A stretch of 64,000 nt of DNA, from IMG/VR virus record IMGVR_UViG_3300032116_014939, positions 178,065 to 242,064 of that record; one strand, 5' to 3'. A model generated the notes under the pieces. The model ran no database searches. It was not told the origin of the DNA and saw only the letters and a list, made by a program, of their open reading frames with translations. The position numbers and the translations under genes are program-made. Of this stretch, positions 1 through 64,000 are shown in pieces. How positions within the stretch are numbered: the stretch's first letter is position 1; the number at the start of each line of letters is the position of its first letter.

Positions 1-2
1 AC

Positions 3-164
3 CCTGAAATTATTATTAATTACAATAATAAAGTTGTTAAATATAAAACACTTTATAATGAAAAAATAAACTCGTCTAAAACTATTGAAAAGTTAAAGGA
101 ATTAGACGAAATAATCTCAAATATTACAGATGTTAAAAATACTAGGGGAACATTACTATATTGA
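3..164 (+). CDS. 3' end of an upstream gene (partial, runs off window)
   Basis: Open frame from position 3 (PEIIINYNNK...RGTLLY) to TGA at 162-164, overlapping the next start; not in ORF track. Confidence 0.4.
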   Translation, partial: PEIIINYNNKVVKYKTLYNEKINSSKTIEKLKELDEIISNITDVKNTRGTLLY

Positions 165-393
165 TTTGGAGTCTGCTCAATCAATTATTAATATAGACAC
201 ACCAAACTCATCAGGTTCAACTGAACAACAGATAGGTGTGGTTCAATACGAAATAATTAAAATGATGCTAGAGGTAGTCTTGAGTGAAACTGAAGAAGTT
301 GATGAAACTTTAGGAGATAAAGCATCAGCATCAATACCATTTAAATTGGCATTTAACACTTTATTAAATAATAAAATAATTCAAAAATACTAA
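130..393 (+). CDS. hypothetical protein
   Basis: 87-aa ORF tightly packed with neighbours. Confidence 0.7.
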   Translation: MLKILGEHYYIDLESAQSIINIDTPNSSGSTEQQIGVVQYEIIKMMLEVVLSETEEVDETLGDKASASIPFKLAFNTLLNNKIIQKY

Positions 394-396
394 AAC

Positions 397-1455
397 ATGG
401 AAGAAACAATTAAAAAAATTGAAGATTCAATTAAAAATTTGAGTGAAAAAAAATCAAGAATTTATTTTTTCGCTCAAGATACTTTAGGGAACGCTAAAGC
501 GTCAATCAAATACATTTATGATATGGCATTAACACTTAAAAATGCCGGTTATAATGTCATTATTTTACATGAAAAACCTAATTATTTTGGAGTACAAAGT
601 TGGTTAGGAAATAAATATGATTCTATTCCCCACCAATCAGTAGAAGGACAAAATTTACAAATAGCGCCTGAAGATTTTATGATTATTCCTGAAATTTTTG
701 GTTACGTTATGAGTCAATTAACAAACTTACCTTGTACTAAAATCGTATTGTCACAGTCTTATGACTATATATTTGAAACTCTTCAACCAGGACAAACTTG
801 GCAACAATTTAACTTTACAAAGTGTATCACAACTTCAGAAGAGCAAAAAAATTATGTTTCAAAATTAATGAGAATGAGTGCTGTTGACGTTATTGAACCA
901 GTAATCGATGAGAATTTTGTTGTTTCTGAAAAACCTGTTAAACCAATTATTTCGGTTGTGTTTAGAGAACAAAGAGATTCAATTAATTTTATCAAGTCGT
1001 TCTATCAAAAGTATCCACAATTTAGATGGATTACTTTCCGTGATTTAAGAGGTTTATCTCAAGAAGAATTTGCAAGTTCATTAAGAGAATCTATGTTGTC
1101 AGTATGGAACGATAGAATTAGTTCTTTTGGTACCTTCCCATTAGAATCTATGAAGAGTGGTGTAGCAGTTATGGGTGTAGTTCCAAAACTAATTCCAAGT
1201 TGGTTAAGCGAAGAAAACGGAATTTGGATACAAGATGAAATAAAACTTGTAGACTATGTTGCAGATTTTGTTCAAAATTGGTTAGAAGATAATGTTTCTG
1301 AAAATCTTTACAAGAATGGTATTGAAACTTCGGAAAAATATAGTGATGTAGAAAAATTTGAAAAGACAATTTTATCAACGTTTGAAGGTTATCTTCAAGT
1401 TATAAAAGAAAATTTTGAAACTGAATTAAATAAACTACAATTAATTGAAAATTAA
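397..1455 (+). CDS. glycosyltransferase-like protein (probable GT-B fold)
   Basis: N-terminal 'IYDMALTLKNAGYNVIILHE' and C-terminal 'FGTFPLESMKSGVAVMG' resemble GT4-type FGxPxLEAMxxG; adjacent to a GT2. Confidence 0.6.
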   Translation: MEETIKKIEDSIKNLSEKKSRIYFFAQDTLGNAKASIKYIYDMALTLKNAGYNVIILHEKPNYFGVQSWLGNKYDSIPHQSVEGQNLQIAPEDFMIIPEIFGYVMSQLTNLPCTKIVLSQSYDYIFETLQPGQTWQQFNFTKCITTSEEQKNYVSKLMRMSAVDVIEPVIDENFVVSEKPVKPIISVVFREQRDSINFIKSFYQKYPQFRWITFRDLRGLSQEEFASSLRESMLSVWNDRISSFGTFPLESMKSGVAVMGVVPKLIPSWLSEENGIWIQDEIKLVDYVADFVQNWLEDNVSENLYKNGIETSEKYSDVEKFEKTILSTFEGYLQVIKENFETELNKLQLIEN

Positions 1456-1459
1456 TATT

Positions 1460-2266
1460 ATGGAAAATATTTTAGATTTAAGTGTTATATTACCTATTAA
1501 AAGTATGGTAATGAGAGATTTTGAGGATTTCTTTAAAAAATCAATTGAGTCTGTACAATCTCAAGAGTTCTTACCAAAAAACTTAATTATAGTTCATGGT
1601 AAAGATAAAAATTTATCGGATTATTTGAAAAAATATGATTTTCAAAATCTTAAAGTAACAACTTTTGAATTTGATGGAGAACCAAATTTTTCAAATCAGG
1701 TTAATTTTGGAATTACAAAAGCTGAAACTAAATGGGTTAGTATTCTAGAAGTTGACGATGAATACTCAAAAATTTGGTTTAAAAATGTAAAAAAATATTT
1801 AGATTCATATTCTGATGTTGACGCATTTTTACCTATCGTAGTTGAGGTAGATAATAAATTAACCTTCCAAGGATTTACAAACGAAGCTACATTTGCGGCT
1901 AATTTCTCACAAGAAATGGGATATCTAACAAATGAAACTTTATTACAATATCAAAATTTTCAAACATCAGGAATGGTATTCAAAAAATCTCTAATTGAAG
2001 ATTTTGGTGGATTTAAACCAAGCATTAAATTAACATTTGTTTATGAATTGTTACTTCGTTTAACGTACAATTCGGCTAAAATTATGACTATTCCTAAAAT
2101 TGGTTACAAACACACTAATTTAAGAGAAGGTTCTATTTTTTGGGAATACAAAAATGGTGAAACCAAACTTGAAGAAAATGAGGTTAAGTTTTGGGTATCT
2201 TCAGCTAAAAAAGAATATTTTTTTAGTGAAGACAGAAACATAAAATTTGTTCCTGAAAATGCTTAA
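1460..2266 (+). CDS. glycosyltransferase family 2 (GT-A)
   Basis: 'LSVILPI' first strand, 'NFGITKAETKWVSILEVDD' DxD-like motif; ATG at 1460 preferred over TTG at 1445. Confidence 0.8.
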   Translation: MENILDLSVILPIKSMVMRDFEDFFKKSIESVQSQEFLPKNLIIVHGKDKNLSDYLKKYDFQNLKVTTFEFDGEPNFSNQVNFGITKAETKWVSILEVDDEYSKIWFKNVKKYLDSYSDVDAFLPIVVEVDNKLTFQGFTNEATFAANFSQEMGYLTNETLLQYQNFQTSGMVFKKSLIEDFGGFKPSIKLTFVYELLLRLTYNSAKIMTIPKIGYKHTNLREGSIFWEYKNGETKLEENEVKFWVSSAKKEYFFSEDRNIKFVPENA

Positions 2267-3003
2267 TGATATTAAGCGCCAGCTCAATAGAAATTGCCGT
2301 TAAGACGAAAAAAAAATCTAGCGGTGAAAATTACTTTGACATAAGAGAAGAGAATGCGGTCAGAATGTTTCTGACTGCTTCTACTTTTGAAGAAAAAAAT
2401 AAGATTTATAATGAATATTTAAGACATCCTTTAGATAAAATGATTTCTTCAATTATTCGTAGATATAAATTATACAGAAAAGATATGGATTTTATTGAAA
2501 TTCATACTGATACACATTCATTTTTGATGACAAAAATTGACAAATTTAGTCCATCAAAAGAAAAGAAAGCTTATTCATATTTTGGAACTATTTGCAAGAA
2601 TTATCTTATGGGTCAAATATTAAAAGACCAAAAAGAACAAAATAGAAAAATTTCCTATGAAGATATATCAGGTGATTTAGAAAATTCTCCTGAAATGGTT
2701 TATTACTTAGATGTTGAACCATCTGAAGAAGTTAATTTAATACCAATATTAATTGATTATATTAAAGAAACTATTGAAATTGATGATTTAAACGAAAGTG
2801 AAATAAAATTAGGTATTTCATTAGTTGAGATTATGGAAAATTATGAGACAATTTTTCCAGCAACTGATAACAATAAATTTAATAAAAATATTATTTTATT
2901 ATCGCTCAGAGAGATGACAAATATGTCAACAAAAGAAATAAGAGCGTCAATGAAAAAGTTCAAAAAAATATATACTGCTCTACTCCAAGTTAATCCTGAA
3001 TAA
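2266..3003 (+). CDS. phage sigma factor, T4 gp55-like (late transcription)
   Basis: Sigma region-2-like 'KIDKFSPSKEKKAYSYFGTICKNYL' (compare gp55-type FDPEKxxNxFAYFTxI) and a C-terminal helical segment. Confidence 0.72.
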   Translation: MILSASSIEIAVKTKKKSSGENYFDIREENAVRMFLTASTFEEKNKIYNEYLRHPLDKMISSIIRRYKLYRKDMDFIEIHTDTHSFLMTKIDKFSPSKEKKAYSYFGTICKNYLMGQILKDQKEQNRKISYEDISGDLENSPEMVYYLDVEPSEEVNLIPILIDYIKETIEIDDLNESEIKLGISLVEIMENYETIFPATDNNKFNKNIILLSLREMTNMSTKEIRASMKKFKKIYTALLQVNPE

Positions 3004-3030
3004 AAAATGTCATAAAAAATATTTATAAGT

Positions 3031-3393
3031 ATGACAAAACCAAAAAAGAAACAAATAAATTTTACACAGGACTCAATTTTAGCTCTGATGCAGGAAATTT
3101 ATAATGAGTTAGTTGAACAACGCTCCACCGCAATTAGAATTCAAAATAAAATGATTTCTATGATGAAAGAGCCTGAAGACATGACTGTTATAGGCCCGGT
3201 TATTGAAAAACAACAAAAAATCATAAATGATTGTGTTGAGAAAAAACTTACGTTATCTAAGTTACAATCAGGTATATGGGAAAAAAGAAGTAATTCCGAA
3301 GAAACTTTTGATATTTCATCTATGGATGATGATATTCTACAGGGTCTAATTTCAAAGGATATAAATTCAGATATTGAAAAATTTAATCTGTAA
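3031..3393 (+). CDS. hypothetical protein
   Basis: 120-aa ORF; TATTTAT at 3020-3026 just upstream. Confidence 0.75.
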   Translation: MTKPKKKQINFTQDSILALMQEIYNELVEQRSTAIRIQNKMISMMKEPEDMTVIGPVIEKQQKIINDCVEKKLTLSKLQSGIWEKRSNSEETFDISSMDDDILQGLISKDINSDIEKFNL

Positions 3394-5315
3394 TGGCAGA
3401 GGATATCAGACAAGGTTTTAAAGAAAGTAAAGCAAGGGCTAAAGCCGTCAAAACTTTTACGCAAGTACAAAAGGATTATGAAGGGTTTATACAGAACAAT
3501 ACTGATAGATTACAAAAAAAAGCGGAAAACATTCAAATAAATTTAGATTCCGCAACAATTTCAAGAAAAATTAAAGAAAAAACAAGTAATTCGTTTGAAG
3601 AATTAATTGATTTAATTGGTCAAACAAATACTAACCCAAATAATGATTTTTTTATTAATATTTTAAAAAATCAATTACAGAATTTACCAACTTTAATTGA
3701 AGGTATTATCGAAGAGTGTGTTTTTAGCTCATTGAATTGTTCTAATGAACAAACTTATTTAACAAATCAAGAACTATATATTCAAGTAAGTGAAATTGAT
3801 TTATTTAATCAACTTAAATTAAGTCCTGATAGTTCCATTGGTGCTTCAATATATGAAAAAATACCGTATGACCCATTAGCATCAAGAAGAAGTACTAACA
3901 GGTTTTTATACGAATTAATTCAAACACCATCAGTTCCGCAAGTTTACTACGGTTCATCAGGTCAAGAATTATTTAAAATTTCTTTTGAAACTTTTAACGG
4001 AGTTACTCAGGGGAATTATTTTAAAGTAGTTTTATACCAAAGAATAAATGCTCCAAATAGAGTAACAGATTTTATTATTGATTATTATAAAACTCTAAAA
4101 ATGTTAGATTTTAATAATGCGATAAATAAAATAGTTGATTTAATTTTAAACATAACAAAATTTAATTCAAATACCGGACCTTCAAAATATAATGATTGGT
4201 TAAAATTCACTAGAATACTTGAAAGAATTTTAGGAATGTGTTTTGATTCTAACCAAGAGATTGATGTTGGGGGTATTGCAAAATATCCTGAATATGATGA
4301 TGTTACTGACACATTTTTTGAATTTACACCAAATGAAATTTCTCAAATTGAGAACGAAATTTCTATCATAAGACAGGGTTATGTTGAATTTATTGATTGT
4401 AATAATGTTCAATTACCAATTAGTGATGTTGATTATGTTTTTGACACTATAAGTGAAGTCAATGAAGATGGAAGTAATATTAATACAATATTTCAAGATA
4501 TCTATTTTAATTTATCTAATGATGATAGATGGCAATTACAAGGTATTTCTCTTGATTACGCTTGGAATCAAGGAATAATTAAAAACTTTGTTAAAGGTGC
4601 AATGATGTCAATTTTATCACCAAAAGTCCTATTACCTTTTGTGGTTATGTCTAAAGCACTTTCAACCACTGTTTCCAATTTAGATGAAAACATTGTAAAC
4701 GATTTAGAAGCAAGTTCACCAGGAATGATGCAGTTTGCAAAATTGAACAGAAAAATGATAATCTGTGCTACCTCAAAAATAGGTGCGTTATTTATTGAAG
4801 CATTATATGAACAATTCAAACAGGATATTCTTAAATTAGTTAAATCAATATTAAGAGATTTGATTGTGACTAAAACAAAAATGCAAAAAAATGCAATTCA
4901 ATCAATTTTAGATAATACAGAGGCAATTATTAGAGGAGTAGTTAGTTTAGTTAATGACTATCGAAGTTGTAAATCACTACTTAATGCAATTTTTAATCTA
5001 TTAAAATTAACTCCAATACCTAGAAAATATATTTTACCAACACCATTTTTATATTTAACTGAATATCTATCTGGAGTTTTACCTCAAAAAGAAGTTGTTG
5101 AATACATTTTACAAATGCAACAACTTGGGATACCAACAGGCCCGGGTATTAATGGTGAGCCTGACTTAGGAACCCTTGAGAAAATTGCGGTCTTTACAGC
5201 ATCTTTTAATGAAAGGACTAAAAATGGTAAAATTGAAGGTGTTATAGTTACTGAAACAATTTCACCTACAGGTCAACCAACAGGAAATGTAAGAGTAACA
5301 GGAAAATATTTTTAA
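3393..5315 (+). CDS. large hypothetical protein, probably virion/baseplate associated
   Basis: 640-aa ORF translationally coupled to its neighbours, upstream of a gp5-like gene. Confidence 0.6.
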   Translation: MAEDIRQGFKESKARAKAVKTFTQVQKDYEGFIQNNTDRLQKKAENIQINLDSATISRKIKEKTSNSFEELIDLIGQTNTNPNNDFFINILKNQLQNLPTLIEGIIEECVFSSLNCSNEQTYLTNQELYIQVSEIDLFNQLKLSPDSSIGASIYEKIPYDPLASRRSTNRFLYELIQTPSVPQVYYGSSGQELFKISFETFNGVTQGNYFKVVLYQRINAPNRVTDFIIDYYKTLKMLDFNNAINKIVDLILNITKFNSNTGPSKYNDWLKFTRILERILGMCFDSNQEIDVGGIAKYPEYDDVTDTFFEFTPNEISQIENEISIIRQGYVEFIDCNNVQLPISDVDYVFDTISEVNEDGSNINTIFQDIYFNLSNDDRWQLQGISLDYAWNQGIIKNFVKGAMMSILSPKVLLPFVVMSKALSTTVSNLDENIVNDLEASSPGMMQFAKLNRKMIICATSKIGALFIEALYEQFKQDILKLVKSILRDLIVTKTKMQKNAIQSILDNTEAIIRGVVSLVNDYRSCKSLLNAIFNLLKLTPIPRKYILPTPFLYLTEYLSGVLPQKEVVEYILQMQQLGIPTGPGINGEPDLGTLEKIAVFTASFNERTKNGKIEGVIVTETISPTGQPTGNVRVTGKYF

Positions 5316-5316
5316 T

Positions 5317-5511
5317 ATGTCAGAAAAAATAAAAGAAATATTAGTTGAATATAAAACTAAATCAAACAAAGATTTGGTATTAGCAATGGATTTTTTATCA
5401 AAAGAATTTGATAATACCAAACATTTAGTTATTGAATTAACAAAAAAAATTGATAAAATAGAATCAACATATAACAAAATTTTAAAAGAATATGAGTCAA
5501 GGAAGGGATGA
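5317..5511 (+). CDS. small coiled-coil hypothetical protein
   Basis: 64-aa ORF between coupled genes. Confidence 0.65.
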   Translation: MSEKIKEILVEYKTKSNKDLVLAMDFLSKEFDNTKHLVIELTKKIDKIESTYNKILKEYESRKG

Positions 5512-7081
5512 CCAACAAAAACATAGGATATTATTTGGAGGTACTGTTACCCATAATGAAGACAAATATTCATTAGAACGTATTAGAGTTAAACCTGATT
5601 TTGAAATTTACCAACAAGTAATTGATTCACTTAAAGATATTACAAAAAATGGTAAATCAGTTTTAAATGCTCAAGGTAATGATATTTTAGAAGAATTTTT
5701 TTACGAAGATGTCGACCCTTTTGTTTATATTCCTTTAATTCCTGTTCAATTAAATATTGTTCCTGAAAATAATGATTATGTTCATTTAATTTATTATAAT
5801 TGGTCTGAAAATACAGGAAGAAAAAATCAATTTTATATTAAAGGCCCGATATCATCAGCAATGTCTGTTGCTCGTGAAAATTCAAACCAAACAAAAAGTA
5901 TTATGGCGGCAGGGCCTAATGTTAAACCAGGTTTACCATTAAAAAATTCAAATGGATACTTTTTTGAAAACACTAAAGGGGTATTTGCTGAACCAAAAGA
6001 TTATGGAATTTATTCTAAAGGAAGGTCTGATATTATTTTAAAAGATAATGAAGTTTTATTAAGGTCAAAAAAAACACCAATATTAAAAACAAATGAATAC
6101 CCTGTAACGAATCCTAAAAGGTCTTTTTTACAATTATCTAATTTTGATTCTAAAACAACCAAAGGGACACAAAAAACAATTACTCAAAATTCAACAGTAT
6201 CTGAACAAATTGTTAAACTTGTTGAGTATGAAATTTATTATGGATTGGATACTGAAGGCCCATTTTCAGGTAACATTAACATATATAATTTACCCGGAAA
6301 GTCCCCAAATACTTTAACAGATAGATTTACACAACAAACAGTTATTGACGATGTTACATATACGTATTTTTCACATTCTTTTAATAACATTGATACTCTA
6401 CAAGAAGTATCTGATATAATTAATAAAGTGATATCAGGATTAAATGACGGACTAATTAATATTGATTACTTAACGCCAAGAGAAACTGTAAATGTTACAG
6501 ATGTTAGATTTCCATTTTTCTTTAGACCATCATTATCTTTACAAAAAAAATCACTAATTGGTAGTGACCTCGAAAAGAAAAATACAAATACTTTAATTTC
6601 ATTAATAGCATTTCCGAAATCACAGAAATTAACAAACCCTGGTTCAGGATTAATTTCAAGTAAAAATAAATACGGATTAAAAAAGGTTTCAAAGAAAGTA
6701 AAATACACTCCTAATGTAAGTCAAAACGGTGATTTTGGTTACGCAGTAATGGGGTCTGAAAAAATATTTTTAATATCTAACAATTCAAATATTCCAGGAT
6801 TAGAAAAAATCCAATTAAAAAATTCAGATGTTTATGGTATTAATGAACCTACTTTATCAGGAAATTATTATAATTCAACAAACTCTATGGTTAGAGGAGA
6901 ATCGTTAAAAGATTTATTGGCATTAATTGTGAGATTTTTATTAAATCATCAACACCTATATCATAGAGAAACTCCATTTGAATTAACAAGGGAAACTTCT
7001 CCAATATCTAAGACAAAATTAACATCTGAATGGAAATTATTCGATACTAAAGTATTAAATCAAAATATTCGTATAAATTGA
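5492..7081 (+). CDS. baseplate hub / gp5-like protein
   Basis: N-terminal 'GTVTHNEDKYSLERIRVK...IPLIPVQLNIVPENNDYVHLIY' resembles the gp5/VgrG OB fold; 'GRSDIILKDNEVLLRS' and C-terminal 'GESLKDLLALIVRFLLNHQH' fit phage spike proteins. Confidence 0.55.
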   Translation: MSQGRDDQQKHRILFGGTVTHNEDKYSLERIRVKPDFEIYQQVIDSLKDITKNGKSVLNAQGNDILEEFFYEDVDPFVYIPLIPVQLNIVPENNDYVHLIYYNWSENTGRKNQFYIKGPISSAMSVARENSNQTKSIMAAGPNVKPGLPLKNSNGYFFENTKGVFAEPKDYGIYSKGRSDIILKDNEVLLRSKKTPILKTNEYPVTNPKRSFLQLSNFDSKTTKGTQKTITQNSTVSEQIVKLVEYEIYYGLDTEGPFSGNINIYNLPGKSPNTLTDRFTQQTVIDDVTYTYFSHSFNNIDTLQEVSDIINKVISGLNDGLINIDYLTPRETVNVTDVRFPFFFRPSLSLQKKSLIGSDLEKKNTNTLISLIAFPKSQKLTNPGSGLISSKNKYGLKKVSKKVKYTPNVSQNGDFGYAVMGSEKIFLISNNSNIPGLEKIQLKNSDVYGINEPTLSGNYYNSTNSMVRGESLKDLLALIVRFLLNHQHLYHRETPFELTRETSPISKTKLTSEWKLFDTKVLNQNIRIN

Positions 7082-7101
7082 TATTTATCTAAAAAGAGTA
7101 A

Positions 7102-8607
7102 ATGTCAATACATCGTTCATATTTTAGTAGGAACAATACAATAATTTCAAATAGTTTTACCAACACTGGTAAATCACCTTATACGCAATTATATTTTGGT
7201 TCAGCATCTGATGTAATTGCGTCCCCTGGATTTAGTAGATTTATCTTTGATTTAGATTTATCATTACTTGTACAAAAAATCCAAGACGGAATAATATCAA
7301 CAGGATGTACAGGTTTTTCAGGTATCACTCATACATTAAAAATGACCAACACATCTTCTTTTGATAAAGATGGGTTAAGTAATGAATACACATCACAAGG
7401 AAGATTAAGAGCAACATCATTTGACTTAGTTTTATTTAGAATACCTCTTACTTCAGGTAATACAGGAACTGCTCAAACGTGGGATGAAGGTGTTGGATAT
7501 GATTACTATGATGTTCAACGTACTTTAAATTCAACTAATGGTTTATTATCACCAATAGCTTTACCACAAGATAAAGCATATTCTCAAAGACCTTCTAATT
7601 GGTATCAAACAACAACATTAGATAATTGGTCAACACCCGGAATATACAATAATACAAACACAGGAACAGGGTCAACAATTAATTATTCGGCGTTAACAAT
7701 TGTTGATACTCAACATTTTGAATTTGGGAATGAAGATATTGAGTTTGATATGACAAATGAAATCAATCGAATTCTTACCGGTACAACAACTGGGTCAACA
7801 GGATGGGGAGTTGCTTTTTTACCCGAATTAGAAAATTTAACAGGTTTAACTGAAAACTATTCAGTAGGATTTTTTACAAGGCATACCCAAACTTTCTACG
7901 AACCATTTCTTGAAACAAATTATAACGATTTAATACTTGATAATCGAAACGCTTTTTATTCTTACAACAATAATAAATTATACTTGTATTCTTACATAGG
8001 TGGTGTACCAACAAATTTGGATAATTTACCGATTGTTACCTTAGAAAATAATCAAGGTAACACTATTGGTACTTATACGGGGTGTCAAATTACTCAAGGT
8101 GTTTATGAAATAACAACTAATTCTGTTTCAGCAACAACACCTTGTATGTTTACAGATACTTGGTCAAATCTTTATTATAACGGTATACAAATACCTAATG
8201 TAGTTAATGATTTAACTGTTTTACCATACACTGGTTATTTTACTCTTGGGCCTAATAGTCAAGACCCTGAACTTTTTGGTTTTGATTTTTACGGTATTAA
8301 ACAAGATGAAAAAATATTAAATACTGATTTAAGAAAAGTTGGTGTTGTTGTTAAAAAAGCGTACACATCTAATCAAGTATTAACACCTGTAACTGTTTAT
8401 TACCGAGTTTATGTTAAAGAGGGTCAAACAGAAGTACAAGTTCAAGATTGGACACAAGTAAACAGAGCGTCAAATGAATATTATTTCATCTTTGATACAA
8501 GAGATAAAATACCTAATGAATATTCAATAGATATTAAAGTACTTACATCAGGTGAAGTAGATACTTATAAGAAAACACTAACATTCCAAATAGTTGATAA
8601 GAAATGA
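7102..8607 (+). CDS. virion structural protein (Thr/Gly/Asn-rich, beta-rich)
   Basis: 501 aa with structural-protein composition; TATTTAT at 7082-7088. Confidence 0.55.
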   Translation: MSIHRSYFSRNNTIISNSFTNTGKSPYTQLYFGSASDVIASPGFSRFIFDLDLSLLVQKIQDGIISTGCTGFSGITHTLKMTNTSSFDKDGLSNEYTSQGRLRATSFDLVLFRIPLTSGNTGTAQTWDEGVGYDYYDVQRTLNSTNGLLSPIALPQDKAYSQRPSNWYQTTTLDNWSTPGIYNNTNTGTGSTINYSALTIVDTQHFEFGNEDIEFDMTNEINRILTGTTTGSTGWGVAFLPELENLTGLTENYSVGFFTRHTQTFYEPFLETNYNDLILDNRNAFYSYNNNKLYLYSYIGGVPTNLDNLPIVTLENNQGNTIGTYTGCQITQGVYEITTNSVSATTPCMFTDTWSNLYYNGIQIPNVVNDLTVLPYTGYFTLGPNSQDPELFGFDFYGIKQDEKILNTDLRKVGVVVKKAYTSNQVLTPVTVYYRVYVKEGQTEVQVQDWTQVNRASNEYYFIFDTRDKIPNEYSIDIKVLTSGEVDTYKKTLTFQIVDKK

Positions 8608-9122
8608 AAAAAATAAAATTAAAAGAAAACGAATATATTAAATTATTAAAATTTGTTTTATCCGAAGCCTTTACTCCTGGTGAAGATAAAATTGACGCAA
8701 TTTTAGATAAAATTAGTCAATCAGGTATGGAATCAATTACACCTGAAGAAAGAAAAACTCTTGAGAAATTTACTAAAGGTATTTCAATTGAAGACGAACC
8801 GTCATCTAAAGAAGATGCTATAACAAAGGCAGGTGGTTTTTGGTCTTTTGAATTTCCAGGAATGCCATCGTTTAAATTTAGATATGAGTCAACTGAAGAT
8901 AATGAGGATGAAAAAATACATACAGGGTATCTAACTGTTGATGATAGTGACTATTATGGTGAAATTTATTGTGACCCCGAAGGTAATTTTCAAACTTGTA
9001 TGTTTGAAAACACAACTGAAGGAACAAATGTATTTGAAGATTATGAAGGTTTAGAACATGATATTGAAGTGTTTTTAGATGTAGTCTGTAATGACCTAAA
9101 AGAAGATGATATGATAGCTTAA
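8604..9122 (+). CDS. acidic protein with MKKIKLKENE...VLSE leader
   Basis: N-terminus is a variant of the shared leader family. Confidence 0.7.
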   Translation: MKKIKLKENEYIKLLKFVLSEAFTPGEDKIDAILDKISQSGMESITPEERKTLEKFTKGISIEDEPSSKEDAITKAGGFWSFEFPGMPSFKFRYESTEDNEDEKIHTGYLTVDDSDYYGEIYCDPEGNFQTCMFENTTEGTNVFEDYEGLEHDIEVFLDVVCNDLKEDDMIA

Positions 9123-9123
9123 T

Positions 9124-9579
9124 ATGAAAAACTTAGACAATTTAATTAAACAAGTATTAAAAGAACAAAATGAAAGATATATGTTTTTCAGTAATTTAGA
9201 ACAAATGCACCGTCAATGTGAGATACTTTTATCTATACCTAAAGATGACGTTGAAAATATTTTAAACAATGGTCACGATTGGGCTCAAGACCACATTGCC
9301 GAATCTAAAAATAACTTAGACCAAGTATTTGATTTTATGATGAATGAAATCAAAGGTGATAAGTTTAGTTCTGATGATGCAGTTAAACCTCAAGAAGATA
9401 TCATGATGGAAGGTCGTAAAAAAGCAGGTACTAAACTTTGTGCACGTGGTAAATCGGCAGCTAAAGCTAAATTTGATGTTTACCCTTCAGCATATGCTAA
9501 TGGTTATGCGGTACAGGTATGTAAAGGTACAAAACCTGGTTTAGACGGAAAAAAACACTGTTCAGGGGCTTATTGTTAA
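9124..9579 (+). CDS. hypothetical head-associated protein with a basic Cys-containing C-terminal module
   Basis: Leader MKNLDNLIKQVLKEQ; C-terminal 'AKAKFDVYPSAYANGYAVQVCKG' is a module common in T4-like phages. Confidence 0.7.
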   Translation: MKNLDNLIKQVLKEQNERYMFFSNLEQMHRQCEILLSIPKDDVENILNNGHDWAQDHIAESKNNLDQVFDFMMNEIKGDKFSSDDAVKPQEDIMMEGRKKAGTKLCARGKSAAKAKFDVYPSAYANGYAVQVCKGTKPGLDGKKHCSGAYC

Positions 9580-9587
9580 CAAAACAT

Positions 9588-9618
9588 TTTGAATTATTAA
9601 AAAAACATAGTATATTTG
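9588..9618 (+). promoter_or_regulatory. Bacteroidota sigma-A type promoter
   Basis: TTTG (9588-9591), 19 bp, TATATTTG (9611-9618): matches the -33/-7 consensus. Confidence 0.75.
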
Positions 9619-9637
9619 TAGTCAAATCATAAATGAC

Positions 9638-10042
9638 ATGACTATAATAAAAAAACTATGGGTTAAATATCGTCTATATCTACGTCGATTAGACCGAGAA
9701 AGTACCGAATTTGACATTTATATGTCTAACGTGAGGAAATGTTCCACCATATGTAGAAAACTCATTCATTCGGAGGATTCTGAACTCATAATCGCTCCAA
9801 TATCTGACAAAAAATATATCCGTAATGATAAATTAGGTATTTTTGTTACTATGGACGGTGGTCAAATAACTGTAACAAATCATACATACAGTTATTTTAT
9901 TAAATTAAGTAAAAGTCAATGGGATAAATTGGTTAATACATTCCGTAAAGAAATGGAACATAGAGCCATGGAGATTGAAAAAGAATTAGAAACTCAAATT
10001 AATCATTCTCTTGATAATATTTATAGTAAAATAAATCACTAA
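9638..10042 (+). CDS. hypothetical protein
   Basis: 134-aa ORF downstream of a host-type promoter. Confidence 0.75.
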   Translation: MTIIKKLWVKYRLYLRRLDRESTEFDIYMSNVRKCSTICRKLIHSEDSELIIAPISDKKYIRNDKLGIFVTMDGGQITVTNHTYSYFIKLSKSQWDKLVNTFRKEMEHRAMEIEKELETQINHSLDNIYSKINH

Positions 10043-10052
10043 TATTATTATA

Positions 10053-10298
10053 ATGTCAAAGTTAAATAGTCAAATTAAAAAAGCAATAAAAGAAATGTCA
10101 CAAGAACCTGAATACGGAAGATTAGATAGAAGTTTAATCCAAGATGTTATTGATAGGTTATTATCTGATGATTCAGGTGATTATAGGAAAGCGTTAGAAA
10201 ACCTTAATTCAGAATATGGTACAGGACAATACTCAAGACCTGAAAGAACTTACGAACCTCTTAGACCCGGTATTAGAGTTAGTAAAAGTATTTATTAA
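10053..10298 (+). CDS. hypothetical protein
   Basis: 81-aa ORF. Confidence 0.65.
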   Translation: MSKLNSQIKKAIKEMSQEPEYGRLDRSLIQDVIDRLLSDDSGDYRKALENLNSEYGTGQYSRPERTYEPLRPGIRVSKSIY

Positions 10299-11245
10299 TC
10301 TAAAGCCTTTCTAATTAAAGATATTAAGACCGATTCGTTGGTCTTTTTCTTTTTAGGTTTATATGAAGTCATAACAGGTTTTTGACCTTTACCTGTTTGA
10401 GTATCTTTCTTCTCAGCTCTTCTTTTTTGTTGACAAGCGGCTTTTTTTTGAGAATCTGACATTTTACCTGCAACCCCTGCGGCTCTACATTTTGGGTAAG
10501 ATTTAGATGATGCATCAGGTCTCCCACATGGTGGATGTTTACCATCAACCTTTTTACATATATTCACCCAAGGCCCTTTAGGTTGTTTACTACCTTTAGG
10601 TTTTTTCTTAGTCCCAAACCAAACACCCAAATCTTCATTAATTGTATGAACATCGTGAGACGGTATTTCATATCCACTTTCAGGATGTTTTTCCCAAACA
10701 CCAACAGTTTTTTTAATATTATTTTTAATATTTTTTTTCTTAGCTTTACTTGTTGTATGATGATTACTGTCATCACTAAATGGGTCAAGTTCTTGTTTTC
10801 TCCATTTTTTTAAACCTAACTCAATTGGCCCGCTATACTCACCAGCACTTGTAGAACTATGAGTACCTTCTTTTATTTTCTTTTTACCAAAAACTTTTTT
10901 AATTAATTCCGCATTAACAGGGTTATCATTTAAGTCACTACCATCTTCATCATTTTGAACAGGATGTTTTTTGTCTGACTTTGAAATTGCAACCGAAATT
11001 TTTTCTTTTCTTTTAACACCCTTTGTATCAATATTACCATCAAGTGAATCAACATATACTTCCGCATTATCATAACCATTTAACGGTTCTGTAAAAGGTT
11101 TCAAAATATTTTTATCCCATAATTTTAAACCAGGTCTTAATGGGGCTCTATAACTACCCGCATCACCTGTTGAGGTTGACTCATTTACATAATCGTCATA
11201 CTCCTTGAACTTTTTTAATATTTCTAATATAACGTTACTTTTCAT
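10295..11245 (-). CDS. modular basic head-associated protein
   Basis: Two 'E..S..(D/S)AGxYxxP' modules and a Lys/Cys-rich 'WVNICKK...HPPCGR...YPKCR' domain, each starting after an xxE site. Confidence 0.7.
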   Translation of the reverse strand: MKSNVILEILKKFKEYDDYVNESTSTGDAGSYRAPLRPGLKLWDKNILKPFTEPLNGYDNAEVYVDSLDGNIDTKGVKRKEKISVAISKSDKKHPVQNDEDGSDLNDNPVNAELIKKVFGKKKIKEGTHSSTSAGEYSGPIELGLKKWRKQELDPFSDDSNHHTTSKAKKKNIKNNIKKTVGVWEKHPESGYEIPSHDVHTINEDLGVWFGTKKKPKGSKQPKGPWVNICKKVDGKHPPCGRPDASSKSYPKCRAAGVAGKMSDSQKKAACQQKRRAEKKDTQTGKGQKPVMTSYKPKKKKTNESVLISLIRKALD

Positions 11246-11287
11246 ATGGATTTTTTTTTACTATCTTTAATATAAATATATCATGCT

Positions 11288-11542
11288 ATGGAACATTCTA
11301 ATGAAGAACAATTAAAAGACGAATTAAAAAATAAAATAAATAATTTATCACCTGAAACTGTTCTATTCGACGTATTTCAATTTAACACAAATGAAGATTT
11401 AGATTATTTTATTTTAAATTTTACTAAAGAAGACGCAAATAATTGTATTATACAATCATTAGTTTCCGCTTATAAAAGAGGAGCTTTCACTTTAGTTGAA
11501 TCTGAAATAATTTCAAAGTCTTTAAGAATGTTAGACAAATAA
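11288..11542 (+). CDS. hypothetical protein
   Basis: 84-aa ORF convergent with the capsid gene. Confidence 0.65.
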   Translation: MEHSNEEQLKDELKNKINNLSPETVLFDVFQFNTNEDLDYFILNFTKEDANNCIIQSLVSAYKRGAFTLVESEIISKSLRMLDK

Positions 11543-11570
11543 AAAAAGGGACAATTTCTTGTCCCTTTTT
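11543..11570. terminator. bidirectional intrinsic terminator
   Basis: AAAAAGGGACAA-tttc-TTGTCCCTTTTT between convergent genes. Confidence 0.85.
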
Positions 11571-11589
11571 ATTATAGATTAAGATAAGA

Positions 11590-13440
11590 TTATCTTAATT
11601 CATTCAAATCGAATGTACGAACACCATCAACGATGATACGTCCATAGAAACGGTTGTTAACCATCTTCTTAGCGTAACGTGTCATAATACCCTTGATAGG
11701 AGTAAAGTTGAATGGGTTATACATTGTTGGAGTTAATTGTAATGGTACGTATGGAGCGTAGATATATCCAGTATCCAATAACGAAGTACCTTTGTGACCA
11801 ATCAACACAGTGTTTGGTGGGAAGTATGGGTCACGGTATACTTGGTAACGACCACTCAAAGTACCAACTCTTTCAATACCCATGTTGTATTGGTCTTGCT
11901 CAGGAGCCGCGTTTGATACGTGGAAGTATTCCAAGTCATCAAAGATAGCACTGATTTCAGAAGATACAACAATCCAGTTAGCTCCACCTCTTAAAGTAGA
12001 CTTATGGATTTGAGCTGAAATTTGGTTGATTGCAGTAATCAACGTTTGATTCCAGTCCTTTTGAGTGTAAGGAGTTGATTGGTTGTTCAGACGCTTCCAT
12101 CCGTTGTAATCCCAACGTAATGTCCAAGCCGCACCTTTACGTAAGTCACGTAAGATTTCACGGTCAATTTCAGCTGCCACTTGCTCAGATAATAAAGCTG
12201 TTAATTCAGCTTCAGCATCGATGTTGTGGAACGCTGCAACGTCTTGAGCAAGTTCTGGAGACCATTGTGCTCTTAACTTTCTTTCAGTCACAGAAACTGT
12301 TACTGATTGAAGGTCGAAAGAAACTTCACCAATTTTGTCTTCAAATTCTAACTCTTGGTAACGCTTCCAATATGCAGTAACTGCTGTGTTAGTTGTAACA
12401 CCCGTTAAAGTAGTTGTGAAAGTAGTTCCAGTGTAACCATCAGGAGTAGATGCTCCACAAGAGATACATGCTGGTGTTTGTAAATCAACTTCTAAGTAGA
12501 TAACACCATCAGCACTACATACATCATAGAACGAACCTCCATTTCCTGGAGTTGCTCCACCTGGCCATGTTGTAGTTTTGCTAGTACCATATTCAACAAT
12601 ACCTTTACCGTATTTTTGTGTAACAACACGGAATAAAAGTGGTGTAGAAGTAGTAACATTACCACCAGATGCGTTAATTCTTGCAGCTAATGCAGAAGTT
12701 GGTAATAAAGTTAAATCAGAAAGGAATGTTTCAGTATCCATTTCTTGTCCATCAGGGCCAATTAACTTACCGTCACCTACTGATGTGAAACCAGACATTA
12801 CTAAAAGTAATTTTCTGTATTCACCTGAACCATATCCAGATACTACTAATGAACCGTTTGACCAAACTACTTGGTTAGTTGCACCAGTAACCCAATACCA
12901 ACCACCTTTTGAATAATCAAAAAGACCTGATGGGTTTAAACCTGGTTCATTTCCTTCATAGAATAAATCATAAAGGTTCTTTGGATACGCAGTTGAATCA
13001 GTGTAACCAGCATTTGGGTCACCAGGATAGTTTCCAGGAGAACCTACAGGTGCTCTGTGTCCAGCTTCTCCTGAAGCTCCTTGTGTTGGAGTTGCTGCAG
13101 AATAACCTTGAATTTGAGGTACAAAGTAGAACAATTTACCGATTGGTAAGTTCATAGCTTGTACAGATACGATTTCGTTAGCTAATAATTTAGAGAACAC
13201 ACGTCTGATGATAGGGAATACCACAGTTTCGAATGAACCTGAATCAGCAGTTGAAGCCGCTTCGTTAATTAAGAATGATGCTTGGTTTTCATACAACTGA
13301 GCAACGTTTTCTTTTAGGTGGCCTCTAAGACCTTCAAGGAACCCTAATTTGTCCCATTTGTTTATAGTGTCTTCTTTGATAACTTTCAAGTGCTTAAGAC
13401 CGATGTTACCTACTAATCCACTTTCTAATAATGCTCCCAT
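11590..13440 (-). CDS. gp23: major capsid protein, T4 gp23-like, with a large insertion
   Basis: 'VSVQAMNLPIGKLFY', 'RKLRAQWSPELAQD', 'IDAEAELTALLSEQVAAEIDREI', 'YAPYVPL', 'GIMTRYA'. Confidence 0.97.
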   Translation of the reverse strand: MGALLESGLVGNIGLKHLKVIKEDTINKWDKLGFLEGLRGHLKENVAQLYENQASFLINEAASTADSGSFETVVFPIIRRVFSKLLANEIVSVQAMNLPIGKLFYFVPQIQGYSAATPTQGASGEAGHRAPVGSPGNYPGDPNAGYTDSTAYPKNLYDLFYEGNEPGLNPSGLFDYSKGGWYWVTGATNQVVWSNGSLVVSGYGSGEYRKLLLVMSGFTSVGDGKLIGPDGQEMDTETFLSDLTLLPTSALAARINASGGNVTTSTPLLFRVVTQKYGKGIVEYGTSKTTTWPGGATPGNGGSFYDVCSADGVIYLEVDLQTPACISCGASTPDGYTGTTFTTTLTGVTTNTAVTAYWKRYQELEFEDKIGEVSFDLQSVTVSVTERKLRAQWSPELAQDVAAFHNIDAEAELTALLSEQVAAEIDREILRDLRKGAAWTLRWDYNGWKRLNNQSTPYTQKDWNQTLITAINQISAQIHKSTLRGGANWIVVSSEISAIFDDLEYFHVSNAAPEQDQYNMGIERVGTLSGRYQVYRDPYFPPNTVLIGHKGTSLLDTGYIYAPYVPLQLTPTMYNPFNFTPIKGIMTRYAKKMVNNRFYGRIIVDGVRTFDLNELR

Positions 13441-13471
13441 TTTATTTTATAGGTTTTTTATTTTTTTAAGT

Positions 13472-14890
13472 TTATTTTATTATTTTTGACATAATGTCTT
13501 TCATTCTCAAGAATTGAGGATTTTCGTAAGTTTTTGATTCAATCAAATTCACAGCTGAACCTGATTGTGGAACTTTATCCATCACTCTTTCGATTGATTC
13601 TGTCATCGGAGCTTTAGTGGTAGCACCACCTAACTCGTCTTTTATTGTCTTATAAAGAGCTTTAGATTCTTTAAGAGTGTCTGCGGTATCAAATCTTCTT
13701 AAAATGTTAATCTTTTCTTGCTTTGACGTAGAGTGTTCTGTGAACAATCTTGTAGCGTATGCTAAATTTGAATTAAACACTGCAACTTCGTTAAGTTTGT
13801 CTCTAAACATATTTAGAGCCTTTCTGTATTCTTCATTTTTAGCTCTTAACATTTCAACTTCTTCCATAATTTCACGGCTTTCAAACGTTAAGTTTCTGTT
13901 AGGTGTAATACCCTTTCTTAAACCACGTCCTTTTTTAGAACCAAATCCGTAAGTACGAGCAGCTTCTTTAGCTTCTTCTTTTGTTCCGAATTTTTTAGGT
14001 CTATCCGTGTCCATTGAAGCTTCTTCTTTGAACTCAAATTTAGGTTTACCTGTACCTTTTGTAGGATTTGCGTGAGCTTTCTTTTCGTTAAAACCACCTT
14101 GTGTCTTTTTAACAACACCAGCAGTTTTAGCGTTACCCAATTTAACACCTTTACCAACTACAGCTTTAGTAGATTCAGTAAATACTTCTTCTTCAAGTTC
14201 GTATTCATCTTCTTCATAATCTAAACCATCGCCGTCTTCGTGTCCGTGTTCTCTTGAGTACTCACCTTTTTTGCTACCCCACATTTCATCCAACTCTTCT
14301 TCCTCTTCCTCTTCATTCATTTCAATTTCGTAAACGATTTCATCTAATTCTTCTTCCTCTTCTTCAGATTCCCAACCTTCATACTCTTCTTGTTCAGATT
14401 CAGTTTGAATAAGGTATTCATCTTCTTCATCTTTTAAATGAATAAAATCACCTTCTTTTTTAATTTCAAAACTGTCATCTGCACTCATTTGTTTAAAAGC
14501 TTTAAGGACATCTTCCATAGAACTGTCAGTTAAATCAGTAACTTCCATAGAATTAAATTCATCTTCACCACCCATATCAGATAAATCTGTCATGTCAAAT
14601 TCCTCTTCAGAATCTTCGTCTTCTTCAGTTCCAAATTCGTCTTCTTCCTCTTCAGATTCTTCATCTTCAGATTCAAATTCGTTTTCTTCTTCCTCAGAAT
14701 CTTCAAATTCTAATTCGTCTTCAACTTCAAATTCATCTTCTTCAGCCTCATTTTTCATAGACTCTTTTACTAATTCGCTAATTTCTTCTTTCATTGTAGA
14801 ATGAAGTATTTCTTTTGCGTTTTCATTGATAGCTTCTTCCAAATTTTGTATTTGGATTAACGCTTCTTCAACTAAGTTTTTTTCTGCCAT
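13472..14890 (-). CDS. prohead core scaffold protein, gp22-like
   Basis: Extremely acidic protein directly upstream of the capsid gene; C-terminal coiled coil 'LNEVAVFNSNLAYATRLF'. Confidence 0.75.
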   Translation of the reverse strand: MAEKNLVEEALIQIQNLEEAINENAKEILHSTMKEEISELVKESMKNEAEEDEFEVEDELEFEDSEEEENEFESEDEESEEEEDEFGTEEDEDSEEEFDMTDLSDMGGEDEFNSMEVTDLTDSSMEDVLKAFKQMSADDSFEIKKEGDFIHLKDEEDEYLIQTESEQEEYEGWESEEEEEELDEIVYEIEMNEEEEEEELDEMWGSKKGEYSREHGHEDGDGLDYEEDEYELEEEVFTESTKAVVGKGVKLGNAKTAGVVKKTQGGFNEKKAHANPTKGTGKPKFEFKEEASMDTDRPKKFGTKEEAKEAARTYGFGSKKGRGLRKGITPNRNLTFESREIMEEVEMLRAKNEEYRKALNMFRDKLNEVAVFNSNLAYATRLFTEHSTSKQEKINILRRFDTADTLKESKALYKTIKDELGGATTKAPMTESIERVMDKVPQSGSAVNLIESKTYENPQFLRMKDIMSKIIK

Positions 14891-14960
14891 TGCGTAGTTA
14901 TTTTATTAAATAAATATATGAATGTTTATAAAAATTAATTTTTTTTTGTTAGAGCATAAA

Positions 14961-14984
14961 AAAAGAGGACTTTTGTCCTCTTTT
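14961..14984. terminator. intrinsic terminator
   Basis: AAAAGAGGAC-tttt-GTCCTCTTTT. Confidence 0.8.
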
Positions 14985-15005
14985 AAATGTTTTTTTACTT
15001 TGTAA

Positions 15006-15221
15006 TTACTCAAACACTTCGTCAATTTTACTTTCACTAACTGAAGTAATTCTCCAATCATAACTAAATGATTTGTAAGCCTCAGTAACTTTAGCTTCTA
15101 CATCAGTAACTGAATAACCTTTTACAAGTTTTTCTTCTCTTACTTTTTTAATTTTTCCTGTGTTTTCATCTGGCAAATCGTATTGGATTTTTGCCACAAA
15201 GTATTTTTCGTCCATTTCCAT
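15006..15221 (-). CDS. conserved small hypothetical protein in the head module
   Basis: 71-aa ORF between the protease and scaffold genes. Confidence 0.75.
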   Translation of the reverse strand: MEMDEKYFVAKIQYDLPDENTGKIKKVREEKLVKGYSVTDVEAKVTEAYKSFSYDWRITSVSESKIDEVFE

Positions 15222-15227
15222 AATTAT

Positions 15228-15947
15228 TTATTTTTTTAAATAATCGGAAAGTCTTCCCATTAAATCAAGCGATTTGTTAACTGTTCTTGCAGCTTTCATT
15301 TCGTTTTCTTCTTGTAGGTTCTCTTCAAACGCAAATCTTCCATCAGGTTCAGTAAATAAATAAGCTCCTGGTGTTGACGGTGAAGATACTAAGTCAAAAC
15401 AAATTAATTCAAAATCATCTTGTACTTCATTTTGGTCACCTACTTTTTTTAAAGAACCTACCCCTCTTGATGATATACCTAACGTTACACCTAATCTTAA
15501 TAGGTTTGCTGCTTGGTCACCCTTTGTTGACACAATACCTCTTTCATGGAACCCTGGTGAGGTTAGAAGTAATAACTTACCTAATAGAACATTACCATCC
15601 CACCACATCTCTGTAATCATGTGTGATACTCTATCCAAATCTATTAACGAAGATTCAGGATGGTTAAGTTCAGATAAGGCAGTTTTTTTACCTATATAAT
15701 TTTTTATATAATTTTCAGATTCTCTCTTTAAAATTCTTTCAGGATATATTCTACCATTTCTATTTGGTGTGTTATATTTTTGTAGAACGGCATAAAACTC
15801 AAATGGTTTTGAATAATCTTTAAAGTCCCTACTTTCTTGTAAGAATGTTTGATTATGTTTTTCTGTTGGGGAAACATATCCCGCATCCATCTCAATTAAA
15901 ATACCTCTTCCTGTCTCTCTTGGGCCTAATATTTTATAATTTTGCAT
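15228..15947 (-). CDS. gp21: prohead core protease, T4 gp21-like
   Basis: 'NRNGRIYP', 'SELNHPE', 'GISSRGVGSL', 'FDLVSSPSTPGAY'; His/Ser catalytic motifs present. Confidence 0.95.
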   Translation of the reverse strand: MQNYKILGPRETGRGILIEMDAGYVSPTEKHNQTFLQESRDFKDYSKPFEFYAVLQKYNTPNRNGRIYPERILKRESENYIKNYIGKKTALSELNHPESSLIDLDRVSHMITEMWWDGNVLLGKLLLLTSPGFHERGIVSTKGDQAANLLRLGVTLGISSRGVGSLKKVGDQNEVQDDFELICFDLVSSPSTPGAYLFTEPDGRFAFEENLQEENEMKAARTVNKSLDLMGRLSDYLKK

Positions 15948-15970
15948 TTTACCTTTTTATTAGATAAATA

Positions 15971-16435
15971 TTAAATACTTTCTAATTTATCGGTAGTATT
16001 TAATTTATCCTTTTTAGTTAAATAAAATTTAAAATATTTTGAAGGTTTAAAACAGTATTTGTCTATTTGTGATATTATATTTTTTAATTCATTTTTTAAC
16101 TCTGTTGATTTAAACCCCATTTCTGTTTTAACAAAAAGAGTTATTTCTAAATTCATGAAAGACCGTTTTTTAATTGATATTCCACTTGTTCTTAAATCTA
16201 AATCAACAATAAATTTATCATTAAATAAATCTTTGTTAATCATATCACCAAGAGTTGTTTTTATATTTTTGTTGAGTATTGATACAGGTCGTGACCAATC
16301 CATTTCTAAACCTTTTGGTTCAACCCAAGATTGGATGTTTAAGTAAATAGATTTTAAGTTTTTCGAATCCACAGTTCCATACGAACACTTTATTTGTTTG
16401 TAACCTTTGATTACACAACTTTTTCCTTTTTTCAT
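15971..16435 (-). CDS. hypothetical protein
   Basis: 154-aa ORF in the head module. Confidence 0.75.
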   Translation of the reverse strand: MKKGKSCVIKGYKQIKCSYGTVDSKNLKSIYLNIQSWVEPKGLEMDWSRPVSILNKNIKTTLGDMINKDLFNDKFIVDLDLRTSGISIKKRSFMNLEITLFVKTEMGFKSTELKNELKNIISQIDKYCFKPSKYFKFYLTKKDKLNTTDKLESI

Positions 16436-16505
16436 TTACAATTTTTTCATATCTTCGTTTATTTATATATTAATAATAACACACAAAAATATAGTTGTCA
16501 AAAAA

Positions 16506-16691
16506 ATGTTAATTATCCCTGTCAGAAATAACGAGGTGGAAAAAGCTTTAAAAATGTTTAAACAAAAAGTAGTTAAAACTCAACTTGTAAAAAAATTACA
16601 GGAAGGAAAATACTACAAAAAAAAATCTGACACAAAACGTCAGATTTTAAAAAATGCAATTTATAAAAATTCAAAGAATACTGAATTATAA
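16506..16691 (+). CDS. rpsU: 30S ribosomal protein bS21 (phage-encoded)
   Basis: MLIIPVRNNEVEKALKMFKQKVVKTQLVKKLQEGKYYKKKSDTKRQILKNAIY... matches Bacteroidota bS21; true start is ATG 16506, not the track's 16407. Confidence 0.92.
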   Translation: MLIIPVRNNEVEKALKMFKQKVVKTQLVKKLQEGKYYKKKSDTKRQILKNAIYKNSKNTEL

Positions 16692-17396
16692 ATTTTGAGT
16701 TAAACTCAATAACTTAATATATTCTTTTTTAGATGGTTTAGAATTTGTAATTCTTTCTTTTGTCTCAATTAAAACATTTTTAAGTTCTTCATCAGATTCT
16801 GAAATTAATGTATCAATTTTTTGAACAGCATTTTCTTTTAATTCATCAAATTTACTTTTTAAATTTTCTTCTTTTGAAGTTAAAATTTCTTTAATTGAAT
16901 TTCTTTCTGATTCAGTTAAATTTTCTAAATATTTTTCAGCAGTTTTATTAGCAACTTTTAACATTGAACTAATTGGAACTTTGGGTGTTTTACTTTCAAC
17001 AATTGGTTTAGTTTTAGTTAAACTTTCAACAATTTTCTTTTTAGCAATTGATTTTTTTTCAGGTTTAATCAAATCACCATACAATAAATCATCAATAGTT
17101 TCATATTTGTTTTCTAAAACTATATCCTTTGTCCAACTTTTAATAAACTTATTTGTTGATTCTGAAAGTTTCAAATTTCTAAATTCTGAAACCATATCCT
17201 CAACCAAGTAATTGGAAGTTTCTTTATCTAAACCTTTGTTTTCATTTAGGTTGTCATAAATTGACATCATTTTAACAAAATCTTTATTTTTTAATAGTTT
17301 TTTGTTAAAAAGATACATATCAGTTTTAAGAGTTTCATTTTTGAATGACTCTACCAACTTATTTTCTACTAGTGTTTTAATTATTCCGAATCTCAT
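16686..17396 (-). CDS. hypothetical helical head-module protein
   Basis: 236-aa ORF downstream of the portal gene; TATTTAT motif at 17414-17420 (minus strand). Confidence 0.75.
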   Translation of the reverse strand: MRFGIIKTLVENKLVESFKNETLKTDMYLFNKKLLKNKDFVKMMSIYDNLNENKGLDKETSNYLVEDMVSEFRNLKLSESTNKFIKSWTKDIVLENKYETIDDLLYGDLIKPEKKSIAKKKIVESLTKTKPIVESKTPKVPISSMLKVANKTAEKYLENLTESERNSIKEILTSKEENLKSKFDELKENAVQKIDTLISESDEELKNVLIETKERITNSKPSKKEYIKLLSLTQNL

Positions 17397-17420
17397 TTTA
17401 TAATAATTTAATTATAAATA

Positions 17421-19268
17421 TCAATCCTTTAATAGTTTATCCAATTGATTTCCAATTTCACCCAATGATTCTTGAACTCTACCTAAATCAATCAGTTCAT
17501 CTTCATTTAACATTCCACTATTTTCTAATAAAATATTAAGTCCTGAATTACGTTTTTCTATGTTTTCAGGAACTGTACCCGCACCTTCTGCCGGTGGTGG
17601 GGCAGGACTTTCAGATGGTGGTGCAGCACTTTCGGAACCACCTCCAAATCCTTCCATTCCTCCTAATCCTGATTCAGGTGGTGCTCCCCCACCTTCTGAT
17701 GGGGCACCTGCTGGTTCACCCTCTTTTTTACCATATAATTTATCTAAATTATCAAATAAACCTGTATGAGTAATAACTTCAGCAGTTTTCTTAAGTTCTT
17801 CACCAACGGCTCTTTCAATACGTTGTTGTTGTAAGTCAAGTTTAATTTCTTCATCAGAAAACCCAAGAATGTGTTTCTTAGCCCATGACATAGACACTGG
17901 TGCAATTCCACTACCAGGGTCAGCAACTAAATCCTTATATAATAAAATCTTTTCTTTCCATACATCAATTTTCATCAAATCTGCCTGAGTTGACGGATTT
18001 GTTAAACTAAGTTGGAAATTTGATATTTCATCTTCAAAACCTAAAATGAATAAATGTATAATAGCAATTTTATTCAATTCAGAAATCATATTTTTTTGAA
18101 TTCTGTTAATAGTTCTTGCAAAACGAATATCTTGTAGTGATAAATTTTTACCGTCACCAACAGTTTCTTCAAAACCTAAAAACGCTTTAGGTACTCTTAA
18201 AGCTGTTAATAATTTCTTTTGGATATATTCGATATCCGCAATTTCAGATAGGTTCTGTGCCCCCGCTAATGTCTCAATAGGACTTGCCTGTGCGGTATCT
18301 CTAACAGGAACGAAATAATCTTGGTCAACCGCCATCTGATTAAATCTCATATCTACATTACCCGATTTTGGGTCAACAGTTTGACTTCTCTTAAATTTAT
18401 TCGCAAATCTTTGGATATATGGTTCAACATCCGCATCATCCATATTTCCAACAAACACTTTAAATACACGTCTTTCAGGAGCTCTTGATGTTCTGTAAAT
18501 TAACATCGCATCTTCTGATAACAATAATTGTTTCCAAATACGACGAGCTTTTTCTAACATAGATGTACCATAAGGTAATCTTCTATCATCACCTAATAAT
18601 CTGAAGTGAGCAATTTCCCAAGTATTAAATTCTAAATCTTTCTGTTTCCATTTAAACTTTAAATGTTTTTTTTCAGGATTAGTAGTTGAATCAGTTGAAT
18701 GTGAACCCATACCCGCTTCCAATCGTTCAATTTCAATAATTGGTAACTGCATACATCCTACAACACCTTTTTCAGGGTCTAATTTTATATAAACAAAGTT
18801 ATCACCATACTTACATGTGTTTCTTGTCCACATGGGTAAGTTAGTGTTAATATCTAAAGCGTTATTAAACAAATCCCCAAGAATTGATTTAATTCTTGAC
18901 GATTCAGAATAAATTTGTAACATGTAACCATCTTGATTGATGGTGGTAGATTCCTCAGCGTAAATGTCTAAAGCAGCACCAATTTCAGGTGTAAACTCCA
19001 TTGACTCATAGTCATAAAAAGATGCTAAACGGGTTGGTTCGTAATAAACTGCTTGAGTATATAGATTATTTTCAATTCGACCCCATTGGTTCGCCAAATA
19101 ATATGTTTGTTGAGCTTGAAGTTTCTCTCTTTCGTATTCGGCCTTTGAGGTTGTTTTTAATAACTCGCTTTTATCATATTTGTATGTAGGGTAATCCTGA
19201 CCTAATAATGAATTAGGGCCAAAGGTCTGTGATAACCTTTGCCATACCGTTAGTTTATTTTCACTCAT
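17421..19268 (-). CDS. gp20: portal protein, T4 gp20-like
   Basis: 'YGTSMLEKARRIWKQLLLSEDAMLIYRTSRAPERRVFKVFVGNM', 'DYFVPVR', 'IETLAGAQNL', 'ALRVPKAFL'. Confidence 0.96.
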   Translation of the reverse strand: MSENKLTVWQRLSQTFGPNSLLGQDYPTYKYDKSELLKTTSKAEYEREKLQAQQTYYLANQWGRIENNLYTQAVYYEPTRLASFYDYESMEFTPEIGAALDIYAEESTTINQDGYMLQIYSESSRIKSILGDLFNNALDINTNLPMWTRNTCKYGDNFVYIKLDPEKGVVGCMQLPIIEIERLEAGMGSHSTDSTTNPEKKHLKFKWKQKDLEFNTWEIAHFRLLGDDRRLPYGTSMLEKARRIWKQLLLSEDAMLIYRTSRAPERRVFKVFVGNMDDADVEPYIQRFANKFKRSQTVDPKSGNVDMRFNQMAVDQDYFVPVRDTAQASPIETLAGAQNLSEIADIEYIQKKLLTALRVPKAFLGFEETVGDGKNLSLQDIRFARTINRIQKNMISELNKIAIIHLFILGFEDEISNFQLSLTNPSTQADLMKIDVWKEKILLYKDLVADPGSGIAPVSMSWAKKHILGFSDEEIKLDLQQQRIERAVGEELKKTAEVITHTGLFDNLDKLYGKKEGEPAGAPSEGGGAPPESGLGGMEGFGGGSESAAPPSESPAPPPAEGAGTVPENIEKRNSGLNILLENSGMLNEDELIDLGRVQESLGEIGNQLDKLLKD

Positions 19269-19305
19269 ATCTAAAGTATAATTTGTTTAAACAACACTAT
19301 AAATG

Positions 19306-19425
19306 TTATTTACTAGGTTTTTTATCACTTACAGGTAATTTTACAGTTTGTACCCCTTGTCCGGATACTTTACTTCTTGTACCTGCGTTATATGTTCCTG
19401 ATTTTTGTCTTTTTATATATCCCAT
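19306..19425 (-). CDS. 39-aa basic peptide between terminase and portal (not in ORF track)
   Basis: MGYIKRQKSGTYNAGTRSKVSGQGVQTVKLPVSDKKPSK fills the intergenic gap on the operon strand. Confidence 0.6.
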   Translation of the reverse strand: MGYIKRQKSGTYNAGTRSKVSGQGVQTVKLPVSDKKPSK

Positions 19426-19429
19426 AATT

Positions 19430-21175
19430 TTATCTCCTTCCTCCGAATAACCATAAATAGTTTTCATAATCACTTTTTGTGGCTTCTCGTTTAAAGTTTT
19501 CTTGATGTTGAGGGACTACCGGGTCCATGAATTGTTTTCGATTATATTCATTTGTATTAACAGTCCATGAATTAATCATTGCCTTTGTTTGATTTGTTAC
19601 CTTATTAAGTGACGTAAATGATGATTCACCAACATAAAGAGCCATAGCTACTGACATAATTAAATCATCGTGTTGTCCTTTTTGGTGGTCAGGTCTTCCA
19701 TTTATATAAATAAATGTGTTCATTTCATTTAACAATCTACTTGAATTTATTTTAAAACCATGTCTTAAATATTCTTCAAAGGTTGCAATAATTTGAACTC
19801 TCTTAGCATTAAAGTTAATTCCTGGTATTTTTTCAGTAGCCTTTGGGTCATATTTCCATTTATTTGAGATATCTACACCGTCAACGTACATATTCTTATA
19901 CCCTAACTCTCTAAGTCTTAAGGACGTTGTAACACCCATACCACCTGTAATATCTATTACAATAAATGCGTTATACATATTACCCCATTTAAAACATATT
20001 TCCGCTAATGTGTCAGGAGGAAGTTTTCCAACATACTCAGCAACTTGTTCTCTTGTATCAAAATCAATGATTTGGAATGTTGAGAAGTCCTCACTATCCC
20101 CACGAGATACGTCAACACCCATAATGTATTTTTTACCCATTTCAGGTTCTTTCCAAATCCAAAGTCCACCACCCATCATCTTTGTGGATGGTTCTTTAAC
20201 CATATTAATTCTTAAATTTTCCAATAAATCCGAATCAAATACGTTATCCCCCGAACCAAGAAATGCACATTCTAATTCCTGACTAACTTTACGTTTGTCA
20301 TATTTAAGTTTTTTAACCATTGATTCATACCAAGAAGAACTTGGTTTATATCCCTGAGCAATCAATTGTCTTATTTCATCAAAGTTTTTTTCTTTATTGT
20401 TATAGTCAATAATTTCAACAGTTTGATATTCATTACGATTTAAATAATAATGAATAATATCTTTTACATTTATTAATGATAAATCTTTAGCATATCTTGG
20501 GTCTTTCCACCAAACCATTTCGGAAACTTTAAATTCATTCATTCCCTTTAACGCTTGGTCATATATACCATAATAAATTGGGTCATATCCATTTGGTGTT
20601 GATACAACTATAACCTTACCACCTGTGGATAAGGATGCCATACAAGCCGCCCAAAAATCATCATCGGCATCAATATACGCCGCCTCGTCAAATATCAAGA
20701 TTGTTGGTGTATAACCACGAAGAGCATCTTTAGATGTCGCAACTGCTTTAACTTCACATCCATTTGTTAATTTAAAATGTCTTTGTGAGTTTTTTTCAGC
20801 AGAAAAACCAACACCTACCCAACTAGGCCATTGTTCAGTAAATCCTCTAATTTTATTTGCAACCTCAACTGCTGTATCTAATTTGTTAGCAATAACCAAT
20901 ATTTTTTCAGGGCTATTCTTTTTAGCAAAAACAAGTTTTTTTGATGACCAAGCGGCTGTCACAGTTGATACACCTGCCTGTCGATACTTTAATGCAATAT
21001 TTTCGTTATAGTTTTCATAATCTTCAACCAAACTAACTTGGTCAGGAAATAATTCTAATGGGACATACTTTTGAACAGTGTTGTCATATGTCTGTAAATA
21101 AGTTTTAAGGGCGTATGGTGTTGATTTCATACACTTGGCATACTCCATTAAAACTGCTTCTCTTGATAAACTCAT
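19430..21175 (-). CDS. gp17: terminase large subunit, T4 gp17-like
   Basis: Walker A 'KYRQAGVST', Walker B 'LIFDEAA', 'VVSTPNG', nuclease motifs 'GVDVSRG' and 'HDDLIMS'. Confidence 0.96.
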   Translation of the reverse strand: MSLSREAVLMEYAKCMKSTPYALKTYLQTYDNTVQKYVPLELFPDQVSLVEDYENYNENIALKYRQAGVSTVTAAWSSKKLVFAKKNSPEKILVIANKLDTAVEVANKIRGFTEQWPSWVGVGFSAEKNSQRHFKLTNGCEVKAVATSKDALRGYTPTILIFDEAAYIDADDDFWAACMASLSTGGKVIVVSTPNGYDPIYYGIYDQALKGMNEFKVSEMVWWKDPRYAKDLSLINVKDIIHYYLNRNEYQTVEIIDYNNKEKNFDEIRQLIAQGYKPSSSWYESMVKKLKYDKRKVSQELECAFLGSGDNVFDSDLLENLRINMVKEPSTKMMGGGLWIWKEPEMGKKYIMGVDVSRGDSEDFSTFQIIDFDTREQVAEYVGKLPPDTLAEICFKWGNMYNAFIVIDITGGMGVTTSLRLRELGYKNMYVDGVDISNKWKYDPKATEKIPGINFNAKRVQIIATFEEYLRHGFKINSSRLLNEMNTFIYINGRPDHQKGQHDDLIMSVAMALYVGESSFTSLNKVTNQTKAMINSWTVNTNEYNRKQFMDPVVPQHQENFKREATKSDYENYLWLFGGRR

Positions 21176-21207
21176 ATACTATAAATATAAAATTTATCTT
21201 AAAATAG

Positions 21208-21233
21208 AAAACCCTTCATCTCTGAAGGGTTTT
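21208..21233. terminator. intrinsic terminator
   Basis: AAAACCCTTCA-tctc-TGAAGGGTTTT. Confidence 0.8.
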
Positions 21234-21240
21234 AAAGTTT

Positions 21241-22536
21241 TTAGTTGATGCCTAATCCTTTTAAGAAATCATCAAAATCCTCATCATCATCGTCGTCATC
21301 ATCCTCATATTTCTTCATAGTATCTTCATATTCTTCTTCTTTAAGTTCAGCAATGATTTCATCAACCATATCTTTTACCATTTTCTTTCCTTTTGGTGAA
21401 CCTGATAAAATTTCACGAGCCATTGCAAAGAATTCGTTTGGGGTAAGTTCGGCAAACTTAACAAGGAAATATTGTTGTAAGTTTCTCTTATCATCATCAA
21501 ACAATTCATCAGGATAAGCTTCACGAAACTTTTGCCAAATAACCGGCCCTAATCTCATATCCCAAATTTCACCAACAACAGTATCTTGTGATTTAATAAC
21601 CGCTTCTTGTCTTGTCTTATCTTTCGGTAATCCGTATGTTCCTGCAATTTCCATAACACCTTTAGCAAGTTCATGAATAAGGATTGGTAAATTAACACCA
21701 CGAGCCTTTACTGTCGGTGGGTCAGTCTTAGCGTCTAACTCAGACATACCATATGTCGATTCTCCACCACCTGCCATACCTTGAACCATTGAGTCAGGCA
21801 TTAACCAATAAAGTGAATCAGCAAATGACATAAAGACACCATACATATTCAATAATCTTGGGTTAATAGCATTTAACTCTCTATTTAATAATTCAAACAT
21901 ATAAGAAGATTGTTTAGCCGCTCCTTGAATAAGGGAGTTTATAAACCTTCTTTTAGCCTTTTCTAAATCAAATTTTTCAAATGAATCCATGAAATCCTCA
22001 AGTTGTTCTTGTTCTTCTTCAGAACCAAACATGTTTTCAATTTCTTCTTCACTTGGTTCTTCACCTTTAGCAGATAACTTACTTGAATCAATGTCATTTG
22101 GTTTAACCAACTGAACATCATACTGTAATGCTCCTTCAGGAATACCAAATTCCTTTTGAACAACCTCAATTGCTAATTCTTCCAAGTATTCTTTGTTTTC
22201 AGATTCAATCTGAGCGATTTCTTGCATAGCGTTCATCACCATCATTTGAAGTCTCATCATTGAATTCTGCGAAGTCACATCTTCAATACCTGTATATCTT
22301 TTTAATCTGTTAATAACCTCTTTAAATCTTTGAGACGCAATAAGTTGTTCAAAGTTAGATGGTTTATCCGGACTTTCAGGTGTTATTTCAGGAAATGCTT
22401 TACTACCTGAATGAGGTGTTTCACCTTTCTCAAATTTAGATTGAATATCAGGTGCCATTCTTTCAGGGCCTTCATATCCGATAGGTGCCTCATTAAGTCG
22501 ACTAACCAATCTTTTTACTAATTTTTCTTTTTTCAT
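21241..22536 (-). CDS. hypothetical protein, probably an internal head protein
   Basis: About 431 aa; leader ending 'RLNE', acidic tail, 'IHELAKGVME' motif. Confidence 0.75.
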   Translation of the reverse strand: MKKEKLVKRLVSRLNEAPIGYEGPERMAPDIQSKFEKGETPHSGSKAFPEITPESPDKPSNFEQLIASQRFKEVINRLKRYTGIEDVTSQNSMMRLQMMVMNAMQEIAQIESENKEYLEELAIEVVQKEFGIPEGALQYDVQLVKPNDIDSSKLSAKGEEPSEEEIENMFGSEEEQEQLEDFMDSFEKFDLEKAKRRFINSLIQGAAKQSSYMFELLNRELNAINPRLLNMYGVFMSFADSLYWLMPDSMVQGMAGGGESTYGMSELDAKTDPPTVKARGVNLPILIHELAKGVMEIAGTYGLPKDKTRQEAVIKSQDTVVGEIWDMRLGPVIWQKFREAYPDELFDDDKRNLQQYFLVKFAELTPNEFFAMAREILSGSPKGKKMVKDMVDEIIAELKEEEYEDTMKKYEDDDDDDDEDFDDFLKGLGIN

Positions 22537-22537
22537 C

Positions 22538-23437
22538 TTACTCACCTTTTAATTTAATATTCATTTTACCAAAACTCAAATAAGATGGTAATTCACCTTT
22601 TGGTCTTGGTTCAGTGTCTGGTGCTGGTTTGAAAGGATTTTTTCTAGTCGGAGTAGTTGTCTTTTCCTTTTCCTTAGTTCTTTCTTTTTCTTTTGTACCA
22701 GAACCTTTTGGTCTTGGTTCAGTGTCTGGTGCTGGTTTGAAAGGGTTTTTTCTCGTAGGAGTTGTTGTTTTTTCTTTTTCTTTTGTTCTTTCTTTTTCTT
22801 TTGTTTGTGATTCCAAAATACTTCTGATTAAATCTTTTTTTGTCATAGATGGTCTTAAATTTTCTTCAATGATTTCTCTCATTTTTCGTTCCAAAATAAC
22901 TTCATATGGATTTTTACCTTCTTTTAATGACTTTTTGACATCAAGAACACATCTTTCAAATTTCTTATCTTCACCTTTAGTGTAATCGTCTTTCTTTTTA
23001 CCTTCTAAACCCAATGATGATGTACAGATAGCCCAAGGATTTTTTTCAACTTTCTTTTTTGTTTTTTTCTTACCCTCAGTCATTTCACCTTCAGCTGTTG
23101 ATATTTTTAAAACTCCGTTTTCCACTTTAGCGGTTGATGGTTTGTTAGGGTCATTTGATTTTGGAATTACCGCCCCTTTATTTTGAATATCCGATAAAGG
23201 TATATTTGTTGTTGTTGTTATATCTTTAGTTTGGGTAATTGCTTCTTTAGTTTCAGATTTTTTACCACTCGAAAACATATTCCCAATAGGTTTATTCATT
23301 TTACCATAACCAATAAATCCATGGGCATTAACCATAGATTCATATAAGGTATTAATTTGTTTTGGAGATTGTTTACTTAAATTTTCTTTAGTAAAACCTA
23401 TCTCAACTAATTTTTGAATTTGTTTTTTTATTTCCAT
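22538..23437 (-). CDS. basic protein with a duplicated 36-aa repeat
   Basis: ATG at 23437 preferred; C-terminal duplication of TKEKERTKEKEKTTTPTRKNPFKPAPDTEPRPKG. Confidence 0.75.
   Translation of the reverse strand: MEIKKQIQKLVEIGFTKENLSKQSPKQINTLYESMVNAHGFIGYGKMNKPIGNMFSSGKKSETKEAITQTKDITTTTNIPLSDIQNKGAVIPKSNDPNKPSTAKVENGVLKISTAEGEMTEGKKKTKKKVEKNPWAICTSSLGLEGKKKDDYTKGEDKKFERCVLDVKKSLKEGKNPYEVILERKMREIIEENLRPSMTKKDLIRSILESQTKEKERTKEKEKTTTPTRKNPFKPAPDTEPRPKGSGTKEKERTKEKEKTTTPTRKNPFKPAPDTEPRPKGELPSYLSFGKMNIKLKGE
22595..22806 (-). repeat. tandem 108-bp (36-codon) duplication
   Basis: ACCTTTTGGTCTTGGTTCAGTGTCTGGTGCTGGTTTGAAAGG begins at 22595 and at 22703. Confidence 0.9.
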
Positions 23438-23822
23438 CTTCTTCAAACTCTTTATAAAATTCAAGGATTATATCCTTTTCATATAATTTATCTTTAACTT
23501 GTTGTTCAGTCATTCCAAAGTGAAAAACTAATCTTTCATCTTTATCACTATCTTTTTCCCAAGCTAAAGCTACCACATTATCTAACGCATCTTTCATACA
23601 AAAAAAATCGGAGTTTTGAATGAGCTCCATATCTATTCCGTCTCTATTCAATACTCCTACTTTTTTAATTTCTTCAGTATCAGGTGGTGTTGGGTTTCCG
23701 TTAGCTGGAACTGTGTCCCAATCATCACCAAATACTTCAGTTGTTTGTGAGAAAATAAACTCATAAGTTTTATTTCCTCTATAATTTGCCCCTAATCCGT
23801 TAACAAAAACTAAATAACTCAT
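23403..23822 (-). CDS. hypothetical protein
   Basis: 139-aa ORF coupled to its neighbours. Confidence 0.75.
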   Translation of the reverse strand: MSYLVFVNGLGANYRGNKTYEFIFSQTTEVFGDDWDTVPANGNPTPPDTEEIKKVGVLNRDGIDMELIQNSDFFCMKDALDNVVALAWEKDSDKDERLVFHFGMTEQQVKDKLYEKDIILEFYKEFEEDGNKKTNSKIS

Positions 23823-25075
23823 AGGATATTACCTTTTGGAGATACCTTAAGTTGTTTGTTTTTATTTTCAAATACTAAATTACCTTTATTAGTTTTACCT
23901 ACAAAAGTTACAAACGGGAAATTGTTAACAATCTTTTTTGATATTTCAGCTTGAGCTTCAGTTAAAGATAATCTTTCAATTTCTTTATTATACTTAATCT
24001 TTCTTGATTCTGAAATAACTTTTTGTTCTTTTTTCTTTTCTGTAATAAATTTCTTTTCATTTTCATTAATTACAACATAACCTTTAAGAACTTTTTCAAT
24101 TGTAGATTCTTTAAAAATACTTTTAAGAGCGGATTCTACATAACTTTCTTCGTTGAATTCCCCTTCGTCCATCCAACCTTCATCCATTTCACCTTCAGGT
24201 TCTGCAATTGGTTCTTCCTCAGAAGACATTTCAGGTTCTTCACTTGACATTTCATCTTCAGATGAACCCATATCTTCCATTCCGTAGTCAGATTCTTCTT
24301 CACCTTCAAATCTTGTTAAGATTTCTTCTTTATCATCTTCATCTAATGATGATAAATCTAAAGAAGATAATATTGAATTAATAACATATTTTACATCTTT
24401 ACTTGATAACTCTTCCTCACCTGAATAATCTCTAATTTTTTGAGCTAACTTTCCTGTTAACTTTTGGATAGATTTAAATGTAACTGGTTCACCTTCTCCA
24501 CCTTCTGATGGTAATTCATCCATATCTGATGGTTCTTCCATACCCATTTCATCTCCTTCAGGAGCAATTGGTAAATCGTCACCCATATCAGTACCCATAT
24601 CAGAATCCATAGATGGTTCTGCAGGTGCTGGAGTTTCCTCAGGTGCCGGTGGAGGTAAATCTGAAGGTTCTTCAGCTGGAGCTTCCATTTCAGGCTTTGG
24701 TGTTTTTAACATGTATTTCTTATCTTCAGTGAATAAAGAAATTCCTTCACTAATACCGTTAACTCTATTAATTTCACCAGCCATTAAATTTAATTTTCTC
24801 ATAGCCGCCGAGTATGAAGAAAAGTGTTTTCTATTCTTCATGTGGTCAATATAATCTGAAACAGATTCACTGATTTGTTTTTTGATAATATAACCTAATC
24901 TTTCTTTTACAATTTCATAGGTGTTACCATCAGCTAATGTTACTCTGTAATCAACTGAAGATGTTTCATTAATTGAATTTGGAATATTCTCGTTATAACG
25001 AGCGATTTCCATAATTCTTTGGATTTTATCCATACCTTGTAGTTTTTCACTACCAATTGGTTTTAGTTTGCTCAT
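23819..25075 (-). CDS. acidic, Pro/Glu-rich probable internal head protein
   Basis: 418 aa with low-complexity acidic linkers and several I/L-x-E sites. Confidence 0.7.
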   Translation of the reverse strand: MSKLKPIGSEKLQGMDKIQRIMEIARYNENIPNSINETSSVDYRVTLADGNTYEIVKERLGYIIKKQISESVSDYIDHMKNRKHFSSYSAAMRKLNLMAGEINRVNGISEGISLFTEDKKYMLKTPKPEMEAPAEEPSDLPPPAPEETPAPAEPSMDSDMGTDMGDDLPIAPEGDEMGMEEPSDMDELPSEGGEGEPVTFKSIQKLTGKLAQKIRDYSGEEELSSKDVKYVINSILSSLDLSSLDEDDKEEILTRFEGEEESDYGMEDMGSSEDEMSSEEPEMSSEEEPIAEPEGEMDEGWMDEGEFNEESYVESALKSIFKESTIEKVLKGYVVINENEKKFITEKKKEQKVISESRKIKYNKEIERLSLTEAQAEISKKIVNNFPFVTFVGKTNKGNLVFENKNKQLKVSPKGNIL

Positions 25076-25081
25076 AATTTT

Positions 25082-25270
25082 TTAACTATTTAATCCGTTA
25101 AAACCGCCTATTGTTACGGCATTTAATTGTACTACAGTATCTCCTGAAATTGTTCCACCTCCATATGTTGGGTGTGGTTGTAACGTTGATGTACAACTAT
25201 TACATGCGGTTCCACCTGTAGTGTTGTTAATAACTACATATGTATATGTTCCTGAAGAATACTGCGCCAT
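25082..25270 (-). CDS. small Thr/Gly-rich virion-like protein
   Basis: 62 aa; TATTTAT motif upstream. Confidence 0.6.
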   Translation of the reverse strand: MAQYSSGTYTYVVINNTTGGTACNSCTSTLQPHPTYGGGTISGDTVVQLNAVTIGGFNGLNS

Positions 25271-25303
25271 AATATTATTTTTTCTTTATAAATATAAGGA
25301 AAA

Positions 25304-26065
25304 TTAAGATTTTTTTAGATTAAGTAAAAAATCTATCTTTTGTTCCATCAGTGATAATTCTTTATCGACCAATTTATTCTCTAAATTAAATAGTTTTTCC
25401 AAATAATCACTTCTTCTTAAGTACTTAAAGACCAAATTTTCATATGAATATTCACCATCTTTTTTAAGACCTGAACTTCTATATTTTTTAAGTTTTTCTT
25501 TAAATTTTTTAATATATTCTCTTGCTTCATCGATATCTTTCTCCGATGCGTTATCAACCACAGTATCAATCTGTGTTTTCCAGTGATTAATTTTCGACTT
25601 TAATAATTTAGTATCAATACTAACTTCCTCTTTTTCAGGTTTAACCAACCACTCATCATATAACACAGAATAAACACCTGAACTAAAATGTGACTCACTT
25701 TCATTCTGAACATAAAGTTCAACTTCATATCCAAAAATTTTAATATCGTGATTGGTATTAAAAATTGTTTTTTTCACTTTAAACAACTCTTCATATAGTG
25801 GAAGTTCTGTATCTGAAAATTGAATAAAATCAGAAACAACGTGAAGGTCGATATCAGAATACTCTGACCAATTATAATTTGCTAATGAACCTGTAAAAAT
25901 TACATCTTCAACTAAAATAGGTACTCCGATAAAATCAACAAATTCATTTGCTGTGTGAAGTAATTTTTCTCTTACTTCTTTACGCAACTTCATGTTCTCA
26001 TCCCAAATTTTTGAGTTGAGTTTATCTTGAGCAAAAAAACTTTTAATGATATTATTGTCTTTCAC
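25304..26065 (-). CDS. nucleotidyltransferase (Pol-beta superfamily)
   Basis: 'IFTGSLANYNWSEYSDIDLHV' GS-x-DxD motif plus 'VELYVQ' third acidic strand. Confidence 0.8.
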   Translation of the reverse strand: MKDNNIIKSFFAQDKLNSKIWDENMKLRKEVREKLLHTANEFVDFIGVPILVEDVIFTGSLANYNWSEYSDIDLHVVSDFIQFSDTELPLYEELFKVKKTIFNTNHDIKIFGYEVELYVQNESESHFSSGVYSVLYDEWLVKPEKEEVSIDTKLLKSKINHWKTQIDTVVDNASEKDIDEAREYIKKFKEKLKKYRSSGLKKDGEYSYENLVFKYLRRSDYLEKLFNLENKLVDKELSLMEQKIDFLLNLKKS

Positions 26066-26085
26066 AAATAATAAATATCTGTAAA

Positions 26086-26328
26086 TTACAATCTTTTATA
26101 TTTGTAAGCCTTTGCGATGTTTTTACTAAAATAACTTCCTTGTGATTCCGCCATTCTAAAACGAGTATATACTTCGTGTGGTACATCGTCATACTCATAT
26201 TGAATACCTGTCTTAAAATCAACAATTAACTTCTTAGATTCAGTGTTATAATCAGTTTTAGTAATGTTTGATGACTCGATTTCACAAATGATGTTAGTTC
26301 CTTTGATTGTTTCTTTAAGAATTGCCAT
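26086..26328 (-). CDS. KTSC domain protein
   Basis: 'ESSNITKTDYNTESKKLIVDFKTGIQYEYDDVPHEVYTRFRMAESQGSYF'; ATG at 26328 preferred. Confidence 0.9.
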   Translation of the reverse strand: MAILKETIKGTNIICEIESSNITKTDYNTESKKLIVDFKTGIQYEYDDVPHEVYTRFRMAESQGSYFSKNIAKAYKYKRL

Positions 26329-26418
26329 AACTTTTTTTTGTAAGTATAAAAAAAATTGTATTAGTTTTGTAGTTGAATTTAACAAGAAAATAAATTAATC
26401 TTAATCAAAACAATTTTT

Positions 26419-28482
26419 ATGACAGATTCAGTTGATGAAGGTGGAAAACTACCAAAAAAGACAGAGGTAAACTCAAGTACACCTGTTCTAGACAATTTTA
26501 GTCGTGACCTTATTAAACTTGCCGAGGAAGGTAAATTAGACCCAGTTGTAGGTAGGGAAAACGAAATATTACGAATTGCACAAATTCTTTCAAGAAGAAA
26601 GAAAAATAACCCAATTATTATTGGTGAACCTGGTTGTGGTAAGACCGCAATTGTTGAGGGGTTGGCTATGAAGATTTTTGAAGGTGATTGTCCAAGAAAC
26701 CTAATTGATAAACGTATTTTATCATTAGAGATGAATTCGGTAATTGCCGGAACAAAGTATCGTGGTCAATTTGAAGAACGATTAAAGGTTATCTTGGAAG
26801 AAATTCAGGCAAACCCTAATGTTATTCTATTCATTGATGAAATCCATACTATTGTAGGAGCGGGTAACGCATCAGGTTCAATGGATGCATCTAACATTCT
26901 AAAACCTGCATTATCAAGAGGTGAAATACAATGTATTGGAGCAACAACATTGGATGAGTACAAGAAACAAATTGAAAAGGACGGAGCGTTAGATAGACGT
27001 TTCCAAAAAGTAATAGTTAGTTCTTCAACCAAAGAAGAAACATTACAAATCCTTAAGAATGTTAAAGACAGATATGAAAATTATCACAAGGTAAATTACA
27101 CTGATGAAATTTTACAAATCTGTGTTGATTTGGCGGAACGATATATCACAGACAGAGAGTTCCCTGATAAAGCGTTTGACATCTTGGATGAGGTTGGAGC
27201 AAGAGCTCAGGTAGATGTGAAAAATCCTGAAATTATTGATGAATTAAAACGTCAGGCATTAGAAATTAAACAACAAAAATTACTTGTTGTTAAAAAACAG
27301 AATTACGAAGAAGCCGCAAACTTAAGAGATAAAGAAAAGAAAGTTTTATCACAACTCGATATTGAAAAGAAAAAGTTTGAACAAACTCTTTTAGATAATA
27401 GAAAAACAATTTCTGAAGAATTGGTTTATGAGGTAGTGTCAACAATGACAAAAATACCTTTAACTAAACTTAATTTAGATGATAAAGTTGCTCTTATTAA
27501 TTTAGAAGAAGAGTTAAACAAATCAGTAGTTGGACAAAAAGATGCTGTTACTAAAATTGCAAAATCTATTCGTAGAAATAGATTAGGTATCAAAGACCCA
27601 AATAAACCAATTGGTTCATTTATATTCTTAGGTTCAACAGGTGTTGGTAAGACATTGTTGGCTAAAGAATTGGCTAAACAAATTTTTGGAAGTGAGGAAA
27701 ACCTTATCCGAGTTGATATGTCTGAATTCCAAGAAAAACATACCGTATCTCGTTTGATTGGTTCACCTCCTGGTTATGTTGGATATGATGAAGGTGGACA
27801 ACTTACAGAACAAGTAAAAACCAAACCATATTCTGTAGTATTATTTGACGAGGTTGAGAAAGCCCACAAAGATATCTTCTCAGCATTACTTCAACTATTA
27901 GACGAAGGTTACATGACGGATAGTTTTGGAAGAAAAATCAATTTCAAAAACTGTTTAATCATCATGACTTCAAATCTTGGGGTGAAAAAGATGCAAGAGT
28001 TTGGTGCAGGTGTTGGATTTAGTAAGACAGGTAATGTTTACACCAATGAAGAACTTAAGAAAACGATGTTGAATAAAGAATTGAAGAATCACTTCGCACC
28101 TGAGTTCATCAATCGTTTGGATGAAGTAATTGTATTCAACACACTTCAAAATGACGATATCCAAAAGATTGTTTTGGTTGAAATTAACAAACTAAAAACT
28201 CGTCTATTAAACTTGGGTTACAACATTAATTTTGGTCAATCAGTAATTGACTTTGTTTCAAAAGTAGGATTTGATGATGTTTACGGAGCACGTCCTCTAA
28301 AGAGAGCAATCCAAGAAAAGATTGAAGACTACATTTCAGATGAAGTATTACGTGAAAAAATTGTATTAGGTAAGACTTATAATATCGAAATCAATGAAGA
28401 AGAGGTTTCAATAACAGAAGTTGAAGTCCAACCTGATGAAACACCAAAAGTGAAAAGACCAAGAAAGAAAAAGGGGGAATAA
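26419..28482 (+). CDS. clpC: ClpC-type AAA+ unfoldase lacking the N-terminal Clp-N domain
   Basis: Two AAA modules (GEPGCGKT, FIDEIH; GSTGVGKT, LFDEVEKAH), short UVR-type middle coiled coil, ClpP-docking 'VGF' loop; sequence starts just before 'LDNFSRDL'. Confidence 0.92.
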   Translation: MTDSVDEGGKLPKKTEVNSSTPVLDNFSRDLIKLAEEGKLDPVVGRENEILRIAQILSRRKKNNPIIIGEPGCGKTAIVEGLAMKIFEGDCPRNLIDKRILSLEMNSVIAGTKYRGQFEERLKVILEEIQANPNVILFIDEIHTIVGAGNASGSMDASNILKPALSRGEIQCIGATTLDEYKKQIEKDGALDRRFQKVIVSSSTKEETLQILKNVKDRYENYHKVNYTDEILQICVDLAERYITDREFPDKAFDILDEVGARAQVDVKNPEIIDELKRQALEIKQQKLLVVKKQNYEEAANLRDKEKKVLSQLDIEKKKFEQTLLDNRKTISEELVYEVVSTMTKIPLTKLNLDDKVALINLEEELNKSVVGQKDAVTKIAKSIRRNRLGIKDPNKPIGSFIFLGSTGVGKTLLAKELAKQIFGSEENLIRVDMSEFQEKHTVSRLIGSPPGYVGYDEGGQLTEQVKTKPYSVVLFDEVEKAHKDIFSALLQLLDEGYMTDSFGRKINFKNCLIIMTSNLGVKKMQEFGAGVGFSKTGNVYTNEELKKTMLNKELKNHFAPEFINRLDEVIVFNTLQNDDIQKIVLVEINKLKTRLLNLGYNINFGQSVIDFVSKVGFDDVYGARPLKRAIQEKIEDYISDEVLREKIVLGKTYNIEINEEEVSITEVEVQPDETPKVKRPRKKKGE

Positions 28483-28495
28483 ACCCCCTTTTTTT
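28468..28495. terminator. bidirectional intrinsic terminator
   Basis: AAGGGGG-aataaa-CCCCCTTTTTTT between convergent genes. Confidence 0.8.
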
Positions 28496-28499
28496 ATGA

Positions 28500-29318
28500 T
28501 TAAAAATTAAACATTTGTGAATTATGTATGAATTGGTATTTCTGTTTACCAAGTTCTTCGATTAGTTTTTTACCTGTATTCATACCAGCAAAAACTTCAT
28601 GGACAACAACATACTCATTTGGTGTGTGATAGTTATGATATCCGATTGAGAAGTTGATACAAGAGAAGTCAAACTTCTTACGAAGTTGCCAAACATCAGT
28701 GTAAGGGTGTTGCATATATTTTGGTTCAGACAACATACCTTCAGAAAGAACTTTTTTAGCTTTTGTTTCAAATTCAGAATCCGTTTCAAATACTTTAACA
28801 CCATAACAATATTCTGTTACCATGTAGTCGTCAGGAGCGTCAAATTGAATTGCGTAACCTACATTACTAAAGAAATCTCTGTCAGCTTCTTTTGAACCCA
28901 AACAACCAACTTCTTCAGATACAAATAAAGCAACTTTAATTACATCAAAGACTTCCAATAACTGAAGACAAGCAAACACTCCACACTTATCATCACCACC
29001 AATACCTGTTGGGTTACCCAAATCGTTATATGCCTTAAGAGATAAACTTAGATTACCTTTTGAATCTTTAAGTTGTTCTTCATGGATATTGATTGTGTCA
29101 ATGTTATGAACCGTATCGGTATGTGCGACAATACAAGGATAAAATTCACCCTCGTTTATTTCACCCTTTGTGACATAAACATTTCCAAAGTCATCAACTT
29201 TAAAATTGTGTTTTTTTTCGGTTAAATATTCAACCAAAAATTCAATCATTAAATCTTCTTTAAATGATTTTGTAGGTATTGACAATACCTTTTTTAAGAA
29301 ATCAACATTTTCTATCAT
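28500..29318 (-). CDS. zinc metallopeptidase, M20/M28/M42 clan
   Basis: 'AHTDTV', 'GIGGDDKCG', 'SEEVGCLGS', 'GYHNYHT'. Confidence 0.85.
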   Translation of the reverse strand: MIENVDFLKKVLSIPTKSFKEDLMIEFLVEYLTEKKHNFKVDDFGNVYVTKGEINEGEFYPCIVAHTDTVHNIDTINIHEEQLKDSKGNLSLSLKAYNDLGNPTGIGGDDKCGVFACLQLLEVFDVIKVALFVSEEVGCLGSKEADRDFFSNVGYAIQFDAPDDYMVTEYCYGVKVFETDSEFETKAKKVLSEGMLSEPKYMQHPYTDVWQLRKKFDFSCINFSIGYHNYHTPNEYVVVHEVFAGMNTGKKLIEELGKQKYQFIHNSQMFNF

Positions 29319-29345
29319 AGCTCATAAAGATAAGCTATTTTTCTA

Positions 29346-30425
29346 TTAAAACAATTCAGGATGATATAAAAAATTTAAAAAAGTATCATAATCAATTTTA
29401 ACGGTTTGGTTAAATTCATTTTTACTATGATTACTATATGTAACAAGTATCTTTCCGTCATCAACATCTTGAATTATGAATTTGTTTGGTGTCTTTTCAC
29501 CAAATGTTTTTTGTGAAGGAAATTCATACCATTTATTAAATTCACTATACTTTAACTTTGATAATTTTTCAAGTATTTCAGAGTTTTTACGATAAGAATC
29601 GATATTATCACTATTTTCAATTTTTTCCATGATTTTGTCAAGATTCCAAGTTACACTTCTGTTAAAACCTTCATCATCATAATTTTGACTATCAAAATAA
29701 GCATAATAATCTTCATATAAATCTTCATCAAACTGTATTCCCAATTGGTCAATACTTGTTTTTAACATATCTGAAAGTTTAGCGTCTTTGTCTTCACCAG
29801 ATTTATCCCAAGTATTTAAAAGAATTGCTACAGTTGTCATGTAGAGATTAGTACATTTTTTCTCAAAGATATTTAAAGGAAGTAAAGCGTTACATAATTT
29901 AGATGTAACATATTGTCTTAATCCTTTAACCAAGGCTTCATCATATTCACTTGAATAATCGTAAATAATACTATCTATCTCATTTGAAAATTCATTTTTT
30001 AACCACTTACAAATTTCAATAACTTTATCGTTATGATTTCTTAAATCATCAACGGAAAGACTAGGTCTTAATATTTTTACTATTTGTTTAACCCTATCTA
30101 AATTCTCATCATTGAAATAGTGTAGTAAATAACCCTCGTCCCAATCATAATCCATGGAATAATCATCAACAAAAACATTACCTCCATAATACCCCCCTTG
30201 GAAAGCAACTCTAATTAAATAACCGTTATTAGTTTCATCATTATTTCTAGTGAAAAGGTCAACATAATCATTAGTATCAAACGTTAAATAAACCAAAGAC
30301 TTACCAAGATTTTTTTCATTTATTCTTGTAATACGTAAAATATCCTCATCGTCTTCGTACCTAACAAAATTTGCGGTAACTAAATCTTCCGTAAAATCTT
30401 TTAATGCCTGATAAAGTTGACTCAT
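29346..30425 (-). CDS. hypothetical acidic protein
   Basis: 359-aa ORF; TATTTAT motif upstream. Confidence 0.75.
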   Translation of the reverse strand: MSQLYQALKDFTEDLVTANFVRYEDDEDILRITRINEKNLGKSLVYLTFDTNDYVDLFTRNNDETNNGYLIRVAFQGGYYGGNVFVDDYSMDYDWDEGYLLHYFNDENLDRVKQIVKILRPSLSVDDLRNHNDKVIEICKWLKNEFSNEIDSIIYDYSSEYDEALVKGLRQYVTSKLCNALLPLNIFEKKCTNLYMTTVAILLNTWDKSGEDKDAKLSDMLKTSIDQLGIQFDEDLYEDYYAYFDSQNYDDEGFNRSVTWNLDKIMEKIENSDNIDSYRKNSEILEKLSKLKYSEFNKWYEFPSQKTFGEKTPNKFIIQDVDDGKILVTYSNHSKNEFNQTVKIDYDTFLNFLYHPELF

Positions 30426-30446
30426 TAAACTTTTTTTTAATAAATA

Positions 30447-30478
30447 CTTGGTAAAAGAAGAATATATTTATATCTTTG
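30447..30478 (+). promoter_or_regulatory. Bacteroidota-type promoter for tmRNA
   Basis: CTTG, 20 bp, TATCTTTG (30471-30478). Confidence 0.7.
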
Positions 30479-30500
30479 TAACATAGTTCTTTGAGTATAT

Positions 30501-30895
30501 GGGGATGTTTTTGGATTTGACAGGTATGAATCTGTCATAAAACGCACGTCGGGGCTAAACTAACCCTGTAAAACTGGTTTAAAACACAAACGGCAACACA
30601 ATTGCAAAACTTTCTACACTCGGTTTAATCCGTACTGAAGAAGTAACTGTAGCCTAATCTAAGATTAGTATACAACGGGGTCGGTGAGCATATAACCTTG
30701 CAACAGAAGCTTGTACTGTGGTGTGGTTTCTATCCGAAAAGAAACAAAGTGGAGGATTAGTTCTCAGTAAACCGAACCACTATAAAATAAGGGAATTGTG
30801 AAGTTTCGGATTGTTTAGAAAAACAATGACCTAAACGTGTAGTGTTTTATGGTCGACATATTTGGACCGGGGTTCGAACCCCCGCATCTCCACCA
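30501..30895 (+). ncRNA. ssrA: tmRNA
   Basis: 5' GGGGATGTTTTTGGATTTGACAGG and 3' GGTTCGAACCCCCGCATCTCCACCA; acceptor stem GGGGAUG/CAUCUCC with the G3:U alanine determinant, T-loop and encoded CCA; 395 nt. Confidence 0.95.
30592..30657 (+). other. tmRNA tag reading frame (A)GNTIAKLSTLGLIRTEEVTVA*
   Basis: Resume-like context ACAAAC|GGC AAC, then 21 sense codons and TAA. Confidence 0.7.
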
Positions 30896-30898
30896 ATT

Positions 30899-30926
30899 AA
30901 AAAGGGACTTTTCAGTCCCTTTTTTT
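30899..30926. terminator. bidirectional intrinsic terminator after tmRNA
   Basis: AAAAAGGGACT-tttc-AGTCCCTTTTTT. Confidence 0.85.
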
Positions 30927-31794
30927 ATTTTATCATTTTTGATTTAATTCTTTTAACATCTTCTAAAATATTCTTTTTCTTTTGTTCAGATTCAAATTGT
31001 GGTATAATACTTTTAACTTTATCTAAAATATCATCTAATTTATATCCGAATATTTCAAACCCATTATCATCGTCTTTCACATCATCATCAGAAAAAAGTT
31101 CTTTTGCTTTATCCACCAATCCTTTTTGACTTTCTTTATCACCTACCTTTGCATCTGATAAGTCACCTAATCCAACATAATCTAAAAATTTATCAAGTTT
31201 ACTTGGTTCTTGTAATGGTATTTTTGACTCAATTTTATCAAAATCAATATGGTCTAAATCTAAATCTTTAACTGATGAACAAAATTCAGAAGTGCCGTGA
31301 CCTTCATCTTTTCCACTTTCAGACCAAGAAAAATGATAGTGAACACCTGTTGAATGTTTACTTGGATGTCTATATTCATCAATAAAAGTAAACCCAGGAT
31401 ATTTTTTTCTTACAGCACATAACACAGTTGATATTCTATCTAATTCTTCATCATCATTTTTATCAACCCCTTTAAATACAACGTCATTAGCATTACCTTT
31501 ATTATGTCGACTATTTGGGTAACTTTGGTGGAATTTATCTCTACCTGAACCAAATCTAATTTTTAGATGAGGTAACTCTTGTTTTAAGGCGGCGGCGGCT
31601 TTTTTCAAAACATCACCAAATTGAGGGGTTAAGTCTCCGACCTCAGCCATGGTTGATTTTGTTTCATAACCTAATCCCTCCAAATAATTTTTAACACTTG
31701 ATGCCACAGGACGAGCAATTGATTCTTCTTCAAAGATATATTCTAACTTACGTAGTTCTTTTAATGATTGCTCGTGTAATTGTTTTTTATTCAT
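30925..31794 (-). CDS. peptidase M15 (LAS)-like peptidoglycan endopeptidase domain protein
   Basis: 'SRHNKGNAND' (H-x6-D) and 'GVHYHFSW' (HxH) zinc motif. Confidence 0.7.
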   Translation of the reverse strand: MNKKQLHEQSLKELRKLEYIFEEESIARPVASSVKNYLEGLGYETKSTMAEVGDLTPQFGDVLKKAAAALKQELPHLKIRFGSGRDKFHQSYPNSRHNKGNANDVVFKGVDKNDDEELDRISTVLCAVRKKYPGFTFIDEYRHPSKHSTGVHYHFSWSESGKDEGHGTSEFCSSVKDLDLDHIDFDKIESKIPLQEPSKLDKFLDYVGLGDLSDAKVGDKESQKGLVDKAKELFSDDDVKDDDNGFEIFGYKLDDILDKVKSIIPQFESEQKKKNILEDVKRIKSKMIK

Positions 31795-31806
31795 TATGAA
31801 AATGGT

Positions 31807-31820
31807 ATATTTATAAATAT
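31807..31820. promoter_or_regulatory. palindromic double TATTTAT motif between divergent genes
   Basis: ATATTTATAAATAT is a perfect 14-bp palindrome between starts at 31794 (-) and 31822 (+). Confidence 0.65.
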
Positions 31821-31821
31821 T

Positions 31822-32589
31822 ATGGAAAACAATAAATTAATTCAAATCGCCAAAAAGTTATCTTTATCCATTAAAGATAGATATGTTACACAAATATCAA
31901 GAAAATTAAATGACCGTAAAGGCCCGTATCGACAAATGATGTCCGTGTTAGAAGGATGGGATTTTGTTAAATTGGTATTTTTAATCAACGCCATTAATAA
32001 TGGTGAAAAAGAATTTGAATCAATATTATGGAAATTAGACAATGAAAGATTTACCTACGCAATTGCCACTGTATTTGATACTGAAGTTCAGGAAAGCTGT
32101 GATTACTGTGGTGGTGATGGTGAGATTAGTTGCAGTGAATGCGATAGTTCAGGTGAAGTAGATTGTGATGAATGTGGTGGTGAAGGTGAAGACGACGAAG
32201 GTGAAACATGTTCAAATTGTGATGGTCGTGGTAGACTTGATTGTGATACCTGTGGGGGTAGCGGTCATGAAGATTGTTATGACTGTGGTGGTACAGGTGA
32301 ACAACAAAAAAGCGATGCTTACGAATTAAAATTAGACTTTTATTTTAGTATTAATGAAGAATTAAAATCAGAAGTTAGTGAACTTAACAGATATGACAAA
32401 ATTGACTCTGACACAATCACAGATTATGAAGATACAAATGAAACTATATTAGTATACGCATCACCGATGGCAATAGAAGTTGAGACAAATGAAGATTTAG
32501 AATATAATACTGAATATTTCTATGAAATAGATACAGCAGGATGGGTTGGTAATACGGCTAGTAACCCAAACTTTGATTTAGATTATTAA
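31822..32589 (+). CDS. DnaJ-type zinc-finger (CxxCxGxG) repeat protein without a J domain
   Basis: Six repeats: CDYCGGDG, CSECDSSG, CDECGGEG, CSNCDGRG, CDTCGGSG, CYDCGGTG; no HPD motif; ATG at 31822. Confidence 0.75.
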   Translation: MENNKLIQIAKKLSLSIKDRYVTQISRKLNDRKGPYRQMMSVLEGWDFVKLVFLINAINNGEKEFESILWKLDNERFTYAIATVFDTEVQESCDYCGGDGEISCSECDSSGEVDCDECGGEGEDDEGETCSNCDGRGRLDCDTCGGSGHEDCYDCGGTGEQQKSDAYELKLDFYFSINEELKSEVSELNRYDKIDSDTITDYEDTNETILVYASPMAIEVETNEDLEYNTEYFYEIDTAGWVGNTASNPNFDLDY

Positions 32590-33203
32590 ATCAAAAAGTT
32601 TCTAACTGACTGAGTGTCTTTTTTGAAGTCCTCTCTAAAATTCTTTGTAAACTCCTCATTTTCACAATATACTTCAACATGTTCACTGAACACCCAATCC
32701 ATACAAAGAAGAGCTATTAAATGATTTTCTTTGTCCATAATTGGTAATGAAACCATAGATTGTGTTCCAAACTTTTTAATTAAAGCTCTCGTTGCAATAT
32801 CAGGGATAAGTTCACAATCGTGAATAAACAATCCGTCATCCATAGTTTGTTTAATTAACCAATTGTAATGACTTACAAAAACATTTTGTATTTTTTCAGT
32901 TATTCTTTCAAGACCATCTGAACATCTTTCATATGTCACAGACGCTTTTTGCATTGCTGATGATGTATAGAAATTACCACCATTGTGAAATTGAATAACA
33001 TATATTCTATCAGCATTATATTTTCTTCTAATTTCTCTTAAAGTAGAGTGAACAATTTCATCTGTTTCAATTTGCTGAGAAAGTTTGTTTCTTGAACTTT
33101 GCTTTGCTCTCTTTTCCTTCATCATATTGAAAAACCCCGCAGTTATTAATGCTATAACAATTGATGTAACTGAGGTAATAATCGTTGGTACTAGTTCCTT
33201 CAC
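32586..33203 (-). CDS. membrane-anchored GAF-fold protein, T4 holin T-like candidate
   Basis: One N-terminal TM segment, then 'NADRIYVIQFHNGG...SMVSLPIMDKENHLIALLCMDW', typical of GAF strands. Confidence 0.55.
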   Translation of the reverse strand: MKELVPTIITSVTSIVIALITAGFFNMMKEKRAKQSSRNKLSQQIETDEIVHSTLREIRRKYNADRIYVIQFHNGGNFYTSSAMQKASVTYERCSDGLERITEKIQNVFVSHYNWLIKQTMDDGLFIHDCELIPDIATRALIKKFGTQSMVSLPIMDKENHLIALLCMDWVFSEHVEVYCENEEFTKNFREDFKKDTQSVRNFLI

Positions 33204-33254
33204 TTTTTCTTTCTTTAAAATTTATGTAACTGATTTATAAATAGTTTAAAAAAT

Positions 33255-33284
33255 AAAAAAAGGGTCAATATTAACCCTTTTTTT
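33255..33284. terminator. intrinsic terminator downstream of the tRNA
   Basis: AAAAAAAGGGT-caatatta-ACCCTTTTTTT. Confidence 0.75.
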
Positions 33285-33288
33285 AATG

Positions 33289-33365
33289 TGGTACCCCCGA
33301 AGGGATTCGAACCCCTGACCCACAGATTAGAAATCTGTTGCTCTATCCTACTGAGCTACGAAGGC
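33289..33365 (-). tRNA. tRNA-Arg(UCU)
   Basis: GCCTTCG-TA-GCTCAGTAGGATAGAGC-A-ACAGA-TTTCTAA-TCTGT-GGGTC-AGGGGTTCGAATCCCTT-CGGGGGT-ACCA; TATATTTG promoter at 33378-33385 (minus strand). Confidence 0.95.
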
Positions 33366-33404
33366 AATTATTTGTCACAAATATACGTGTTTTTTGTTAC
33401 ACCA

Positions 33405-33578
33405 TCAAATTTTCTTGACAACGTATCTGTAACCTGAGTCAGAATTCATCTGAAGAATAGATTTAAAATCTTCAGCCTTTTCTTCAGCATCAAATTCTAA
33501 AATTTCGTCCTGAGAATTTAAAATAATAACAGGTAATTCTTTCTTGTCGACCTTAATATACTTAACAATACAATACAT
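33405..33578 (-). CDS. 57-aa hypothetical protein (not in ORF track)
   Basis: MYCIVKYIKVDKKELPVIILNSQDEILEFDAEEKAEDFKSILQMNSDSGYRYVVKKI, coupled to the upstream ORF. Confidence 0.7.
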   Translation of the reverse strand: MYCIVKYIKVDKKELPVIILNSQDEILEFDAEEKAEDFKSILQMNSDSGYRYVVKKI

Positions 33579-33580
33579 AA

Positions 33581-33832
33581 TTAATATCCAAAATGTGTTC
33601 CACTATAATTATCCCAAGCGTCATCAAACGAAAATTTAACTCTATCGTATTTTTCAATTATAGAAGATGATTTTTCCTCAATAAAGTTTGGATTTGAAAT
33701 AAATTCTTTCCATGTATAAAAATCATGTAAACTTTCTAATACCTCTAAAGGAACTAGTATAAGTTTATCATGAGTTAACCCTTTAACATCATTTCTATAT
33801 TTTTCAGATATTTGTATTTTGTTTTCCGACAT
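33581..33832 (-). CDS. hypothetical protein
   Basis: 83-aa ORF. Confidence 0.7.
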   Translation of the reverse strand: MSENKIQISEKYRNDVKGLTHDKLILVPLEVLESLHDFYTWKEFISNPNFIEEKSSSIIEKYDRVKFSFDDAWDNYSGTHFGY

Positions 33833-33870
33833 AACAATTTAAGTATAATAATACTTATTGGAAAATTCAA

Positions 33871-33902
33871 TTTGTCTCAATAAATTTTTATTAATATATT
33901 TG
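33871..33902 (+). promoter_or_regulatory. Bacteroidota sigma-A type promoter
   Basis: TTTG (33871-33874), 20 bp, TATATTTG (33895-33902). Confidence 0.75.
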
Positions 33903-33907
33903 TGATT

Positions 33908-34396
33908 ATGAGTGGAATATTGGTTCTTAATTCAGATTATAGTCCCTTAAATGTAACATCGTTTAACCGTGGGTTTAATTTAGTATATAAAGGAAAGGCA
34001 GAGATTGTTAAATCATCTGAAGAACCAGTTGTATGCGGTGTTATGAAATTTGTTAGACCATTGATTATTCGTCTTTTAAATTACGTTTCTTTTAACAGAA
34101 GAAGAATACGTGTTAATCGTCATAGAATCATGAGACGTGACAATAATGCCTGTGTATATTGTGGTAGTAAAAAAGACCTTACAATCGACCATATTATCCC
34201 AAAATCAAAAGGTGGGGGTAATACATGGGATAACCTAGTTACGTGTTGTATAACGTGTAATTCGAAGAAAGGGGACAAGTTATTGAGTGAGACTAATATG
34301 AAGTTAATGAAAAAACCCACAGAACCTACTATATTTTCGGATTCTGTGGGTCAGTCTTTACAAAAAGTTTGGATTGAATTCCAAAAAAGTTTCTAA
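33908..34396 (+). CDS. HNH endonuclease (McrA-like)
   Basis: 'RDNNACVYCG...LTIDHIIPKSKGGGNTWDNLVTCCITCNSKKG'. Confidence 0.93.
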   Translation: MSGILVLNSDYSPLNVTSFNRGFNLVYKGKAEIVKSSEEPVVCGVMKFVRPLIIRLLNYVSFNRRRIRVNRHRIMRRDNNACVYCGSKKDLTIDHIIPKSKGGGNTWDNLVTCCITCNSKKGDKLLSETNMKLMKKPTEPTIFSDSVGQSLQKVWIEFQKSF

Positions 34397-36142
34397 TTAT
34401 TTTTCAATAATTGATTTTTTAATTTTTTCTTCAAGTGACTTGATATCTGTTTTAACACCTTCAATATAATTTTGTAGATGTTGTCTTACACCTTGCTTAA
34501 GTTGTTTATCATCAAACTTAATTGACTGAGATACAATACCTTTTAATCCTTCTTCTTCTTTTGAAGATGATTGTGCAGATTTTGTAACCGCAGTTGCAAT
34601 AGCCTCAGGAACATCATATTCGTTTTTAAACATATCTTTAGCTGAAACTTTTTCTAATTCAGATTTTATGTTCTTTCCCATTTCTGATGTTGGTTGTACT
34701 TGTAGTTTGTTTAAAATATACTCAATTGCTCTATTTTTAAATTCAGTTTCTTTTCCTTGGAAAATAACATCAAATGATTTTTCAAATTCTGCGTTTGTTG
34801 CTTCGTTTAAATTTTTAGTTTTTCTGAAATTATTAAGTCCGTCAAAGAATTTTTTGAAGTTTTGTTTTTGGAAATCTTCAGATAATGAAATTAAAGTTTT
34901 TTCATTTTTCTTTGATTTTAATTTGGTTTGAATATTTTCTTTAATCATTTTACCTTCTTGAAACACTCTTAATTTAGTTTTTACTCTACTTTCCAAATCC
35001 GTCTTTAACCAATTTGAATTTTTTGAATTACACATTTGAATAGCCTTTTGAACTGTTTCACTTCTATCTGAAGATGATTTTAAAGCATTTCTTAAATTAA
35101 CACATAAATTTCTATTAGCACCTGCTGATAAAATTACTTCAGCACTTGAGTCAGCTGGTGTATCTGAAGGTCTAACATTTTTAGTTTTTCCTTCTTCACT
35201 TCTACCACCTGAAATATATGGTGTAACTTCTTCACCACTATCTTTTAAAAACTTAGTAAATAAATCACTTTTTCTATCAACACGAGTAAGTTCGTCTCTC
35301 ATCCAAACTTTATGTAACGACAATAATCTAACAATTGGGTGTTGGTAAATTTGATGTTCTTTACCATCTTCATCCATCCAAACATTTTCATCCCAATTAA
35401 TATCATTAGCATCAAAACCACAAAAATCAGATGGTACTAAATTACCATACCAACCTTGTTCACCTGACCATTCAATAAATTCTCTAGTTTTTTGATTTAA
35501 TGTTTCAACACCTTCTCTTCTATATTTTTTTTCAAATAAATTACCTAAAGTCCAAGACTCACATTTTCTTTTTTCTGACTCAATTGCTTTTTCAAAACTA
35601 ACGTCAACCCCTTCACCTGTCTTTAACCAATTTTCGTTTTCATCTTTAATTTGTTTACCTAACGATTGTAAAGCCGAGTTAGGAGAATTAAGTAAGAATT
35701 GGATAAACTCATTACCATATTCTTCCCAAGCAATTTTGATAGAATCAGCATCATCTTTTATATCTGAAATAATATCTTTAATATTTTTTTTGCTAAAAAA
35801 ACCATAACGAAAACTTTTTAACCATTTTCTGAATTTATTTGACCTATCAATAGTATTAATTGGGAATTCAACTTTTTTAGTTTCAGTATCTTTTTTATCC
35901 TTAGAACCAGAATCTTTTTTATTATCAGAACCGCCTGGTCCTTTACCCTCTTTTTTATTATCAGAACCGCCTGGACCTTTACCTTTATCACCTGAACCGC
36001 CTGGACCTTTACCTTTATCACCTGAACCTCCTGGCCCTTTACCTTTATCACCTGAACCTCCTGGCCCTCCACCTGAACCTCCTGGCCCTCCACCTGAACC
36101 GCCTGGACCTATTTCATTTAATATATCTATATTTTCTTCCAT
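34397..36142 (-). CDS. large probable virion-internal protein with an N-terminal GPGGS repeat tract
   Basis: 581 aa; 'ILNE' followed by seven GPGGS units. Confidence 0.75.
   Translation of the reverse strand: MEENIDILNEIGPGGSGGGPGGSGGGPGGSGDKGKGPGGSGDKGKGPGGSGDKGKGPGGSDNKKEGKGPGGSDNKKDSGSKDKKDTETKKVEFPINTIDRSNKFRKWLKSFRYGFFSKKNIKDIISDIKDDADSIKIAWEEYGNEFIQFLLNSPNSALQSLGKQIKDENENWLKTGEGVDVSFEKAIESEKRKCESWTLGNLFEKKYRREGVETLNQKTREFIEWSGEQGWYGNLVPSDFCGFDANDINWDENVWMDEDGKEHQIYQHPIVRLLSLHKVWMRDELTRVDRKSDLFTKFLKDSGEEVTPYISGGRSEEGKTKNVRPSDTPADSSAEVILSAGANRNLCVNLRNALKSSSDRSETVQKAIQMCNSKNSNWLKTDLESRVKTKLRVFQEGKMIKENIQTKLKSKKNEKTLISLSEDFQKQNFKKFFDGLNNFRKTKNLNEATNAEFEKSFDVIFQGKETEFKNRAIEYILNKLQVQPTSEMGKNIKSELEKVSAKDMFKNEYDVPEAIATAVTKSAQSSSKEEEGLKGIVSQSIKFDDKQLKQGVRQHLQNYIEGVKTDIKSLEEKIKKSIIEK
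35915..36110 (-). repeat. in-frame tandem repeats encoding GPGGSGG / GPGGSGDKGK / GPGGSDNKK
   Basis: 21-, 30- and 36-bp units visible in the DNA. Confidence 0.9.
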
Positions 36143-36155
36143 ATTAATTATTTAA

Positions 36156-37634
36156 TTAATCCCAATTCCAAGTATTGTTACTATATGTCATACCCCATTG
36201 TTTATTACCAACAATAGCAATTGCCTTGTTTGGTGATACTGTTGCGTCATAGAGTATATCACCTAACGTGTTAATATCCCATTTACCGGTATTATGTTCT
36301 CCATTAGCATCTGCGGTTAACCATGTTTTAATTGTCTCTTTAGTTTGGTTGTTTGTTTCTTTTTGGTCACCACCACCTTTTGGTGTTATTGTTGGTGTTA
36401 TTTTATTATTATCATCTTTGAATAACTTATAATTATAAGTATTAGTTGGGGTCTCAACAGTTAATTCCTCAATAGGACCAAGAGCTTCGTTTTCATAAGT
36501 TTTATATGAAACTCCATAACCATCTGCCTTTAAAAATAGTTTTTCTAAATCGTCTGGTTTTGCAACATTAAGATATGCATTTAAAATTGCCTCACTCGCA
36601 TTTTCAGTTGAGGGATATACTTTTTTAATTTTTGTATATGGTTTCTCTCGTAATTCATCAACAGTTTCTGGAATTTTTGATAATCCCTCTACCGCATAAT
36701 AAACCACTACCCCAATTATAATAAGAGAACCTACACTTACCCCCATAGTAACCCCTTTTTTTCTAACGTATTCTAATACTTTATACCATTTCTCACCTTG
36801 GAACGCACTTTTAATTCTACCCCAAATAGATGGTTTTTGAAGTTGTTCAAATAAATACTGTCTAGCTTTGTACTCCCCTTCTGATTTGATTTTACGTTTA
36901 GTTTCATCTTCAAAATATCCAAACCAATCAGCAAATTTCTTTTTAGATAATAAAGGGTCACCTTTAATTTTATTTCTAACGGAACTACGAATATTATCAT
37001 ATTGGTCATCAATAGCTTTTGCCTTTGCAATTGCATCTTCCGCTTCTGTCCTTGCATTTTTTAAAGGTTTGCCATACACATCATCTAAAGCAGCCTTTAA
37101 TTCATTATCGAGGACATCATCCCCAGTTTTAATTTCTTTTACTAATAAATCAAAGTCGTCAGCAGTTTTAAAAACCAATTTAGGAGGTAAATTAGCGCCG
37201 CTTTCTATTTTTGTGATAACATTCTTTACGTTTGTTCCCACATTGTCTTTAAACCAAGTTTTTGCAATAAGTTCAGCACCTTCAGGTGTTCCAATAATTT
37301 GTTTCATTATTGTTTTTGAAACTGTTTCAACGACTGCTTCCGGAATTTCTTTTTTTACAATTGCCGCTGATAGTTCTTCTAAAGTATTATATGTTTTCGG
37401 TATAGTGTTACGATAAGATAAATTTCTTGTTTCACGACTAACAACGTCATCAATTACACTCATCGCGTTGTCATCAAAACTTTTTCCAACATCCGCAATT
37501 GCTTGTACTAAATCACCCACTTGTTCAGATATTAAATCATTTTGTTCGAATTGAAAATCTTCAATTATGTCTGTCTTTTTAATACCCATTATTTCTTGGA
37601 TTCTAAAAAGCTCCTCATTTAAAACTTGTTTCAT
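36156..37634 (-). CDS. large probable virion-internal protein with one TM segment
   Basis: Leader MKQVLNEELFRIQEIMGI...LISEQ; hydrophobic 'GVSVGSLIIIGVVVYYAV'. Confidence 0.75.
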   Translation of the reverse strand: MKQVLNEELFRIQEIMGIKKTDIIEDFQFEQNDLISEQVGDLVQAIADVGKSFDDNAMSVIDDVVSRETRNLSYRNTIPKTYNTLEELSAAIVKKEIPEAVVETVSKTIMKQIIGTPEGAELIAKTWFKDNVGTNVKNVITKIESGANLPPKLVFKTADDFDLLVKEIKTGDDVLDNELKAALDDVYGKPLKNARTEAEDAIAKAKAIDDQYDNIRSSVRNKIKGDPLLSKKKFADWFGYFEDETKRKIKSEGEYKARQYLFEQLQKPSIWGRIKSAFQGEKWYKVLEYVRKKGVTMGVSVGSLIIIGVVVYYAVEGLSKIPETVDELREKPYTKIKKVYPSTENASEAILNAYLNVAKPDDLEKLFLKADGYGVSYKTYENEALGPIEELTVETPTNTYNYKLFKDDNNKITPTITPKGGGDQKETNNQTKETIKTWLTADANGEHNTGKWDINTLGDILYDATVSPNKAIAIVGNKQWGMTYSNNTWNWD

Positions 37635-37679
37635 AATCTTTTTATTTATAAATATACTTTTATTTAAAAAAACAATATA

Positions 37680-39701
37680 TTATTCATCAGAACCTAAATA
37701 TTGTTCATAATCATCATAGGTTTTCTCTAAAGAATCTCTTGTCGCTATAATTTTAGGATTTGTTAAAGATGACATCATTGGTTTAATTGTCTTTACATCA
37801 ATTGGCTCCATCTTTTCAGAGTTATCAAGTCCAAGAGTTTTAGATAACTCTTGAGCCAATTTTTCTATTTCATTTTTTTTATTTTGTTTATATGTTTCAG
37901 TTTGATATTCCTCAGGTACCTCAAGTCCTGGTCTCCATCTAAAACCCCATGCTTCTGATAACTTTTTATTATCTTCAGCACTACCGTTTGAACCAAACAA
38001 TTGTTTAACAGTTTCCCATTTATACCCTTCAGCTTCAACTTGTGTTTTAATGTTTCCTCTAATTAAAGGTTTAAAAGTTTCATAACCTCCTTTCGCAGTA
38101 AGAGGTAATCCTGCTCCAATAGTACCTGCGGCAAATACTTTACCCGCTAATTGACCTTTAGCCGCTTGATTTAATGCACTTTTAGAATTAGGAGATAAAT
38201 TACTAACAATTTGTTTATTACCTAATATTTCTTTTGATTTCTCTTTAACCACTTGTTCATATTGTTGACGAACTGCTGGATTTTTCCCCATTTCAGTTTC
38301 GAGCTCTTTAAGGATTACATCTAAATTTTCAGGTAAATTTTTAGTGTTATTTTCTAAAAGAGCTTTTGACATTTGAACTATTTCCTCGTCAGTCAAATTA
38401 CTTATTGCTTGTTTTCCAATATTTCCAAATCCGGCCTTTAGAATTGGTAAATCAAATAAAATACTTAAACCTAAAGTTAATGCCGCCATATTCTTTTCTC
38501 CTTGAGCGTAATATACTCCACTATCAACAATCCCTAAACCTAAAGAAACAAACGGGCCAACAACAGGTATCATTAAACTTACAATTTGTAATAATGAAAG
38601 TACGTCGTGGATATCACCTGCATTGGCTGTACTCACTGAACCAACCACCTTACCATCTTTCACATTTGTTGCACCAATAAAAAAGTCGTCTTTTTTAGCA
38701 GAATCTAGAGCAGTTATAATTTTTTTAACATTACCCCCAAAACCATACGCTTTAATTACTTCAGCGTAAGACGGAATATAACCGGTATATCTATTAATTG
38801 ATGTTCTAGACAATCTACCAGCACTTGATGTCAATTTTCCATAATTTATTTTATAAAACGGTTTATATACCGCTAAATCTTGATTATAACACAAAAATTT
38901 ATATATATGTTTTTGAGGAGCATTCCCTGTGTTAGTTTTTATATCACCAGTCTTAGGACATTCCCATCCAGACTTTTCATATCCGTAAGTGTCCGCAATA
39001 ACTCCATTAACAGTTGATTTTTTCCATCCGCAAGCTATTGCTCTTTTTTGTAGTTCAGTCCCATCAAATCTTGGTTCAGTACTTTGTTCATTAATTGCTT
39101 TTGTAAGTTTACCAGATTTAATATCAGGTAAATAACGTGATATTAAATCTTGAAGAGACATTTCTTTCCCATTATAATTTACCGATAATTTGTTTTTTTC
39201 ACAACCACCTTCATATCCCGATTTATTCAAATATAAGTTAGTGAATTTCCATACTTCAACCATTTCAGCCAACCACACTGCAAAAACTGCATACCATTCA
39301 TCTTGTGTTTTAACTATAAAGGTTGGTATATTCCATTCACCACCGTAACCTGTTCCTAATGATTGTGCTAAATTTCTTTGTTTAGAATCTGAAAGACGAC
39401 AATATCCTTTTTTTCCTTTGTAAGTTTCATTACCATCTAAATTGTTAGGTTCCCATTGGAAATCTTTAACCGTACCTCTATTACAGTAATCGTTCCCTGT
39501 TTTATAATCATCCGCCGCAAGTCCTTTTCTTATTATTCCCTGGCTAGCTTCAAGTGCTTTCTCATTTTCTATTTCTGCAGGACTTTTGGGTTTGAAGGTT
39601 TGTTCTGAAACAATTTCAGTATTTTCAGTGAGCGTCATTTCGTTGTTATATTTCATTAACAACAATACTCTTTCTAATAATTCTTTTTTCTTATTTTCCA
39701 T
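37680..39701 (-). CDS. large probable ejected protein with a hydrophobic pre-toxin-TG-like hairpin
   Basis: ATG at 39701; 'SLMIPVVGPFVSLGLGIVDSGVYYAQGEKNMAALTLGLSIL'. Confidence 0.7.
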   Translation of the reverse strand: MENKKKELLERVLLLMKYNNEMTLTENTEIVSEQTFKPKSPAEIENEKALEASQGIIRKGLAADDYKTGNDYCNRGTVKDFQWEPNNLDGNETYKGKKGYCRLSDSKQRNLAQSLGTGYGGEWNIPTFIVKTQDEWYAVFAVWLAEMVEVWKFTNLYLNKSGYEGGCEKNKLSVNYNGKEMSLQDLISRYLPDIKSGKLTKAINEQSTEPRFDGTELQKRAIACGWKKSTVNGVIADTYGYEKSGWECPKTGDIKTNTGNAPQKHIYKFLCYNQDLAVYKPFYKINYGKLTSSAGRLSRTSINRYTGYIPSYAEVIKAYGFGGNVKKIITALDSAKKDDFFIGATNVKDGKVVGSVSTANAGDIHDVLSLLQIVSLMIPVVGPFVSLGLGIVDSGVYYAQGEKNMAALTLGLSILFDLPILKAGFGNIGKQAISNLTDEEIVQMSKALLENNTKNLPENLDVILKELETEMGKNPAVRQQYEQVVKEKSKEILGNKQIVSNLSPNSKSALNQAAKGQLAGKVFAAGTIGAGLPLTAKGGYETFKPLIRGNIKTQVEAEGYKWETVKQLFGSNGSAEDNKKLSEAWGFRWRPGLEVPEEYQTETYKQNKKNEIEKLAQELSKTLGLDNSEKMEPIDVKTIKPMMSSLTNPKIIATRDSLEKTYDDYEQYLGSDE

Positions 39702-39702
39702 A

Positions 39703-39963
39703 TTACCAAACTTGATTTCCAACACCACGTTTAACACCTGATTGCCATTTTTCACCTTTCTTACCTAACATGTTGGCTTTACCACGAGTTAAAACATATA
39801 ACTCATCCCAATTACTACCTCTTTTATTTGTGTTAGATGTTGCACCTCCACCACCGCCAGCCGCAGCGTCTTGTTCCCCAAGTTCATTTTTATCACCTCT
39901 GTTTTTGTCAGATGTTGTTAATTTTTGAAATAGGGAAATTATGTAATCAACGTCGTGTATCAT
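39703..39963 (-). CDS. small Gly-rich basic protein
   Basis: 86 aa; 'LGEQ' site followed by RG(K/V)(A/G)N repeats. Confidence 0.7.
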   Translation of the reverse strand: MIHDVDYIISLFQKLTTSDKNRGDKNELGEQDAAAGGGGGATSNTNKRGSNWDELYVLTRGKANMLGKKGEKWQSGVKRGVGNQVW

Positions 39964-40004
39964 TATTACATAAATATAACTCTACCAATAAAAAAGTGGA
40001 TAAT

Positions 40005-40340
40005 TTAGAACAAGAAGGACGGTGGAATTTTTTTTGGATTGTTTGAATAATATTCTTCCATAAATGATGTCAGTTCATCTGTATCAACCTCATATTCTTT
40101 TTCATCTGACGCTTCCTCGTCAATTATAAGTTCATCAGTATCTTCTTCATATATAATTGGGAAATCACTTGATTCATAATCATAGTTTTCCAAAATGAAA
40201 AAACCGGACTTTTCAATAAAGTCCAGTTCAAATTCATGTTCTCTAATTTCATCATCACCATCTTCCTCTAATCTGAAACTAACCTGTAGTATTTCAGATT
40301 TTGGATTATAGTAATAATCAACTATTTCTTTGATGTTCAT
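40005..40340 (-). CDS. acidic hypothetical protein
   Basis: 111-aa ORF. Confidence 0.7.
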   Translation of the reverse strand: MNIKEIVDYYYNPKSEILQVSFRLEEDGDDEIREHEFELDFIEKSGFFILENYDYESSDFPIIYEEDTDELIIDEEASDEKEYEVDTDELTSFMEEYYSNNPKKIPPSFLF

Positions 40341-40341
40341 T

Positions 40342-40803
40342 TTACAAAATTCTCTTAAACCAATTTAATGATTCGCTGATATTTTCTTGTACTAATGGAG
40401 CCTTTGATTTTAATTTAATACTTTCCTCAAGTTCTTCCATAGTATATCCTTTTCCACACTCACATGTTTCACCCTCTTTCATTTCAGTTCCACATTGCTC
40501 ACATTGTTCTCCCTCTTTCATAGATGAACACTGTTCACACATTTCACCTTCATATAAACCATTACACTCATCACAAACTTTTTTAAGTTTTCGGTTAACT
40601 TCTTTGTTTGTATATTCTTTAACTTCACCCATATTAGATACAGTAATTCCTTTTTCATCTAACGCCAAATTTTCCACGTTAAGGATTTGTTCTTTTGGTG
40701 TGTTAAACCCACGACTAACATATCCATCATACTGACTTCTATGTCTATCTTGTATTGATTGTTTTTCTTCTTCAGTAATATTTAAAAAAAATGCGTTTCT
40801 CAT
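40342..40803 (-). CDS. hypothetical protein with CxxC/MKEG repeats
   Basis: 'CDECNGLYEGEMCEQCSSMKEGEQCEQCGTEMKEGETCECG'. Confidence 0.7.
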   Translation of the reverse strand: MRNAFFLNITEEEKQSIQDRHRSQYDGYVSRGFNTPKEQILNVENLALDEKGITVSNMGEVKEYTNKEVNRKLKKVCDECNGLYEGEMCEQCSSMKEGEQCEQCGTEMKEGETCECGKGYTMEELEESIKLKSKAPLVQENISESLNWFKRIL

Positions 40804-40867
40804 ATATAATTGTTTTCTAAATAAATATACGGTTGATTGAATAATATTAATTTATTATATTTTACAC

Positions 40868-41377
40868 ATGGAAAAACCTTATCAACTATTACAACCAGTT
40901 TTTAAAGACCATCGTGGGTCTTTTACCCCAATTAAACTTTCTGACAAGTGGGTTCAATCAAACATTAGTATAAACGACGATATATTTGTCTTTCGTGGGC
41001 TACACTATCAAGATGAACCAATGGCTCAAACAAAACTTTTATCGGTTATCCAAGGAAAAATAATTGATTTTGTTGTTAACTTGGATAAAGAAAGTGAGGA
41101 CTTTGGTAAACTTGAAACATTTGTTTTAACCTCAGGTGAATCGGTATATATTCCAAAAGGTTACGCTCACGGATTTTTGACACTTCAAAGTGGAACAGTT
41201 GTTAACTACTTAGTAGATAATGATTATTCTAAAGAACACGAAGGATGTATTCAATGGGACACCGTAGAAGAAGTAAAAGATATTATTACCAAATACATGA
41301 GAGGTTTTAACTTTAAAGTTAGAATTAGTGATAAAGACACCGAAGGAATCACATTAGAACAATATAAAAACAAATGA
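40868..41377 (+). CDS. rmlC: dTDP-4-dehydrorhamnose 3,5-epimerase
   Basis: 'FKDHRGSF', 'FRGLHYQ', 'QTKLLSVIQGKIIDFVV', 'IPKGYAHGFLTL'. Confidence 0.93.
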   Translation: MEKPYQLLQPVFKDHRGSFTPIKLSDKWVQSNISINDDIFVFRGLHYQDEPMAQTKLLSVIQGKIIDFVVNLDKESEDFGKLETFVLTSGESVYIPKGYAHGFLTLQSGTVVNYLVDNDYSKEHEGCIQWDTVEEVKDIITKYMRGFNFKVRISDKDTEGITLEQYKNK

Positions 41378-41610
41378 CAAAAGAAGAAGTAGAAGAATTA
41401 GCCGAAGGAGCAATTCTATTAGACGGATTTGATGATTGTATTACAGGAATTGTTGAAGAGTTTGGTAATGGAGTAAGAATACTTTATTCACGTGATAAAA
41501 TACTTGAGTCATTACAAAAAGATATGTCTTATGAAGATGCTTTAGAATATTATTACTACAATATTGTTGGTGGACATTTCGGTGAAAGAAATCCTTTGTT
41601 TTTACTTTAG
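41374..41610 (+). CDS. conserved small phage protein
   Basis: 78 aa, coupled to rmlC; 'ALEYYYYNIVGGHFGERNP'. Confidence 0.75.
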   Translation: MTKEEVEELAEGAILLDGFDDCITGIVEEFGNGVRILYSRDKILESLQKDMSYEDALEYYYYNIVGGHFGERNPLFLL

Positions 41611-42209
41611 AAATAATTTGCGTAAAACGAAATAATTTTTGGAGCGTATCTTCTTAAAGCAGAATTAATATTTTCCACTGTTACTTCTTTATTTTCATCT
41701 TCAAGTATACTGATTACTCCGTTTACCATTTCACCTTGAGCCTTATCCGCCATATCAACTAATTCATCAAATGCTTCGTTAGTGTCATTATACTTGTGTT
41801 CATGAGCTAATCTTTCTTTACCCATATAAAGATATGGTGCCGCCGCAAACATATTAACAACACTAGCTTCTCTTAATTTATTTAGATATCTTTTTATAAA
41901 CAACATGTTAAAATGTTTTACTAACATCGCATGTTGTGTTAAATCAGTCGATTTATTTTCTTGTATATTTTTTTTCATTTTTCTTTCTCTCATTTCATCA
42001 AACTCAGACTCATACATCCATTTATCCTCATCCAATAAATAAAGACTTGACCCATTGTCCCATTTAACAACATACTGAGTGAATCCAGGGCCACTTTGAA
42101 TTTTAGTAACGGTTCCTCTATCACCAAAAGATAATTGAGGTTCACCCAAAAGTTCAATGATTACAATTCTATCACCAGGTTTAAGTTCAGGATTTAATTT
42201 CTTACTCAT
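41607..42209 (-). CDS. two-domain protein with a DUF4314-like N-terminal domain
   Basis: 'PGDRIVIIEL...GDRGTV...VVKWDNGSSLYL' resembles DUF4314; C-terminal 'LNKLREASVVNMFAAAPYL'. Confidence 0.6.
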   Translation of the reverse strand: MSKKLNPELKPGDRIVIIELLGEPQLSFGDRGTVTKIQSGPGFTQYVVKWDNGSSLYLLDEDKWMYESEFDEMRERKMKKNIQENKSTDLTQHAMLVKHFNMLFIKRYLNKLREASVVNMFAAAPYLYMGKERLAHEHKYNDTNEAFDELVDMADKAQGEMVNGVISILEDENKEVTVENINSALRRYAPKIISFYANYF

Positions 42210-42224
42210 ATATTTATAAATATA
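42209..42224. promoter_or_regulatory. palindromic double TATTTAT motif filling a 15-bp divergent intergenic gap
   Basis: TATATTTATAAATATA is a perfect 16-bp palindrome between starts at 42209 (-) and 42225 (+). Confidence 0.65.
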
Positions 42225-42845
42225 ATGAAATATCTAATTAAAGAATCTCAAAAACAAATTATCCTTGAAGCAATAAATGACAGGATTAAAGAAGTTCAAG
42301 AGGATGGTGTTGAACTAACAAAAAAGATTATTGAAGACACCAAATCTCACGCTTCGATAAACTTAAAGATGATGCTCACATGGGGAGCGGCAATCGGAGG
42401 GTTCATGGGGCCAATTATGCAATGGTTAAATGGACAGGTACCTGAATTAACTGAAAAAGATTTATCATTAATTGCCGCAGGTATTGCTTCAGTAATATTC
42501 TTTCAAGAAAGAAGTTTTACCAAATCAATTATTAAAAAGATTAAAGAAGATGGACTTGAAGAACCATTTAAATTGGGTGCAATCAAAGCCAATCAACTTA
42601 AAACTGTTTTAGCAGGTTTTTTAAAGAGTTTGAATTTATCAGCATTTACTGTAACAAATATGTTAAGTTACGCATTCTTGGTTCCGATTATACCAATGAT
42701 ATATGATGCTGTTTCTGAGGGTATTTGGGATATGAAAGATACTGAAATGTTAGTTAAATCATTATCAGCATTTGGATTAATAACAATTTCAGGTAATTTC
42801 TTAAAACGACTTATGGAATTGATTATCGATAGAATCACTAAATAA
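42225..42845 (+). CDS. multi-pass membrane-like protein with an MKYLIKESQ leader
   Basis: Several hydrophobic stretches. Confidence 0.7.
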   Translation: MKYLIKESQKQIILEAINDRIKEVQEDGVELTKKIIEDTKSHASINLKMMLTWGAAIGGFMGPIMQWLNGQVPELTEKDLSLIAAGIASVIFFQERSFTKSIIKKIKEDGLEEPFKLGAIKANQLKTVLAGFLKSLNLSAFTVTNMLSYAFLVPIIPMIYDAVSEGIWDMKDTEMLVKSLSAFGLITISGNFLKRLMELIIDRITK

Positions 42846-43104
42846 AATCAATCTTTAATTCTAAATCAGTTTTTCCTTTAAAAATTCTATGATAAGTTCC
42901 TTCAGGGATTAATAATACTTGTCCTTCAGTTAATTCTATTGGTAATTGATTATCCATTTGGAATTTCCACCCTTCACCCTGAACCACTTCAATCAATCTA
43001 TCTTCTCTATCACGATGCCATTGTAGTTCACCACTATCAACATTGGATTTAAAAACTCTAATCTTTGAAGTTTCTGTTAATTTTCTATCTTTATACGGTT
43101 TCAT
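42838..43104 (-). CDS. cupin-fold protein
   Basis: 'LQWHRDRED' and 'LIPEGTYHRI' cupin motifs; ATG at 43104. Confidence 0.75.
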   Translation of the reverse strand: MKPYKDRKLTETSKIRVFKSNVDSGELQWHRDREDRLIEVVQGEGWKFQMDNQLPIELTEGQVLLIPEGTYHRIFKGKTDLELKIDFI

Positions 43105-43105
43105 A

Positions 43106-43705
43106 TTACCAAAATCCTGGATAAGTTTTACCACCCCACAAATAACCAAAACGGTTTAAACGACATGCCCAATAACCAGCCGTTAATCTATCTTTTTTCT
43201 TAGCACACTGATGTCTTGCAGCAAATGATTTACGTGCTTTAGGATTGGATACCTTAGCTGTTAATCCACCATGAACATCACCAAATGAAATTTTCTTAAC
43301 TCTACCTGTTGATGGGTTTTTAACATAAACAACATATTTCTTACCACCACCAGTATTTCTTCTTGGTTTACCAAGTTCAACTTTCTTTCCGTTATATTCA
43401 GCTTCAGAAATAAATGATTCTTCCATCGGAGTATCCAAGTAAACAACTCTACCACTTGATAATTTAACCTGTGTTCCAAAATCAGATTCAACAAGTTCAA
43501 CATCATCTTCACTTAATTCAACCATTCCCTCGTAATATAACTCACGAGCTTCTTGAATAACATTAAAGAATTCCTCAGAACCAAATCTAAAGATATTATC
43601 ATTTAATGGAACTTCATTTGTTATATGATAATTAAGGTGTTCTGAGATAAGTGGTTTTTCCACCGATTCTGTAAGAACTTTTTTGATAAGTTTTTTGATA
43701 TTCAT
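43106..43705 (-). CDS. head-associated protein with a basic C-terminal module
   Basis: Leader MNIKKLIKKVLTES; 'KKYVVYVKNPSTGRVKKISFGD...RKSFAARHQC...AGYWACR' is common in T4-like phages. Confidence 0.75.
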   Translation of the reverse strand: MNIKKLIKKVLTESVEKPLISEHLNYHITNEVPLNDNIFRFGSEEFFNVIQEARELYYEGMVELSEDDVELVESDFGTQVKLSSGRVVYLDTPMEESFISEAEYNGKKVELGKPRRNTGGGKKYVVYVKNPSTGRVKKISFGDVHGGLTAKVSNPKARKSFAARHQCAKKKDRLTAGYWACRLNRFGYLWGGKTYPGFW

Positions 43706-43905
43706 TTTTTACTTCGTAATAAGAAATACAACCCAAAGAACAATGCTGAAATACAGTAAAAAATTCCTGTGGTAATCCAATAAGAATTTGTGTAATCCAA
43801 AATTGCTTTGAACATTATGTCGAACCCTATTGGATTGAAAAACATTGCGAGCATAAGGCAATAAGTGGCAACATTTTCCTTTAGAATTCGTTTCATTTTC
43901 GTCAT
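43702..43905 (-). CDS. small two-TM membrane protein
   Basis: 67 aa with two hydrophobic helices. Confidence 0.65.
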   Translation of the reverse strand: MTKMKRILKENVATYCLMLAMFFNPIGFDIMFKAILDYTNSYWITTGIFYCISALFFGLYFLLRSKK

Positions 43906-43962
43906 TATCCATTAACGTGGGTTTAAAGTTTATGAACAGAGTTCGTTTTATTTATAAATATA

Positions 43963-43993
43963 TTTGTGTGGAAGAATATTTTGTATATATTTG
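43963..43993 (+). promoter_or_regulatory. Bacteroidota sigma-A type promoter
   Basis: TTTG (43963-43966), 19 bp, TATATTTG (43986-43993). Confidence 0.75.
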
Positions 43994-44019
43994 TATTAAT
44001 AATTAAATAATCAAGTCCT

Positions 44020-44553
44020 ATGAAAAACTTATTTCTTTCTCTTGTTTTAGTGATGATTAGTTTAGTTGCAAACTCACAATTACCAAGTCATCTCAATTTG
44101 CAAGAAATACAAAAGGAATTTATGATTCTTTATTACAAAAGATGTGATAGTTTGGGTCACAAAATAGTTGAAGATAAATCTTTAGTTTGCTTGACTGAAT
44201 GCCAAGTAAATTACCTTTCAAAACTTGAAGACATTTCACACGAACAAGAGGTAGGTTCTAAGTTTTACTCTTTAGTTGATAGATATGCCTTTTTTTACCC
44301 TCAAATGTCAAAAACATCAGGTGTAAATTTAGAAATGAGTGAAGTAATTTCTTTGGCAGGTGTAGGTAAAACTTTAAATAAACAAACCAATAAAGGATTA
44401 GCAAAAAGGTTATTCAATAATTTTTTAAAATCAGATTCTCATAGAGAAATTATGGATGATAAAAAATTAATAAAAGTTAACTTCCAAGTTGGATTAAATA
44501 AATGTAATTCAATCTACATTGTTGGTGTTCTTTCTAATCAAACATTAAAATAA
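44020..44553 (+). CDS. secreted CAP/SCP-like domain protein
   Basis: Signal peptide; 'FNNFLKSDSHREIM' resembles the CAP motif 'WMxSxGHRxNI'. Confidence 0.65.
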   Translation: MKNLFLSLVLVMISLVANSQLPSHLNLQEIQKEFMILYYKRCDSLGHKIVEDKSLVCLTECQVNYLSKLEDISHEQEVGSKFYSLVDRYAFFYPQMSKTSGVNLEMSEVISLAGVGKTLNKQTNKGLAKRLFNNFLKSDSHREIMDDKKLIKVNFQVGLNKCNSIYIVGVLSNQTLK

Positions 44554-44563
44554 GTTACCATAA

Positions 44564-45901
44564 TTAATGGTAACTTATTTGGTCTTTTTTCTTTTTTTCA
44601 AAGTGACGTTTTGCGTCACTTTGTGTTTTTCTAACACACATTGAAACTGCGTCGTCACATGATTGAGTTTTTATTGAACCGTGTTTATTACCTCTTCTTT
44701 TTTTACGTCTACCTGAACCTCCGCCAGTTAAACTAAATTTCCATTTGTATAGCATTGCCCAATATTTTTGACTTGGGTTTGTTATTTTTTCAGGAGGAGT
44801 ACTATCTGGTAAAGTTACATCTCTATCACCTGGAGCGTCAACATCGTAAAATATTTGTATTTTTACTGTTGGTCTAACATATCTGTATTTTTCATATGCT
44901 TTAGCACCACCTTTATCCGCGGGTTCAGGAGTCCCAAATTCATTTCTTTTCTTTTCTAAAGTTGTTGCTTGTGGTGTATTGGGTGTGACAAAATTATTAA
45001 AATTGTAATCAACACCTTTAGGTAAAAAACTATATCCCTTAGGTGGATTTGGGCCAGATGTACCATCACCATTTTGACCTTTAGCATTTATAGTCGTATT
45101 ACGTTTACCTGTACACCACCCACCTTTTAAATTTTCATAATTTTTCATTAAAAAGTTTTCAACAGTTGCTGCTCTTGCTTCTGATAATTTTTCAAAACTT
45201 AAATCTTTGGCCTCACCTTGATTTCTAAATCGGCTAGCACTTGATTCTAAAGAAATACTTTGTATACATATTCCCGCATTAGGGTAAGTTTGTCTAAGAT
45301 TGTCTAACGCAGTCTTGTATGGTTCAACAAAAGTTTGATAAAATTCATTTTCGCCTGCCGGTTTTAATCTCCAACTATTATTATCAAAAAAATCTTGTTG
45401 TACAACTTCGGATGGAATTATAACCGTATCAAGTTCTGGTGGTGTCTCAGACTTATTTGGTAGTTTCTGTTTTGGTAATTTCTCAAGTTCAGAAAATGAT
45501 TGTCTTGTTCCTAATCTACAGTATTTATATCTATCTCGACCTTCAGAATTTTTTACTTTTTTAATAATATCCGCAGCGAAATACATGTCGTCAGTTTTTA
45601 TTTTTCCCCATAGGTCGATTTGGTCTTGACCCGTAAGAATATTTTTTACGTACCCATTTTGATTTTCTTGGTAAACTAATGATTGAGCTTCACGGTATAA
45701 ATCCATAAACTTTTCATTATCTTCAGTATTTTCACCTTTAGATTTAAATAACTCATACTTTTCTGAATAACCACCTTCACCTTGAGTTAATTTACTTGAT
45801 GACTGAGATATAAATCTTTTTCTATCAGGAGTTTGTTCGCTAATAACTTTCTGTATAATTGCAACTAAATCATTTTCAGTTAACCTAACTATTTTTTTCA
45901 T
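44564..45901 (-). CDS. leader-bearing protein with an OmpA-C-like domain
   Basis: Leader MKKIVRLTENDL...VISEQ; 'ISLESSAS...EKLSEARAATVENFL...RYV' pattern. Confidence 0.55.
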   Translation of the reverse strand: MKKIVRLTENDLVAIIQKVISEQTPDRKRFISQSSSKLTQGEGGYSEKYELFKSKGENTEDNEKFMDLYREAQSLVYQENQNGYVKNILTGQDQIDLWGKIKTDDMYFAADIIKKVKNSEGRDRYKYCRLGTRQSFSELEKLPKQKLPNKSETPPELDTVIIPSEVVQQDFFDNNSWRLKPAGENEFYQTFVEPYKTALDNLRQTYPNAGICIQSISLESSASRFRNQGEAKDLSFEKLSEARAATVENFLMKNYENLKGGWCTGKRNTTINAKGQNGDGTSGPNPPKGYSFLPKGVDYNFNNFVTPNTPQATTLEKKRNEFGTPEPADKGGAKAYEKYRYVRPTVKIQIFYDVDAPGDRDVTLPDSTPPEKITNPSQKYWAMLYKWKFSLTGGGSGRRKKRRGNKHGSIKTQSCDDAVSMCVRKTQSDAKRHFEKKKKDQISYH

Positions 45902-45970
45902 AAAAAAACTTTTTATATAAATAGATGAAATTTTAAAAAAAAGTATACTTATTGCTAAATAAATGAAATA

Positions 45971-46111
45971 ATGGCAGCTAAAACAACTAAATCATCTAAC
46001 TCAACGAAGGTTTCATTCGGAGTTAAGAAATCAGGTAAATCAACAAAGAAATTTACCGCAAATAAAAGAAGTAAGAATTACAAAAAACCTTACAGAGGTC
46101 AAGGGAGATAA
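45971..46111 (+). CDS. 46-aa highly basic peptide ending KKPYRGQGR (not in ORF track)
   Basis: MAAKTTKSSNSTKVSFGVKKSGKSTKKFTANKRSKNYKKPYRGQGR; no acidic residues; stop 2 nt before the next ATG. Confidence 0.8.
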   Translation: MAAKTTKSSNSTKVSFGVKKSGKSTKKFTANKRSKNYKKPYRGQGR

Positions 46112-46113
46112 AC

Positions 46114-46431
46114 ATGAAAGAATACATTAAAAAACAAATCGGAAACATTAAACAGTTTTCATTTGCCGAGATGACTTCCAATAGTTCAGGAAAGACATCA
46201 GGAAGTGGAACTGCGGGTCTTTACATCGTGTTTATCGGAGGTTTAACATTCTTTATGGGTTGTATCGATAAAATGTTTTTAAACAAAGATATTGACGTTA
46301 TAACACAATCAATAATCCTTGTTGGTATTGGAGCAACTCTTTTAGGTTATAGAAAATCAAAAGATAAAACAGAAGAACCTACGGTAGAAGAAGTACAAGA
46401 AACTACTGAAGAAAGTGAAACTATAAACTAG
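46114..46431 (+). CDS. two-TM membrane protein (holin-like topology)
   Basis: Two hydrophobic helices and a charged C-terminal tail. Confidence 0.6.
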   Translation: MKEYIKKQIGNIKQFSFAEMTSNSSGKTSGSGTAGLYIVFIGGLTFFMGCIDKMFLNKDIDVITQSIILVGIGATLLGYRKSKDKTEEPTVEEVQETTEESETIN

Positions 46432-47024
46432 TTCCACCATCTTTCAATATTTTCACTCAATACTTTGAAAAGTAATTTCCTTGCCCTTTCGTGATTGTAT
46501 CTTCCAATATTCAAGGCAATTCTTGATTTAACATCGTATGAAGTTAAATCCTCGTTGTCAATTTTAAAAATTTGATGTTTTTTGTTGGTAACAATTTTTT
46601 TGTAAACTAATGGGTATTTTTTGAAAAAATCATTTAAGTTTTCTTTTTTCAAACGGGTCTCCATATAATAACCACCTAAATCATCTTCGATATCATCACC
46701 TGTTGGAACAAAGAAAAAATCTTTATCTTCATAGTCCATATATTCCATAACATAAAATTCTTCCTGAACTTTTTCCATCAGTTTGACACATAACATCATT
46801 CTTTTAGCATCAAGGTCTGAATTAGTGTGAAATCCTTTTTCTTTAATGTACTTAGCTTGTTTTTCTAACTTAAACTTAAAAACCTCAAAAATATAATGGT
46901 CATCCCAATCCCTGTCTTTCCAAATGATAGGGAACCATTTAATTAAATTACCAACTGAGGTAAAAAAACCTCTTACCTTATAACCGATTTTAGACCAATA
47001 AAGTTCTTTTATTTTTTCAATCAT
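46428..47024 (-). CDS. hypothetical protein
   Basis: 198 aa; 'IKWFPIIWKDRDWD' motif. Confidence 0.75.
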   Translation of the reverse strand: MIEKIKELYWSKIGYKVRGFFTSVGNLIKWFPIIWKDRDWDDHYIFEVFKFKLEKQAKYIKEKGFHTNSDLDAKRMMLCVKLMEKVQEEFYVMEYMDYEDKDFFFVPTGDDIEDDLGGYYMETRLKKENLNDFFKKYPLVYKKIVTNKKHQIFKIDNEDLTSYDVKSRIALNIGRYNHERARKLLFKVLSENIERWWN

Positions 47025-47227
47025 AATTCAAGAATTGCCTTTTTACTAATTAAACTTTTCTTTAAGGAAACAATACTACATTCAAAGTCCAAAGAATATT
47101 GTGTTAATTCTTCAGAATTTTCATATTTTTTAACATAAAAATCAATCAGATTTTCGGCAGATTGAATTTGTCCAAAGTGGGTAATCGAACCAATTACCTT
47201 ACGTATCCATTGAAAGTCCCTATCCAT
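47021..47227 (-). CDS. hypothetical protein
   Basis: ATG at 47227, immediately downstream of a TATATTTG promoter element. Confidence 0.65.
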   Translation of the reverse strand: MDRDFQWIRKVIGSITHFGQIQSAENLIDFYVKKYENSEELTQYSLDFECSIVSLKKSLISKKAILEL

Positions 47228-47250
47228 AGGACAAATATACATAATCTTTC

Positions 47251-47634
47251 TTAATTATACAACAACGCAGTTAGTTGTGGATTACTTTTTTCGTACATAC
47301 GAATCATAATACCTGCTTCAGTATTAGCATAATTCTCTTGAGATTGGGTGTTAAACCCTTGTAACTTGATATTTCTTTGACGAGCAAACTCATGAACCCA
47401 CTCGTGAGCAACAGTTCTTAAAATGTCAATTAACATTCTTCCACCCGCAAGTACTTTAATTCTACCAGTGATTTCACTACCTGTGGTCATTTTACCAAAA
47501 CGTTCACCAAGAAGATGGATATCAACGTCTTTCTTAAGTGGAGAGTTTTTTTGACAAAATCTCAAAAAGTCCTGAATAACGTTTATTTCTTCAGAACCAA
47601 GCCCACTAGATTTATCATATAAATTTACTTTCAT
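47251..47634 (-). CDS. zincin-like (HExxH) protein
   Basis: 'LRTVAHEWVHE...ENYANTEAG'. Confidence 0.7.
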   Translation of the reverse strand: MKVNLYDKSSGLGSEEINVIQDFLRFCQKNSPLKKDVDIHLLGERFGKMTTGSEITGRIKVLAGGRMLIDILRTVAHEWVHEFARQRNIKLQGFNTQSQENYANTEAGIMIRMYEKSNPQLTALLYN

Positions 47635-47675
47635 CTTAACAATAAATATCTTATATTTCTTTTGTATATATAATT

Positions 47676-47945
47676 ATGAAAAAGAGTTTTTTTGAAAAAG
47701 TCCTAAACAAAACAAACAAAAAAGACATCGACCAATGGTTCGGTGAAAATTCTGAAATCAAAGTTACGGAATTTTCTCATTCAATTAGTCAGAAAAAAAA
47801 CATTTTATCAGTAAAATTATACCCATCAAATTATGAATACGCTATCGAACTTTTTCCGGAAGGCTTGGAAATTCTTGTCTTACATACTATCAAAAGTCTT
47901 TCACTTCCTGAGGATTATATATTAACAACATCTATAGAACACTAA
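47676..47945 (+). CDS. hypothetical protein
   Basis: 89-aa ORF. Confidence 0.7.
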   Translation: MKKSFFEKVLNKTNKKDIDQWFGENSEIKVTEFSHSISQKKNILSVKLYPSNYEYAIELFPEGLEILVLHTIKSLSLPEDYILTTSIEH

Positions 47946-47948
47946 ATT

Positions 47949-48302
47949 ATGGCACATCCAATAATCCATGCAAAATCATCCGTGAAAAAATTCGGAGGAA
48001 AATGGGAAGATTATATCCATTTACATGAATGGTTAGATGAAACAAAAGGTTGGTACGGACATTCATCTCACAGAATGTTTCGTCATCACTCTGAAGGTAT
48101 ATTTGAAATGGAACAACGTTTTGGTGCTGAATTTAAAAACAGTGATGGGAAAACTGTATACACCCGTTATGTCGGTGAACAACATGTTATGGAGGATTGT
48201 AACGGATATATCCCATCAGCAAAAGAATGGGTGTTAGCATTAGAAAATAAACAAAGACCTTTATGGATGATTAAAACCATGAAGTTAGAAATTGATGATT
48301 GA
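47949..48302 (+). CDS. DUF6915-like His-rich protein
   Basis: 'MAHPIIHAKSSVKKFGGKWEDYIHLHEWLDETK...RHHSEGIF...VGEQHVMED', recognised from memory of the family. Confidence 0.7.
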   Translation: MAHPIIHAKSSVKKFGGKWEDYIHLHEWLDETKGWYGHSSHRMFRHHSEGIFEMEQRFGAEFKNSDGKTVYTRYVGEQHVMEDCNGYIPSAKEWVLALENKQRPLWMIKTMKLEIDD

Positions 48303-48313
48303 TATTTATTATT

Positions 48314-49012
48314 ATGAAAGAATTATTAAATAACCCTGAAACTATAAAAAATTTTAAACTTTTACATTATATCCTATTAAGTAATGGTCTTACTCGTGTC
48401 AGTAATGACTTTTATGTTGATTACGACGGGAATGTTGATTATCACTTCTCACCTTGGACTAATAAAGGTGGAGCTTATGATATTATACCTAATAAATTAT
48501 TTGATTTTTTAGATAATTTTTTTGATTCTATTAAAGATGAAGTTTTAGATTCACTAGAAGGTGATGGTGACTCTAGAGCGACGGTATCATGTGAGTATTC
48601 AACAAGAGATAAAACTTTTACAATTGATGAAAGTATTCAAACTATGGGTTATGAATCATATTACCAAGAGTTTGAAATTGACGAAAAGGAATTACTTGAG
48701 GATATGGTTCAGTGGAAAGAAGATGGTAAACTTAAAATTAGAGTTGATTTTAGTGGTTCAGGTGATTCAGGTTATATTGATGACGTTGGTCTAATCAATG
48801 ATACTGATGACAAACATTATGAATTTACAGCGGTTTGGGAAAATAAGTTATACAACATTTTGGAGCAAAATCATGGTGGATGGGAAATAAATGAAGGTTC
48901 TGAGGGAACATTTATAATTAACAATGAAAACCAAACAATAGAATTAGATTTTCGTATGAATGTTGAACAATCTTCAACAGGTTACGAATTTAAACACCAA
49001 TTTGAGTTTTAA
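48314..49012 (+). CDS. DUF6878-like acidic protein
   Basis: 'VDFSGSGDSGYID...GGWEINEGSEGTF'; TATTTAT at 48303-48309. Confidence 0.65.
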   Translation: MKELLNNPETIKNFKLLHYILLSNGLTRVSNDFYVDYDGNVDYHFSPWTNKGGAYDIIPNKLFDFLDNFFDSIKDEVLDSLEGDGDSRATVSCEYSTRDKTFTIDESIQTMGYESYYQEFEIDEKELLEDMVQWKEDGKLKIRVDFSGSGDSGYIDDVGLINDTDDKHYEFTAVWENKLYNILEQNHGGWEINEGSEGTFIINNENQTIELDFRMNVEQSSTGYEFKHQFEF

Positions 49013-49326
49013 TAAACCTGAATAGTTCTTTGCGGTCTGTCATCACCAAAGTCAGGACAGAAATAAACATTGTTACCATCGTGGTAAATTGTTCCACCAA
49101 CTCCATTAGGAATTTTGTGTTTTTCATGGAATTTATCATCCAAATCTATTTGGTGATTTCCATCATGAATAACAAAACATAAGTTTTCAAAACCACACTT
49201 ATATTGTTGGTCTTTGTTTTTATGTTTCATAAACTCGTCAAAAGACATTACGTATCTTGCATCTTCGTTAAGGTATCTTTTAACTATAAATTCTAATTGA
49301 CTTTCTGTAATAATAAACTTTTTCAT
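49009..49326 (-). CDS. leader-bearing small protein
   Basis: MKKFIITESQLEFIVKRYLNE leader. Confidence 0.75.
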   Translation of the reverse strand: MKKFIITESQLEFIVKRYLNEDARYVMSFDEFMKHKNKDQQYKCGFENLCFVIHDGNHQIDLDDKFHEKHKIPNGVGGTIYHDGNNVYFCPDFGDDRPQRTIQVY

Positions 49327-49344
49327 ATACTATAAATATAAGGG

Positions 49345-51132
49345 TTAAGAATAAATTCCTTGACTATAAATTTTCCATTCTTTTTCTCTTCGGTCTCTAT
49401 GACTAAAATCTAAAAAGTTAATTTTAACTGAATTAGAATTTGGATTCATTTTTAAAGAAGTACTTAATTTTGGGGCCTTTGTTGTACAACCCGCAAATCC
49501 AACTTGATAACATAATGATGATAATGCATCAACTTGTTTTTGATTTAAATTAGGATATATTGCTAATAACTTACCTGCCAATTTATTTAAAGCAGTTTTT
49601 AAATACGTTTTAGCAATATCTTTTGTTATTGATGGGTCTTTAGGTGATACTTTTCTACCATCAGGGTAATAAACCGTACCATAACCAATTGTCGGGGTTC
49701 CAGATGGAACTCTACCTTTTAAACAACAATCAGATTCTCCTCTAATACATTTACCACCTTTAGCATCATCATAAACACAAGGAACAAAAAACTCAATATT
49801 ACCAACAAAATTTACAAGATTATCTGAAACACCTGTAGGTTTTTGATTGGTTTTCTCATTTTTTTTAGATATTTCACTTGAGGCTTTTTGAAGACCGGAT
49901 TTAATTGTTTTATTTATATCACTAACAACACCTCCCGAATCTGGTTTCATTTGGTCTTTTGGTTGACCCATAGAAGACCATTTATCCATAAAATTTGGTT
50001 CTTTATTTGATTGGTTAAAACCCATAGTTTTATTAATGTCATCAAAAACTGATTGCTCATTAATATTTGGTTTTAACACAGTCATTGCTTCAGGAAAATC
50101 CTTATTTAAAACATCCTCATCTTTATTTGTATAAGGAATATTCTGTAAAACATATCTAATTGAATTTAAACCTGAAATCTTTTTATCGTTAGAATCCAAA
50201 ACAACCCAAGGATGGTTTACAGTGGATGTTTTATCAAAAAGTTTTTGTTTATACTCTGTAAACTTTTCCCACACATCTTGCATTTTTTCATCATTCTCAG
50301 AATACTTCCAATATTTCAATGGTGACTTTTGTCTAAAATCAAATCTTTTAGCCTGAGTTTCTTTATCTATTGAGAACCAAAGTTTGAATAGATAATCACC
50401 GTCAATAACTAATGACTCCTCAAAGTCCTGAACATTATCCATAAAGTCTTCATATTCATCTGAAGAACCATAACCCATAACAGGTTCCACTAAACCTCTA
50501 TTATACCAACTTCTATCAAAGAAGTTTATCTTACCTTTCTCAATTTGATTTCTGTATCTATCCCACCAGTTCTTTCTTTCATCGGGTGTAGGAATACCAA
50601 GAGCAATAACTTTATAATATCTTGGATTTAAGTTTTCAGTAAACTTTTTAATTGTTGAACCTTTACCTGCAGAATCTCTTCCTTCAAAAACAATAATAAC
50701 AGTTTTACCTGTTTGTTTTAACCATTCCTGTAGTTTTAATAATTCAACCTGAAGGAAAAATAATTCTTTCTTATAAATGTCCTTATCTAATATTGATGGC
50801 TCTTCTTCAGGACTAACAACTTCTTTTTTAGTTTTTCTTTTTTCTAATGATTTAGTTAGTTGTTTGAAAAATTCAAAAATATTAATGTCTTTACTACCTT
50901 TTAATTTTAAAGTTTTTAAAATACCTCTTGTAACTAATCCAAAATCAACTAAGCCATCTTTTGAATATTCTTCAATCTTATTAATGAATTTTTGAATTTG
51001 AGCACTATATACTTTGTTATCTTTTAAAACCGCAACAAGAGATTTAACCTCAGGGCTATACTTTGGTTTGTCAGCTTCTGTCAAACCCATTATGTTTTTC
51101 ATCTTACTAACTTCAGTTAATAAATTCCTCAT
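49345..51132 (-). CDS. ppk2: polyphosphate kinase 2 fused to a C-terminal GH24 (phage-type) lysozyme
   Basis: PPK2 Walker A 'FEGRDSAGKGSTIK', Walker B 'FDRSWYNR', lid 'RQKSPLKYWK'; lysozyme 'IEFFVPCVYDD...TPTIGYG', 'LNQKQVDALSSLCYQVG', 'RREKE'. Confidence 0.88.
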   Translation of the reverse strand: MRNLLTEVSKMKNIMGLTEADKPKYSPEVKSLVAVLKDNKVYSAQIQKFINKIEEYSKDGLVDFGLVTRGILKTLKLKGSKDINIFEFFKQLTKSLEKRKTKKEVVSPEEEPSILDKDIYKKELFFLQVELLKLQEWLKQTGKTVIIVFEGRDSAGKGSTIKKFTENLNPRYYKVIALGIPTPDERKNWWDRYRNQIEKGKINFFDRSWYNRGLVEPVMGYGSSDEYEDFMDNVQDFEESLVIDGDYLFKLWFSIDKETQAKRFDFRQKSPLKYWKYSENDEKMQDVWEKFTEYKQKLFDKTSTVNHPWVVLDSNDKKISGLNSIRYVLQNIPYTNKDEDVLNKDFPEAMTVLKPNINEQSVFDDINKTMGFNQSNKEPNFMDKWSSMGQPKDQMKPDSGGVVSDINKTIKSGLQKASSEISKKNEKTNQKPTGVSDNLVNFVGNIEFFVPCVYDDAKGGKCIRGESDCCLKGRVPSGTPTIGYGTVYYPDGRKVSPKDPSITKDIAKTYLKTALNKLAGKLLAIYPNLNQKQVDALSSLCYQVGFAGCTTKAPKLSTSLKMNPNSNSVKINFLDFSHRDRREKEWKIYSQGIYS

Positions 51133-51168
51133 ACTGATAAATACTTTTTAATAAATATTTTGTTAATG

Positions 51169-51199
51169 TTGATTATTTTTAATAAAACGCATATATTTA
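51169..51199 (+). promoter_or_regulatory. host-type promoter for the leader-peptide/AsnRS-like unit
   Basis: TTG (51169-51171), 20 bp, TATATTTA (51192-51199); one mismatch to TAnnTTTG. Confidence 0.55.
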
Positions 51200-51205
51200 A
51201 TTTTA

Positions 51206-51274
51206 ATGGTAACAAAAAAAGTTAAAAGAAAACTACGAAATTTAAACAACAATAATATTTTTAAGAAATCCTGA
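51206..51274 (+). CDS. Asn-rich attenuator leader peptide (not in ORF track)
   Basis: MVTKKVKRKLRNLNNNNIFKKS*; AAT TTA AAC AAC AAT AAT at 51239-51256. Confidence 0.72.
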   Translation: MVTKKVKRKLRNLNNNNIFKKS

Positions 51275-51294
51275 CATTTGTCAGGATTTTTTTT
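51266..51294 (+). terminator. attenuator-type intrinsic terminator overlapping the leader stop codon
   Basis: AAATCCTGAC-attt-GTCAGGATTT followed by TTTTT, 35 nt upstream of the AsnRS-like ATG and on the same strand. Confidence 0.85.
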
Positions 51295-51329
51295 GCCCTT
51301 TTAATAAATAAAATAAAAAAAAACAAAAA

Positions 51330-52154
51330 ATGAAAAACACAGAAACTTACAACGAGTTAGTTCAAAAGATGAGAACATTCTTCCAAAACAAAGGTTTTAA
51401 AGAAGTTCCAACTCAATCAAGATTATCAATCTTGGCGGCGTGTGAAAATCCACACTCAATAACAACATTCAATTATCAAGGAGAAGTATGGCCACTACCA
51501 CAGACGGGTCAAATGTGGTTAGAATACGAACTTCTTAAGAATCCTGAATGGAACGGTGTCTATTGTATTTCAACGTCTTATAGACAAGAAAAAGACCCAA
51601 TTCCAGGTCGTCACGAAATGATTTTTCCAATGTTTGAATTCGAATCAAAAGGTGGAATGAAAGAAATGTTAAAACTTGAATCTGAACTTTTAGATTATTT
51701 AGGTTTTGATTCACCTGTAGAAGTTAACTACGATGATGTATGTGAAGAGTACGGTGGAGTTTCAATTTTAGAAAACGAACACGAAACAAGAATGTGGGAA
51801 GAAAAAGGTTCAGTCGTCTCACTTCAAAATTTCCCATACAGAACAAACCCATTTTGGAACATGAGAGAAAGTGAAAACAAAATATTCAACAAAGTTGATG
51901 TAATTCTTTACGGACAAGAAACAATTGGTTCCGCAGAAAGAAGTTCTAACGTAGAAGAAATGAAAAATAACTTCTACACAATAGAAAATGGAAAATATTC
52001 TGAAAAACTTTTTGAACTATTCGGAAAAGAAAGAGTTGAGAAGGAATTAGAAGAATTCTTATCTCATGATTTCTTCCCAAGATTTGGTGGTGGGATTGGG
52101 ATGACCCGTTTAGCAAGAGCTTACGAACTACTACAACAAGAAGTAACAGTATAA
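51330..52154 (+). CDS. class IIb aaRS catalytic-core paralog (AsnRS-like, probable asparagine synthetase)
   Basis: Motif 2 'STSYRQE...RHEMIFPMFEFE' and motif 3 'RFGGGIGMTRL'; 274 aa with no anticodon-binding OB domain. Confidence 0.8.
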   Translation: MKNTETYNELVQKMRTFFQNKGFKEVPTQSRLSILAACENPHSITTFNYQGEVWPLPQTGQMWLEYELLKNPEWNGVYCISTSYRQEKDPIPGRHEMIFPMFEFESKGGMKEMLKLESELLDYLGFDSPVEVNYDDVCEEYGGVSILENEHETRMWEEKGSVVSLQNFPYRTNPFWNMRESENKIFNKVDVILYGQETIGSAERSSNVEEMKNNFYTIENGKYSEKLFELFGKERVEKELEEFLSHDFFPRFGGGIGMTRLARAYELLQQEVTV

Positions 52155-52159
52155 ACCAT

Positions 52160-52187
52160 AAATCCCCTCATTAGAGGGGATTTTTTT
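52160..52187. terminator. bidirectional intrinsic terminator
   Basis: AAATCCCCTC-atta-GAGGGGATTTTTTT. Confidence 0.85.
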
Positions 52188-52350
52188 ATTCTTTAATCTC
52201 TTTCATCAACTTACCCCACAAAGCTGTCTGTAATAGGATAAGACCAACACTTAAAACAAATACAGGTAATGATGGTGAGCTAACCATTAATACAACTGAT
52301 AATACAAGAGCGAACATTGCTGAAGTCAATTTTAGTTTTAAGTTTTTCAT
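52186..52350 (-). CDS. 54-aa two-TM membrane peptide (not in ORF track)
   Basis: MKNLKLKLTSAMFALVLSVVLMVSSPSLPVFVLSVGLILLQTALWGKLMKEIKE; TATATTTG upstream. Confidence 0.7.
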   Translation of the reverse strand: MKNLKLKLTSAMFALVLSVVLMVSSPSLPVFVLSVGLILLQTALWGKLMKEIKE

Positions 52351-52430
52351 AGTGGTGTCGGTGTTAATTGTTCTACAAATATAAACAAAAAAACTCCCAA
52401 TCGGGAGTTTTTCATTATTTTTTTTTTAAA

Positions 52431-52847
52431 TTAATATCTTCTTGTTTTTCTTCTGATATTTTCAGCCATTGGCTTCATTGGTTCTTCATCTTCAATATCC
52501 ATATTATCAACTTCAACTTCAGAATCCATTTCTTCACCTGAATTCATTTTATTACTTTCATAATCTTGGATGATAGACTTAAGTTCCATCGCCTCTTGTT
52601 CTTTTCCTTCAGTTTTTCTTAAATGACGATAAAAATCCTTAAGATAATCCCATCCTGCTATACCTAAAAGTGCAATAGTTGTACCAACCATTGTAGCAAT
52701 CGCCCCACCTGTACTCATAGCCTCAGGATTAAAGAAGTTTTCAACCGCTTCATTAACTCCATTTTTTTTATTTCTTTTTGTTTCTTTAACTACTGTTTTA
52801 ATTAAGTTAGTTAATTCTGATTCTGACAATCTTACTACTTTTTTCAT
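52431..52847 (-). CDS. leader-bearing protein with one TM segment
   Basis: MKKVVRLSESELTNLIKTVVKE leader; 'AIATMVGTTIALLGIAGW'. Confidence 0.75.
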   Translation of the reverse strand: MKKVVRLSESELTNLIKTVVKETKRNKKNGVNEAVENFFNPEAMSTGGAIATMVGTTIALLGIAGWDYLKDFYRHLRKTEGKEQEAMELKSIIQDYESNKMNSGEEMDSEVEVDNMDIEDEEPMKPMAENIRRKTRRY

Positions 52848-52865
52848 TTTTTTGTTTTTTTTATT

Positions 52866-53441
52866 TTATCTTGGAGCACCTCTATATGATGCATTTGGTT
52901 TAATTGGTACTACATAATCAGGGGTTCCTTTATAAGTACAAAACGGTCTTGATGTAATTACTTTTGCTAAATCGTTATTTAGATAATCTTCTTTAATTCC
53001 ACCTTTTCTTTTGAAAGGTTCACCAATAGCACCTAATCCTTTTTCAAATGCCGAGTTACAATTCCATCTGAATTTAATAGGTTCACTATATCTTTTTTTA
53101 TCTCTATTTAAAAAAGTACCTGTATAACCCTCAACGTCCGAACCTGTAATATCTTGGACTGTAAATTCAACTGTTGGTAAATTATTAATCGTTGTTATTC
53201 CAACTTGTTTTATTTTATAGTTTTCAGAAGTTCTTTTACCTTTAAACATCCCACTTTCACCTGTATATTTGTTTAAACCATAAGCATTAAACATAAGAAC
53301 TTCAGAACCTGTAAGACCTGATACTTCCTTACGAAATTGTTCAGGTGTTTTTGCAGTTAAATCATCGTTTTCTTTTATAACTTTTTTAATTAAATTAATA
53401 AGTTCATTTTCTGTTAATCTAATAACTTTTTCTTTTTTCAT
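52866..53441 (-). CDS. leader-bearing hypothetical protein
   Basis: MKKEKVIRLTENELINLIKKVIKEN leader. Confidence 0.75.
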   Translation of the reverse strand: MKKEKVIRLTENELINLIKKVIKENDDLTAKTPEQFRKEVSGLTGSEVLMFNAYGLNKYTGESGMFKGKRTSENYKIKQVGITTINNLPTVEFTVQDITGSDVEGYTGTFLNRDKKRYSEPIKFRWNCNSAFEKGLGAIGEPFKRKGGIKEDYLNNDLAKVITSRPFCTYKGTPDYVVPIKPNASYRGAPR

Positions 53442-53525
53442 AAAAAATTCTTTTTTATCTATATAAATACAAAGAAAATTAACTTTTACACTTTTTTATA
53501 TCAAAAAAAAATAATATAATTGTAC

Positions 53526-53951
53526 ATGAGTAAAATTAAAAACGGTGATAATGTATCTGTTCATTATACAGGTAAATTAGAAGATGGTACAGTATTCGAC
53601 ACATCTTTAGCTGAGGGTAGAGAACCTCTGACAGTAACTTTAGGTCAAGGACAGTTAATTCCAGGTTTTGAAAATGGATTAATTGATATGACTATTGGCG
53701 AAATGAAAACAATTGAAATTGAGCCAGAAAATGCTTACGGAGATATTAATCCTCAACTTGTTAGTGAAGTGTTACTAACCCAAGTCCCTGAAGGTGTTAA
53801 AGCTGGGGATATGTTACAAGGACAAAACCAATTTGGCCCTGTTAACGTTGTAGTTAAAGAAATTAAAGAAGAAACAGTCGTTTTGGATATGAACCATCCA
53901 TTAGCGGGTAAGAAACTTATCTTTGATTTAGAAGTTGTGTCAGTAAATTAA
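53526..53951 (+). CDS. FKBP-type peptidyl-prolyl isomerase (SlyD/FkpB-like)
   Basis: 'VSVHYTGKLEDGTVFDTS', 'LIPGFENGL', 'LDMNHPLAGKKLIFDLEVV'. Confidence 0.93.
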   Translation: MSKIKNGDNVSVHYTGKLEDGTVFDTSLAEGREPLTVTLGQGQLIPGFENGLIDMTIGEMKTIEIEPENAYGDINPQLVSEVLLTQVPEGVKAGDMLQGQNQFGPVNVVVKEIKEETVVLDMNHPLAGKKLIFDLEVVSVN

Positions 53952-54015
53952 TACAATTTCATTTATTTTTCAAAACATCCCACTCATTGTGGGATTTTTT
54001 GTTTATATTAGCATT

Positions 54016-54552
54016 ATGAATATCTTCTTTTTGGATTGGGATACTAAAAAATGTGCAGAATATCATTGTGATAAACATGTAGTTAAGATGATATTGGAAA
54101 CTGCCCAACTTTTGTGTGGTGCCCACCAAGTACCCACCAAGTACCGACCAAGTACCGACCAAGTACCGTACAAGTTATCACACAAAAATCATCCTTGTGC
54201 TATTTGGACTCGTGAATCACTTTCCAACTATCTTTATCTTTGTGACTTAGGACTTGAGTTGTGTAAAGAATACACTTATAGATATGGGAAACGTCATAAA
54301 TCTCAAGATGTAATTGAATGGTGTGTTACAAATAAGTTAAATATTTGTGACAAAGGTTTTACAGAACCACCAAAAGCAATGCCTGATGAATATAAAGTCA
54401 CAGACGTTATAGAATCATATAGAAACTACTATAATGGAGCTAAAAAAGATTTTGCTAAATGGAAAAATAGAAATACACCTGAATGGTTTATCCATTCATC
54501 AATTGTTGCATCTGAGCAACCAATTGTCCCTGTTGCATCTGAAGTACTCTAA
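54016..54552 (+). CDS. pyrimidine-dimer DNA glycosylase family (DenV-like) protein
   Basis: 'MNIFFLDWDTKKCAEYHCDKHVVKMILETAQLL', 'HKNHPCAIW', 'PPKAMPDEYK', 'YRNYY'. Confidence 0.8.
   Translation: MNIFFLDWDTKKCAEYHCDKHVVKMILETAQLLCGAHQVPTKYRPSTDQVPYKLSHKNHPCAIWTRESLSNYLYLCDLGLELCKEYTYRYGKRHKSQDVIEWCVTNKLNICDKGFTEPPKAMPDEYKVTDVIESYRNYYNGAKKDFAKWKNRNTPEWFIHSSIVASEQPIVPVASEVL
54125..54168 (+). repeat. four tandem 11-bp units ACCAAGTACC(C/G) inside the glycosylase gene
   Basis: Units start at 54125, 54136, 54147 and 54158. Confidence 0.95.
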
Positions 54553-54676
54553 TTCTACCCATTTGTTCATTATTTAATTCAAAATCCTCAGATTTAATTT
54601 CATTAATTTTATTATCCAAACGAGTGTGTTGTGATAATAAATTACTATACAATTGTGATTTTTGTTCTTGTGTCAT
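54488..54676 (-). CDS. small coiled-coil protein
   Basis: 62 aa; overlaps the 3' end of the convergent glycosylase gene by 65 bp. Confidence 0.65.
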   Translation of the reverse strand: MTQEQKSQLYSNLLSQHTRLDNKINEIKSEDFELNNEQMGRIRVLQMQQGQLVAQMQQLMNG

Positions 54677-54714
54677 AAAATAAAAATAAAAATAAATTTA
54701 AAAAAATAAATGGA

Positions 54715-55062
54715 TTACCAATCAATTCCAGGCCCAAATTCCCTTTCATCAATAATATCGTTTATATATAATTCAATATTGGGTAACAAATCTTCTATCC
54801 TATATTGAATTTCCGCCCTGATATTATCAAAATCACTTCTATTTTGTGACTTGTAGATATCAACGTAAACTTTTATTTTATCTGATAGTGTGATATAATT
54901 AATTTTAATCTTATCAATAGATTGAACTTCGTGTAATTCATCCATCTCACCCATTCCCCATTCTTCAGATTCTTCCCTTAAACTATCTAATTTAGAATTT
55001 ATCAATCCCTGAATTAAATTTTTTGTTTTTTCTAATTGTTTTTGGTCTATGATATATTTCAT
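54715..55062 (-). CDS. MKYII-leader protein
   Basis: 115 aa; TATTTAT upstream. Confidence 0.7.
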   Translation of the reverse strand: MKYIIDQKQLEKTKNLIQGLINSKLDSLREESEEWGMGEMDELHEVQSIDKIKINYITLSDKIKVYVDIYKSQNRSDFDNIRAEIQYRIEDLLPNIELYINDIIDEREFGPGIDW

Positions 55063-55114
55063 ATATTATAAATACAAATGAAAATAAAAAACCCCACTTG
55101 TGGTGGGGTTTTGA

Positions 55115-55573
55115 TTACTTCAAGTTAGTATTGTCTTCGACAAAATTATCCACTTTATCTTTAAAAATCATATATGCCAAAGTTTGAACTCCAATAGCAG
55201 TTAAAAACTTTGGTATGTCTTTTTTAAATTCATTAGCTTGTTGTTTTAAACTTCTTTTTACTTTTTTAAGTAATTTTTTTAACCATTTAGGATTGGTTTG
55301 TTTCAATTCCAAAAAGTAAGCTTTAACTTCATCTTTATCTTTACCAACTAAAGAATTAATTGCGTTATCAATATTATCTTCAGGAGCGGTTTCCATCTTA
55401 GCTTCAAAACTTTTTTTATCAAGAGTTGATTCTGTAATATATGGTTTAACATCACCTGATTTTGTTTCAATCAATTTTTTAAAATTTTCAATAACAATTT
55501 TTTTACCACCTTCGTGTTGTTCACGAATTGAGTTTTTTACTTCTTCCGATAAATCGTTTAATAAATGTTTCAT
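55115..55573 (-). CDS. leader-bearing hypothetical protein
   Basis: 'MKHLLNDLSEEVKNSIREQH...YITES' resembles the N-terminus of the 40342-40803 protein. Confidence 0.7.
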   Translation of the reverse strand: MKHLLNDLSEEVKNSIREQHEGGKKIVIENFKKLIETKSGDVKPYITESTLDKKSFEAKMETAPEDNIDNAINSLVGKDKDEVKAYFLELKQTNPKWLKKLLKKVKRSLKQQANEFKKDIPKFLTAIGVQTLAYMIFKDKVDNFVEDNTNLK

Positions 55574-55594
55574 AGTTTTTTATTTATAAATATA

Positions 55595-56299
55595 TTAAGA
55601 TACAATAATATTCACATCAACATATTGCCAGTTTCTGTCTATCATTGTTTTATATTGACTCAAATTTTCTATAATACAATCCCATACAGGGTTTTCAAAC
55701 AATTCATCATTATCATACTTTATGTCATAAACCAAATGAACCATATCATCATAATTTTCCATAAAATGATGAACCTTTCTAACAAGGTCATCAACAAATA
55801 TTTTTTCAATTTTAAAAGTGATGTCTATTCTAAAAGATTCACTACTTTCCCAATACATTTCAAAGTTATCATCAATAATATATTTTCCATATATTGTATA
55901 TATTATGCTGTTATTATCTCTGTATTTTATCTCAACGGTATCTGTATTTAAACATTTCCTTAATTTTTTTTCATTTTCTTTAGGAATATAAAACTCTCCT
56001 TTATTGAAATCATTTAATACTATAAGTGATGGACGTTGATATGATTTAATTGATACATTGGCAAAATTTCCAACAGTATCTAATTCATCATCAAGTAAAG
56101 AGCTGAGTGCATTGTATGAAAACGGAATGTTATTTGGATTTTTTATCTTTAAGATTGGAACCTTAACTAGTTCATTATCCAAATAAACTCCAGTATATTC
56201 ATCATCATGATAAATTATTAATCCGTGAATCTCTTTCGATTTAAAATAAACGGACATTACTTTAGAAAACGCCTTGTATTTGGGACGTAAATTACTCAT
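55595..56299 (-). CDS. hypothetical protein
   Basis: 234-aa ORF. Confidence 0.7.
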   Translation of the reverse strand: MSNLRPKYKAFSKVMSVYFKSKEIHGLIIYHDDEYTGVYLDNELVKVPILKIKNPNNIPFSYNALSSLLDDELDTVGNFANVSIKSYQRPSLIVLNDFNKGEFYIPKENEKKLRKCLNTDTVEIKYRDNNSIIYTIYGKYIIDDNFEMYWESSESFRIDITFKIEKIFVDDLVRKVHHFMENYDDMVHLVYDIKYDNDELFENPVWDCIIENLSQYKTMIDRNWQYVDVNIIVS

Positions 56300-56302
56300 G
56301 TA

Positions 56303-56812
56303 TTATATTTCGTATTCGTCAGGAATTATTCTATCAACGTCTTCTTCTGTTGTATTAATCAATTGGTTCATATCTCTCCAATTAATACCATTGATTGATA
56401 ATATATGCACCATCGTCATACCTGAATTAAGTTTTTTATCACTCAATAATGCCCATTCATCCGCAGTATCATCTTCATACATTTTTAAATAATTGTACAA
56501 TATTGATATATCATTTTCATCGGTGACTTCTGGTATTATCACATCAACATAAACGTCATACATTTCTCCAAAGTAGTCGTCCGCCTCTTCAACATCTGTA
56601 ATTTGAACAGGAAGTCGGTACCTTTTAGACAAATCGTCAAGATAGAACTCAATACTACCCCCTAACTTTGAATCAACCAATGCTTTTAGATATGGATATT
56701 GGGAAACTTTTTGAATGAATTGTTCTAACCCACCAAAAAACTTGGAGATTTCCATAACAGAAACCCCTTTATCAATTAAACCAATTACTTTTTGTGAAAA
56801 ATTATCAGACAT
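56303..56812 (-). CDS. hypothetical acidic protein
   Basis: ATG at 56812; TATTTAT upstream. Confidence 0.7.
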   Translation of the reverse strand: MSDNFSQKVIGLIDKGVSVMEISKFFGGLEQFIQKVSQYPYLKALVDSKLGGSIEFYLDDLSKRYRLPVQITDVEEADDYFGEMYDVYVDVIIPEVTDENDISILYNYLKMYEDDTADEWALLSDKKLNSGMTMVHILSINGINWRDMNQLINTTEEDVDRIIPDEYEI

Positions 56813-56876
56813 ATAAGATAAATACATTATAAAACAAAAAACCCCACTCAGATGAATGGGGGTTTAAAAATTACTC

Positions 56877-57377
56877 CTATTCCTCGTCAAGATATCTACC
56901 AAGATTAACAGGTTCCACAAATGTCCCCTCAAGTTCGGACATTTCTTTCTTATACTCCTCAATAGTTTCAACAGAATAGATGGGAGCAAATAATGGACGA
57001 CGACTAAATGGAACGTTATCTCGGTTTTCCCATTCCTCCAATTCTTTTTCTATATTAGGGATTTGTCGTTTTACATATGAATATTTGTACCACTTCTCGT
57101 AGTCCTCACGTGTAGGAAAGAATTTAACGTCACCGTAGTTATAAATATTCAAATCAGGGTTGTTTGTATAAACATTAAGAATACCCTCATCACCATCATA
57201 CTGATTACATAACTCTTGAAGAGTATATGGGTTTGTTATACCTTTTTCTTCCCAACTTCTTCCATAGGAATTAATTTTACAGATATAAAAATATCCATCT
57301 TCAAAAGAATAAATTTGACTATTAATCTTGTCTTTTAATTCAACAAGTTGTTCTATTGTGTAATTAGATAAATCCAT
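56877..57377 (-). CDS. hypothetical protein
   Basis: ATG at 57377 downstream of TATATTTG. Confidence 0.7.
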   Translation of the reverse strand: MDLSNYTIEQLVELKDKINSQIYSFEDGYFYICKINSYGRSWEEKGITNPYTLQELCNQYDGDEGILNVYTNNPDLNIYNYGDVKFFPTREDYEKWYKYSYVKRQIPNIEKELEEWENRDNVPFSRRPLFAPIYSVETIEEYKKEMSELEGTFVEPVNLGRYLDEE

Positions 57378-57410
57378 AGAACAAATATACAAAAAGTTTT
57401 TGATAAAACA

Positions 57411-57719
57411 CTAAAACTGCATGTTAATTCTCTTAATCTCTATTCCAAACTTATCCGTATAATATTTCTCAATACCTTCACCTACCGAATTTCCAAATAA
57501 AACACGCATCTTTTCAAAAAAAGAATAATCAATCCATAATGTTCCATTAAGATTTCTGTGGGCAATTCTTACAGGGTGACCATCACTATCAATATCTTTC
57601 CTACTAAAGAAATGAATATACCCATCCTCATCAACAGCCATTTCAACATCACCATAGGTGGCGTCCATGTACTTCTTAATAACCTCATTTAACTTACTCT
57701 CGGTGATAATATATTTCAT
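57411..57719 (-). CDS. MKYIITES-leader protein
   Basis: 102-aa ORF. Confidence 0.75.
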   Translation of the reverse strand: MKYIITESKLNEVIKKYMDATYGDVEMAVDEDGYIHFFSRKDIDSDGHPVRIAHRNLNGTLWIDYSFFEKMRVLFGNSVGEGIEKYYTDKFGIEIKRINMQF

Positions 57720-57735
57720 ATTACAATAAATACCT
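57699..57735 (-). repeat. 37-bp promoter+leader repeat, copy 1
   Basis: CTCGGTGATAATATATTTCATATTACAATAAATACCT, identical at 60291-60327. Confidence 0.92.
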
Positions 57736-58271
57736 CAAAGTAAAAAACGGTGGAAGTTGGATACCCGTAAAGGAAATATATTATTTCCCTTTGTTCGATT
57801 ATCATCTTTCCATAAAGGTCTCAAGTTTTTATAATAACATGATTTTTTAACCCATTCTTCAGATTTATACAAAGATACTGGAATAATATGGTCATATTCC
57901 CATTCACCACGATTACCCCAAGTCATACCTTCTAAAAATCTTGATTCAATATAAGGTATAAACAATTCAACGGAAATACCAAGATATTCGGACAAAAAAC
58001 TATTTTTTTTATAACCTCTTTTACTGTTAATACTTCTAACTAAAGACCTTAAACTCTGAGTTGTACCATGAATAGGATTTTCTTTTTCTCGTCTACGTTT
58101 TCTCTTAACATCATACGCATTCAACTCCTTATGATATTCAGGGTCATTCTTTCTACGTTCCATCTTTTGAATATACCTACGTTTGTTATCACATAGTTTA
58201 CACTTCTTTCGGTTATCTCTAAAATCGGAAACGGGCTTACTAATATTACAACAATTACAAATACGTTCCAT
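57735..58271 (-). CDS. HNH homing endonuclease-like protein
   Basis: N-terminal CxxC pair; 'GMTWGNRGEWEYDHIIPVS...NLRPLWKDDNRTKGN'. Confidence 0.85.
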   Translation of the reverse strand: MERICNCCNISKPVSDFRDNRKKCKLCDNKRRYIQKMERRKNDPEYHKELNAYDVKRKRRREKENPIHGTTQSLRSLVRSINSKRGYKKNSFLSEYLGISVELFIPYIESRFLEGMTWGNRGEWEYDHIIPVSLYKSEEWVKKSCYYKNLRPLWKDDNRTKGNNIFPLRVSNFHRFLL

Positions 58272-58276
58272 ATTTT

Positions 58277-59116
58277 TTATACTCCTCTCATTTCTTTTAA
58301 AAATTTATTATATCTATCAATATTTGATTCGTTAATTTTATTTGATTTACTAGCATTTTCATCTTTCCACAAAGGTTGCAGATTAGTGTGATGATTTAAA
58401 TATATTTTTTCTTCAAATGTATTTCCACAACTAATGGGAACAATATGGTCAAAACACCATTCACTACGATTGTCCCATGACATACCCTCCTTGAATAAAC
58501 TTTCAAAATACTTTAATCCGCTACTATAATCAATTCCAAGAATTTCTTCAGGAGAAAATTTACTTCTATATTCAGGGAATCCTGATAAAGAATATGAAAG
58601 TATTGAACCAATACTTTGTTTATATTTAAACAGTGGCGCTTTATCGTAATCCAATTTATCACTTTTACACCTGTTAGCAATAGTAAAAAGAGGTCGGATA
58701 TTAGTATAATGAGAGTTTTTTTCATAACTCTCTTGATTTTCAGATTTACTTAAAGGAAATATATGGTCAACTTCCCAATCACCATAATTATCCCACGACA
58801 TACCATCAACAAATTGTTTCTCCAAATGTTCTTTTAACATAATGGCATCACATCCAATAATATCTTCGTAAGTTTTTCCTTCAGGTTTAGAATAACCACG
58901 TCTTTTAAATTCATTTTTTAGTCGAGATTTTAATGACAATAAAATTTTATAATGTATTTCAAGTGACTTTCGGTTCTTTCTAATCTCAACCCTAGATTTT
59001 TTAGCACATTCTTTACATTTAGAAGACACTTTATTTTTAGCAAAATAATATTCTGACCTAGGTTTGCTTTCCTTACATACATAACAAACTTTTAATTCAT
59101 CCAATCTATGACCCAT
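58277..59116 (-). CDS. HNH homing endonuclease-like protein with two HNH domains
   Basis: 'GMSWDNYGDWEVDHIFPLS...NIRPLFTIANRCKSD' and 'GMSWDNRSEWCFDHIVPIS...NLQPLWKDENASKSN'. Confidence 0.85.
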   Translation of the reverse strand: MGHRLDELKVCYVCKESKPRSEYYFAKNKVSSKCKECAKKSRVEIRKNRKSLEIHYKILLSLKSRLKNEFKRRGYSKPEGKTYEDIIGCDAIMLKEHLEKQFVDGMSWDNYGDWEVDHIFPLSKSENQESYEKNSHYTNIRPLFTIANRCKSDKLDYDKAPLFKYKQSIGSILSYSLSGFPEYRSKFSPEEILGIDYSSGLKYFESLFKEGMSWDNRSEWCFDHIVPISCGNTFEEKIYLNHHTNLQPLWKDENASKSNKINESNIDRYNKFLKEMRGV

Positions 59117-59168
59117 AAACCAAATATAACGAAAAATGGGGTATTGGAAATGTGAGAAATAAAAAAAA

Positions 59169-59552
59169 TTATATTTCTTTTATAAATTGACCAACACCTA
59201 CACTACGAAAACCTTTACTTCTTAATTTGTTTTTAACTCTAACCGCATCTTCTCTTTCAAAACCAGCATCGGCAAAATCTAAAGGTGCCCCCACATCAAC
59301 TATAACGTATCTACTAGTAATACCAAATTTAACACAATCAGTATCAATATATTGTCTTAAATAATTACGGATTTCGTCATAAAAATTATTAGATATGGTT
59401 TTATTATTAGAATCAACGTCATCATTAGGTGTTGGGTTATTTTTGGGGACAATACGTTTGGCTGGACGTTTTTTTTCAGCTTCTGATAATTTAACAACCC
59501 TTTTAATCAATCTTGTTAAATCAGATTCAGTTAATCTTACAATTTTTTTCAT
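59169..59552 (-). CDS. leader-bearing protein (paralog of 59558-59929)
   Basis: MKKIVRLTESDL leader; shared 'DVGAPLDF.D.GF...K.KLR..GF.S.GVGQ' domain. Confidence 0.8.
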   Translation of the reverse strand: MKKIVRLTESDLTRLIKRVVKLSEAEKKRPAKRIVPKNNPTPNDDVDSNNKTISNNFYDEIRNYLRQYIDTDCVKFGITSRYVIVDVGAPLDFADAGFEREDAVRVKNKLRSKGFRSVGVGQFIKEI

Positions 59553-59557
59553 ATTAA

Positions 59558-59929
59558 TTAAAATTCGCTTGTTCTAACTTTTTTCGCATATTGACCTACA
59601 CCCCAACTATTAAAACCATGTTTTCTTAATTTATCTTTAGCTTTGTTTGCCTCACTTCTTGAAAATCCACAATCTTCAAAATCTAATGGAGCCCCAACAT
59701 CAAATACCAAATAATCTGCTAAATACTTATATGTAATACAACCCGCTTTAAGATACGGTTCCATAGCGTTAAACACCGGTTGTGTTTCAATATCTTTATC
59801 TGATGGTTTAGAATTAAATCCACTATAAAATGTGTCTTTTATCTTATCTTCCCAACTATCATTTTCTTTGATGACTTTCTTAACTATTTTAACCAAATCA
59901 GACTCGGTTAATCTTATAACTTTTTTCAT
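59558..59929 (-). CDS. leader-bearing protein (paralog of 59169-59552)
   Basis: MKKVIRLTESDLVKIVKKVIKEN leader; same C-terminal domain. Confidence 0.8.
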   Translation of the reverse strand: MKKVIRLTESDLVKIVKKVIKENDSWEDKIKDTFYSGFNSKPSDKDIETQPVFNAMEPYLKAGCITYKYLADYLVFDVGAPLDFEDCGFSRSEANKAKDKLRKHGFNSWGVGQYAKKVRTSEF

Positions 59930-59960
59930 AATAATATTTTATTATAAATACCACAAAATT

Positions 59961-59997
59961 AAAAAGGGGGTAGGGGGATTGGAACAACGGGAAAAAA
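59961..59997. repeat. G-rich intergenic repeat, copy 1
   Basis: AAAAAGGGGGTAGGGGGATTGGAACAACGGGAAAAAA. Confidence 0.9.
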
Positions 59998-59999
59998 TT

Positions 60000-60311
60000 T
60001 TATACAAAAATAACATCCCACACCGCAGTAGAATCTCCGTTTTTGTCTTTAGGAAATAATAATGTAAACATGGTTCCAATCTTTTCTTCAATATCTGAAC
60101 CCTCGTCATAAGCATGATAACTACGACCACCTGTATTTAGTATAATTTGATATACAGGATATGTCTCATTTCTAAATTTCCAATTTTTTGTTTTTATCTC
60201 AACATCACCATTAAACCATTCGTATTCAGATAATAAGTTCTCAACATAATCCTTTAAGAAATTAACTTTCCTCATTTGTAAATTCTGAGACTCGGTGATA
60301 ATATATTTCAT
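60000..60311 (-). CDS. MKYIITES-leader protein
   Basis: 103-aa ORF. Confidence 0.75.
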   Translation of the reverse strand: MKYIITESQNLQMRKVNFLKDYVENLLSEYEWFNGDVEIKTKNWKFRNETYPVYQIILNTGGRSYHAYDEGSDIEEKIGTMFTLLFPKDKNGDSTAVWDVIFV

Positions 60312-60327
60312 ATTACAATAAATACCT
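60291..60327 (-). repeat. 37-bp promoter+leader repeat, copy 2
   Basis: Identical to 57699-57735. Confidence 0.92.
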
Positions 60328-60383
60328 TAAAAATAAAAAACCCCTCACATCGGAGGGGTTGTATAATTTAATATTGTTTTACA

Positions 60384-60764
60384 TCACCAACGTTTGGGAT
60401 TAAACCATCCAAGATGTCTGCCGGTTTCCTTAAAGCTTTGACGATTATCATCATCTTCCTCATCTTCTTTACCAAGAAGAACATAATTCAAATCGTCAAG
60501 AACTGTATACTTATCAACCTCCTCATCATTAACATTCAAAAAAATATCACGTCCAAGATATTTCACCAACGGGGTACCTCCTTCAACATACTCATTGTAT
60601 AACTCAATAATACTCTGTGGTGAAGATGTTTCACCAACTTTATTTCTAACACCCTTAAATCCAGCAGATATGAAAATATCCTTTTCTTCATGTCTATTTT
60701 CCTTAACAACTCTTTTAACTATTTTAACCAAATCTGATTCAGTTAATGTTATAACTTTTTTCAT
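60384..60764 (-). CDS. leader-bearing protein
   Basis: MKKVITLTESDLVKIVKRVVKEN leader. Confidence 0.78.
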   Translation of the reverse strand: MKKVITLTESDLVKIVKRVVKENRHEEKDIFISAGFKGVRNKVGETSSPQSIIELYNEYVEGGTPLVKYLGRDIFLNVNDEEVDKYTVLDDLNYVLLGKEDEEDDDNRQSFKETGRHLGWFNPKRW

Positions 60765-60796
60765 ATTAATATTTTATAATAAATACACCCCAAAAC

Positions 60797-60837
60797 AAAA
60801 AAGGGGGTAGGGGGGAATTGGGACAACGGAAAAAAAA
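60797..60837. repeat. G-rich intergenic repeat, copy 2
   Basis: AAAAAAGGGGGTAGGGGGGAATTGGGACAACGGAAAAAAAA. Confidence 0.9.
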
Positions 60838-61140
60838 TTATTTTTTCTTGTCTGTACGTTTAACTTCAACGTTATTAATAAAAACCTTTGTCGGGGGATT
60901 ATTTCTTGTCGATTCAAAATATTCATCAAAGGCGGTCCAGAACATATTTGGTTCTAAATTATATGTATTTAACATTTCGTTACCATGTATTGACAATCGA
61001 CTAACATCTTCAGAGTTGTAATATCTTTTTATTCTTTCTTTAAGAGCATCCATCTTCTGTTTCGGATATGTTTGCTCCGCAATAACTCGTTTAATTATAC
61101 GAGTCAAATCTGATTCTGTAAGTCTAATTATCTTTTTCAT
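60838..61140 (-). CDS. leader-bearing protein
   Basis: MKKIIRLTESDLTRIIKRVIAEQ leader. Confidence 0.78.
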   Translation of the reverse strand: MKKIIRLTESDLTRIIKRVIAEQTYPKQKMDALKERIKRYYNSEDVSRLSIHGNEMLNTYNLEPNMFWTAFDEYFESTRNNPPTKVFINNVEVKRTDKKK

Positions 61141-61175
61141 ATGTAATAAATATAACAGAAATAAAAAAGGGGAAA

Positions 61176-61751
61176 TTAAGGTTTAACCAAATAGATTTTA
61201 TTTTCATCGTAATTCTTAACCAAGACAGTCTCTTGTTTAAATTCTTGAGCAAGTTCTTCAGCAACCTTATTTAATACGTCAGAAGTAATTCCAACGATTT
61301 CAACAGATAATGAACTCTCATCATACAACGAACCATCTTTGGCTTTATATCGACCCTTAACAAAATTTCCAATGGTCACACCAAATATTTCAGGGTTGTT
61401 TTTAATCACCTTATTTATTTTACTTGATTTAAACAAAATATTTGTTGCGGTTTCAAGTTTGTTTTTAATAAAACGAACCAACTTGTTTTTAGATAATTCA
61501 ACAGCATTAACATTAACAGAAAAAACAATTACCCCACCTTTATCTTCAAACTCAAAATCAATTTCTTCAGTAAGTTCAGATTCAACATTTGGTTGTATAT
61601 AAAATGTTTGAGCATCAGGGTCGTTGTCTATATTAATAGAAAACCCATTTAATTTTAATCCTTCCATTAAACTACTCGCACCAATCTGCTCGTAAGTCTT
61701 TTTTGACGAATCAAAGTTCTTAACTTTATCAATAAATTTTCTAATATCCAT
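61176..61751 (-). CDS. putative SAM lyase (T3 SAMase-like fold)
   Basis: 'KGRYK...DESSLSVEIV...VAEELAQEFKQETVLV' parallels T3 SAMase 'TGCYRE...EEKTVRV...VARLACNEWEQDCVLV' (alignment from memory). Confidence 0.5.
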   Translation of the reverse strand: MDIRKFIDKVKNFDSSKKTYEQIGASSLMEGLKLNGFSINIDNDPDAQTFYIQPNVESELTEEIDFEFEDKGGVIVFSVNVNAVELSKNKLVRFIKNKLETATNILFKSSKINKVIKNNPEIFGVTIGNFVKGRYKAKDGSLYDESSLSVEIVGITSDVLNKVAEELAQEFKQETVLVKNYDENKIYLVKP

Positions 61752-61792
61752 ATACTTGATTTTTAAATAAATATAAACTAAAGATACAAAAT

Positions 61793-61833
61793 AAAAAAGG
61801 GGGGTAGGGGGGATTGGAACAACGGAAAAAAAA
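61793..61833. repeat. G-rich intergenic repeat, copy 3
   Basis: AAAAAAGGGGGGTAGGGGGGATTGGAACAACGGAAAAAAAA. Confidence 0.9.
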
Positions 61834-61838
61834 TATTT

Positions 61839-62300
61839 TTATAATTTACCAACAAGTTCATCCAATCCCTCAATGATAATCCCACACTCAGAATAAAACT
61901 CGTAGTTACACTTACCCGTGTTCTTAGCTCTAAGAGTAACCAATGAATGTTCCTTGTCAGTCAAAGAAATGGTGGACGCATATTTCTTACATAATAAAAC
62001 AAAATCATCAACACCAATAGTAGGATTCTTACTTAACTCATCCATGATATATCCCATGGCAATCTTTCTCGGAACATAGTGGTCATGAACAATCTTACCA
62101 CCACCCTTAACTCCATTAGATGATAAACCCGTATGCCAAAACTTAGTGTTAGTTAAATCAAACAAAGGGTTGCGGTTCCTAGATAAAAACATATCATATA
62201 ATACATCATTATCCTTAACTTCCAAATACCTCGGAACAAGACAAAGAAAATCCTTCAATGTCTCCTCAACCTTAACCAATTGTTTATTTGTAAGTTTCAT
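61839..62300 (-). CDS. hypothetical protein
   Basis: 153 aa; 'VHDHYVPRK' may be a degenerate HNH-like motif; TATATTTG upstream. Confidence 0.7.
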   Translation of the reverse strand: MKLTNKQLVKVEETLKDFLCLVPRYLEVKDNDVLYDMFLSRNRNPLFDLTNTKFWHTGLSSNGVKGGGKIVHDHYVPRKIAMGYIMDELSKNPTIGVDDFVLLCKKYASTISLTDKEHSLVTLRAKNTGKCNYEFYSECGIIIEGLDELVGKL

Positions 62301-62321
62301 AATACAAATATAAGAAAAAAA

Positions 62322-62825
62322 TTATTTTTTCCCAAAGATATTCATAAACTCTTTCTCGTAATCACGTCTCTCAACCTTAACGGTGTTTACATGAAACTTA
62401 ACAAACTTAACGTCAGTATATATCATAGGAAATGACATGTTGATTTTATCACCCAACTTCTCAGGAGATAATACATCACTTGTATCCCAATTGTATCTAA
62501 CATCAACATATACCAAATACGTTGGGGTGGATTCTAAACTATCAACAAAAGCATATGAATATTTAGTTTCAATCTTATTAACAGTAATTGAATGAATACC
62601 AGGTAAACTCTTCTTAAGAACCTTGAATAACATCTCAGGAAAAACAAATTCACCATCCTTATTATACATTCTGTTGCACGTTGAAGGGATACCATAATCA
62701 TTATCAACATACGGGTTAACAGTTATTCCTCCATTAGTTACACGATATTCACCGTAATCTCTTGTTAACAAAAAATTATCTCCTAAAATATTCATCATAC
62801 CAATATTTTCTTCTTCAGGTTCCAT
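62322..62825 (-). CDS. hypothetical protein
   Basis: 167 aa; TATCTTTG upstream. Confidence 0.7.
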   Translation of the reverse strand: MEPEEENIGMMNILGDNFLLTRDYGEYRVTNGGITVNPYVDNDYGIPSTCNRMYNKDGEFVFPEMLFKVLKKSLPGIHSITVNKIETKYSYAFVDSLESTPTYLVYVDVRYNWDTSDVLSPEKLGDKINMSFPMIYTDVKFVKFHVNTVKVERRDYEKEFMNIFGKK

Positions 62826-62874
62826 ATATATTTTTTTTACAAAGATAAAACAATAATACTAATTTACCAAAAAA

Positions 62875-63123
62875 TTATTTAACATCAGAAAATGAATCCA
62901 CATTAATAAACTCAGATTCCAAATGACCAATGATATCCCTAAGAGTCTGACCCTGTAACTCAGGGGTTTCCCTACTACGAATAGATAATGAAATAGCCCC
63001 ACACAATACAGATATAATATCATTAATATTCATACCCTTCTTGGCCATTATGTCATAAAAAAATTTATTGTCCCTTAATGTTACATCCACAGTAACTGAT
63101 AATTTTTCTTCTTCCATTTCCAT
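62875..63123 (-). CDS. hypothetical protein
   Basis: 82-aa ORF. Confidence 0.65.
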   Translation of the reverse strand: MEMEEEKLSVTVDVTLRDNKFFYDIMAKKGMNINDIISVLCGAISLSIRSRETPELQGQTLRDIIGHLESEFINVDSFSDVK

Positions 63124-63206
63124 ATATCAATAATAAGAAAAAAAATGAAATAAAAAACCCCTCCGTTAAAGGAAGGGTCAGTCCAACAATACTATCATTG
63201 GAGAGG

Positions 63207-63449
63207 TTAATAATCTTCAGTACCCATAAATGCTTCGTCCCCAATATCACCTATAGTATCAATAATATCAGTTAAAACTCTTACGACACCTTCCGTTCCG
63301 TATGTTTTATAAACAGGTTGTAAAATATCCATAATTTGGACATGTACTGACTCAGTATCATCATGAAATGAATCTTCATCTCTTTCTTCATTAATAACCC
63401 TTTTAATTATATTGGTTAATTCTTTTTCTGTTAATCTAATCTTTTTCAT
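63207..63449 (-). CDS. leader-bearing small acidic protein
   Basis: MKKIRLTEKELTNIIKRVINEE leader; ATG at 63449. Confidence 0.78.
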   Translation of the reverse strand: MKKIRLTEKELTNIIKRVINEERDEDSFHDDTESVHVQIMDILQPVYKTYGTEGVVRVLTDIIDTIGDIGDEAFMGTEDY

Positions 63450-63476
63450 AGTATATATTTTATATATAAATACCAA

Positions 63477-63806
63477 TTTTCCAAAAAATTTCCCAAAATT
63501 TATTTTTTACATATAGGGAACATTTTAAAACAAAGGGTCGCTTTTCTAAAAAATTTTTCCAGGATTTTTTCGAGGGGATTATCCCCCCTTCTGACCCAAA
63601 AAACCCCCTATATAAGGGGGGATACGGGAGGGGGTACCCCATAGGTAGGGGTATAGGAGGGGGTAGTAGGGGGTGTTGATAACTTTTAATAAGTATCCCC
63701 TCCCCTTTACATTAGGTCACATCCTTTTACCACTGCTACTATGGTAACCATTAGTAGGCAGTATAGGATGATTGCTTGATTGGGTGTGATGGTAAATCGT
63801 TTCATA
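63477..63806. other. non-coding region of G/C runs and palindromes
   Basis: About 330 bp without a credible gene; CCCCCTATATAAGGGGG, GGGGTACCCC and many G4-G6 tracts on the + strand. Confidence 0.75.
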
Positions 63807-63995
63807 TTATCTTCTGTGTTTCTTAGGAGTACATTGGTGTTGTAGTTGGTTCTTCCCTTTGTTCACACGTTTAGTTTGTTTGTACATCTTCTGTTGTGTG
63901 TTAGAATGTTTCTTGTAGTTGTACCCATGTTGTGGGGTAGAACAAGATGTTAGTATAACGACTAACATGATTAGGGGTAGTATGTATTTCTTCAT
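63807..63995 (-). CDS. small basic lipoprotein
   Basis: Signal peptide with lipobox 'ILTS|C'; Lys/Arg/His-rich mature part. Confidence 0.75.
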   Translation of the reverse strand: MKKYILPLIMLVVILTSCSTPQHGYNYKKHSNTQQKMYKQTKRVNKGKNQLQHQCTPKKHRR

Positions 63996-64000
63996 AATGT

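What the first reader, a model, noticed from the sequence alone, without database searches (positions are those of the whole stretch)
2266..63476. TATTTAT motif before most structural and leader genes: probable late promoter, inverted relative to T4
Seen: sense-strand TATTTAT lies about 4-25 nt upstream of more than 20 starts, for example 3020-3026, 7082-7088 and 48303-48309 on +, and 14910-14916, 15964-15970, 17414-17420, 21181-21187 and 51137-51143 on -. Established: the T4 gp55 promoter is TATAAATA on the sense strand; here the sense strand carries the reverse complement of ATAAATA. Inference: it is the target of the gp55-like sigma at 2266-3003. Gaps of only 4-5 nt to the ATG would make many late mRNAs leaderless or nearly so, which may relate to the phage carrying its own bS21. 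An RNA-level translation signal is an alternative reading.
Basis: partly seen in the sequence, partly recalled or inferred. Interest (0 to 1): 0.6.

Follow-up and report, generated by a model that had tools for sequence, protein, structure and literature searches.

The report
Phage late-type promoter motif TATTTAT
A strictly conserved seven-letter DNA word, TATTTAT, sits a fixed few bases before about a quarter of the genes of this 242-kb freshwater phage of Bacteroidetes. It is most likely the phage's own promoter, read by a phage sigma factor, and it would start many messages right at the start codon.

Summary
Sense-strand TATTTAT lies 4-21 nt before 32 starts in the window. Genome-wide it lies within 40 nt of 60 of 262 starts, against 10.1 +/- 2.9 in shuffled upstream DNA. 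It is the top upstream 7-mer, and none of its 21 one-mismatch variants is enriched.

The gap to the ATG is bimodal: 4-8 nt (peak 5) or 11-19 nt (peak 14), never 9-10. In the long class, positions 5-7 after the motif are A in 27-31 of 32 sites, which is where the A of ATG sits in the short class.

The motif follows terminator hairpins, fills a 15-nt divergent intergenic space, and is almost absent from operon-internal genes (1 of 99). It is conserved before terL in relatives with 70-85% identical TerL. It also precedes TerL, portal, tail sheath and tail fibre genes in a cultured Flavobacterium phage, whose early genes carry host-type promoters instead.

Best reading: a -10-like, -35-independent phage promoter giving leaderless or roughly 9-nt-leader mRNAs.

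ORF 2266-3003 is a divergent sigma. Its N-domain resembles T4 gp55, but it has an extra C-terminal domain.

"Inverted T4" is better put as the T4 octamer with its central AA changed to TT. No transcription start-site data exist.

The parts
2266..3003 (+). Divergent sigma-70-family protein (245 aa). N-domain is sigma region 2 / gp55-like; C-terminal 5-helix domain may be region-4-like. Candidate reader of TATTTAT.
   Evidence: PF04542 weak hit at window 2443-2610. Family profile against PDB: SigA region 2 at E 0.003, gp55 at E 0.19. AF2 pLDDT 89.5. VIA Z 10.8 to gp55 7d7c_F. C-domain Z no higher than 6, inconclusive. Docking on Flavobacterium beta' 272-346 scores 0.76 against control 0.00.
3020..3026 (+). 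TATTTAT, gap 4 to ATG of 3031-3393 (120 aa). First gene after the sigma gene.
   Evidence: The same position carries the motif or a variant in distant sigma homolog loci.
7082..7088 (+). TATTTAT, gap 13 to 7102-8607 (501 aa), with AAA at positions 5-7 after the motif.
   Evidence: The syntenic site in L091 carries CTATTTAA-N4-AAA.
10018..10024 (+). TATTTAT, gap 28 to 10053-10298. Lies in the 3' end of the upstream ORF. Uncertain member.
11272..11278 (-). TATTTAT, gap 26 to 10295-11245 (316 aa). Uncertain member.
14910..14916 (-). TATTTAT, gap 19 to 13472-14890 (472 aa). The major head protein gene 11590-13440 follows without a motif of its own.
   Evidence: Co-transcription of the MCP gene with its upstream gene is reported in PMC9723584.
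15964..15970 (-). TATTTAT, gap 16 to the prohead protease gene 15228-15947.
16460..16466 (+). TATTTAT, gap 39 to the bS21 gene. The motif is conserved in relatives while the spacer varies.
16506..16691 (+). Phage bS21 gene (61 aa).
   Evidence: PF01165, E 3.5e-10
17414..17420 (-). TATTTAT, gap 17 to 16686-17396. Lies directly after the portal gene's stop codon.
21181..21187 (-). TATTTAT, gap 5 to the terminase large subunit gene 19430-21175. Lies after a terminator hairpin.
   Evidence: Conserved in relatives with 70-100% identical TerL.
25288..25294 (-). TATTTAT, gap 17 to 25082-25270.
26071..26077 (-). TATTTAT, gap 5 to the GTG start of 25304-26065. The only non-ATG start in the short-gap class.
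30440..30446 (-). TATTTAT, gap 14 to 29346-30425.
31808..31819 (.). Palindrome TATTTATAAATA between divergent genes. + copy has gap 7 to 31822-32589; - copy has gap 18 to 30925-31794.
33237..33243 (-). TATTTAT, gap 33 to the GTG start of 32586-33203. Uncertain member.
37648..37654 (-). TATTTAT, gap 13 to 36156-37634.
39970..39976 (-). TATTTAT, gap 6 to 39703-39963 (86 aa).
40821..40827 (-). TATTTAT, gap 17 to 40342-40803.
42211..42222 (.). Palindrome TATTTATAAATA that nearly fills a 15-nt divergent intergenic space. + copy has gap 7 to 42225-42845; - copy has gap 6 to 41607-42209.
43954..43960 (-). TATTTAT, gap 41 to 43709-43912. Uncertain member.
45917..45923 (-). TATTTAT, gap 15 to 44564-45901.
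47642..47648 (-). TATTTAT, gap 7 to 47251-47634.
48303..48309 (+). TATTTAT, gap 4 to ATG 48314 (revised start of 48299-49012).
49332..49338 (-). TATTTAT, gap 5 to 49009-49326.
51137..51157 (-). Two TATTTAT copies (51137-51143 with gap 4, 51151-51157 with gap 18) before the endolysin-like gene 49345-51132.
53463..53469 (-). TATTTAT, gap 21 to 52866-53441.
55068..55074 (-). TATTTAT, gap 5 to 54715-55062. Lies 13 nt after the terminator hairpin 55112-55088.
55586..55592 (-). TATTTAT, gap 12 to 55115-55573.
56818..56824 (-). TATTTAT, gap 5 to ATG 56812 (revised start of 56303-56827). Lies after the terminator 56861-56842.
57726..57732 (-). TATTTAT, gap 6 to 57411-57719.
59944..59950 (-). TATTTAT, gap 14 to 59558-59929.
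60318..60324 (-). TATTTAT, gap 6 to 60000-60311. Lies after the terminator 60360-60339.
60779..60785 (-). TATTTAT, gap 14 to 60384-60764.
61146..61152 (-). TATTTAT, gap 5 to 60838-61140.
61767..61773 (-). TATTTAT, gap 15 to 61176-61751.
63466..63472 (-). TATTTAT, gap 16 to ATG 63449 (revised start of 63207-63476).

Best explanation
TATTTAT is the -10-like core of a phage-specific promoter class. Its extended form is TATTTAT-N4-AAA, often TATTTATA. It probably serves late or middle-to-late genes.

The proposed mechanism:
- Host core RNA polymerase carrying a phage sigma melts the heptamer. The favoured sigma is the gp55-like protein at 2266-3003.
- Transcription starts at an A lying 5-7 nt downstream. 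No -35 element is needed.
- Where the ATG lies 4-8 nt after the motif, the mRNA is leaderless or nearly so (about 45% of sites).
- Where the ATG lies 11-19 nt after the motif, the mRNA has an A-rich leader of roughly 6-14 nt, typically about 9.

Shown by computation: the enrichment, the strictness of the heptamer, the spacing, the conservation and the genomic context of the motif; the sigma fold; and the predicted docking on beta'.

Inferred: that the motif is a promoter, where transcription starts, when it acts, and which sigma reads it.
For: 1. Enrichment and strictness.
- 60 of 262 genes carry the motif, against 10.1 +/- 2.9 in shuffles.
- It is the top upstream 7-mer.
- 33% of all copies of the exact word lie in the sense -35..-1 windows, against 0-7% for each of the 21 one-mismatch variants.
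- 37% of copies open an ORF, against 2-5% for permutations.

2. Geometry.
- Gaps are bimodal, 4-8 and 11-19 nt, with none at 9-10.
- In the long class, positions 5, 6 and 7 after the motif are A in 30, 27 and 31 of 32 sites. In the short class the A of ATG occupies the same positions. So a feature is anchored to the motif, not to the start codon, as a transcription start would be.
- With the host geometry (sigma-A box at -12 to -5 in F. psychrophilum; PMC9723704), +1 falls on the A of ATG for the modal gap of 5.

3. Context.
- Only 1 of 99 operon-internal genes carries the motif, against about 40% of genes with at least 10 nt of upstream spacer.
- 10 of 66 sites sit within 60 nt downstream of the T-run of a terminator-like hairpin, 9 of them within 13 nt, leaving no room for another promoter.
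- A 15-nt divergent intergenic space holds two overlapping copies.
- No -35-like conservation is seen.

4. Conservation.
- Before terL in relatives with 70-85% identical TerL, the heptamer is invariant while its flanks diverge.
- The gap switches between 4-5 and 10-16 nt with the same protein N-terminus.
- The motif is absent where terL abuts an upstream ORF.
- It is the top or a near-top 7-mer in many divergent loci.

5. Independent cultured phage.
- In Flavobacterium phage vB_FspM_immuto_3-5A the motif precedes annotated TerL, portal, tail sheath, tail fibre and baseplate-module genes.
- Its runs of small early ORFs and its primase gene carry host-type TTG...TAnnTTTA boxes instead.

6. Sigma.
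- The gene directly after the sigma gene carries the motif here, in immuto, and in loci whose sigma is 28-33% identical, either exactly or as CTATTTAA/C plus AAA.
- The immuto phage gave no hit to the second phage sigma, of sigma-70 type.

7. Published RNA profiles of this phage group report MCP co-transcribed with its upstream gene, and the protease co-transcribed with its downstream gene (PMC9723584). This matches where motifs are present and absent.
Against: - There is no transcription start-site or expression data for this genome. All 20 public runs holding it are DNA.
- A DnaB-like helicase gene carries a full motif, so 'late' may be too narrow.
- Several structural genes, such as portal and MCP, lack a motif of their own and must be co-transcribed with upstream genes.
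- The sigma has no hit above threshold in Pfam or PHROGs, Foldseek E-values are weak, and helical folds give middling Z scores easily.
- The docking pass may reflect the model's memory of solved sigma-RNAP complexes.
- No gp45-type clamp C-domain was found. The contig is only about 82% complete.
Confidence: 0.75

Rival explanations
1. The motif acts at the RNA level, as UAUUUAU: a translation enhancer or standby site for Shine-Dalgarno-independent Bacteroidetes ribosomes, possibly tuned by phage bS21. The real promoters would lie further upstream.
For: - The motif lies very close to start codons.
- Bacteroidetes do not use Shine-Dalgarno pairing (PMC9976891 abstract; PMC9723704).
- The phage encodes bS21.
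Against: - 98 of 99 operon-internal genes are translated without the motif.
- Relatives whose terL abuts an upstream ORF lack it.
- The distance to the ATG is bimodal, and the conserved AAA is anchored to the motif rather than to the ATG.
- Sites directly after terminators, and the 15-nt divergent spacer, leave no room for another promoter.
- The bS21-less immuto phage uses the motif too.
Confidence: 0.08
2. The motif is a promoter, but it is read by a different factor: the second phage sigma (266 aa, regions 1.2+2+4, G000 51244-52044), host sigma-A redirected by a phage protein, or a DNA-binding activator. ORF 2266-3003 would do something else.
For: - The second sigma has strong Pfam hits.
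- TATTTAT shares T-12, A-11, T-8 and T-6 with the host TAnnTTTG box.
- Identification of ORF 2266-3003 as a sigma rests on weak scores.
Against: - The immuto phage keeps the motif and an ORF 2266-3003 homolog, but gave no hit to the 266-aa sigma.
- The order 'sigma gene, then motif, then next gene' is conserved down to 25-33% sigma identity.
- A sigma with region 4 would be expected to need a -35 element, and none is conserved.
- Host-type boxes form a separate class before other genes.
Confidence: 0.14
3. The motif is an RNA processing site. An endoribonuclease would cut AU-rich UAUUUAU in long transcripts, creating the short-leader 5' ends.
For: The motif is AU-rich, intergenic and strand-specific.
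Against: - The sites after terminators and in the 15-nt divergent spacer have no upstream transcript to process.
- The heptamer is far stricter than known AU-rich RNase sites (the comparison with RNases is from general knowledge).
- The motif is absent inside tight operons, where processing would be most useful.
Confidence: 0.03

Closest known systems
Phage T4 late promoters (TATAAATA) read by gp55 with gp33 and the gp45 clamp
   Same: - A single strictly conserved A/T-only box at the -10 position, with no -35 element and an A/T-rich stretch downstream (PMC2988020).
- Dozens of copies before structural genes of a phage with T4-like head genes (gp20/gp21/gp23-type).
- A phage sigma whose region-2 domain resembles gp55.
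- As an octamer, TATTTATA matches TATAAATA at 6 of 8 positions in the same orientation.
   Different: - The central AA is TT. The T4 word itself is not enriched except inside palindromes (12 sense upstream copies of 73).
- The sigma has 245 aa and an extra C-terminal helical domain, where gp55 has a clamp-binding tail (PMC7892883).
- No gp45-type clamp C-domain was detected.
- About 45% of sites sit so close to the ATG that the mRNAs would be leaderless.
Bacteroidetes sigma-A promoters (-33 TTTG / -7 TAnnTTTG)
   Same: - The box lies at about -12 to -5 and begins with TA (PMC9723704).
- The same host RNA polymerase core is presumably used; no phage RNAP beta subunit was found.
   Different: - A replaces T at the sixth position, there is no terminal G, and there is no -33 element.
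- Host-type boxes occur before a different set of genes here and in the immuto phage.
bS21-encoding freshwater Bacteroidetes phages (Chen et al. 2022, PMC9723584)
   Same: - The window has the described layout: bS21 on the strand opposite to TerL, portal, protease and MCP.
- The habitat is freshwater or lake.
- The reported co-transcribed gene pairs match the motif map.
   Different: That paper mentions no promoter, motif, sigma factor, UTR or leaderless mRNA.
Leaderless mRNAs (common in Deinococcus, mycobacteria and archaea)
   Same: The predicted +1 coincides with the A of ATG. 22 of 23 short-gap genes start with ATG. Leaders of a few nucleotides are avoided, since there are no gaps of 9-10 nt.
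   Different: In the likely host family only 5.5% of mRNAs are leaderless (PMC9723704). Here the share among motif-driven genes would be about 45%. This has not been measured.

Membership tests
T4-type late promoter | Single -10-like A/T box without a conserved -35 element | tested here: met
   The position matrix of 66 sites has no column above 0.83 bits upstream of the heptamer. Terminator hairpins of arbitrary sequence occupy the -35 region at some sites.
T4-type late promoter | Box sequence TATAAATA | tested here: not met
   The box is TATTTAT(A). TATAAATA has 12 sense upstream copies of 73 in the genome, all within palindromes. 6 of 8 positions are shared with the T4 box.
T4-type late promoter | Box about one helical turn upstream of the mapped transcription start | not testable with these tools
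   No RNA run holds the sequence. Indirect support only: a conserved A lies 5-7 nt downstream.
T4-type late promoter | Drives late (virion and lysis) genes | tested here: inconclusive
   The motif precedes TerL, the protease gene, the gene upstream of MCP and an endolysin-like gene here, and TerL, portal, sheath and fibre genes in immuto. It also precedes a DnaB-like helicase gene. No timing data exist.
T4-type late promoter | Dependence on a sliding clamp (gp45) and gp33 | tested here: inconclusive
   PF09116 gave no hit in the roughly 82%-complete contig. gp33 was not searched for.
gp55 family (T4 late sigma) | Sigma region-2 homology domain that binds the beta' clamp helices | tested here: met
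   Profile against PDB: SigA region 2 at E 0.003, gp55 at E 0.19. VIA Z 10.8, rmsd 5.4, 118 aligned residues to 7d7c_F. Predicted interface with F. johnsoniae beta' 272-346 scores 0.76 against a best control of 0.00; the mark was reached by 58 of 80 solved complexes and 2 of 110 mismatched pairs; contact agreement at least 63%; partner pLDDT at least 70. The pass may reflect likeness to solved complexes.
gp55 family (T4 late sigma) | About 185 aa, no second globular domain, C-terminal clamp-binding motif | tested here: not met
   The protein has 245 aa with a confident extra helical domain at residues 153-245 (pLDDT 92.5).
Sigma-70 family | Region 4 helix-turn-helix domain | tested here: inconclusive
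   The C-domain matches several region-4 structures at Z 5.0-5.4, but the best row (Z 6.0) is unrelated and all lie below the noise level for helical folds. The sequence profile found nothing.
Sigma-70 family | Pfam Sigma70_r2 above the curated cut-off | tested here: not met
   13.2 bits against a cut-off of 24. No Pfam hit in hmmscan.
Bacteroidetes sigma-A promoter | TAnnTTTG at -7 plus TTTG at -33 | tested here: not met
   The heptamer has A at the sixth position, and the TATTTGT and TATTTTT variants are not enriched. No upstream TTG is conserved.
Leaderless mRNA | Primary 5' end at the A of the start codon | not testable with these tools
   Geometric inference only.

The most novel reading that the evidence does not exclude
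A large, widespread group of Bacteroidetes phages uses a dedicated two-domain gp55-like sigma and a TATTTAT box to make late mRNAs that are leaderless or carry about 9-nt A-rich leaders. The sigma family has thousands of members in freshwater and marine metagenomes, and one member is in a cultured Flavobacterium phage. In the bS21-encoding members, the phage bS21 would retune host ribosomes to favour exactly these 5' ends. Phage control of transcription start and of translation start would then be two halves of one late-gene switch.
Probability: 0.2. Interest if true: 0.85.

Novelty: new variant of a known kind. Interest (0 to 1): 0.62.

Why it matters
- The motif gives a sequence rule, TATTTAT-N4-A, that marks transcription-unit starts in a very common but almost unstudied group of freshwater and marine Bacteroidetes phages. 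This improves gene-start and operon annotation. Four starts in this window were corrected by it.
- It identifies a large sigma family that current Pfam and PHROG models miss.
- It shows how the T4 late-promoter logic has drifted in another host phylum.
- It predicts an unusually high share of leaderless late mRNAs in a phylum where these are rare.
- That prediction turns the open question of what phage-encoded bS21 does into a concrete experiment with defined mRNA 5' ends.
- A cultured phage-host pair that carries the motif and the sigma already exists.

Tried and rejected
- **Megablast.** 25 kb of the window against GenBank phages gave no match.
- **Family scans of the sigma ORF.** PHROGs and Pfam gave nothing above threshold. 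Single-sequence phmmer against the PDB gave nothing.
- **The search for related loci with the sigma alignment.** It failed because there was no conserved 7-10-column stretch. It was replaced by three exact look-ups of distant homologs.
No RNAP beta domain is present in the contig.
- **E. coli-type sigma-70 promoters.** They are not enriched: 85 against 95.6 in shuffles.
- **T4 word TATAAATA as the true sense motif.** Rejected. It occurs upstream only as part of TATTTATAAATA palindromes, and it would place the start inside the coding region.
- **C-terminal domain of the sigma as region 4 or gp33-like.** Fold search was inconclusive, Z no higher than 6, and the sequence profile found nothing.
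- **Link between bS21 and the share of short gaps.** There were only two data points: 30 of 66 sites here, and 4 of 18 in the bS21-less immuto phage. That is too few to say anything.

Full report
**Setting**

- The window is the last 64 kb of a 242,064-bp IMG/VR viral contig. GC content is 32%, estimated completeness is 82%, and no close relative exists in GenBank phages.
- The window carries T4-like head genes on the minus strand:
  - major head protein, 11590-13440
  - prohead protease, 15228-15947
  - portal, 17421-19268
  - terminase large subunit, 19430-21175
- A bS21 gene lies on the opposite strand at 16506-16691 (PF01165, E 3.5e-10).
- This is the layout described for freshwater bS21 phages of Bacteroidetes (PMC9723584). 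The same DNA is present in 20 public freshwater or lake DNA runs, and in no RNA run.

The total count in the window is close to chance: 59 copies against 47.5 +/- 7.0. The signal is one of position.

- With a crude longest-ORF gene call (89 genes in the window, 263 in the contig), TATTTAT is the most enriched 7-mer in the 50 nt before starts.
- 60 of 262 genes carry it in sense within 40 nt. Dinucleotide shuffles of those same windows give 10.1 +/- 2.9. The antisense word is only mildly raised, at 23 against 14.8 +/- 3.5.
- A test that needs no gene calls gives the same answer. 66 of the 177 copies are followed within 4-21 nt by a first ATG opening an ORF of at least 50 aa (37%). Same-composition words that do not overlap the motif give 2-5%, and the reverse complement gives 6%.
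- In the window, 37 copies precede an ORF in sense, 32 of them at 4-21 nt.

**Anatomy of the motif**

- The heptamer is strict. A third of all copies of the exact word lie in the sense upstream windows, against 0-7% for each of the 21 one-mismatch variants.
- No -35-like conservation lies upstream.
- The gap to the start codon is bimodal: 4-8 nt (peak 5) and 11-19 nt (peak 14). No site has a gap of 9-10 nt.
- In the long-gap class, the 5th, 6th and 7th bases after the motif are A in 30, 27 and 31 of 32 sites. In the short-gap class the A of ATG occupies those positions, and 22 of 23 starts are ATG.
- So a conserved purine is anchored to the motif rather than to the start codon. This is what a transcription start would look like.
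- In the likely host family the sigma-A box spans -12 to -5 (PMC9723704). With that geometry, +1 falls on the A of ATG for the modal gap of 5, and on the central A of the AAA otherwise.

**Genomic context**

- Only 1 of 99 genes that abut a same-strand upstream gene carries the motif. About 40% of genes with at least 10 nt of spacer do.
- Ten of 66 sites lie within 60 nt downstream of the T-run of a terminator-like hairpin, nine of them within 13 nt.
- At 42210-42224, a 15-nt divergent spacer is almost filled by the palindrome TATTTATAAATA. It gives a sense copy 6-7 nt before each ATG.
- E. coli-type promoters are not enriched. Host-type Bacteroidetes boxes (TAnnTTTG) stand before a different set of genes, including the Lon-like protease gene at 26419.
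- No phage RNA polymerase beta domain was found.

**Conservation in relatives**

Eighty related loci were fetched through TerL.

- Wherever terL follows a terminator, the heptamer is invariant while its flanks diverge.
- The gap is either 4-5 or 10-16 nt, with the same protein N-terminus. This fixes the start codon and shows that the two spacing classes interchange.
- Where terL abuts an upstream ORF, the motif is absent. The motif is therefore not needed for translation of terL.
- It is the top or a near-top upstream 7-mer in many loci with only 70-75% TerL identity.
- It is conserved before bS21 while the 39-nt spacer varies.

**An independent, cultured phage**

The distant cultured Flavobacterium phage vB_FspM_immuto_3-5A has GenBank annotation made independently of this analysis.

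- The motif precedes its TerL, portal, tail sheath, tail fibre and baseplate-module genes.
- Its runs of small early ORFs and its primase gene carry TTG...TATATTTAG-type host boxes instead.
- 18 of 65 copies open ORFs, against 0-11% for permutations.

**The sigma**

- ORF 2266-3003 has no Pfam or PHROG hit above threshold. It belongs to a very large family:
  - nearly 8,000 close relatives in the word search, one of them named a sigma factor by UniRef
  - 1,098 representative clusters in the exhaustive search
- A profile of 59 members hits only sigma factors at the top of the PDB list. SigA region 2 scores E 0.003 across the hallmark region 2.2-2.4 block, and T4 gp55 scores E 0.19.
- The AlphaFold model is confident, with pLDDT 89.5.
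  - All top Foldseek rows are sigma factors, but the E-values are weak.
  - In the VIA re-alignment, gp55 ranks second, with Z 10.8, rmsd 5.4 and 118 residues aligned.
- The extra C-terminal domain (residues 153-245, pLDDT 92.5) recurrently matches sigma region 4 at Z 5.0-5.4. That is within the noise level.
- Co-folding with the first 420 residues of F. johnsoniae beta' scored 0.76, against a best control of 0.00.
  - The pass mark was reached by 58 of 80 solved complexes and by 2 of 110 mismatched pairs.
  - Contacts agree in at least 63% of cases, and the partner's pLDDT is at least 70.
  - Sigma residues 41-92 and 125-135 sit on beta' residues 272-346, the clamp-helix region.
  - The pass may reflect likeness to solved complexes rather than showing that this copy binds.
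- The sigma gene ends a 20-kb stretch without motifs. It is followed directly by the first TATTTAT.
- The same order is seen in immuto at 25% sigma identity, and in loci at 28-33% identity. One clade shows the variant CTATTTAA/C plus AAA at syntenic sites.
- A second, conventional phage sigma with regions 1.2, 2 and 4 lies at G000 51244-52044. It gave no hit in immuto.

**Comparison with T4**

- T4 late promoters are a single 8-bp TATA box about one helical turn upstream of the start, with no other conserved element (PMC2988020).
- The motif here shares that logic. The sigma shares the gp55-type region-2 domain.
- Written as an octamer, TATTTATA differs from TATAAATA only at the two central positions in the same orientation. 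'Inverted' is therefore a coincidence of a near-palindrome, not a mechanism.
- Differences from T4:
  - the box sequence
  - the two-domain sigma
  - no gp45-type clamp domain detected
  - a predicted leaderless share of about 45%, against 5.5% of host mRNAs in F. psychrophilum

**Limits**

- No start-site or timing data exist for this genome.
- A DnaB-like helicase gene carries a full motif, while the DNA polymerase, SbcC-like and glycosyltransferase genes do not. 'Late' is therefore a label by analogy.
- Most target genes have unknown function.
- The bS21 link is speculative. The bS21-less immuto phage uses the same motif.
- The literature searches found no report of this motif as a phage promoter. 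The bS21-phage paper mentions no promoter, motif or sigma.

**Verdict**

It is best read as a phage-specific, -35-independent promoter class that is a variant of the T4 late type. It is probably read by the sigma at 2266-3003, and it probably yields many leaderless mRNAs. It is a new variant of a known kind, of moderate to good interest, and directly testable in a cultured phage-host pair.

Noticed in passing
window 59125-59178, 59952-60005, 60791-60844, 61787-61840; related G-rich runs at 63612-63677: A repeated intergenic element of about 40-54 nt, G-rich on the + strand (a run of A, then GGGGGTAGGGGGG, AATTGGRACAACGG, then a run of A). Read on the - strand, it lies just upstream of TATTTAT sites of small - strand genes. 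It is not a hairpin and its function is unknown.
   Followed up: partly
window 57411-61751 and 63207-63449 (- strand): Families of paralogous small genes. Five copies share a 68-nt 5' segment, and 57411-57719 and 60000-60311 share 92% identical starts. Each has its own TATTTAT and often its own terminator. No family hit rose above threshold (weak DUF1064 and SAM-lyase-like hits only).
   Followed up: partly
G000:C1:51244-52044 (- strand), outside the window: A second phage-encoded sigma factor of the conventional sigma-70 type, with regions 1.2, 2 and 4 well above the Pfam cut-offs. Its promoter class and timing are unknown.
   Followed up: partly
window 9638, 26419, 44020 (+); 52350, 59116, 62300, 62825 (- starts): Host-type Bacteroidetes -7 boxes (TAnnTTTG or close) stand before genes that lack TATTTAT, including the Lon-like ATP-dependent protease gene 26419-28482. 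They probably form the early, host sigma-A class. TAnnTTTG was counted (14 sense copies in the 35 nt before starts, 394 copies genome-wide on both strands) but was not tested against shuffles.
   Followed up: partly
window 16436-16505: In the spacer between the divergent bS21 gene and its partner gene 15971-16435, two blocks are conserved among relatives: ATCTTCGTT plus TATTTAT on one side, and GTTGTCAAAAAA directly before the bS21 ATG. The middle of the spacer varies freely. On the other strand the second block reads TTTTTTGACAAC and could belong to the partner gene's promoter.
   Followed up: partly
L091 (JGI 3300017917 contig), positions 10783-10808 and 14824-14846: In a clade whose sigma is about 33% identical, the syntenic promoter positions carry CTATTTAC or CTATTTAA followed by N4-AAA instead of TATTTAT. 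This hints that box and sigma co-vary.
   Followed up: partly
G000:C1:160793-181067 (window up to 3003): A block of about 20 kb of tightly packed + strand genes has no TATTTAT. It includes a glycosyltransferase gene (window 1445-2266) and ends with the sigma gene. It looks like a separately regulated sugar-modification operon.
   Followed up: no
window 17421-19268 (portal) and 11590-13440 (MCP): Neither gene has an exact motif. The portal gene has the one-mismatch word CATTTAT 32 nt upstream, inside a 161-nt spacer. The MCP gene follows its upstream gene after 31 nt.
   Followed up: no

What the first reader, a model, noticed from the sequence alone, without database searches (positions are those of the whole stretch)
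30501..30895. Phage tmRNA with a long, non-canonical tag, about 2 kb from the phage ClpC
Seen: the predicted tag (A)GNTIAKLSTLGLIRTEEVTVA has 21 encoded residues and ends VTVA. Established: typical bacterial tags are about 10 residues and end in (Y/F)ALAA, read by ClpXP and related proteases. Inference: the phage may reroute rescued-ribosome products away from host proteases or toward its own ClpC and M20/M28 peptidase, forming a private rescue-and-degradation circuit. The resume codon is inferred, not proven.
Basis: partly seen in the sequence, partly recalled or inferred. Interest (0 to 1): 0.65.

Follow-up and report, generated by a model that had tools for sequence, protein, structure and literature searches.

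The report
Phage tmRNA with long private tag
A freshwater jumbo phage, probably of Bacteroidota, carries its own working ribosome-rescue RNA (tmRNA) that adds a conserved 21-residue tag unlike its host's, always beside a truncated ClpC unfoldase and a peptidase; whether those proteins read the tag is untested.

Summary
Window 30501-30895 (+) is a complete one-piece tmRNA (Rfam 133.5 bits, E 5e-52). Across 73 unique homologues this frame is always open. Differences are 43% synonymous, against 8% just upstream. In relatives, ARAGORN's start codon encodes Asn, Ser or Asp. The RNA is under structural selection: 37 of 49 consensus pairs covary and the G3:U70 pair never changes. It has a conserved Bacteroidota-type promoter and its own terminator.

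The tag family has 34 variants of 21-22 residues, all ending in Ala and usually V-A. Sampled Bacteroidota tags have 9-10 residues and end in (L/V/M)AA.

The order ClpC-like, PepT-like peptidase, ORF359, tmRNA was found in 31 of 31 loci retrieved by the tag alone. The ClpC-like protein lacks the N-domain but keeps a ClpP-docking VGF loop. No ClpP or SmpB was found in this record.

A "private" degradation circuit is plausible but unshown. The synteny comes from one lineage, and the four other phages checked do not link tmRNA with ClpC. Phage tmRNAs with long odd tags are already known (Bxz1). I call this a new variant of a known kind.

The parts
30448..30478 (+). Bacteroidota-type sigma-A promoter of the tmRNA gene: TTG at 30448-30450, a 20-nt spacer, then the -7 box TATCTTTG at 30471-30478. 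The inferred transcription start is near 30483, which leaves a leader of about 18 nt.
   Evidence: Read from the sequence. TAnnTTTG lies 28-36 nt upstream of the tmRNA 5' end in 64 of 81 unique upstream regions of relatives. The consensus TTTG/TANNTTTG, with the box at -12 to -5, comes from PMC6847099 and PMC9723704. The transcription start is inferred, not measured.
30501..30895 (+). One-piece tmRNA gene (ssrA) of 395 nt with an encoded 3' CCA
   Evidence: ARAGORN. Rfam RF00023 at 133.5 bits, E 5.1e-52, full model length. 37 of 49 consensus base pairs show compensatory changes across 73 unique homologues, and G3:U70 (30503:30889) never changes.
30592..30657 (+). Tag reading frame: resume codon GGC 30592-30594, 21 sense codons, stop TAA 30655-30657. 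With the Ala carried by the tmRNA, 22 residues are added.
   Evidence: alignment to the Rfam consensus, relatives that lack the GCA codon, a synonymous-substitution pattern, and the only frame open in all 73 unique homologues.
30654..30668 (+). Short hairpin (CTAATC / GATTAG) that holds the tag stop codon, where helix 5 sits in known tmRNAs
   Evidence: Read directly from the sequence. Not tested by covariation.
30899..30924 (+). Intrinsic terminator 4 nt after the CCA end
   Evidence: 11-pair stem, 4-nt loop, T-run.
26419..28482 (+). ClpC-like double-ring AAA+ unfoldase of 687 aa. It lacks the Clp_N domain and keeps the short M-domain and a VGF ClpP-docking loop.
   Evidence: Pfam AAA, AAA_lid_9, AAA_2 and ClpB_D2-small. 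PHROG 4871. It aligns in one stretch to S. aureus ClpC residues 156-803, E 2e-219. The motif GAGVGF is conserved in 7 diverse relatives. Bacteroidota homologues are about 847 aa, with about 165-185 extra N-terminal residues.
28500..29318 (-). M20-type (PepT-like) metallopeptidase core, 272 aa
   Evidence: PHROG 4191 'peptidase', E 4.6e-36. Pfam M42, M20 and M28 hits all fall below their cut-offs. The PDB alignment to peptidase T keeps the DDK, EE and H motifs. It is present in every family locus with enough flank.
29346..30425 (-). ORF359: a fast-evolving protein of unknown function between the peptidase and the tmRNA. It is part of the conserved cassette.
   Evidence: No Pfam, PHROG or NCBIfam hit. 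Homologues at 25-100% identity occur in all family loci with enough flank. The AlphaFold model has pLDDT 90.2, but there is no fold match: Foldseek found nothing at E <= 0.001 and the best VIA Z is 5.0.

Best explanation
This is a functional phage-encoded one-piece tmRNA. The host RNA polymerase transcribes it from a Bacteroidota-type promoter, and its own terminator ends the transcript. Host enzymes process it and charge it with alanine. Together with host SmpB (some relatives carry their own) it enters stalled ribosomes in the infected cell. Translation resumes at GGC 30592 and adds Ala plus 21 residues, closed by a non-polar V-x-V-A tail. The most likely purpose is to raise ribosome-rescue capacity during infection and to mark the truncated products for ATP-dependent proteolysis with a phage-specific signal. 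The three genes always found beside it are the best candidates for handling tagged products and recycling their amino acids: an N-domain-less ClpC with a ClpP-docking loop, a PepT-like peptidase, and ORF359. Shown here: the gene, its structure, the frame, selection on the peptide, the fixed cassette, and the difference from Bacteroidota tags. Inferred: the transcription start, the use of host SmpB, AlaRS and ClpP, and that the tag is a degron. Speculative (about 0.3): that the phage ClpC-like protein is the tag's reader.
For: tmRNA identity. Structural selection, with G3:U70 unchanged in 73 unique homologues. Resume codon and frame: (synonymous share 43% against 8% upstream; pN/pS 0.445; frame open in 73 of 73). 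Own promoter and terminator. Fixed cassette: (a tmRNA in 70 ClpC-anchored loci, i.e. wherever flank allowed; ClpC-like, peptidase and ORF359 in 31 of 31 tag-anchored loci with enough flank). ClpC-like features. Peptidase motifs. SmpB in two complete relatives. Bacteroidota host: no Shine-Dalgarno use (4%, equal to shuffled), the promoter, and ClpC signature peptides shared with Bacteroidota. Host-phylum tags of 9-10 residues ending LAA, VAA or MAA. The idea that phage tmRNAs tag proteins to recycle amino acids is already in print (PMC9004378).
Against: There are no expression data: no RNA run holds the locus. No SmpB or ClpP was found in this record, which is 82% complete, nor in the nearest complete relative, so the system depends on host parts that were not examined. 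ClpC linkage is one inherited arrangement in one lineage. Of the four other phages checked, Bxz1 has a long odd tag but no Clp ATPase. Of three huge phages with a ClpC-like gene, two have no tmRNA above the cut-off, and one has a tmRNA 364 kb from its ClpC. Nothing here shows that the tag is degraded at all.
Confidence: 0.7

Rival explanations
1. The tmRNA is functional, but only host proteases (ClpXP, Lon, FtsH or the host's own ClpC) read its tag. The neighbouring ClpC-like gene, peptidase and ORF359 serve other purposes, such as general proteostasis or turnover of host proteins. They sit beside the tmRNA only because the gene order was inherited.
For: Every one of the 34 tag variants ends in Ala, preceded by V, A, L or T, and some end VAA. 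That is the general non-polar C-terminal form of known degradation tags (PMC4131195). There is no phage ClpP. ClpC and tmRNA are unlinked or not co-present in Bxz1 and three huge phages.
Against: All 21 positions are constrained, not only the tail. This points to a second, sequence-specific reader that has stayed constant while the phages diverged to 63% ClpC identity. The cassette stays intact while the downstream ORF289 is lost and tmRNA modules recombine.
Confidence: 0.4
2. The main role is ribosome rescue or counter-defence, and the fate of the tagged protein is secondary. The phage tmRNA would keep ribosomes free when host or defence nucleases cut mRNAs and tRNAs. The conserved tag would then have a function other than a degron, for example keeping the product harmless or soluble.
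For: A host-type promoter suggests expression before phage-specific transcription. Some relatives add their own SmpB. Published views of phage tmRNAs include upkeep of the hijacked translation machinery (PMC9004378; PMC7162821).
Against: Rescue alone needs no particular tag, yet the peptide is under purifying selection over its whole length and always keeps a degron-like tail.
Confidence: 0.25
3. The sequence is a captured host ssrA fragment or attachment-site remnant with no function of its own.
For: ssrA 3' ends are common integration sites, and temperate phages can carry fragments of them (PMC9004378).
Against: The gene is full length with its own promoter and terminator. It covaries across 73 unique copies. 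The record has no integrase. Among 401 Bacteroidota genomes, only the universal 3' tRNA-like end (query positions 331-395) gives a strong BLAST match, so there is no recent host donor among them.
Confidence: 0.02
4. ARAGORN's reading is right for this phage: translation resumes at GCA 30604 and the tag has 17 residues.
For: GCA is the commonest resume codon. It is preceded by CAAUU, which resembles the Rfam consensus UAAUU before GCA.
Against: The GCA exists only in the window's clade and in the clade of L032 and L034. Elsewhere that codon reads Asn, Ser or Asp, while the four residues before it stay conserved and show synonymous changes. GCA lies 22 nt after the first pseudoknot, against 10 nt for GGC.
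Confidence: 0.08

Closest known systems
Bacterial one-piece tmRNA (SsrA, Rfam RF00023), for example in E. coli or Bacteroidota
   Same: Full architecture: acceptor stem with G3:U70, T-arm, encoded CCA, long P2 helix, a pseudoknot before the tag frame, a resume codon near nt 92 starting with G, Asn as second residue, a stop codon in a hairpin, and a non-polar tag end closed by Ala.
   Different: It is encoded by a virus. The tag has 21-22 codons, against 9-10 in sampled Bacteroidota. The tag usually ends V-A rather than ALAA, and has a conserved hydrophobic and charged core (KLxxxGLIR-T/E-E). There is no adjacent or co-encoded SmpB in this record. Among 401 Bacteroidota genomes, only the 3' tRNA-like end gives a strong BLAST match.
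Mycobacteriophage Bxz1-group tmRNAs (cluster C mycobacteriophages; listed in PMC4131195)
   Same: A phage-encoded one-piece tmRNA with a long, non-canonical tag. ARAGORN gives 25 residues ending AALV for Bxz1.
   Different: The sequence and tag are unrelated and the host is an actinobacterium. In Bxz1 the tmRNA sits in a tRNA cluster and the genome has no Clp-type AAA_2 ATPase. Here it sits in a fixed cassette with a ClpC-like gene and a peptidase.
tmRNAs of huge phages (Al-Shayeb et al. 2020, PMC7162821) and the two-piece tmRNA of OM43 phage Melnitz (PMC9004378)
   Same: Large aquatic or environmental phages carry tmRNA, sometimes with SmpB. Amino-acid recycling and upkeep of the translation machinery have been proposed as reasons. 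Two complete relatives of this phage also encode SmpB.
   Different: Those papers do not analyse the tag or any linkage to a protease. Melnitz's tmRNA is permuted and controlled by a riboswitch. BLAST of this tmRNA against 50,697 GenBank phage records found no match.
Mycoplasma tmRNA tags: long tags that switched protease specificity to Lon (Gur and Sauer 2008; recalled, not checked here)
   Same: It is a precedent for a long tag whose internal residues redirect tagged proteins to a protease other than ClpXP.
   Different: It is bacterial, and it arose in lineages that lost ClpXP. Here the presumed host keeps its own canonical tag system, and the phage adds a second, different one.
ClpC of Firmicutes (S. 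aureus 6em9, B. subtilis 3j3t) and of Bacteroidota
   Same: The neighbouring gene aligns in one stretch over D1, the short M-domain, D2 and the D2-small domain, and has a [V]-G-F loop where the ClpP-docking loop lies. Identity to Bacteroidota ClpC is 54-58%.
   Different: It lacks the whole Clp_N domain, where MecA, McsB and ClpS-type adaptors and phospho-arginine bind. No ClpP is encoded with it.

Membership tests
tmRNA (RF00023, one-piece) | tRNA-like domain: acceptor stem closed by the two ends, a T-arm and a 3' CCA | tested here: met
   The Rfam alignment covers model positions 1-374. Acceptor and T-stem pairs covary in 73 unique homologues. CCA is encoded at 30893-30895.
tmRNA (RF00023, one-piece) | G3:U70 wobble pair, the alanine identity element | tested here: met
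   The pair 30503:30889 is G:U in 73 of 73 unique sequences.
tmRNA (RF00023, one-piece) | A pseudoknot (PK1) shortly upstream of the tag frame, and a long P2 helix | tested here: met
   The Rfam structure line matches. P2 pairs (30525-30549 with 30835-30860) and a PK1 stem (30551-30554 with 30564-30567) show compensatory changes. The second PK1 stem was read by eye only.
tmRNA (RF00023, one-piece) | An internal open frame with no start codon, entered at a G-initial resume codon and ended by a stop | tested here: met
   GGC at gene position 92 (positions 90-96 in relatives). The frame is open in 73 of 73, and the substitution pattern is that of a coding frame.
tmRNA (RF00023, one-piece) | Tag ends in a hydrophobic or small residue | tested here: met
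   The last residue is Ala in all 34 variants. The one before it is V in 30, A in 2, L in 1 and T in 1.
tmRNA (RF00023, one-piece) | Canonical short tag of about 10 residues ending (Y/F)ALAA. This is typical of the family, not defining. | tested here: not met
   The tag has 21-22 residues and usually ends SVA, VVA, AVA or TVA. Sampled Bacteroidota tags have 9-10 residues ending LAA, VAA or MAA.
tmRNA (RF00023, one-piece) | Works with SmpB; is charged by AlaRS; performs trans-translation | not testable with these tools
   No SmpB was found in this record or in the nearest complete relative. SmpB is present in two other complete relatives. No RNA runs hold the locus.
ClpC-type unfoldase (partner of ClpP) | Two AAA+ modules plus a short coiled-coil M-domain | tested here: met
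   Pfam AAA, AAA_lid_9, AAA_2 and ClpB_D2-small. It gives a single-stretch alignment to ClpC, but two stretches to ClpB, which has the long M-domain.
ClpC-type unfoldase (partner of ClpP) | ClpP-docking loop [LIVMA]-G-[FL] in D2 | tested here: met
   VGF at residues 532-534. G531, G533 and F534 do not vary in 7 diverse relatives. Docking itself was not tested.
ClpC-type unfoldase (partner of ClpP) | N-terminal Clp_N domain (adaptor and phospho-arginine binding) | tested here: not met
   The alignment starts at ClpC residue 156. There is no Clp_N hit. Bacteroidota homologues carry about 165-185 extra N-terminal residues.
M20 (PepT-like) metallopeptidase | Catalytic-domain metal ligands and the general-base Glu | tested here: inconclusive
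   The DDK, EE and H motifs align with peptidase T, and PHROG 4191 matches at E 4.6e-36. All Pfam and NCBIfam scores are below their cut-offs, and the lid or dimerisation domain is missing.

The most novel reading that the evidence does not exclude
The four-part cassette is a self-contained phage module for tagging, unfolding and digesting proteins. In this reading the phage tmRNA puts a private 22-residue degron on products of stalled ribosomes, which during infection are mostly host-encoded. An N-domain-less ClpC reads the tag's conserved core, directly or through ORF359 acting as a new kind of adaptor. That ClpC then feeds the substrate to host ClpP, and the PepT-like peptidase finishes the peptides to amino acids for phage protein synthesis. 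The module would run in parallel with the host's ALAA/ClpXP system and be insulated from it.
Probability: 0.25. Interest if true: 0.8.

Novelty: new variant of a known kind. Interest (0 to 1): 0.55.

Why it matters
Why some phages carry tmRNAs is an open question. In one survey, 402 of 18,146 phage genomes did (PMC9004378). Published answers are guesses. This family gives a testable case. The tag is long, peptide-level conserved and clearly unlike the presumed host's. It is always encoded next to an unfoldase that can dock on ClpP but has lost its adaptor-binding domain. If that unfoldase reads the tag, it would be the first virus-encoded degron-and-reader pair built on trans-translation, and a ready-made orthogonal degradation tag for Bacteroidota. 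If it does not, the family still shows that a phage can keep a second, different tag in a cell that already has one, which constrains ideas about what tags are for. The family is widespread in lakes: the locus is held by runs from 14 studies.

Tried and rejected
- BLAST of the tmRNA against 50,697 GenBank phage records found no match.
- Search for a host donor: among 401 Bacteroidota genomes, only the universal 3' tRNA-like end gives a strong match. That scan used patterns that may favour Bacteroidota, so ClpC identity alone does not name the host.
- Expression: no RNA run holds the locus. Read laying was not used, because DNA contigs cannot show RNA ends.
- ORF359: no Pfam, PHROG or NCBIfam hit, no atlas hit and no fold match. 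Its homologues are all 'hypothetical'.
- Genome-wide enrichment of TAnnTTTG upstream of genes is weak (1.23 against 0.81 per kb; antisense 0.99). The promoter argument therefore rests on the conserved tmRNA promoter only.
- The tag core motif occurs nowhere else in the 242 kb. None of 226 long ORFs ends in a tag-like tail, but only about 0.6 would be expected, so this says nothing.
- No Lon and no integrase were found in the record.
- Complex prediction was not used: the tag is shorter than the 30-residue minimum, and neighbourhood alone is not reason enough.
- Rejected readings: ARAGORN's 17-residue tag, and an attachment-site fragment.

Full report
WHAT IS THERE. ARAGORN and Rfam agree on a tmRNA at window 30501-30895, + strand. 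Rfam RF00023 scores 133.5 bits against a gathering score of 47 (E 5.1e-52) over the whole model. The window is the last 64 kb of a 242,064-bp IMG/VR virus record that CheckV rates 82% complete. GC is 32%. Near-identical DNA is held by freshwater and lake metagenome runs from 14 studies. No run is on record as RNA.

THE TAG. ARAGORN calls a 17-codon tag from GCA 30604. Both end at TAA 30655-30657.
- A search of IMG/VR with the neighbouring ClpC-like protein returned 80 loci out of 462 relatives. An nhmmer profile found the tmRNA in 70 of them, in practice wherever the flank reached far enough.
- A second search used only a degenerate pattern of the tag.
- In most clades the codon that is GCA in the window reads Asn, Ser or Asp. 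There ARAGORN itself starts at GGC.
- The Rfam alignment places the consensus resume codon on GGC and the next consensus codon, AAC, on AAC.
- Across unique sequences, third codon positions vary in 15 of 16 codons and second positions in 5 of 16. Codon differences are 43% synonymous inside the tag and 8% in the same frame just upstream.
- Pooled pN/pS is 0.445, with synonymous sites near saturation.
- The frame is open in 73 of 73 unique tmRNAs. The other two frames are open in 7 and 1.
- Relatives carry U at -5 and A at -4 before GGC. As I recall, these positions matter for frame choice in E. coli. The window's clade has C and A there.
- GGC lies 10 nt after the first pseudoknot, and GCA lies 22 nt after it.
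The tagged product therefore gains Ala plus 21 residues. The family has 34 peptide variants of 21 or 22 residues. Gly (rarely Asp), Asn, Lys, Gly11, Arg14 and the final Ala are fixed or nearly so. The residue before the last is V in 30 variants and A, L or T in the rest.

THE RNA IS UNDER SELECTION AND IS ITS OWN TRANSCRIPTION UNIT. In an RNAalifold consensus of 73 unique homologues, 37 of 49 pairs show compensatory double changes. These lie in the acceptor stem, P2, a PK1 stem and the T-arm. G3:U70, the alanine identity pair, never changes. A terminator hairpin follows the CCA by 4 nt. Upstream lies TTG, 20 nt, then TATCTTTG (30448-30478). TAnnTTTG sits 28-36 nt before the gene in 64 of 81 unique upstream regions. 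This is the -33/-7 promoter of Bacteroidota sigma-A (PMC6847099 and PMC9723704). It suggests that the host polymerase transcribes the gene.

HOST.
- The promoter described above is Bacteroidota-type.
- Only 4% of 195 long ORFs have a Shine-Dalgarno-like motif, the same as shuffled sequence. Bacteroidota naturally lack such motifs.
- The ClpC-like protein shares signature peptides with Bacteroidota ClpC at 54-58% identity. That scan's patterns may favour the phylum.
I put a Bacteroidota host at about 0.75. tmRNAs of freshwater and other Bacteroidota genomes encode 9-10-residue tags ending ALAA, RLAA, AVAA or AMAA. Among 401 genomes of the phylum, only the universal 3' end of the phage tmRNA gives a strong BLAST match. 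The phage tag is thus not a copy of a sampled host tag.

NEIGHBOURS.
- 26419-28482 (+) encodes a 687-aa double AAA+ protein. It aligns in one piece to S. aureus ClpC residues 156-803 (E 2e-219). It has the short M-domain and a conserved GAGVGF stretch where the ClpP-docking loop lies. It lacks the Clp_N domain, which Bacteroidota homologues of about 847 aa carry.
- 28500-29318 (-) is a 272-aa M20-type core. It aligns with peptidase T at the DDK, EE and H motifs, but scores below Pfam cut-offs.
- 29346-30425 (-), ORF359, has no family. Its model is confident (pLDDT 90.2) and has no fold match.
- All 31 tag-anchored loci with at least 4.6 kb of upstream flank contain all three genes. ClpC identity falls to 63% and ORF359 identity to about 25%, while the downstream ORF289 is mostly absent.
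- The record has no SmpB, ClpP, Lon or integrase.
- The nearest complete relative (293,850 bp) also lacks SmpB and ClpP. Two complete 321-322-kb relatives encode SmpB, and one incomplete relative encodes ClpP.

HOW IT MOST LIKELY WORKS. The gene is expressed by the host, processed and alanylated. With SmpB it rescues ribosomes stalled on broken messages, which should be plentiful when a lytic phage degrades host RNA. It tags the released products. Selection on the whole peptide argues that the tag is translated and is read by something specific. The non-polar tail closed by Ala argues that the tag is a proteolysis signal, like other tags (PMC4131195). The fixed neighbours are an unfoldase that can dock on ClpP but cannot use N-domain adaptors, a peptidase, and an unknown protein. 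This makes a phage-directed degradation and recycling route attractive, but nothing here tests it.

Three points weigh against a necessary link. The synteny is a single inherited arrangement. Mycobacteriophage Bxz1 has a 25-residue odd tag and no Clp ATPase. Of three huge phages with a ClpC-like gene, two lack a tmRNA above the cut-off, and one has a tmRNA 364 kb from its ClpC.

My estimates:
- real, functional tmRNA: 0.95
- GGC as the resume codon: 0.9
- the tag is a degron: about 0.65
- the phage ClpC-like protein is its reader: about 0.3

COMPARISON AND NOVELTY. Phage tmRNAs are known: Bxz1-group phages and Bacillus phage G (PMC4131195), huge phages with SmpB (PMC7162821), and 402 of 18,146 phage genomes in one survey (PMC9004378). 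Long non-canonical phage tags are on record (Bxz1). As I recall, a tag-driven switch of protease is known from Mycoplasma. What is new here:
- a large freshwater jumbo-phage family with a distinct, peptide-conserved tag of 21-22 residues
- a host-type promoter in front of the gene
- an invariable cassette with an N-domain-less ClpC, a PepT-like peptidase and a protein of unknown fold
One relative is in GenBank only as hypothetical proteins of an uncultured Caudovirales phage. The papers I read do not analyse it. I rate it a new variant of a known kind, with interest 0.55.

LIMITS. No alternative genetic code was used. Claims marked 'as I recall' were not checked in the library.

Noticed in passing
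L042:14394-14624 (also L024, L025, L023, L026, L037, L032, L043; L031 is interrupted at the same site but its 3' exon was not located): In a subset of relatives the tmRNA gene is split in its T-loop, after GGGTT. In eight of the nine loci checked the 3' exon resumes about 224-229 nt downstream. In L042 the insert is a 231-nt group I intron (RF00028, 71.4 bits, E 5e-18), which is why ARAGORN missed these genes. As I recall, a tmRNA T-loop intron has been reported only from Clostridium botulinum. The window's own gene has no intron.
   Followed up: partly
L009, L011, L012, L021 against window 30700-30830; L013, L032, L034, L051, L063, L064, L077 against window 30545-30585: The tmRNAs are mosaics. 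Phages whose ClpC is 94-97% identical to the window's carry a different 3' pseudoknot module (383 nt against 395 nt). Seven lineages carry an unrelated PK1 module. The tag stays the same, which points to recombination between tmRNA genes with the tag held constant.
   Followed up: partly
L083 (G002:C1:187024-187425), L084 (G003:C1:6823-7203), L085 (G005:C1:167371-167898): Two complete 321-322-kb relatives encode their own SmpB (137.9 and 112.9 bits). In the one mapped, G002, it lies about 97 kb from the tmRNA. One incomplete relative encodes a ClpP (184 bits). The window's record and its nearest complete relative encode neither.
   Followed up: partly
window 29346-30425 (-): ORF359 gives a confident AlphaFold model (pLDDT 90.2, pTM 0.79) with no match in the PDB (best VIA Z 5.0). 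It evolves fast, down to about 25% identity, yet is never lost from the cassette. Some relatives add an N-terminal extension of about 100-140 residues.
   Followed up: partly
whole record G000 (242 kb): Shine-Dalgarno-like motifs precede only 4% of 195 long ORFs, the same as shuffled sequence. With the conserved TTG/TAnnTTTG promoter before the tmRNA, this points to a Bacteroidota host.
   Followed up: partly
window 31780-32589 (+) and 32586-33203 (-): Downstream of the tmRNA lie two further genes. One encodes a protein with a run of DnaJ-type CxxCxGxG zinc-finger repeats (Pfam hit below the cut-off; the TTG start is doubtful). The other encodes a GAF-domain protein. Homologues occur in 33 and 44 of the related loci.
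   Followed up: no
window 33289-33365 (-): A tRNA-Arg (anticodon TCT) lies 2.4 kb downstream of the tmRNA. Close relatives keep it there, while more distant ones have tRNA-Met, and sometimes Ile(TAT), Cys, Glu, Lys or Leu.
   Followed up: no
L045, L054, L061, L072, L077, L082 (3' ends of their tmRNA genes): Several relatives do not encode the full 3' CCA after the acceptor stem (ends such as CACAC, CACCG, CACTC). They would need CCA addition after transcription, unlike the window's gene.
   Followed up: no
L322 (LR756508.1:92434-92880): A 484-kb huge phage with a ClpC-like gene also has a tmRNA (72 bits). ARAGORN calls its tag as only 8 residues ending in Trp, which looks like a wrong frame. 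It was not examined further.
   Followed up: no

Follow-up and report, generated by a model that had tools for sequence, protein, structure and literature searches.

In phage T4, the internal proteins IPI, IPII and IPIII carry a 10-residue N-terminal capsid targeting sequence (CTS) that targets them to the core of the assembling head and is removed by the prohead protease gp21, which cuts after L/I-x-E (PMC9026906; PMC3012670). T-even internal proteins are described as diverse defence proteins that share only the CTS (PMC3012670; PMC9026906). In the phiKZ-like giant phages (phiKZ, 201phi2-1, SPN3US), heads hold dozens of processed ejection or inner-body proteins that are cut after Glu by a gp21-related protease (gp175/gp245) at an S/A-x-E motif, and the propeptides carry redundant cut sites (PMC9026906). 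In encapsulins, a short conserved peptide on diverse cargo directs loading into an HK97-fold shell. At the DNA level, PeSL cassettes of T4-type phages are small conserved, non-coding terminator and early-promoter units that flank variable ORFs in plastic regions and act as points of recombination (PMC4122927). Here, we examined a leader shared by many unrelated small proteins of an uncultured freshwater jumbo phage and compared it with these systems.

The window analysed is a 64,000-nucleotide stretch (positions 178,065 to 242,064 of IMG/VR record IMGVR_UViG_3300032116_014939) and is the last 64 kb of this 242-kb phage. A preliminary description made from the sequence alone had proposed that two types of N-terminal leader start many otherwise mostly unrelated ORFs here and that most of these genes have TATTTAT upstream. 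We found that this observation holds at every start that had been listed. Eight ORFs, plus a variant at 8604, begin with MKK(I/V)(I/V)RLTE(S)DLxx(I/L)(I/V)K(R/K)V(I/V)xE (leader A), and five begin with MKY(I/L)I(T/K)ES (type B), one of them only as a weak variant (Table 1). A degenerate DNA pattern for leader A gave 7 matches in the window compared to 0 in 100 shuffles. When the first 25 residues were removed, the 14 proteins shared no BLASTP similarity (E>1) with the exception of the adjacent pair starting at 59552 and 59929 (E=5e-21). The window also encodes a T4-type head, with matches to Peptidase_S77 (PF03420, E=1e-26), Gp23 (PF07068, E=7e-73) and Portal_T4 (PF07230, E=5e-75). The protease aligns with T4 gp21 by BLASTP (E=2e-27) and keeps the N-terminal LLIE/ILIE, and the capsid propeptide ends SFLINE↓A (the arrow marks the cut), next to SFLTE↓A of T4 in the alignment.

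Table 1. Positions (within the window), strands and characteristics of the leader-bearing ORFs and of the head and accessory genes.
Position	Strand	Feature	Length (aa)	N-terminus	Observations
44564..45901	-	Leader-A protein	445	MKKIVRLTENDLVAIIQKVISEQ	Weak sub-threshold OmpA-like hit in the cargo; [LI]xE at residues 9 and 22, only one more in the remaining 422 aa
52431..52847	-	Leader-A protein	138	MKKVVRLSESELTNLIKTVVKET	Hydrophobic segment; second gene of a two-gene unit
52866..53441	-	Leader-A protein	191	MKKEKVIRLTENELINLIKKVIKEN	Leader has a two-residue insertion (MKKEKVIRLTE...)
59169..59552	-	Leader-A protein	127	MKKIVRLTESDLTRLIKRVVKLSE	Cargo paralogous to that of 59558-59929
59558..59929	-	Leader-A protein	123	MKKVIRLTESDLVKIVKKVIKEN	AF2 model: leader helix 9-22 (pLDDT 55-62), low-confidence linker 26-37, well-folded domain 50-120 (pLDDT ~90) with no known fold match
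60384..60764	-	Leader-A protein	126	MKKVITLTESDLVKIVKRVVKEN	
60838..61140	-	Leader-A protein	100	MKKIIRLTESDLTRIIKRVIAEQ	
63207..63449	-	Leader-A protein	80	MKKIRLTEKELTNIIKRVINEE	Length from the ATG at 63449; leader one residue shorter (MKKIRLTEKEL)
8604..9122	+	Distant leader-A variant	172	MKKIKLKENEYIKLLKFVLSEA	Directly after a 501-aa gene of unknown function (7102-8607); DUF6576 hit at residues 29-58
9124..9579	+	Protein with a truncated leader		MKNLDNLIKQVLKEQ	Matching ORF in relative L063 (same position after the homolog of the 7102-8607 gene; shared ...RYMFFSNLEQM... seen by eye) carries the full leader A
42225..42845	+	Type-B start	206	MKYLIKESQ	Hydrophobic segments
49009..49326	-	Type-B start	105	MKKFIITESQ (MKKFIITESQLEFIVKRYLNE)	Shares only residues 3-31 with the B-family profile
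57411..57719	-	Type-B protein	102	MKYIITES	Member of a ~100-aa paralogous family; AF2 mean pLDDT 87.5, helix 7-22 is part of the fold and only residues 1-6 lie outside it
60000..60311	-	Type-B start	103	MKYIITESQ	Shares only the first 10 residues with the B-family profile; promoter plus first 7 codons 92% identical to those of 57719
54715..55062	-	Weak type-B variant	115	MKYIIDQKQ	
49345..51132	-	PPK2 + phage-lysozyme fusion		MRNLLTEVSKMKNIMGLTE	Third kind of N-terminus; LTE at residues 7 and 19
15228..15947	-	Prohead protease, Peptidase_S77			34% identical to T4 gp21
11590..13440	-	gp23-type major capsid protein			Five [LI]xE sites in the first 60 residues; likely maturation cut at FLINE↓AAS
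13472..14890	-	Acidic scaffold-like protein			Between the protease and the capsid gene; TATTTAT upstream; no Pfam, PHROG or NCBIfam match; assigned by gene order and composition
16686..17396	-	Putative prohead core protein			12 [LI]xE sites (5.6 expected); no significant family match; assigned by position and site density
17421..19268	-	gp20-type portal protein			
26419..28482	+	ClpA/ClpB-type AAA+ ATPase lacking the N-domain			Conserved in relatives; possible accessory, role unknown

To determine where conservation lies, we compared leader A at the DNA and protein levels. The leader DNA is only 62-85% identical between genes, with synonymous codon changes at invariant residues (L7 TTA/TTG/CTT; V19 GTT/GTA/GTC), indicating that conservation is at the protein level. 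In 126 long leader proteins the only invariant columns are E9 and E22, each within an (L/I/V)-x-E motif. We then examined 125 leaders that were selected only on residues 1-12. In these, E22 is present in 115 and position 22 is never Asp. Eight of the ten exceptions are a longer variant ending in a hydrophobic-L-x-E (ILxE, VLxE or ALxE) at residues 23-26. Of the 125, 124 have an [LIV]xE at residues 18-26, only one lacks any, and conservation collapses at residue 23. The residue after E22 is variable (Q, S, N or E) rather than the Ala that follows the T4 sites examined (MKTYQEFIAE↓A, ...STITE↓A, MLKEQLIAE↓A and MEGLIE↓A). A minority of proteins carry a second, internal leader without a Met. Because the strand-helix pattern resembles a ribbon-helix-helix DNA-binding domain, we also considered this identity, but such a domain has an N-terminal strand followed by two conserved helices, whereas conservation here ends after the first helix and there was no Pfam hit on the leader.

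If substrates are exposed to the protease, their mature parts are expected to avoid the cleavage motif. In 192 non-redundant cargo clusters obtained from 299 leader-A proteins, [LI]xE occurs 232 times compared to 355 for [LI]xD (E share 0.395 against a base of 0.491, p=3e-6). Compared with the other ORFs that lack an N-terminal [LI]xE, the odds ratio is 0.62 (Fisher p=1e-7). In the first set, the deficit appears only at offset +2 and only after L/I, not after V, FYW or AGS, and the bootstrap 95% interval of the deficit is -0.129 to -0.046. The depletion is partial, at about 0.8-0.85 of the shuffle expectation in the non-redundant set. A second set with K at position 6 gave the same E share, 0.397 (p=0.016). 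By contrast, type B (88 against 85) and other ORFs with an N-terminal [LI]xE show no avoidance.

We next examined the distribution and context of the leader genes. A profile search with the leader, which had been suggested in advance as a check, matched 8,704 protein clusters at E<=1e-3, almost always from residue 1 and mostly at residues 1-27. The DNA pattern hit more than 117 IMG/VR contigs, but only two small MAG contigs among 185,579 cellular genomes. Of the 126 long leader proteins, 120 have no Pfam hit at E<=0.001. TATTTAT lies 11-35 nt upstream of the ATG (counted from the first base of the motif) for 11 of the 13 leader genes in 42-64 kb, and the other two are second genes of two-gene units. 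Only 59929 of these 13 has a TAnnTTTG match, which overlaps its TATTTAT. TATTTAT is not specific to leader genes because 32 of 88 genes have it, including those for the scaffold, protease, a core protein and the terminase, as well as many non-head genes. It is a general promoter-like motif of the phage, not a mark of leader genes, and it has not been shown to be a late promoter. In the relatives L110 and L050, leader genes lie between the protease and scaffold genes.

The preliminary description interpreted the leader as part of a portable promoter-plus-leader cassette that loads an expandable set of proteins, for example anti-defence or takeover factors, into the head for injection. Our data partly support this. 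For leader A, several independent computational lines support the core idea: the window encodes an S77 protease, E9 and E22 are invariant and lie in (L/I/V)-x-E motifs, the cargo specifically avoids (L/I)-x-E, leader genes share a promoter-like motif with the head genes and lie inside the head modules of relatives, and the leader is virus-specific. The promoter-plus-leader cassette is also visible as DNA, in the segments shared between genes with unrelated cargo. We consider it more likely than not, with moderate confidence, that leader A is a portable, cleavable head-targeting propeptide. In this view, leader genes would be transcribed from the same TATTTAT-type promoters as the head-assembly genes and the N-terminal strand-plus-amphipathic-helix would bind the scaffolding core of the assembling T4-type prohead. 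The S77 protease would then cut after E9 (R-L-T-E↓S) and/or E22 ((I/V)-x-E↓), freeing a cargo domain that has itself evolved to lack (L/I)-x-E sites, and the cargo would stay in the head and enter the host with the DNA. What the analysis demonstrates is the conservation of the motif in the leader, its avoidance in the cargo and the identity of the cassettes, whereas transcription from shared promoters, core binding, cleavage, retention and entry into the host, and the recruitment of new ORFs by recombination of short terminator-promoter-leader cassettes, are inferences. Presence in virions, packaging, cleavage, injection, any anti-defence role and whether the leader is sufficient to package a foreign protein were not examined experimentally, and we found no virion proteome, no cultured relative and no RNA run that contains the stretch; absence from purified virions and early expression without cleavage had been named as outcomes that would count against this interpretation. 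Some leader proteins also have hydrophobic segments that look membrane-spanning, and more than eight different cargo genes in 20 kb, with thousands of families overall, exceeds any head cargo described in the papers we consulted. The interpretation does not extend to type B, which lacks the avoidance signature and is partly an ordinary paralogous family.

An alternative, which we regard as unlikely but which survives best, is that the leader is a general docking or oligomerisation peptide that binds a common partner other than the prohead, such as the ClpA/B-type unfoldase of the phage or a host hub protein, with the tagged proteins acting in the cytoplasm. The leader is a short amphipathic helix detached from the cargo in the AF2 model, internal copies remain fully conserved, which suits a binding module, and the ClpA/B-type gene is conserved in the same phages, with several leader loci holding it. 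However, this does not explain why the two invariant residues are Glu in (L/I/V)-x-E and never Asp, why the cargo avoids exactly (L/I)-x-E at that spacing, or why leader genes sit inside head modules. It is also doubtful that these are ordinary paralogous families in which the N-terminus is simply the slowest-evolving part and has no targeting role. This is true in part for type B. The 57719 family aligns over about 100 aa at 26-32% identity, 203 type-B proteins from all loci collapse to 47 cargo clusters, and a strict-pattern set of 117 collapses to 21; 59552 and 59929 are also true paralogues. By contrast, leader-A cargo remains divided into many unrelated clusters, lengths range from 70 to over 560 aa, Pfam finds different domains or none, and conservation stops abruptly at residue 23. 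Even within type B, 60311 and 49326 share only 10-29 residues with the family profile.

About equally doubtful is the possibility that the conserved unit is a DNA or RNA cassette (terminator, promoter, first codons) serving recombination or translation start, with the peptide as a passenger without a function of its own. Cassettes spanning promoter and leader are shared between genes with unrelated cargo (92% identity over 49 nt and 81% over 110 nt), and terminator-like hairpins are enriched (24 against 8.4 expected) and lie just upstream of several promoter motifs. However, the peptide is far more conserved than its DNA, substitutions are conservative (I/V, K/R), the peptide is conserved across phages whose capsid proteins are only 55-75% identical, and the motif avoidance in the cargo is a protein-level signal. 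Export or membrane insertion at the cell envelope is very unlikely even though it would fit the lysozyme, the PG_binding_1 protein that carries leader A in a relative, the weak OmpA-like hits and the hydrophobic segments, because by eye (no signal-peptide predictor was run) the leader is charged and amphipathic with no hydrophobic core or signal-peptidase site, unlike a Sec or Tat signal peptide, most cargo is soluble and often acidic, and envelope-acting domains are equally expected for proteins ejected from a capsid.

A more far-reaching possibility, which is tentative and less likely than not, is that an uncultured clade of freshwater jumbo phages, probably infecting Bacteroidota, uses one universal address tag to load a very large, fast-turning-over arsenal of effector proteins into the capsid. 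This arsenal would span thousands of unrelated families and include polyprotein-like chains with internal tags that the head protease cuts apart, and the conserved ClpA/B-type unfoldase may take part in loading. If so, the tag alone would identify injected proteins in metagenomes. If the propeptide reading holds, a 22-residue motif flags by sequence alone which proteins of uncultured phages travel inside the capsid and reach the host first, a class that in T4 can include anti-restriction and host-takeover factors, as shown by IPI and Alt. The 8,704 clusters, of which nearly all sampled members lack any family match, would become a defined candidate set for counter-defence screening, and the leader would offer a natural packaging tag for phages with AT-rich genomes (27-37% G+C), probably of Bacteroidota hosts. 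It would also show that the T4 CTS principle is older, and used on a much larger scale, than T-even phages suggest. The motif-avoidance test is a general way to detect substrates of a capsid protease from sequence.

Compared with the known systems, the leader differs from the phiKZ-like propeptides in that its sites have L/I/V at P3 and the S/A-x-E motif is not that of the leader, with no avoidance of [AGS]xE in the cargo; in addition, the capsid is T4-like by sequence and the review consulted describes no shared portable leader for those proteins (PMC9026906). Encapsulin cargo-loading peptides are usually C-terminal, are not removed by a protease and belong to cellular nanocompartments. As in PeSL cassettes, hairpin, TATTTAT and first codons are shared between unrelated genes, but recombination events themselves were not traced, so that these similarities leave it undecided whether this is a shuffling cassette of that type; here the conserved unit extends into a peptide that is under protein-level selection. 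The closest resemblance is to the T4 CTS, with a short N-terminal leader starting MK and ending in the protease motif, carried by otherwise unrelated, fast-evolving proteins of a phage with gp23, gp20 and gp21 homologues. However, leader A is 22 residues long with two candidate cut sites and a helix, occurs on at least 8 genes in 20 kb, and has internal copies, whereas no T4 CTS covered here is internal. There is no sequence similarity to MKTYQEFIAE beyond MK... and ...(L/I)xE. It is therefore an analogue of the T4 CTS, not a member by descent.

The window has about 30% G+C, is the last 64 kb of a 242-kb IMG/VR contig, and occurs in many lake and freshwater metagenomes. It encodes a T4-type head module on the minus strand, comprising a gp23-type capsid protein, an acidic scaffold-like protein, a Peptidase_S77 prohead protease, a putative core protein, a gp20-type portal, and a large terminase. 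The scaffold and core assignments rest on gene order, composition, and site density, because no family matched these two proteins. By capsid protein, the nearest annotated relatives are an uncultured 484-kb phage, a Microcystis phage, and Flavobacterium phage immuto, at 41-46% identity.

Coordinates of features in the window and in loci of relatives (L001, L004, L030, and L063)
Coordinates	Strand	Feature
8604		Start of the leader-A variant
9124-9579	+	ORF after p7102 with only the second half of the leader
11590-13440	-	gp23-type capsid protein
13472-14890	-	Acidic scaffold-like protein
15228-15947	-	Peptidase_S77 prohead protease
16686-17396	-	Putative core protein
17421-19268	-	gp20-type portal
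19430-21175	-	Large terminase
22538-23464	-	308-aa head-module protein
23819-25075		Large protein with an N-terminal motif similar to that of the PPK2-lysozyme fusion
26419-28482	+	ClpA/ClpB-type double AAA+ ATPase without the N-domain
34397-36142	-	581-aa protein with N-terminal glycine-containing repeats
36156-37634		Large protein with an N-terminal motif similar to that of the PPK2-lysozyme fusion
40342-40803		Protein with a further shared N-terminal motif
49345-51132	-	Polyphosphate kinase 2-phage lysozyme fusion
55115-55573		Protein with a further shared N-terminal motif
57720-57747		Example of a promoter-like region
59125-59178		54-nt intergenic repeat
59558-59929		Leader-A protein with AF2 model
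59952-60005		54-nt intergenic repeat
60312-60339		Example of a promoter-like region
60791-60844		54-nt intergenic repeat
61787-61840		54-nt intergenic repeat
9638, 33908, 44020, 57377, 59116, 62300		Clean TAnnTTTG-class sites
L001:1421-1915		Protein with a further shared N-terminal motif
L001:4902		GDVKP(L/Y)I(S/T)E motif
L001:8046-8870		Protein with a further shared N-terminal motif
L004:11550		GDVKP(L/Y)I(S/T)E motif
L004:17988-18674		Lysozyme alone, with the N-terminus of the PPK2-lysozyme fusion
L030:9089-10591		Protein with a further shared N-terminal motif
L063:2562-3050		ORF after the p7102 homolog, with the full leader A

The preliminary description reported that many unrelated proteins share an N-terminal leader, and this observation holds. 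Eight ORFs at the stated starts, plus a variant at 8604, begin with leader A and five begin with the type-B start. A degenerate DNA pattern for leader A matched 7 times in the window compared with 0 in 100 shuffles. The leader DNA is only 62-85% identical and codons vary at invariant residues, so selection acts on the peptide; this synonymous variation led us to reject a translation ramp or conservation of the DNA alone. Without their first 25 residues the 14 proteins are unrelated, except for the adjacent pair 59552/59929.

To determine how far the leader reaches, we first examined close homologues of one leader protein and found that they keep the leader while the rest diverges or is replaced. 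A profile search of the leader had been suggested at the outset as a check, and our 30-column profile found 8,704 clusters at E<=1e-3 among 1.84 billion representatives, with the match almost always at residues 1-27. The DNA pattern hit more than 117 IMG/VR contigs of 27-37% G+C, whereas among 185,579 cellular genomes it hit only two 3-kb MAG contigs. No cultured phage was found to carry it: tblastn or blastn searches with a leader protein, the 25-aa leader, and the leader DNA against 50,697 phage records gave nothing real, and a hit to a Riemerella phage proved to be chance. The first 50 kb of Flavobacterium phage immuto, one of the nearest cultured relatives by capsid protein, has no leader; the rest of that genome was not scanned. 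Pfam, PHROGs, and NCBIfam have no family for the leader or for most cargo, and of 126 long leader proteins only 6 have any Pfam hit at E<=0.001. Full-text literature searches for the motif strings, and for a prior description in jumbo or huge phages, found nothing. A minority of proteins carry a second, internal copy of the leader. The public metagenome proteins P0010, P0022, P0024, P0028, P0029, P0037, P0043, P0065, and P0142 have two or three copies of leader A, where the internal copy keeps KK..RLTESDL but lacks the Met, as if tandem leader genes had fused into polyprotein-like chains.

We next examined the anatomy of the leader. In 125 leaders chosen only on residues 1-12, positions 13-22 are still conserved (L/I 15, V/I 16, K/R 17-18, V/I 19, I/L/V 20). 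E22 is present in 115 of these and is never Asp, and eight of the ten exceptions are a longer variant that ends in a hydrophobic-L-x-E (ILxE, VLxE, or ALxE) at residues 23-26. From residue 23 on, the sequence is essentially unconstrained. Across the 126 long proteins the only invariant columns are E9 and E22, both of which lie in (L/I/V)-x-E. The AF2 model of the 59558-59929 protein shows a helix at 9-22 of modest confidence, a low-confidence linker, and a confident separate domain with no known fold. We considered a ribbon-helix-helix reading of this strand-helix pattern, but rejected it because the second helix is missing. The two AF2 models, of leader-A cargo and of the type-B family, gave no significant match in PDB, and the leader-A model gave none in AFDB clusters. 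BFVD matched only uncharacterised proteins of uncultured phages and the ESM Atlas gave only unnamed viral clusters.

If leader proteins meet the prohead protease, their mature parts should avoid its cleavage motif, and we used this prediction as an independent test. In the first non-redundant set (175 clusters, 23.7k aa), Glu two residues after L/I is under-represented relative to Asp, with 206 against 301, which is an E share of 0.406 against a base of 0.493 (p=1e-4). No other offset from -5 to +5 deviates, and neither does V, FYW, or AGS at that position. As a comparison, other ORFs of the same loci gave 0.525. Against size-matched controls the Fisher p was 3e-6, and the bootstrap 95% interval of the deficit was -0.129 to -0.046. 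A second set with K at position 6 gave 0.397 (p=0.016). Over all 340 loci (192 cargo clusters) the count was 232 against 355 (p=3e-6), with an odds ratio of 0.62 (p=1e-7) against ORFs without an N-terminal site. By contrast, neither type B (88 against 85) nor other ORFs with an N-terminal [LI]xE (756 against 755) showed any signal. In the window, 33 of 88 genes, including those for the capsid, scaffold-like, and core proteins, have an [LI]xE whose Glu is residue 6-11, against 8.5 expected. Control motifs are at expectation, and the scanned part of Flavobacterium phage immuto shows no such excess (7 against 6.0). Apart from leader A, this class shows no motif avoidance downstream, so its meaning is open.

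There are two promoter-like classes in the window. TATTTAT lies 11-35 nt upstream of the ATG (counted from the first base of the motif) for 32 of 88 genes, including 11 of 13 leader genes and the scaffold, protease, core, and terminase genes. The gap from the end of TATTTAT to the ATG is bimodal, 4-7 nt or 12-21 nt, and the short class would give leaderless or nearly leaderless mRNAs. Eight genes instead have a match upstream to TAnnTTTG, which is the Bacteroidota -7 box; six of these are clean TATATTTG sites, and only one of the eight is a leader gene, where the match overlaps its TATTTAT. Sigma-70 promoters are not enriched, with 94 found against 110 expected, and none of the listed RNA runs contained the stretch. 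Terminator-like hairpins are enriched, and promoter-plus-leader cassettes are 81-92% identical between genes with unrelated cargo, which recalls PeSL cassettes (PMC4122927). A 54-nt intergenic repeat is present in four copies (61-85% identical to the reference copy) and is C-rich on the coding (minus) strand (...CCGTTGTTCCAATCCCCCCTACCCCC...). In three of the four copies it lies upstream of a TATTTAT motif; no function is known for it.

In relatives, whose loci were read over at most 15 kb each, leader genes lie inside the head module. The order is protease, 381-aa leader protein, and scaffold at locus L110, and two leader genes occur at the same place at locus L050. The ClpA/ClpB-type ATPase is 59-72% identical in many relatives and is found in several loci that also hold leader genes or head-module genes. 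The tag itself can differ between ORFs in the same position. The ORFs after p7102 (the gene at 7102-8607) and after its homolog at locus L063 share ...RYMFFSNLEQM... by eye, but the relative has the full leader A whereas the copy in the window keeps only the second half (MKNLDNLIKQVLKEQ), an apparent case of leader decay or loss. By eye, the 308-aa head-module protein holds two copies of the stretch TKEKERTKEKEKTTTPTRKNPFKPAPDTEPRPKG, and the 581-aa protein starts with GPGGSG / GSGDKGKGPG repeats.

There seem to be several tag families rather than two. The polyphosphate kinase 2 domain of the fusion protein is joined to a phage-lysozyme domain behind the N-terminus MRNLLTEVSKMKNIMGLTE. A relative has the same N-terminus on the lysozyme alone, so PPK2 looks inserted between leader and lysozyme. 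A similar N-terminal motif (xRIQEIMGI, KIQRIMEI) starts two large proteins of the window. Further motifs shared at the N-termini of different proteins are (I/L)TE(S/E)E(K/R)xxIxxL(H/Y) and GDVKP(L/Y)I(S/T)E. With respect to type B, the 57719 protein belongs to a real ~100-aa family that occurs in tandem arrays in relatives. Its helix 7-22 is part of a confident predicted fold and only MKYIIT lies outside it. The proteins at 60311, 49326, and 55062 share only 10-29 N-terminal residues with the profile of that family. A 7-residue MKYIITE|S tag would fit a T4-like CTS, but nothing tested here supports it.

Together, these data support, with moderate confidence, the idea that leader A is most likely a cleavable head-targeting propeptide on a very large, varied cargo set. 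The preliminary description had proposed that the leader loads proteins into the head for injection, for example as anti-defence or takeover factors, and we find this interpretation partly supported. What the analysis shows is the conservation of the peptide, its cut-site motifs, the avoidance of the motif in cargo, and the gene context, whereas packaging, cleavage, ejection, and any anti-defence role are inferred and were not assayed here. In T4, gp21 cuts after L/I-x-E, Asp at P1 blocks processing, and the 10-residue N-terminal CTS of the internal proteins gives them affinity for the core and is then removed; T-even internal proteins are described as diverse defence proteins that share only the CTS (PMC3012670; PMC9026906). 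The N-termini of T4 read MKTYQEFIAE|A (IPII, IPIII), ...STITE|A (IPI), MLKEQLIAE|A (gp22), and MEGLIE|A (gp67). The protease in the window is 34% identical to gp21, and its N-terminal ILIE aligns with LLIE of T4. The capsid propeptide has five [LI]xE sites in 60 residues and ends SFLINE|A, next to SFLTE|A of T4 in the alignment, and the putative core protein has 12 sites against 5.6 expected. In this view leader A would work like the T4 CTS, but it is not homologous to it.
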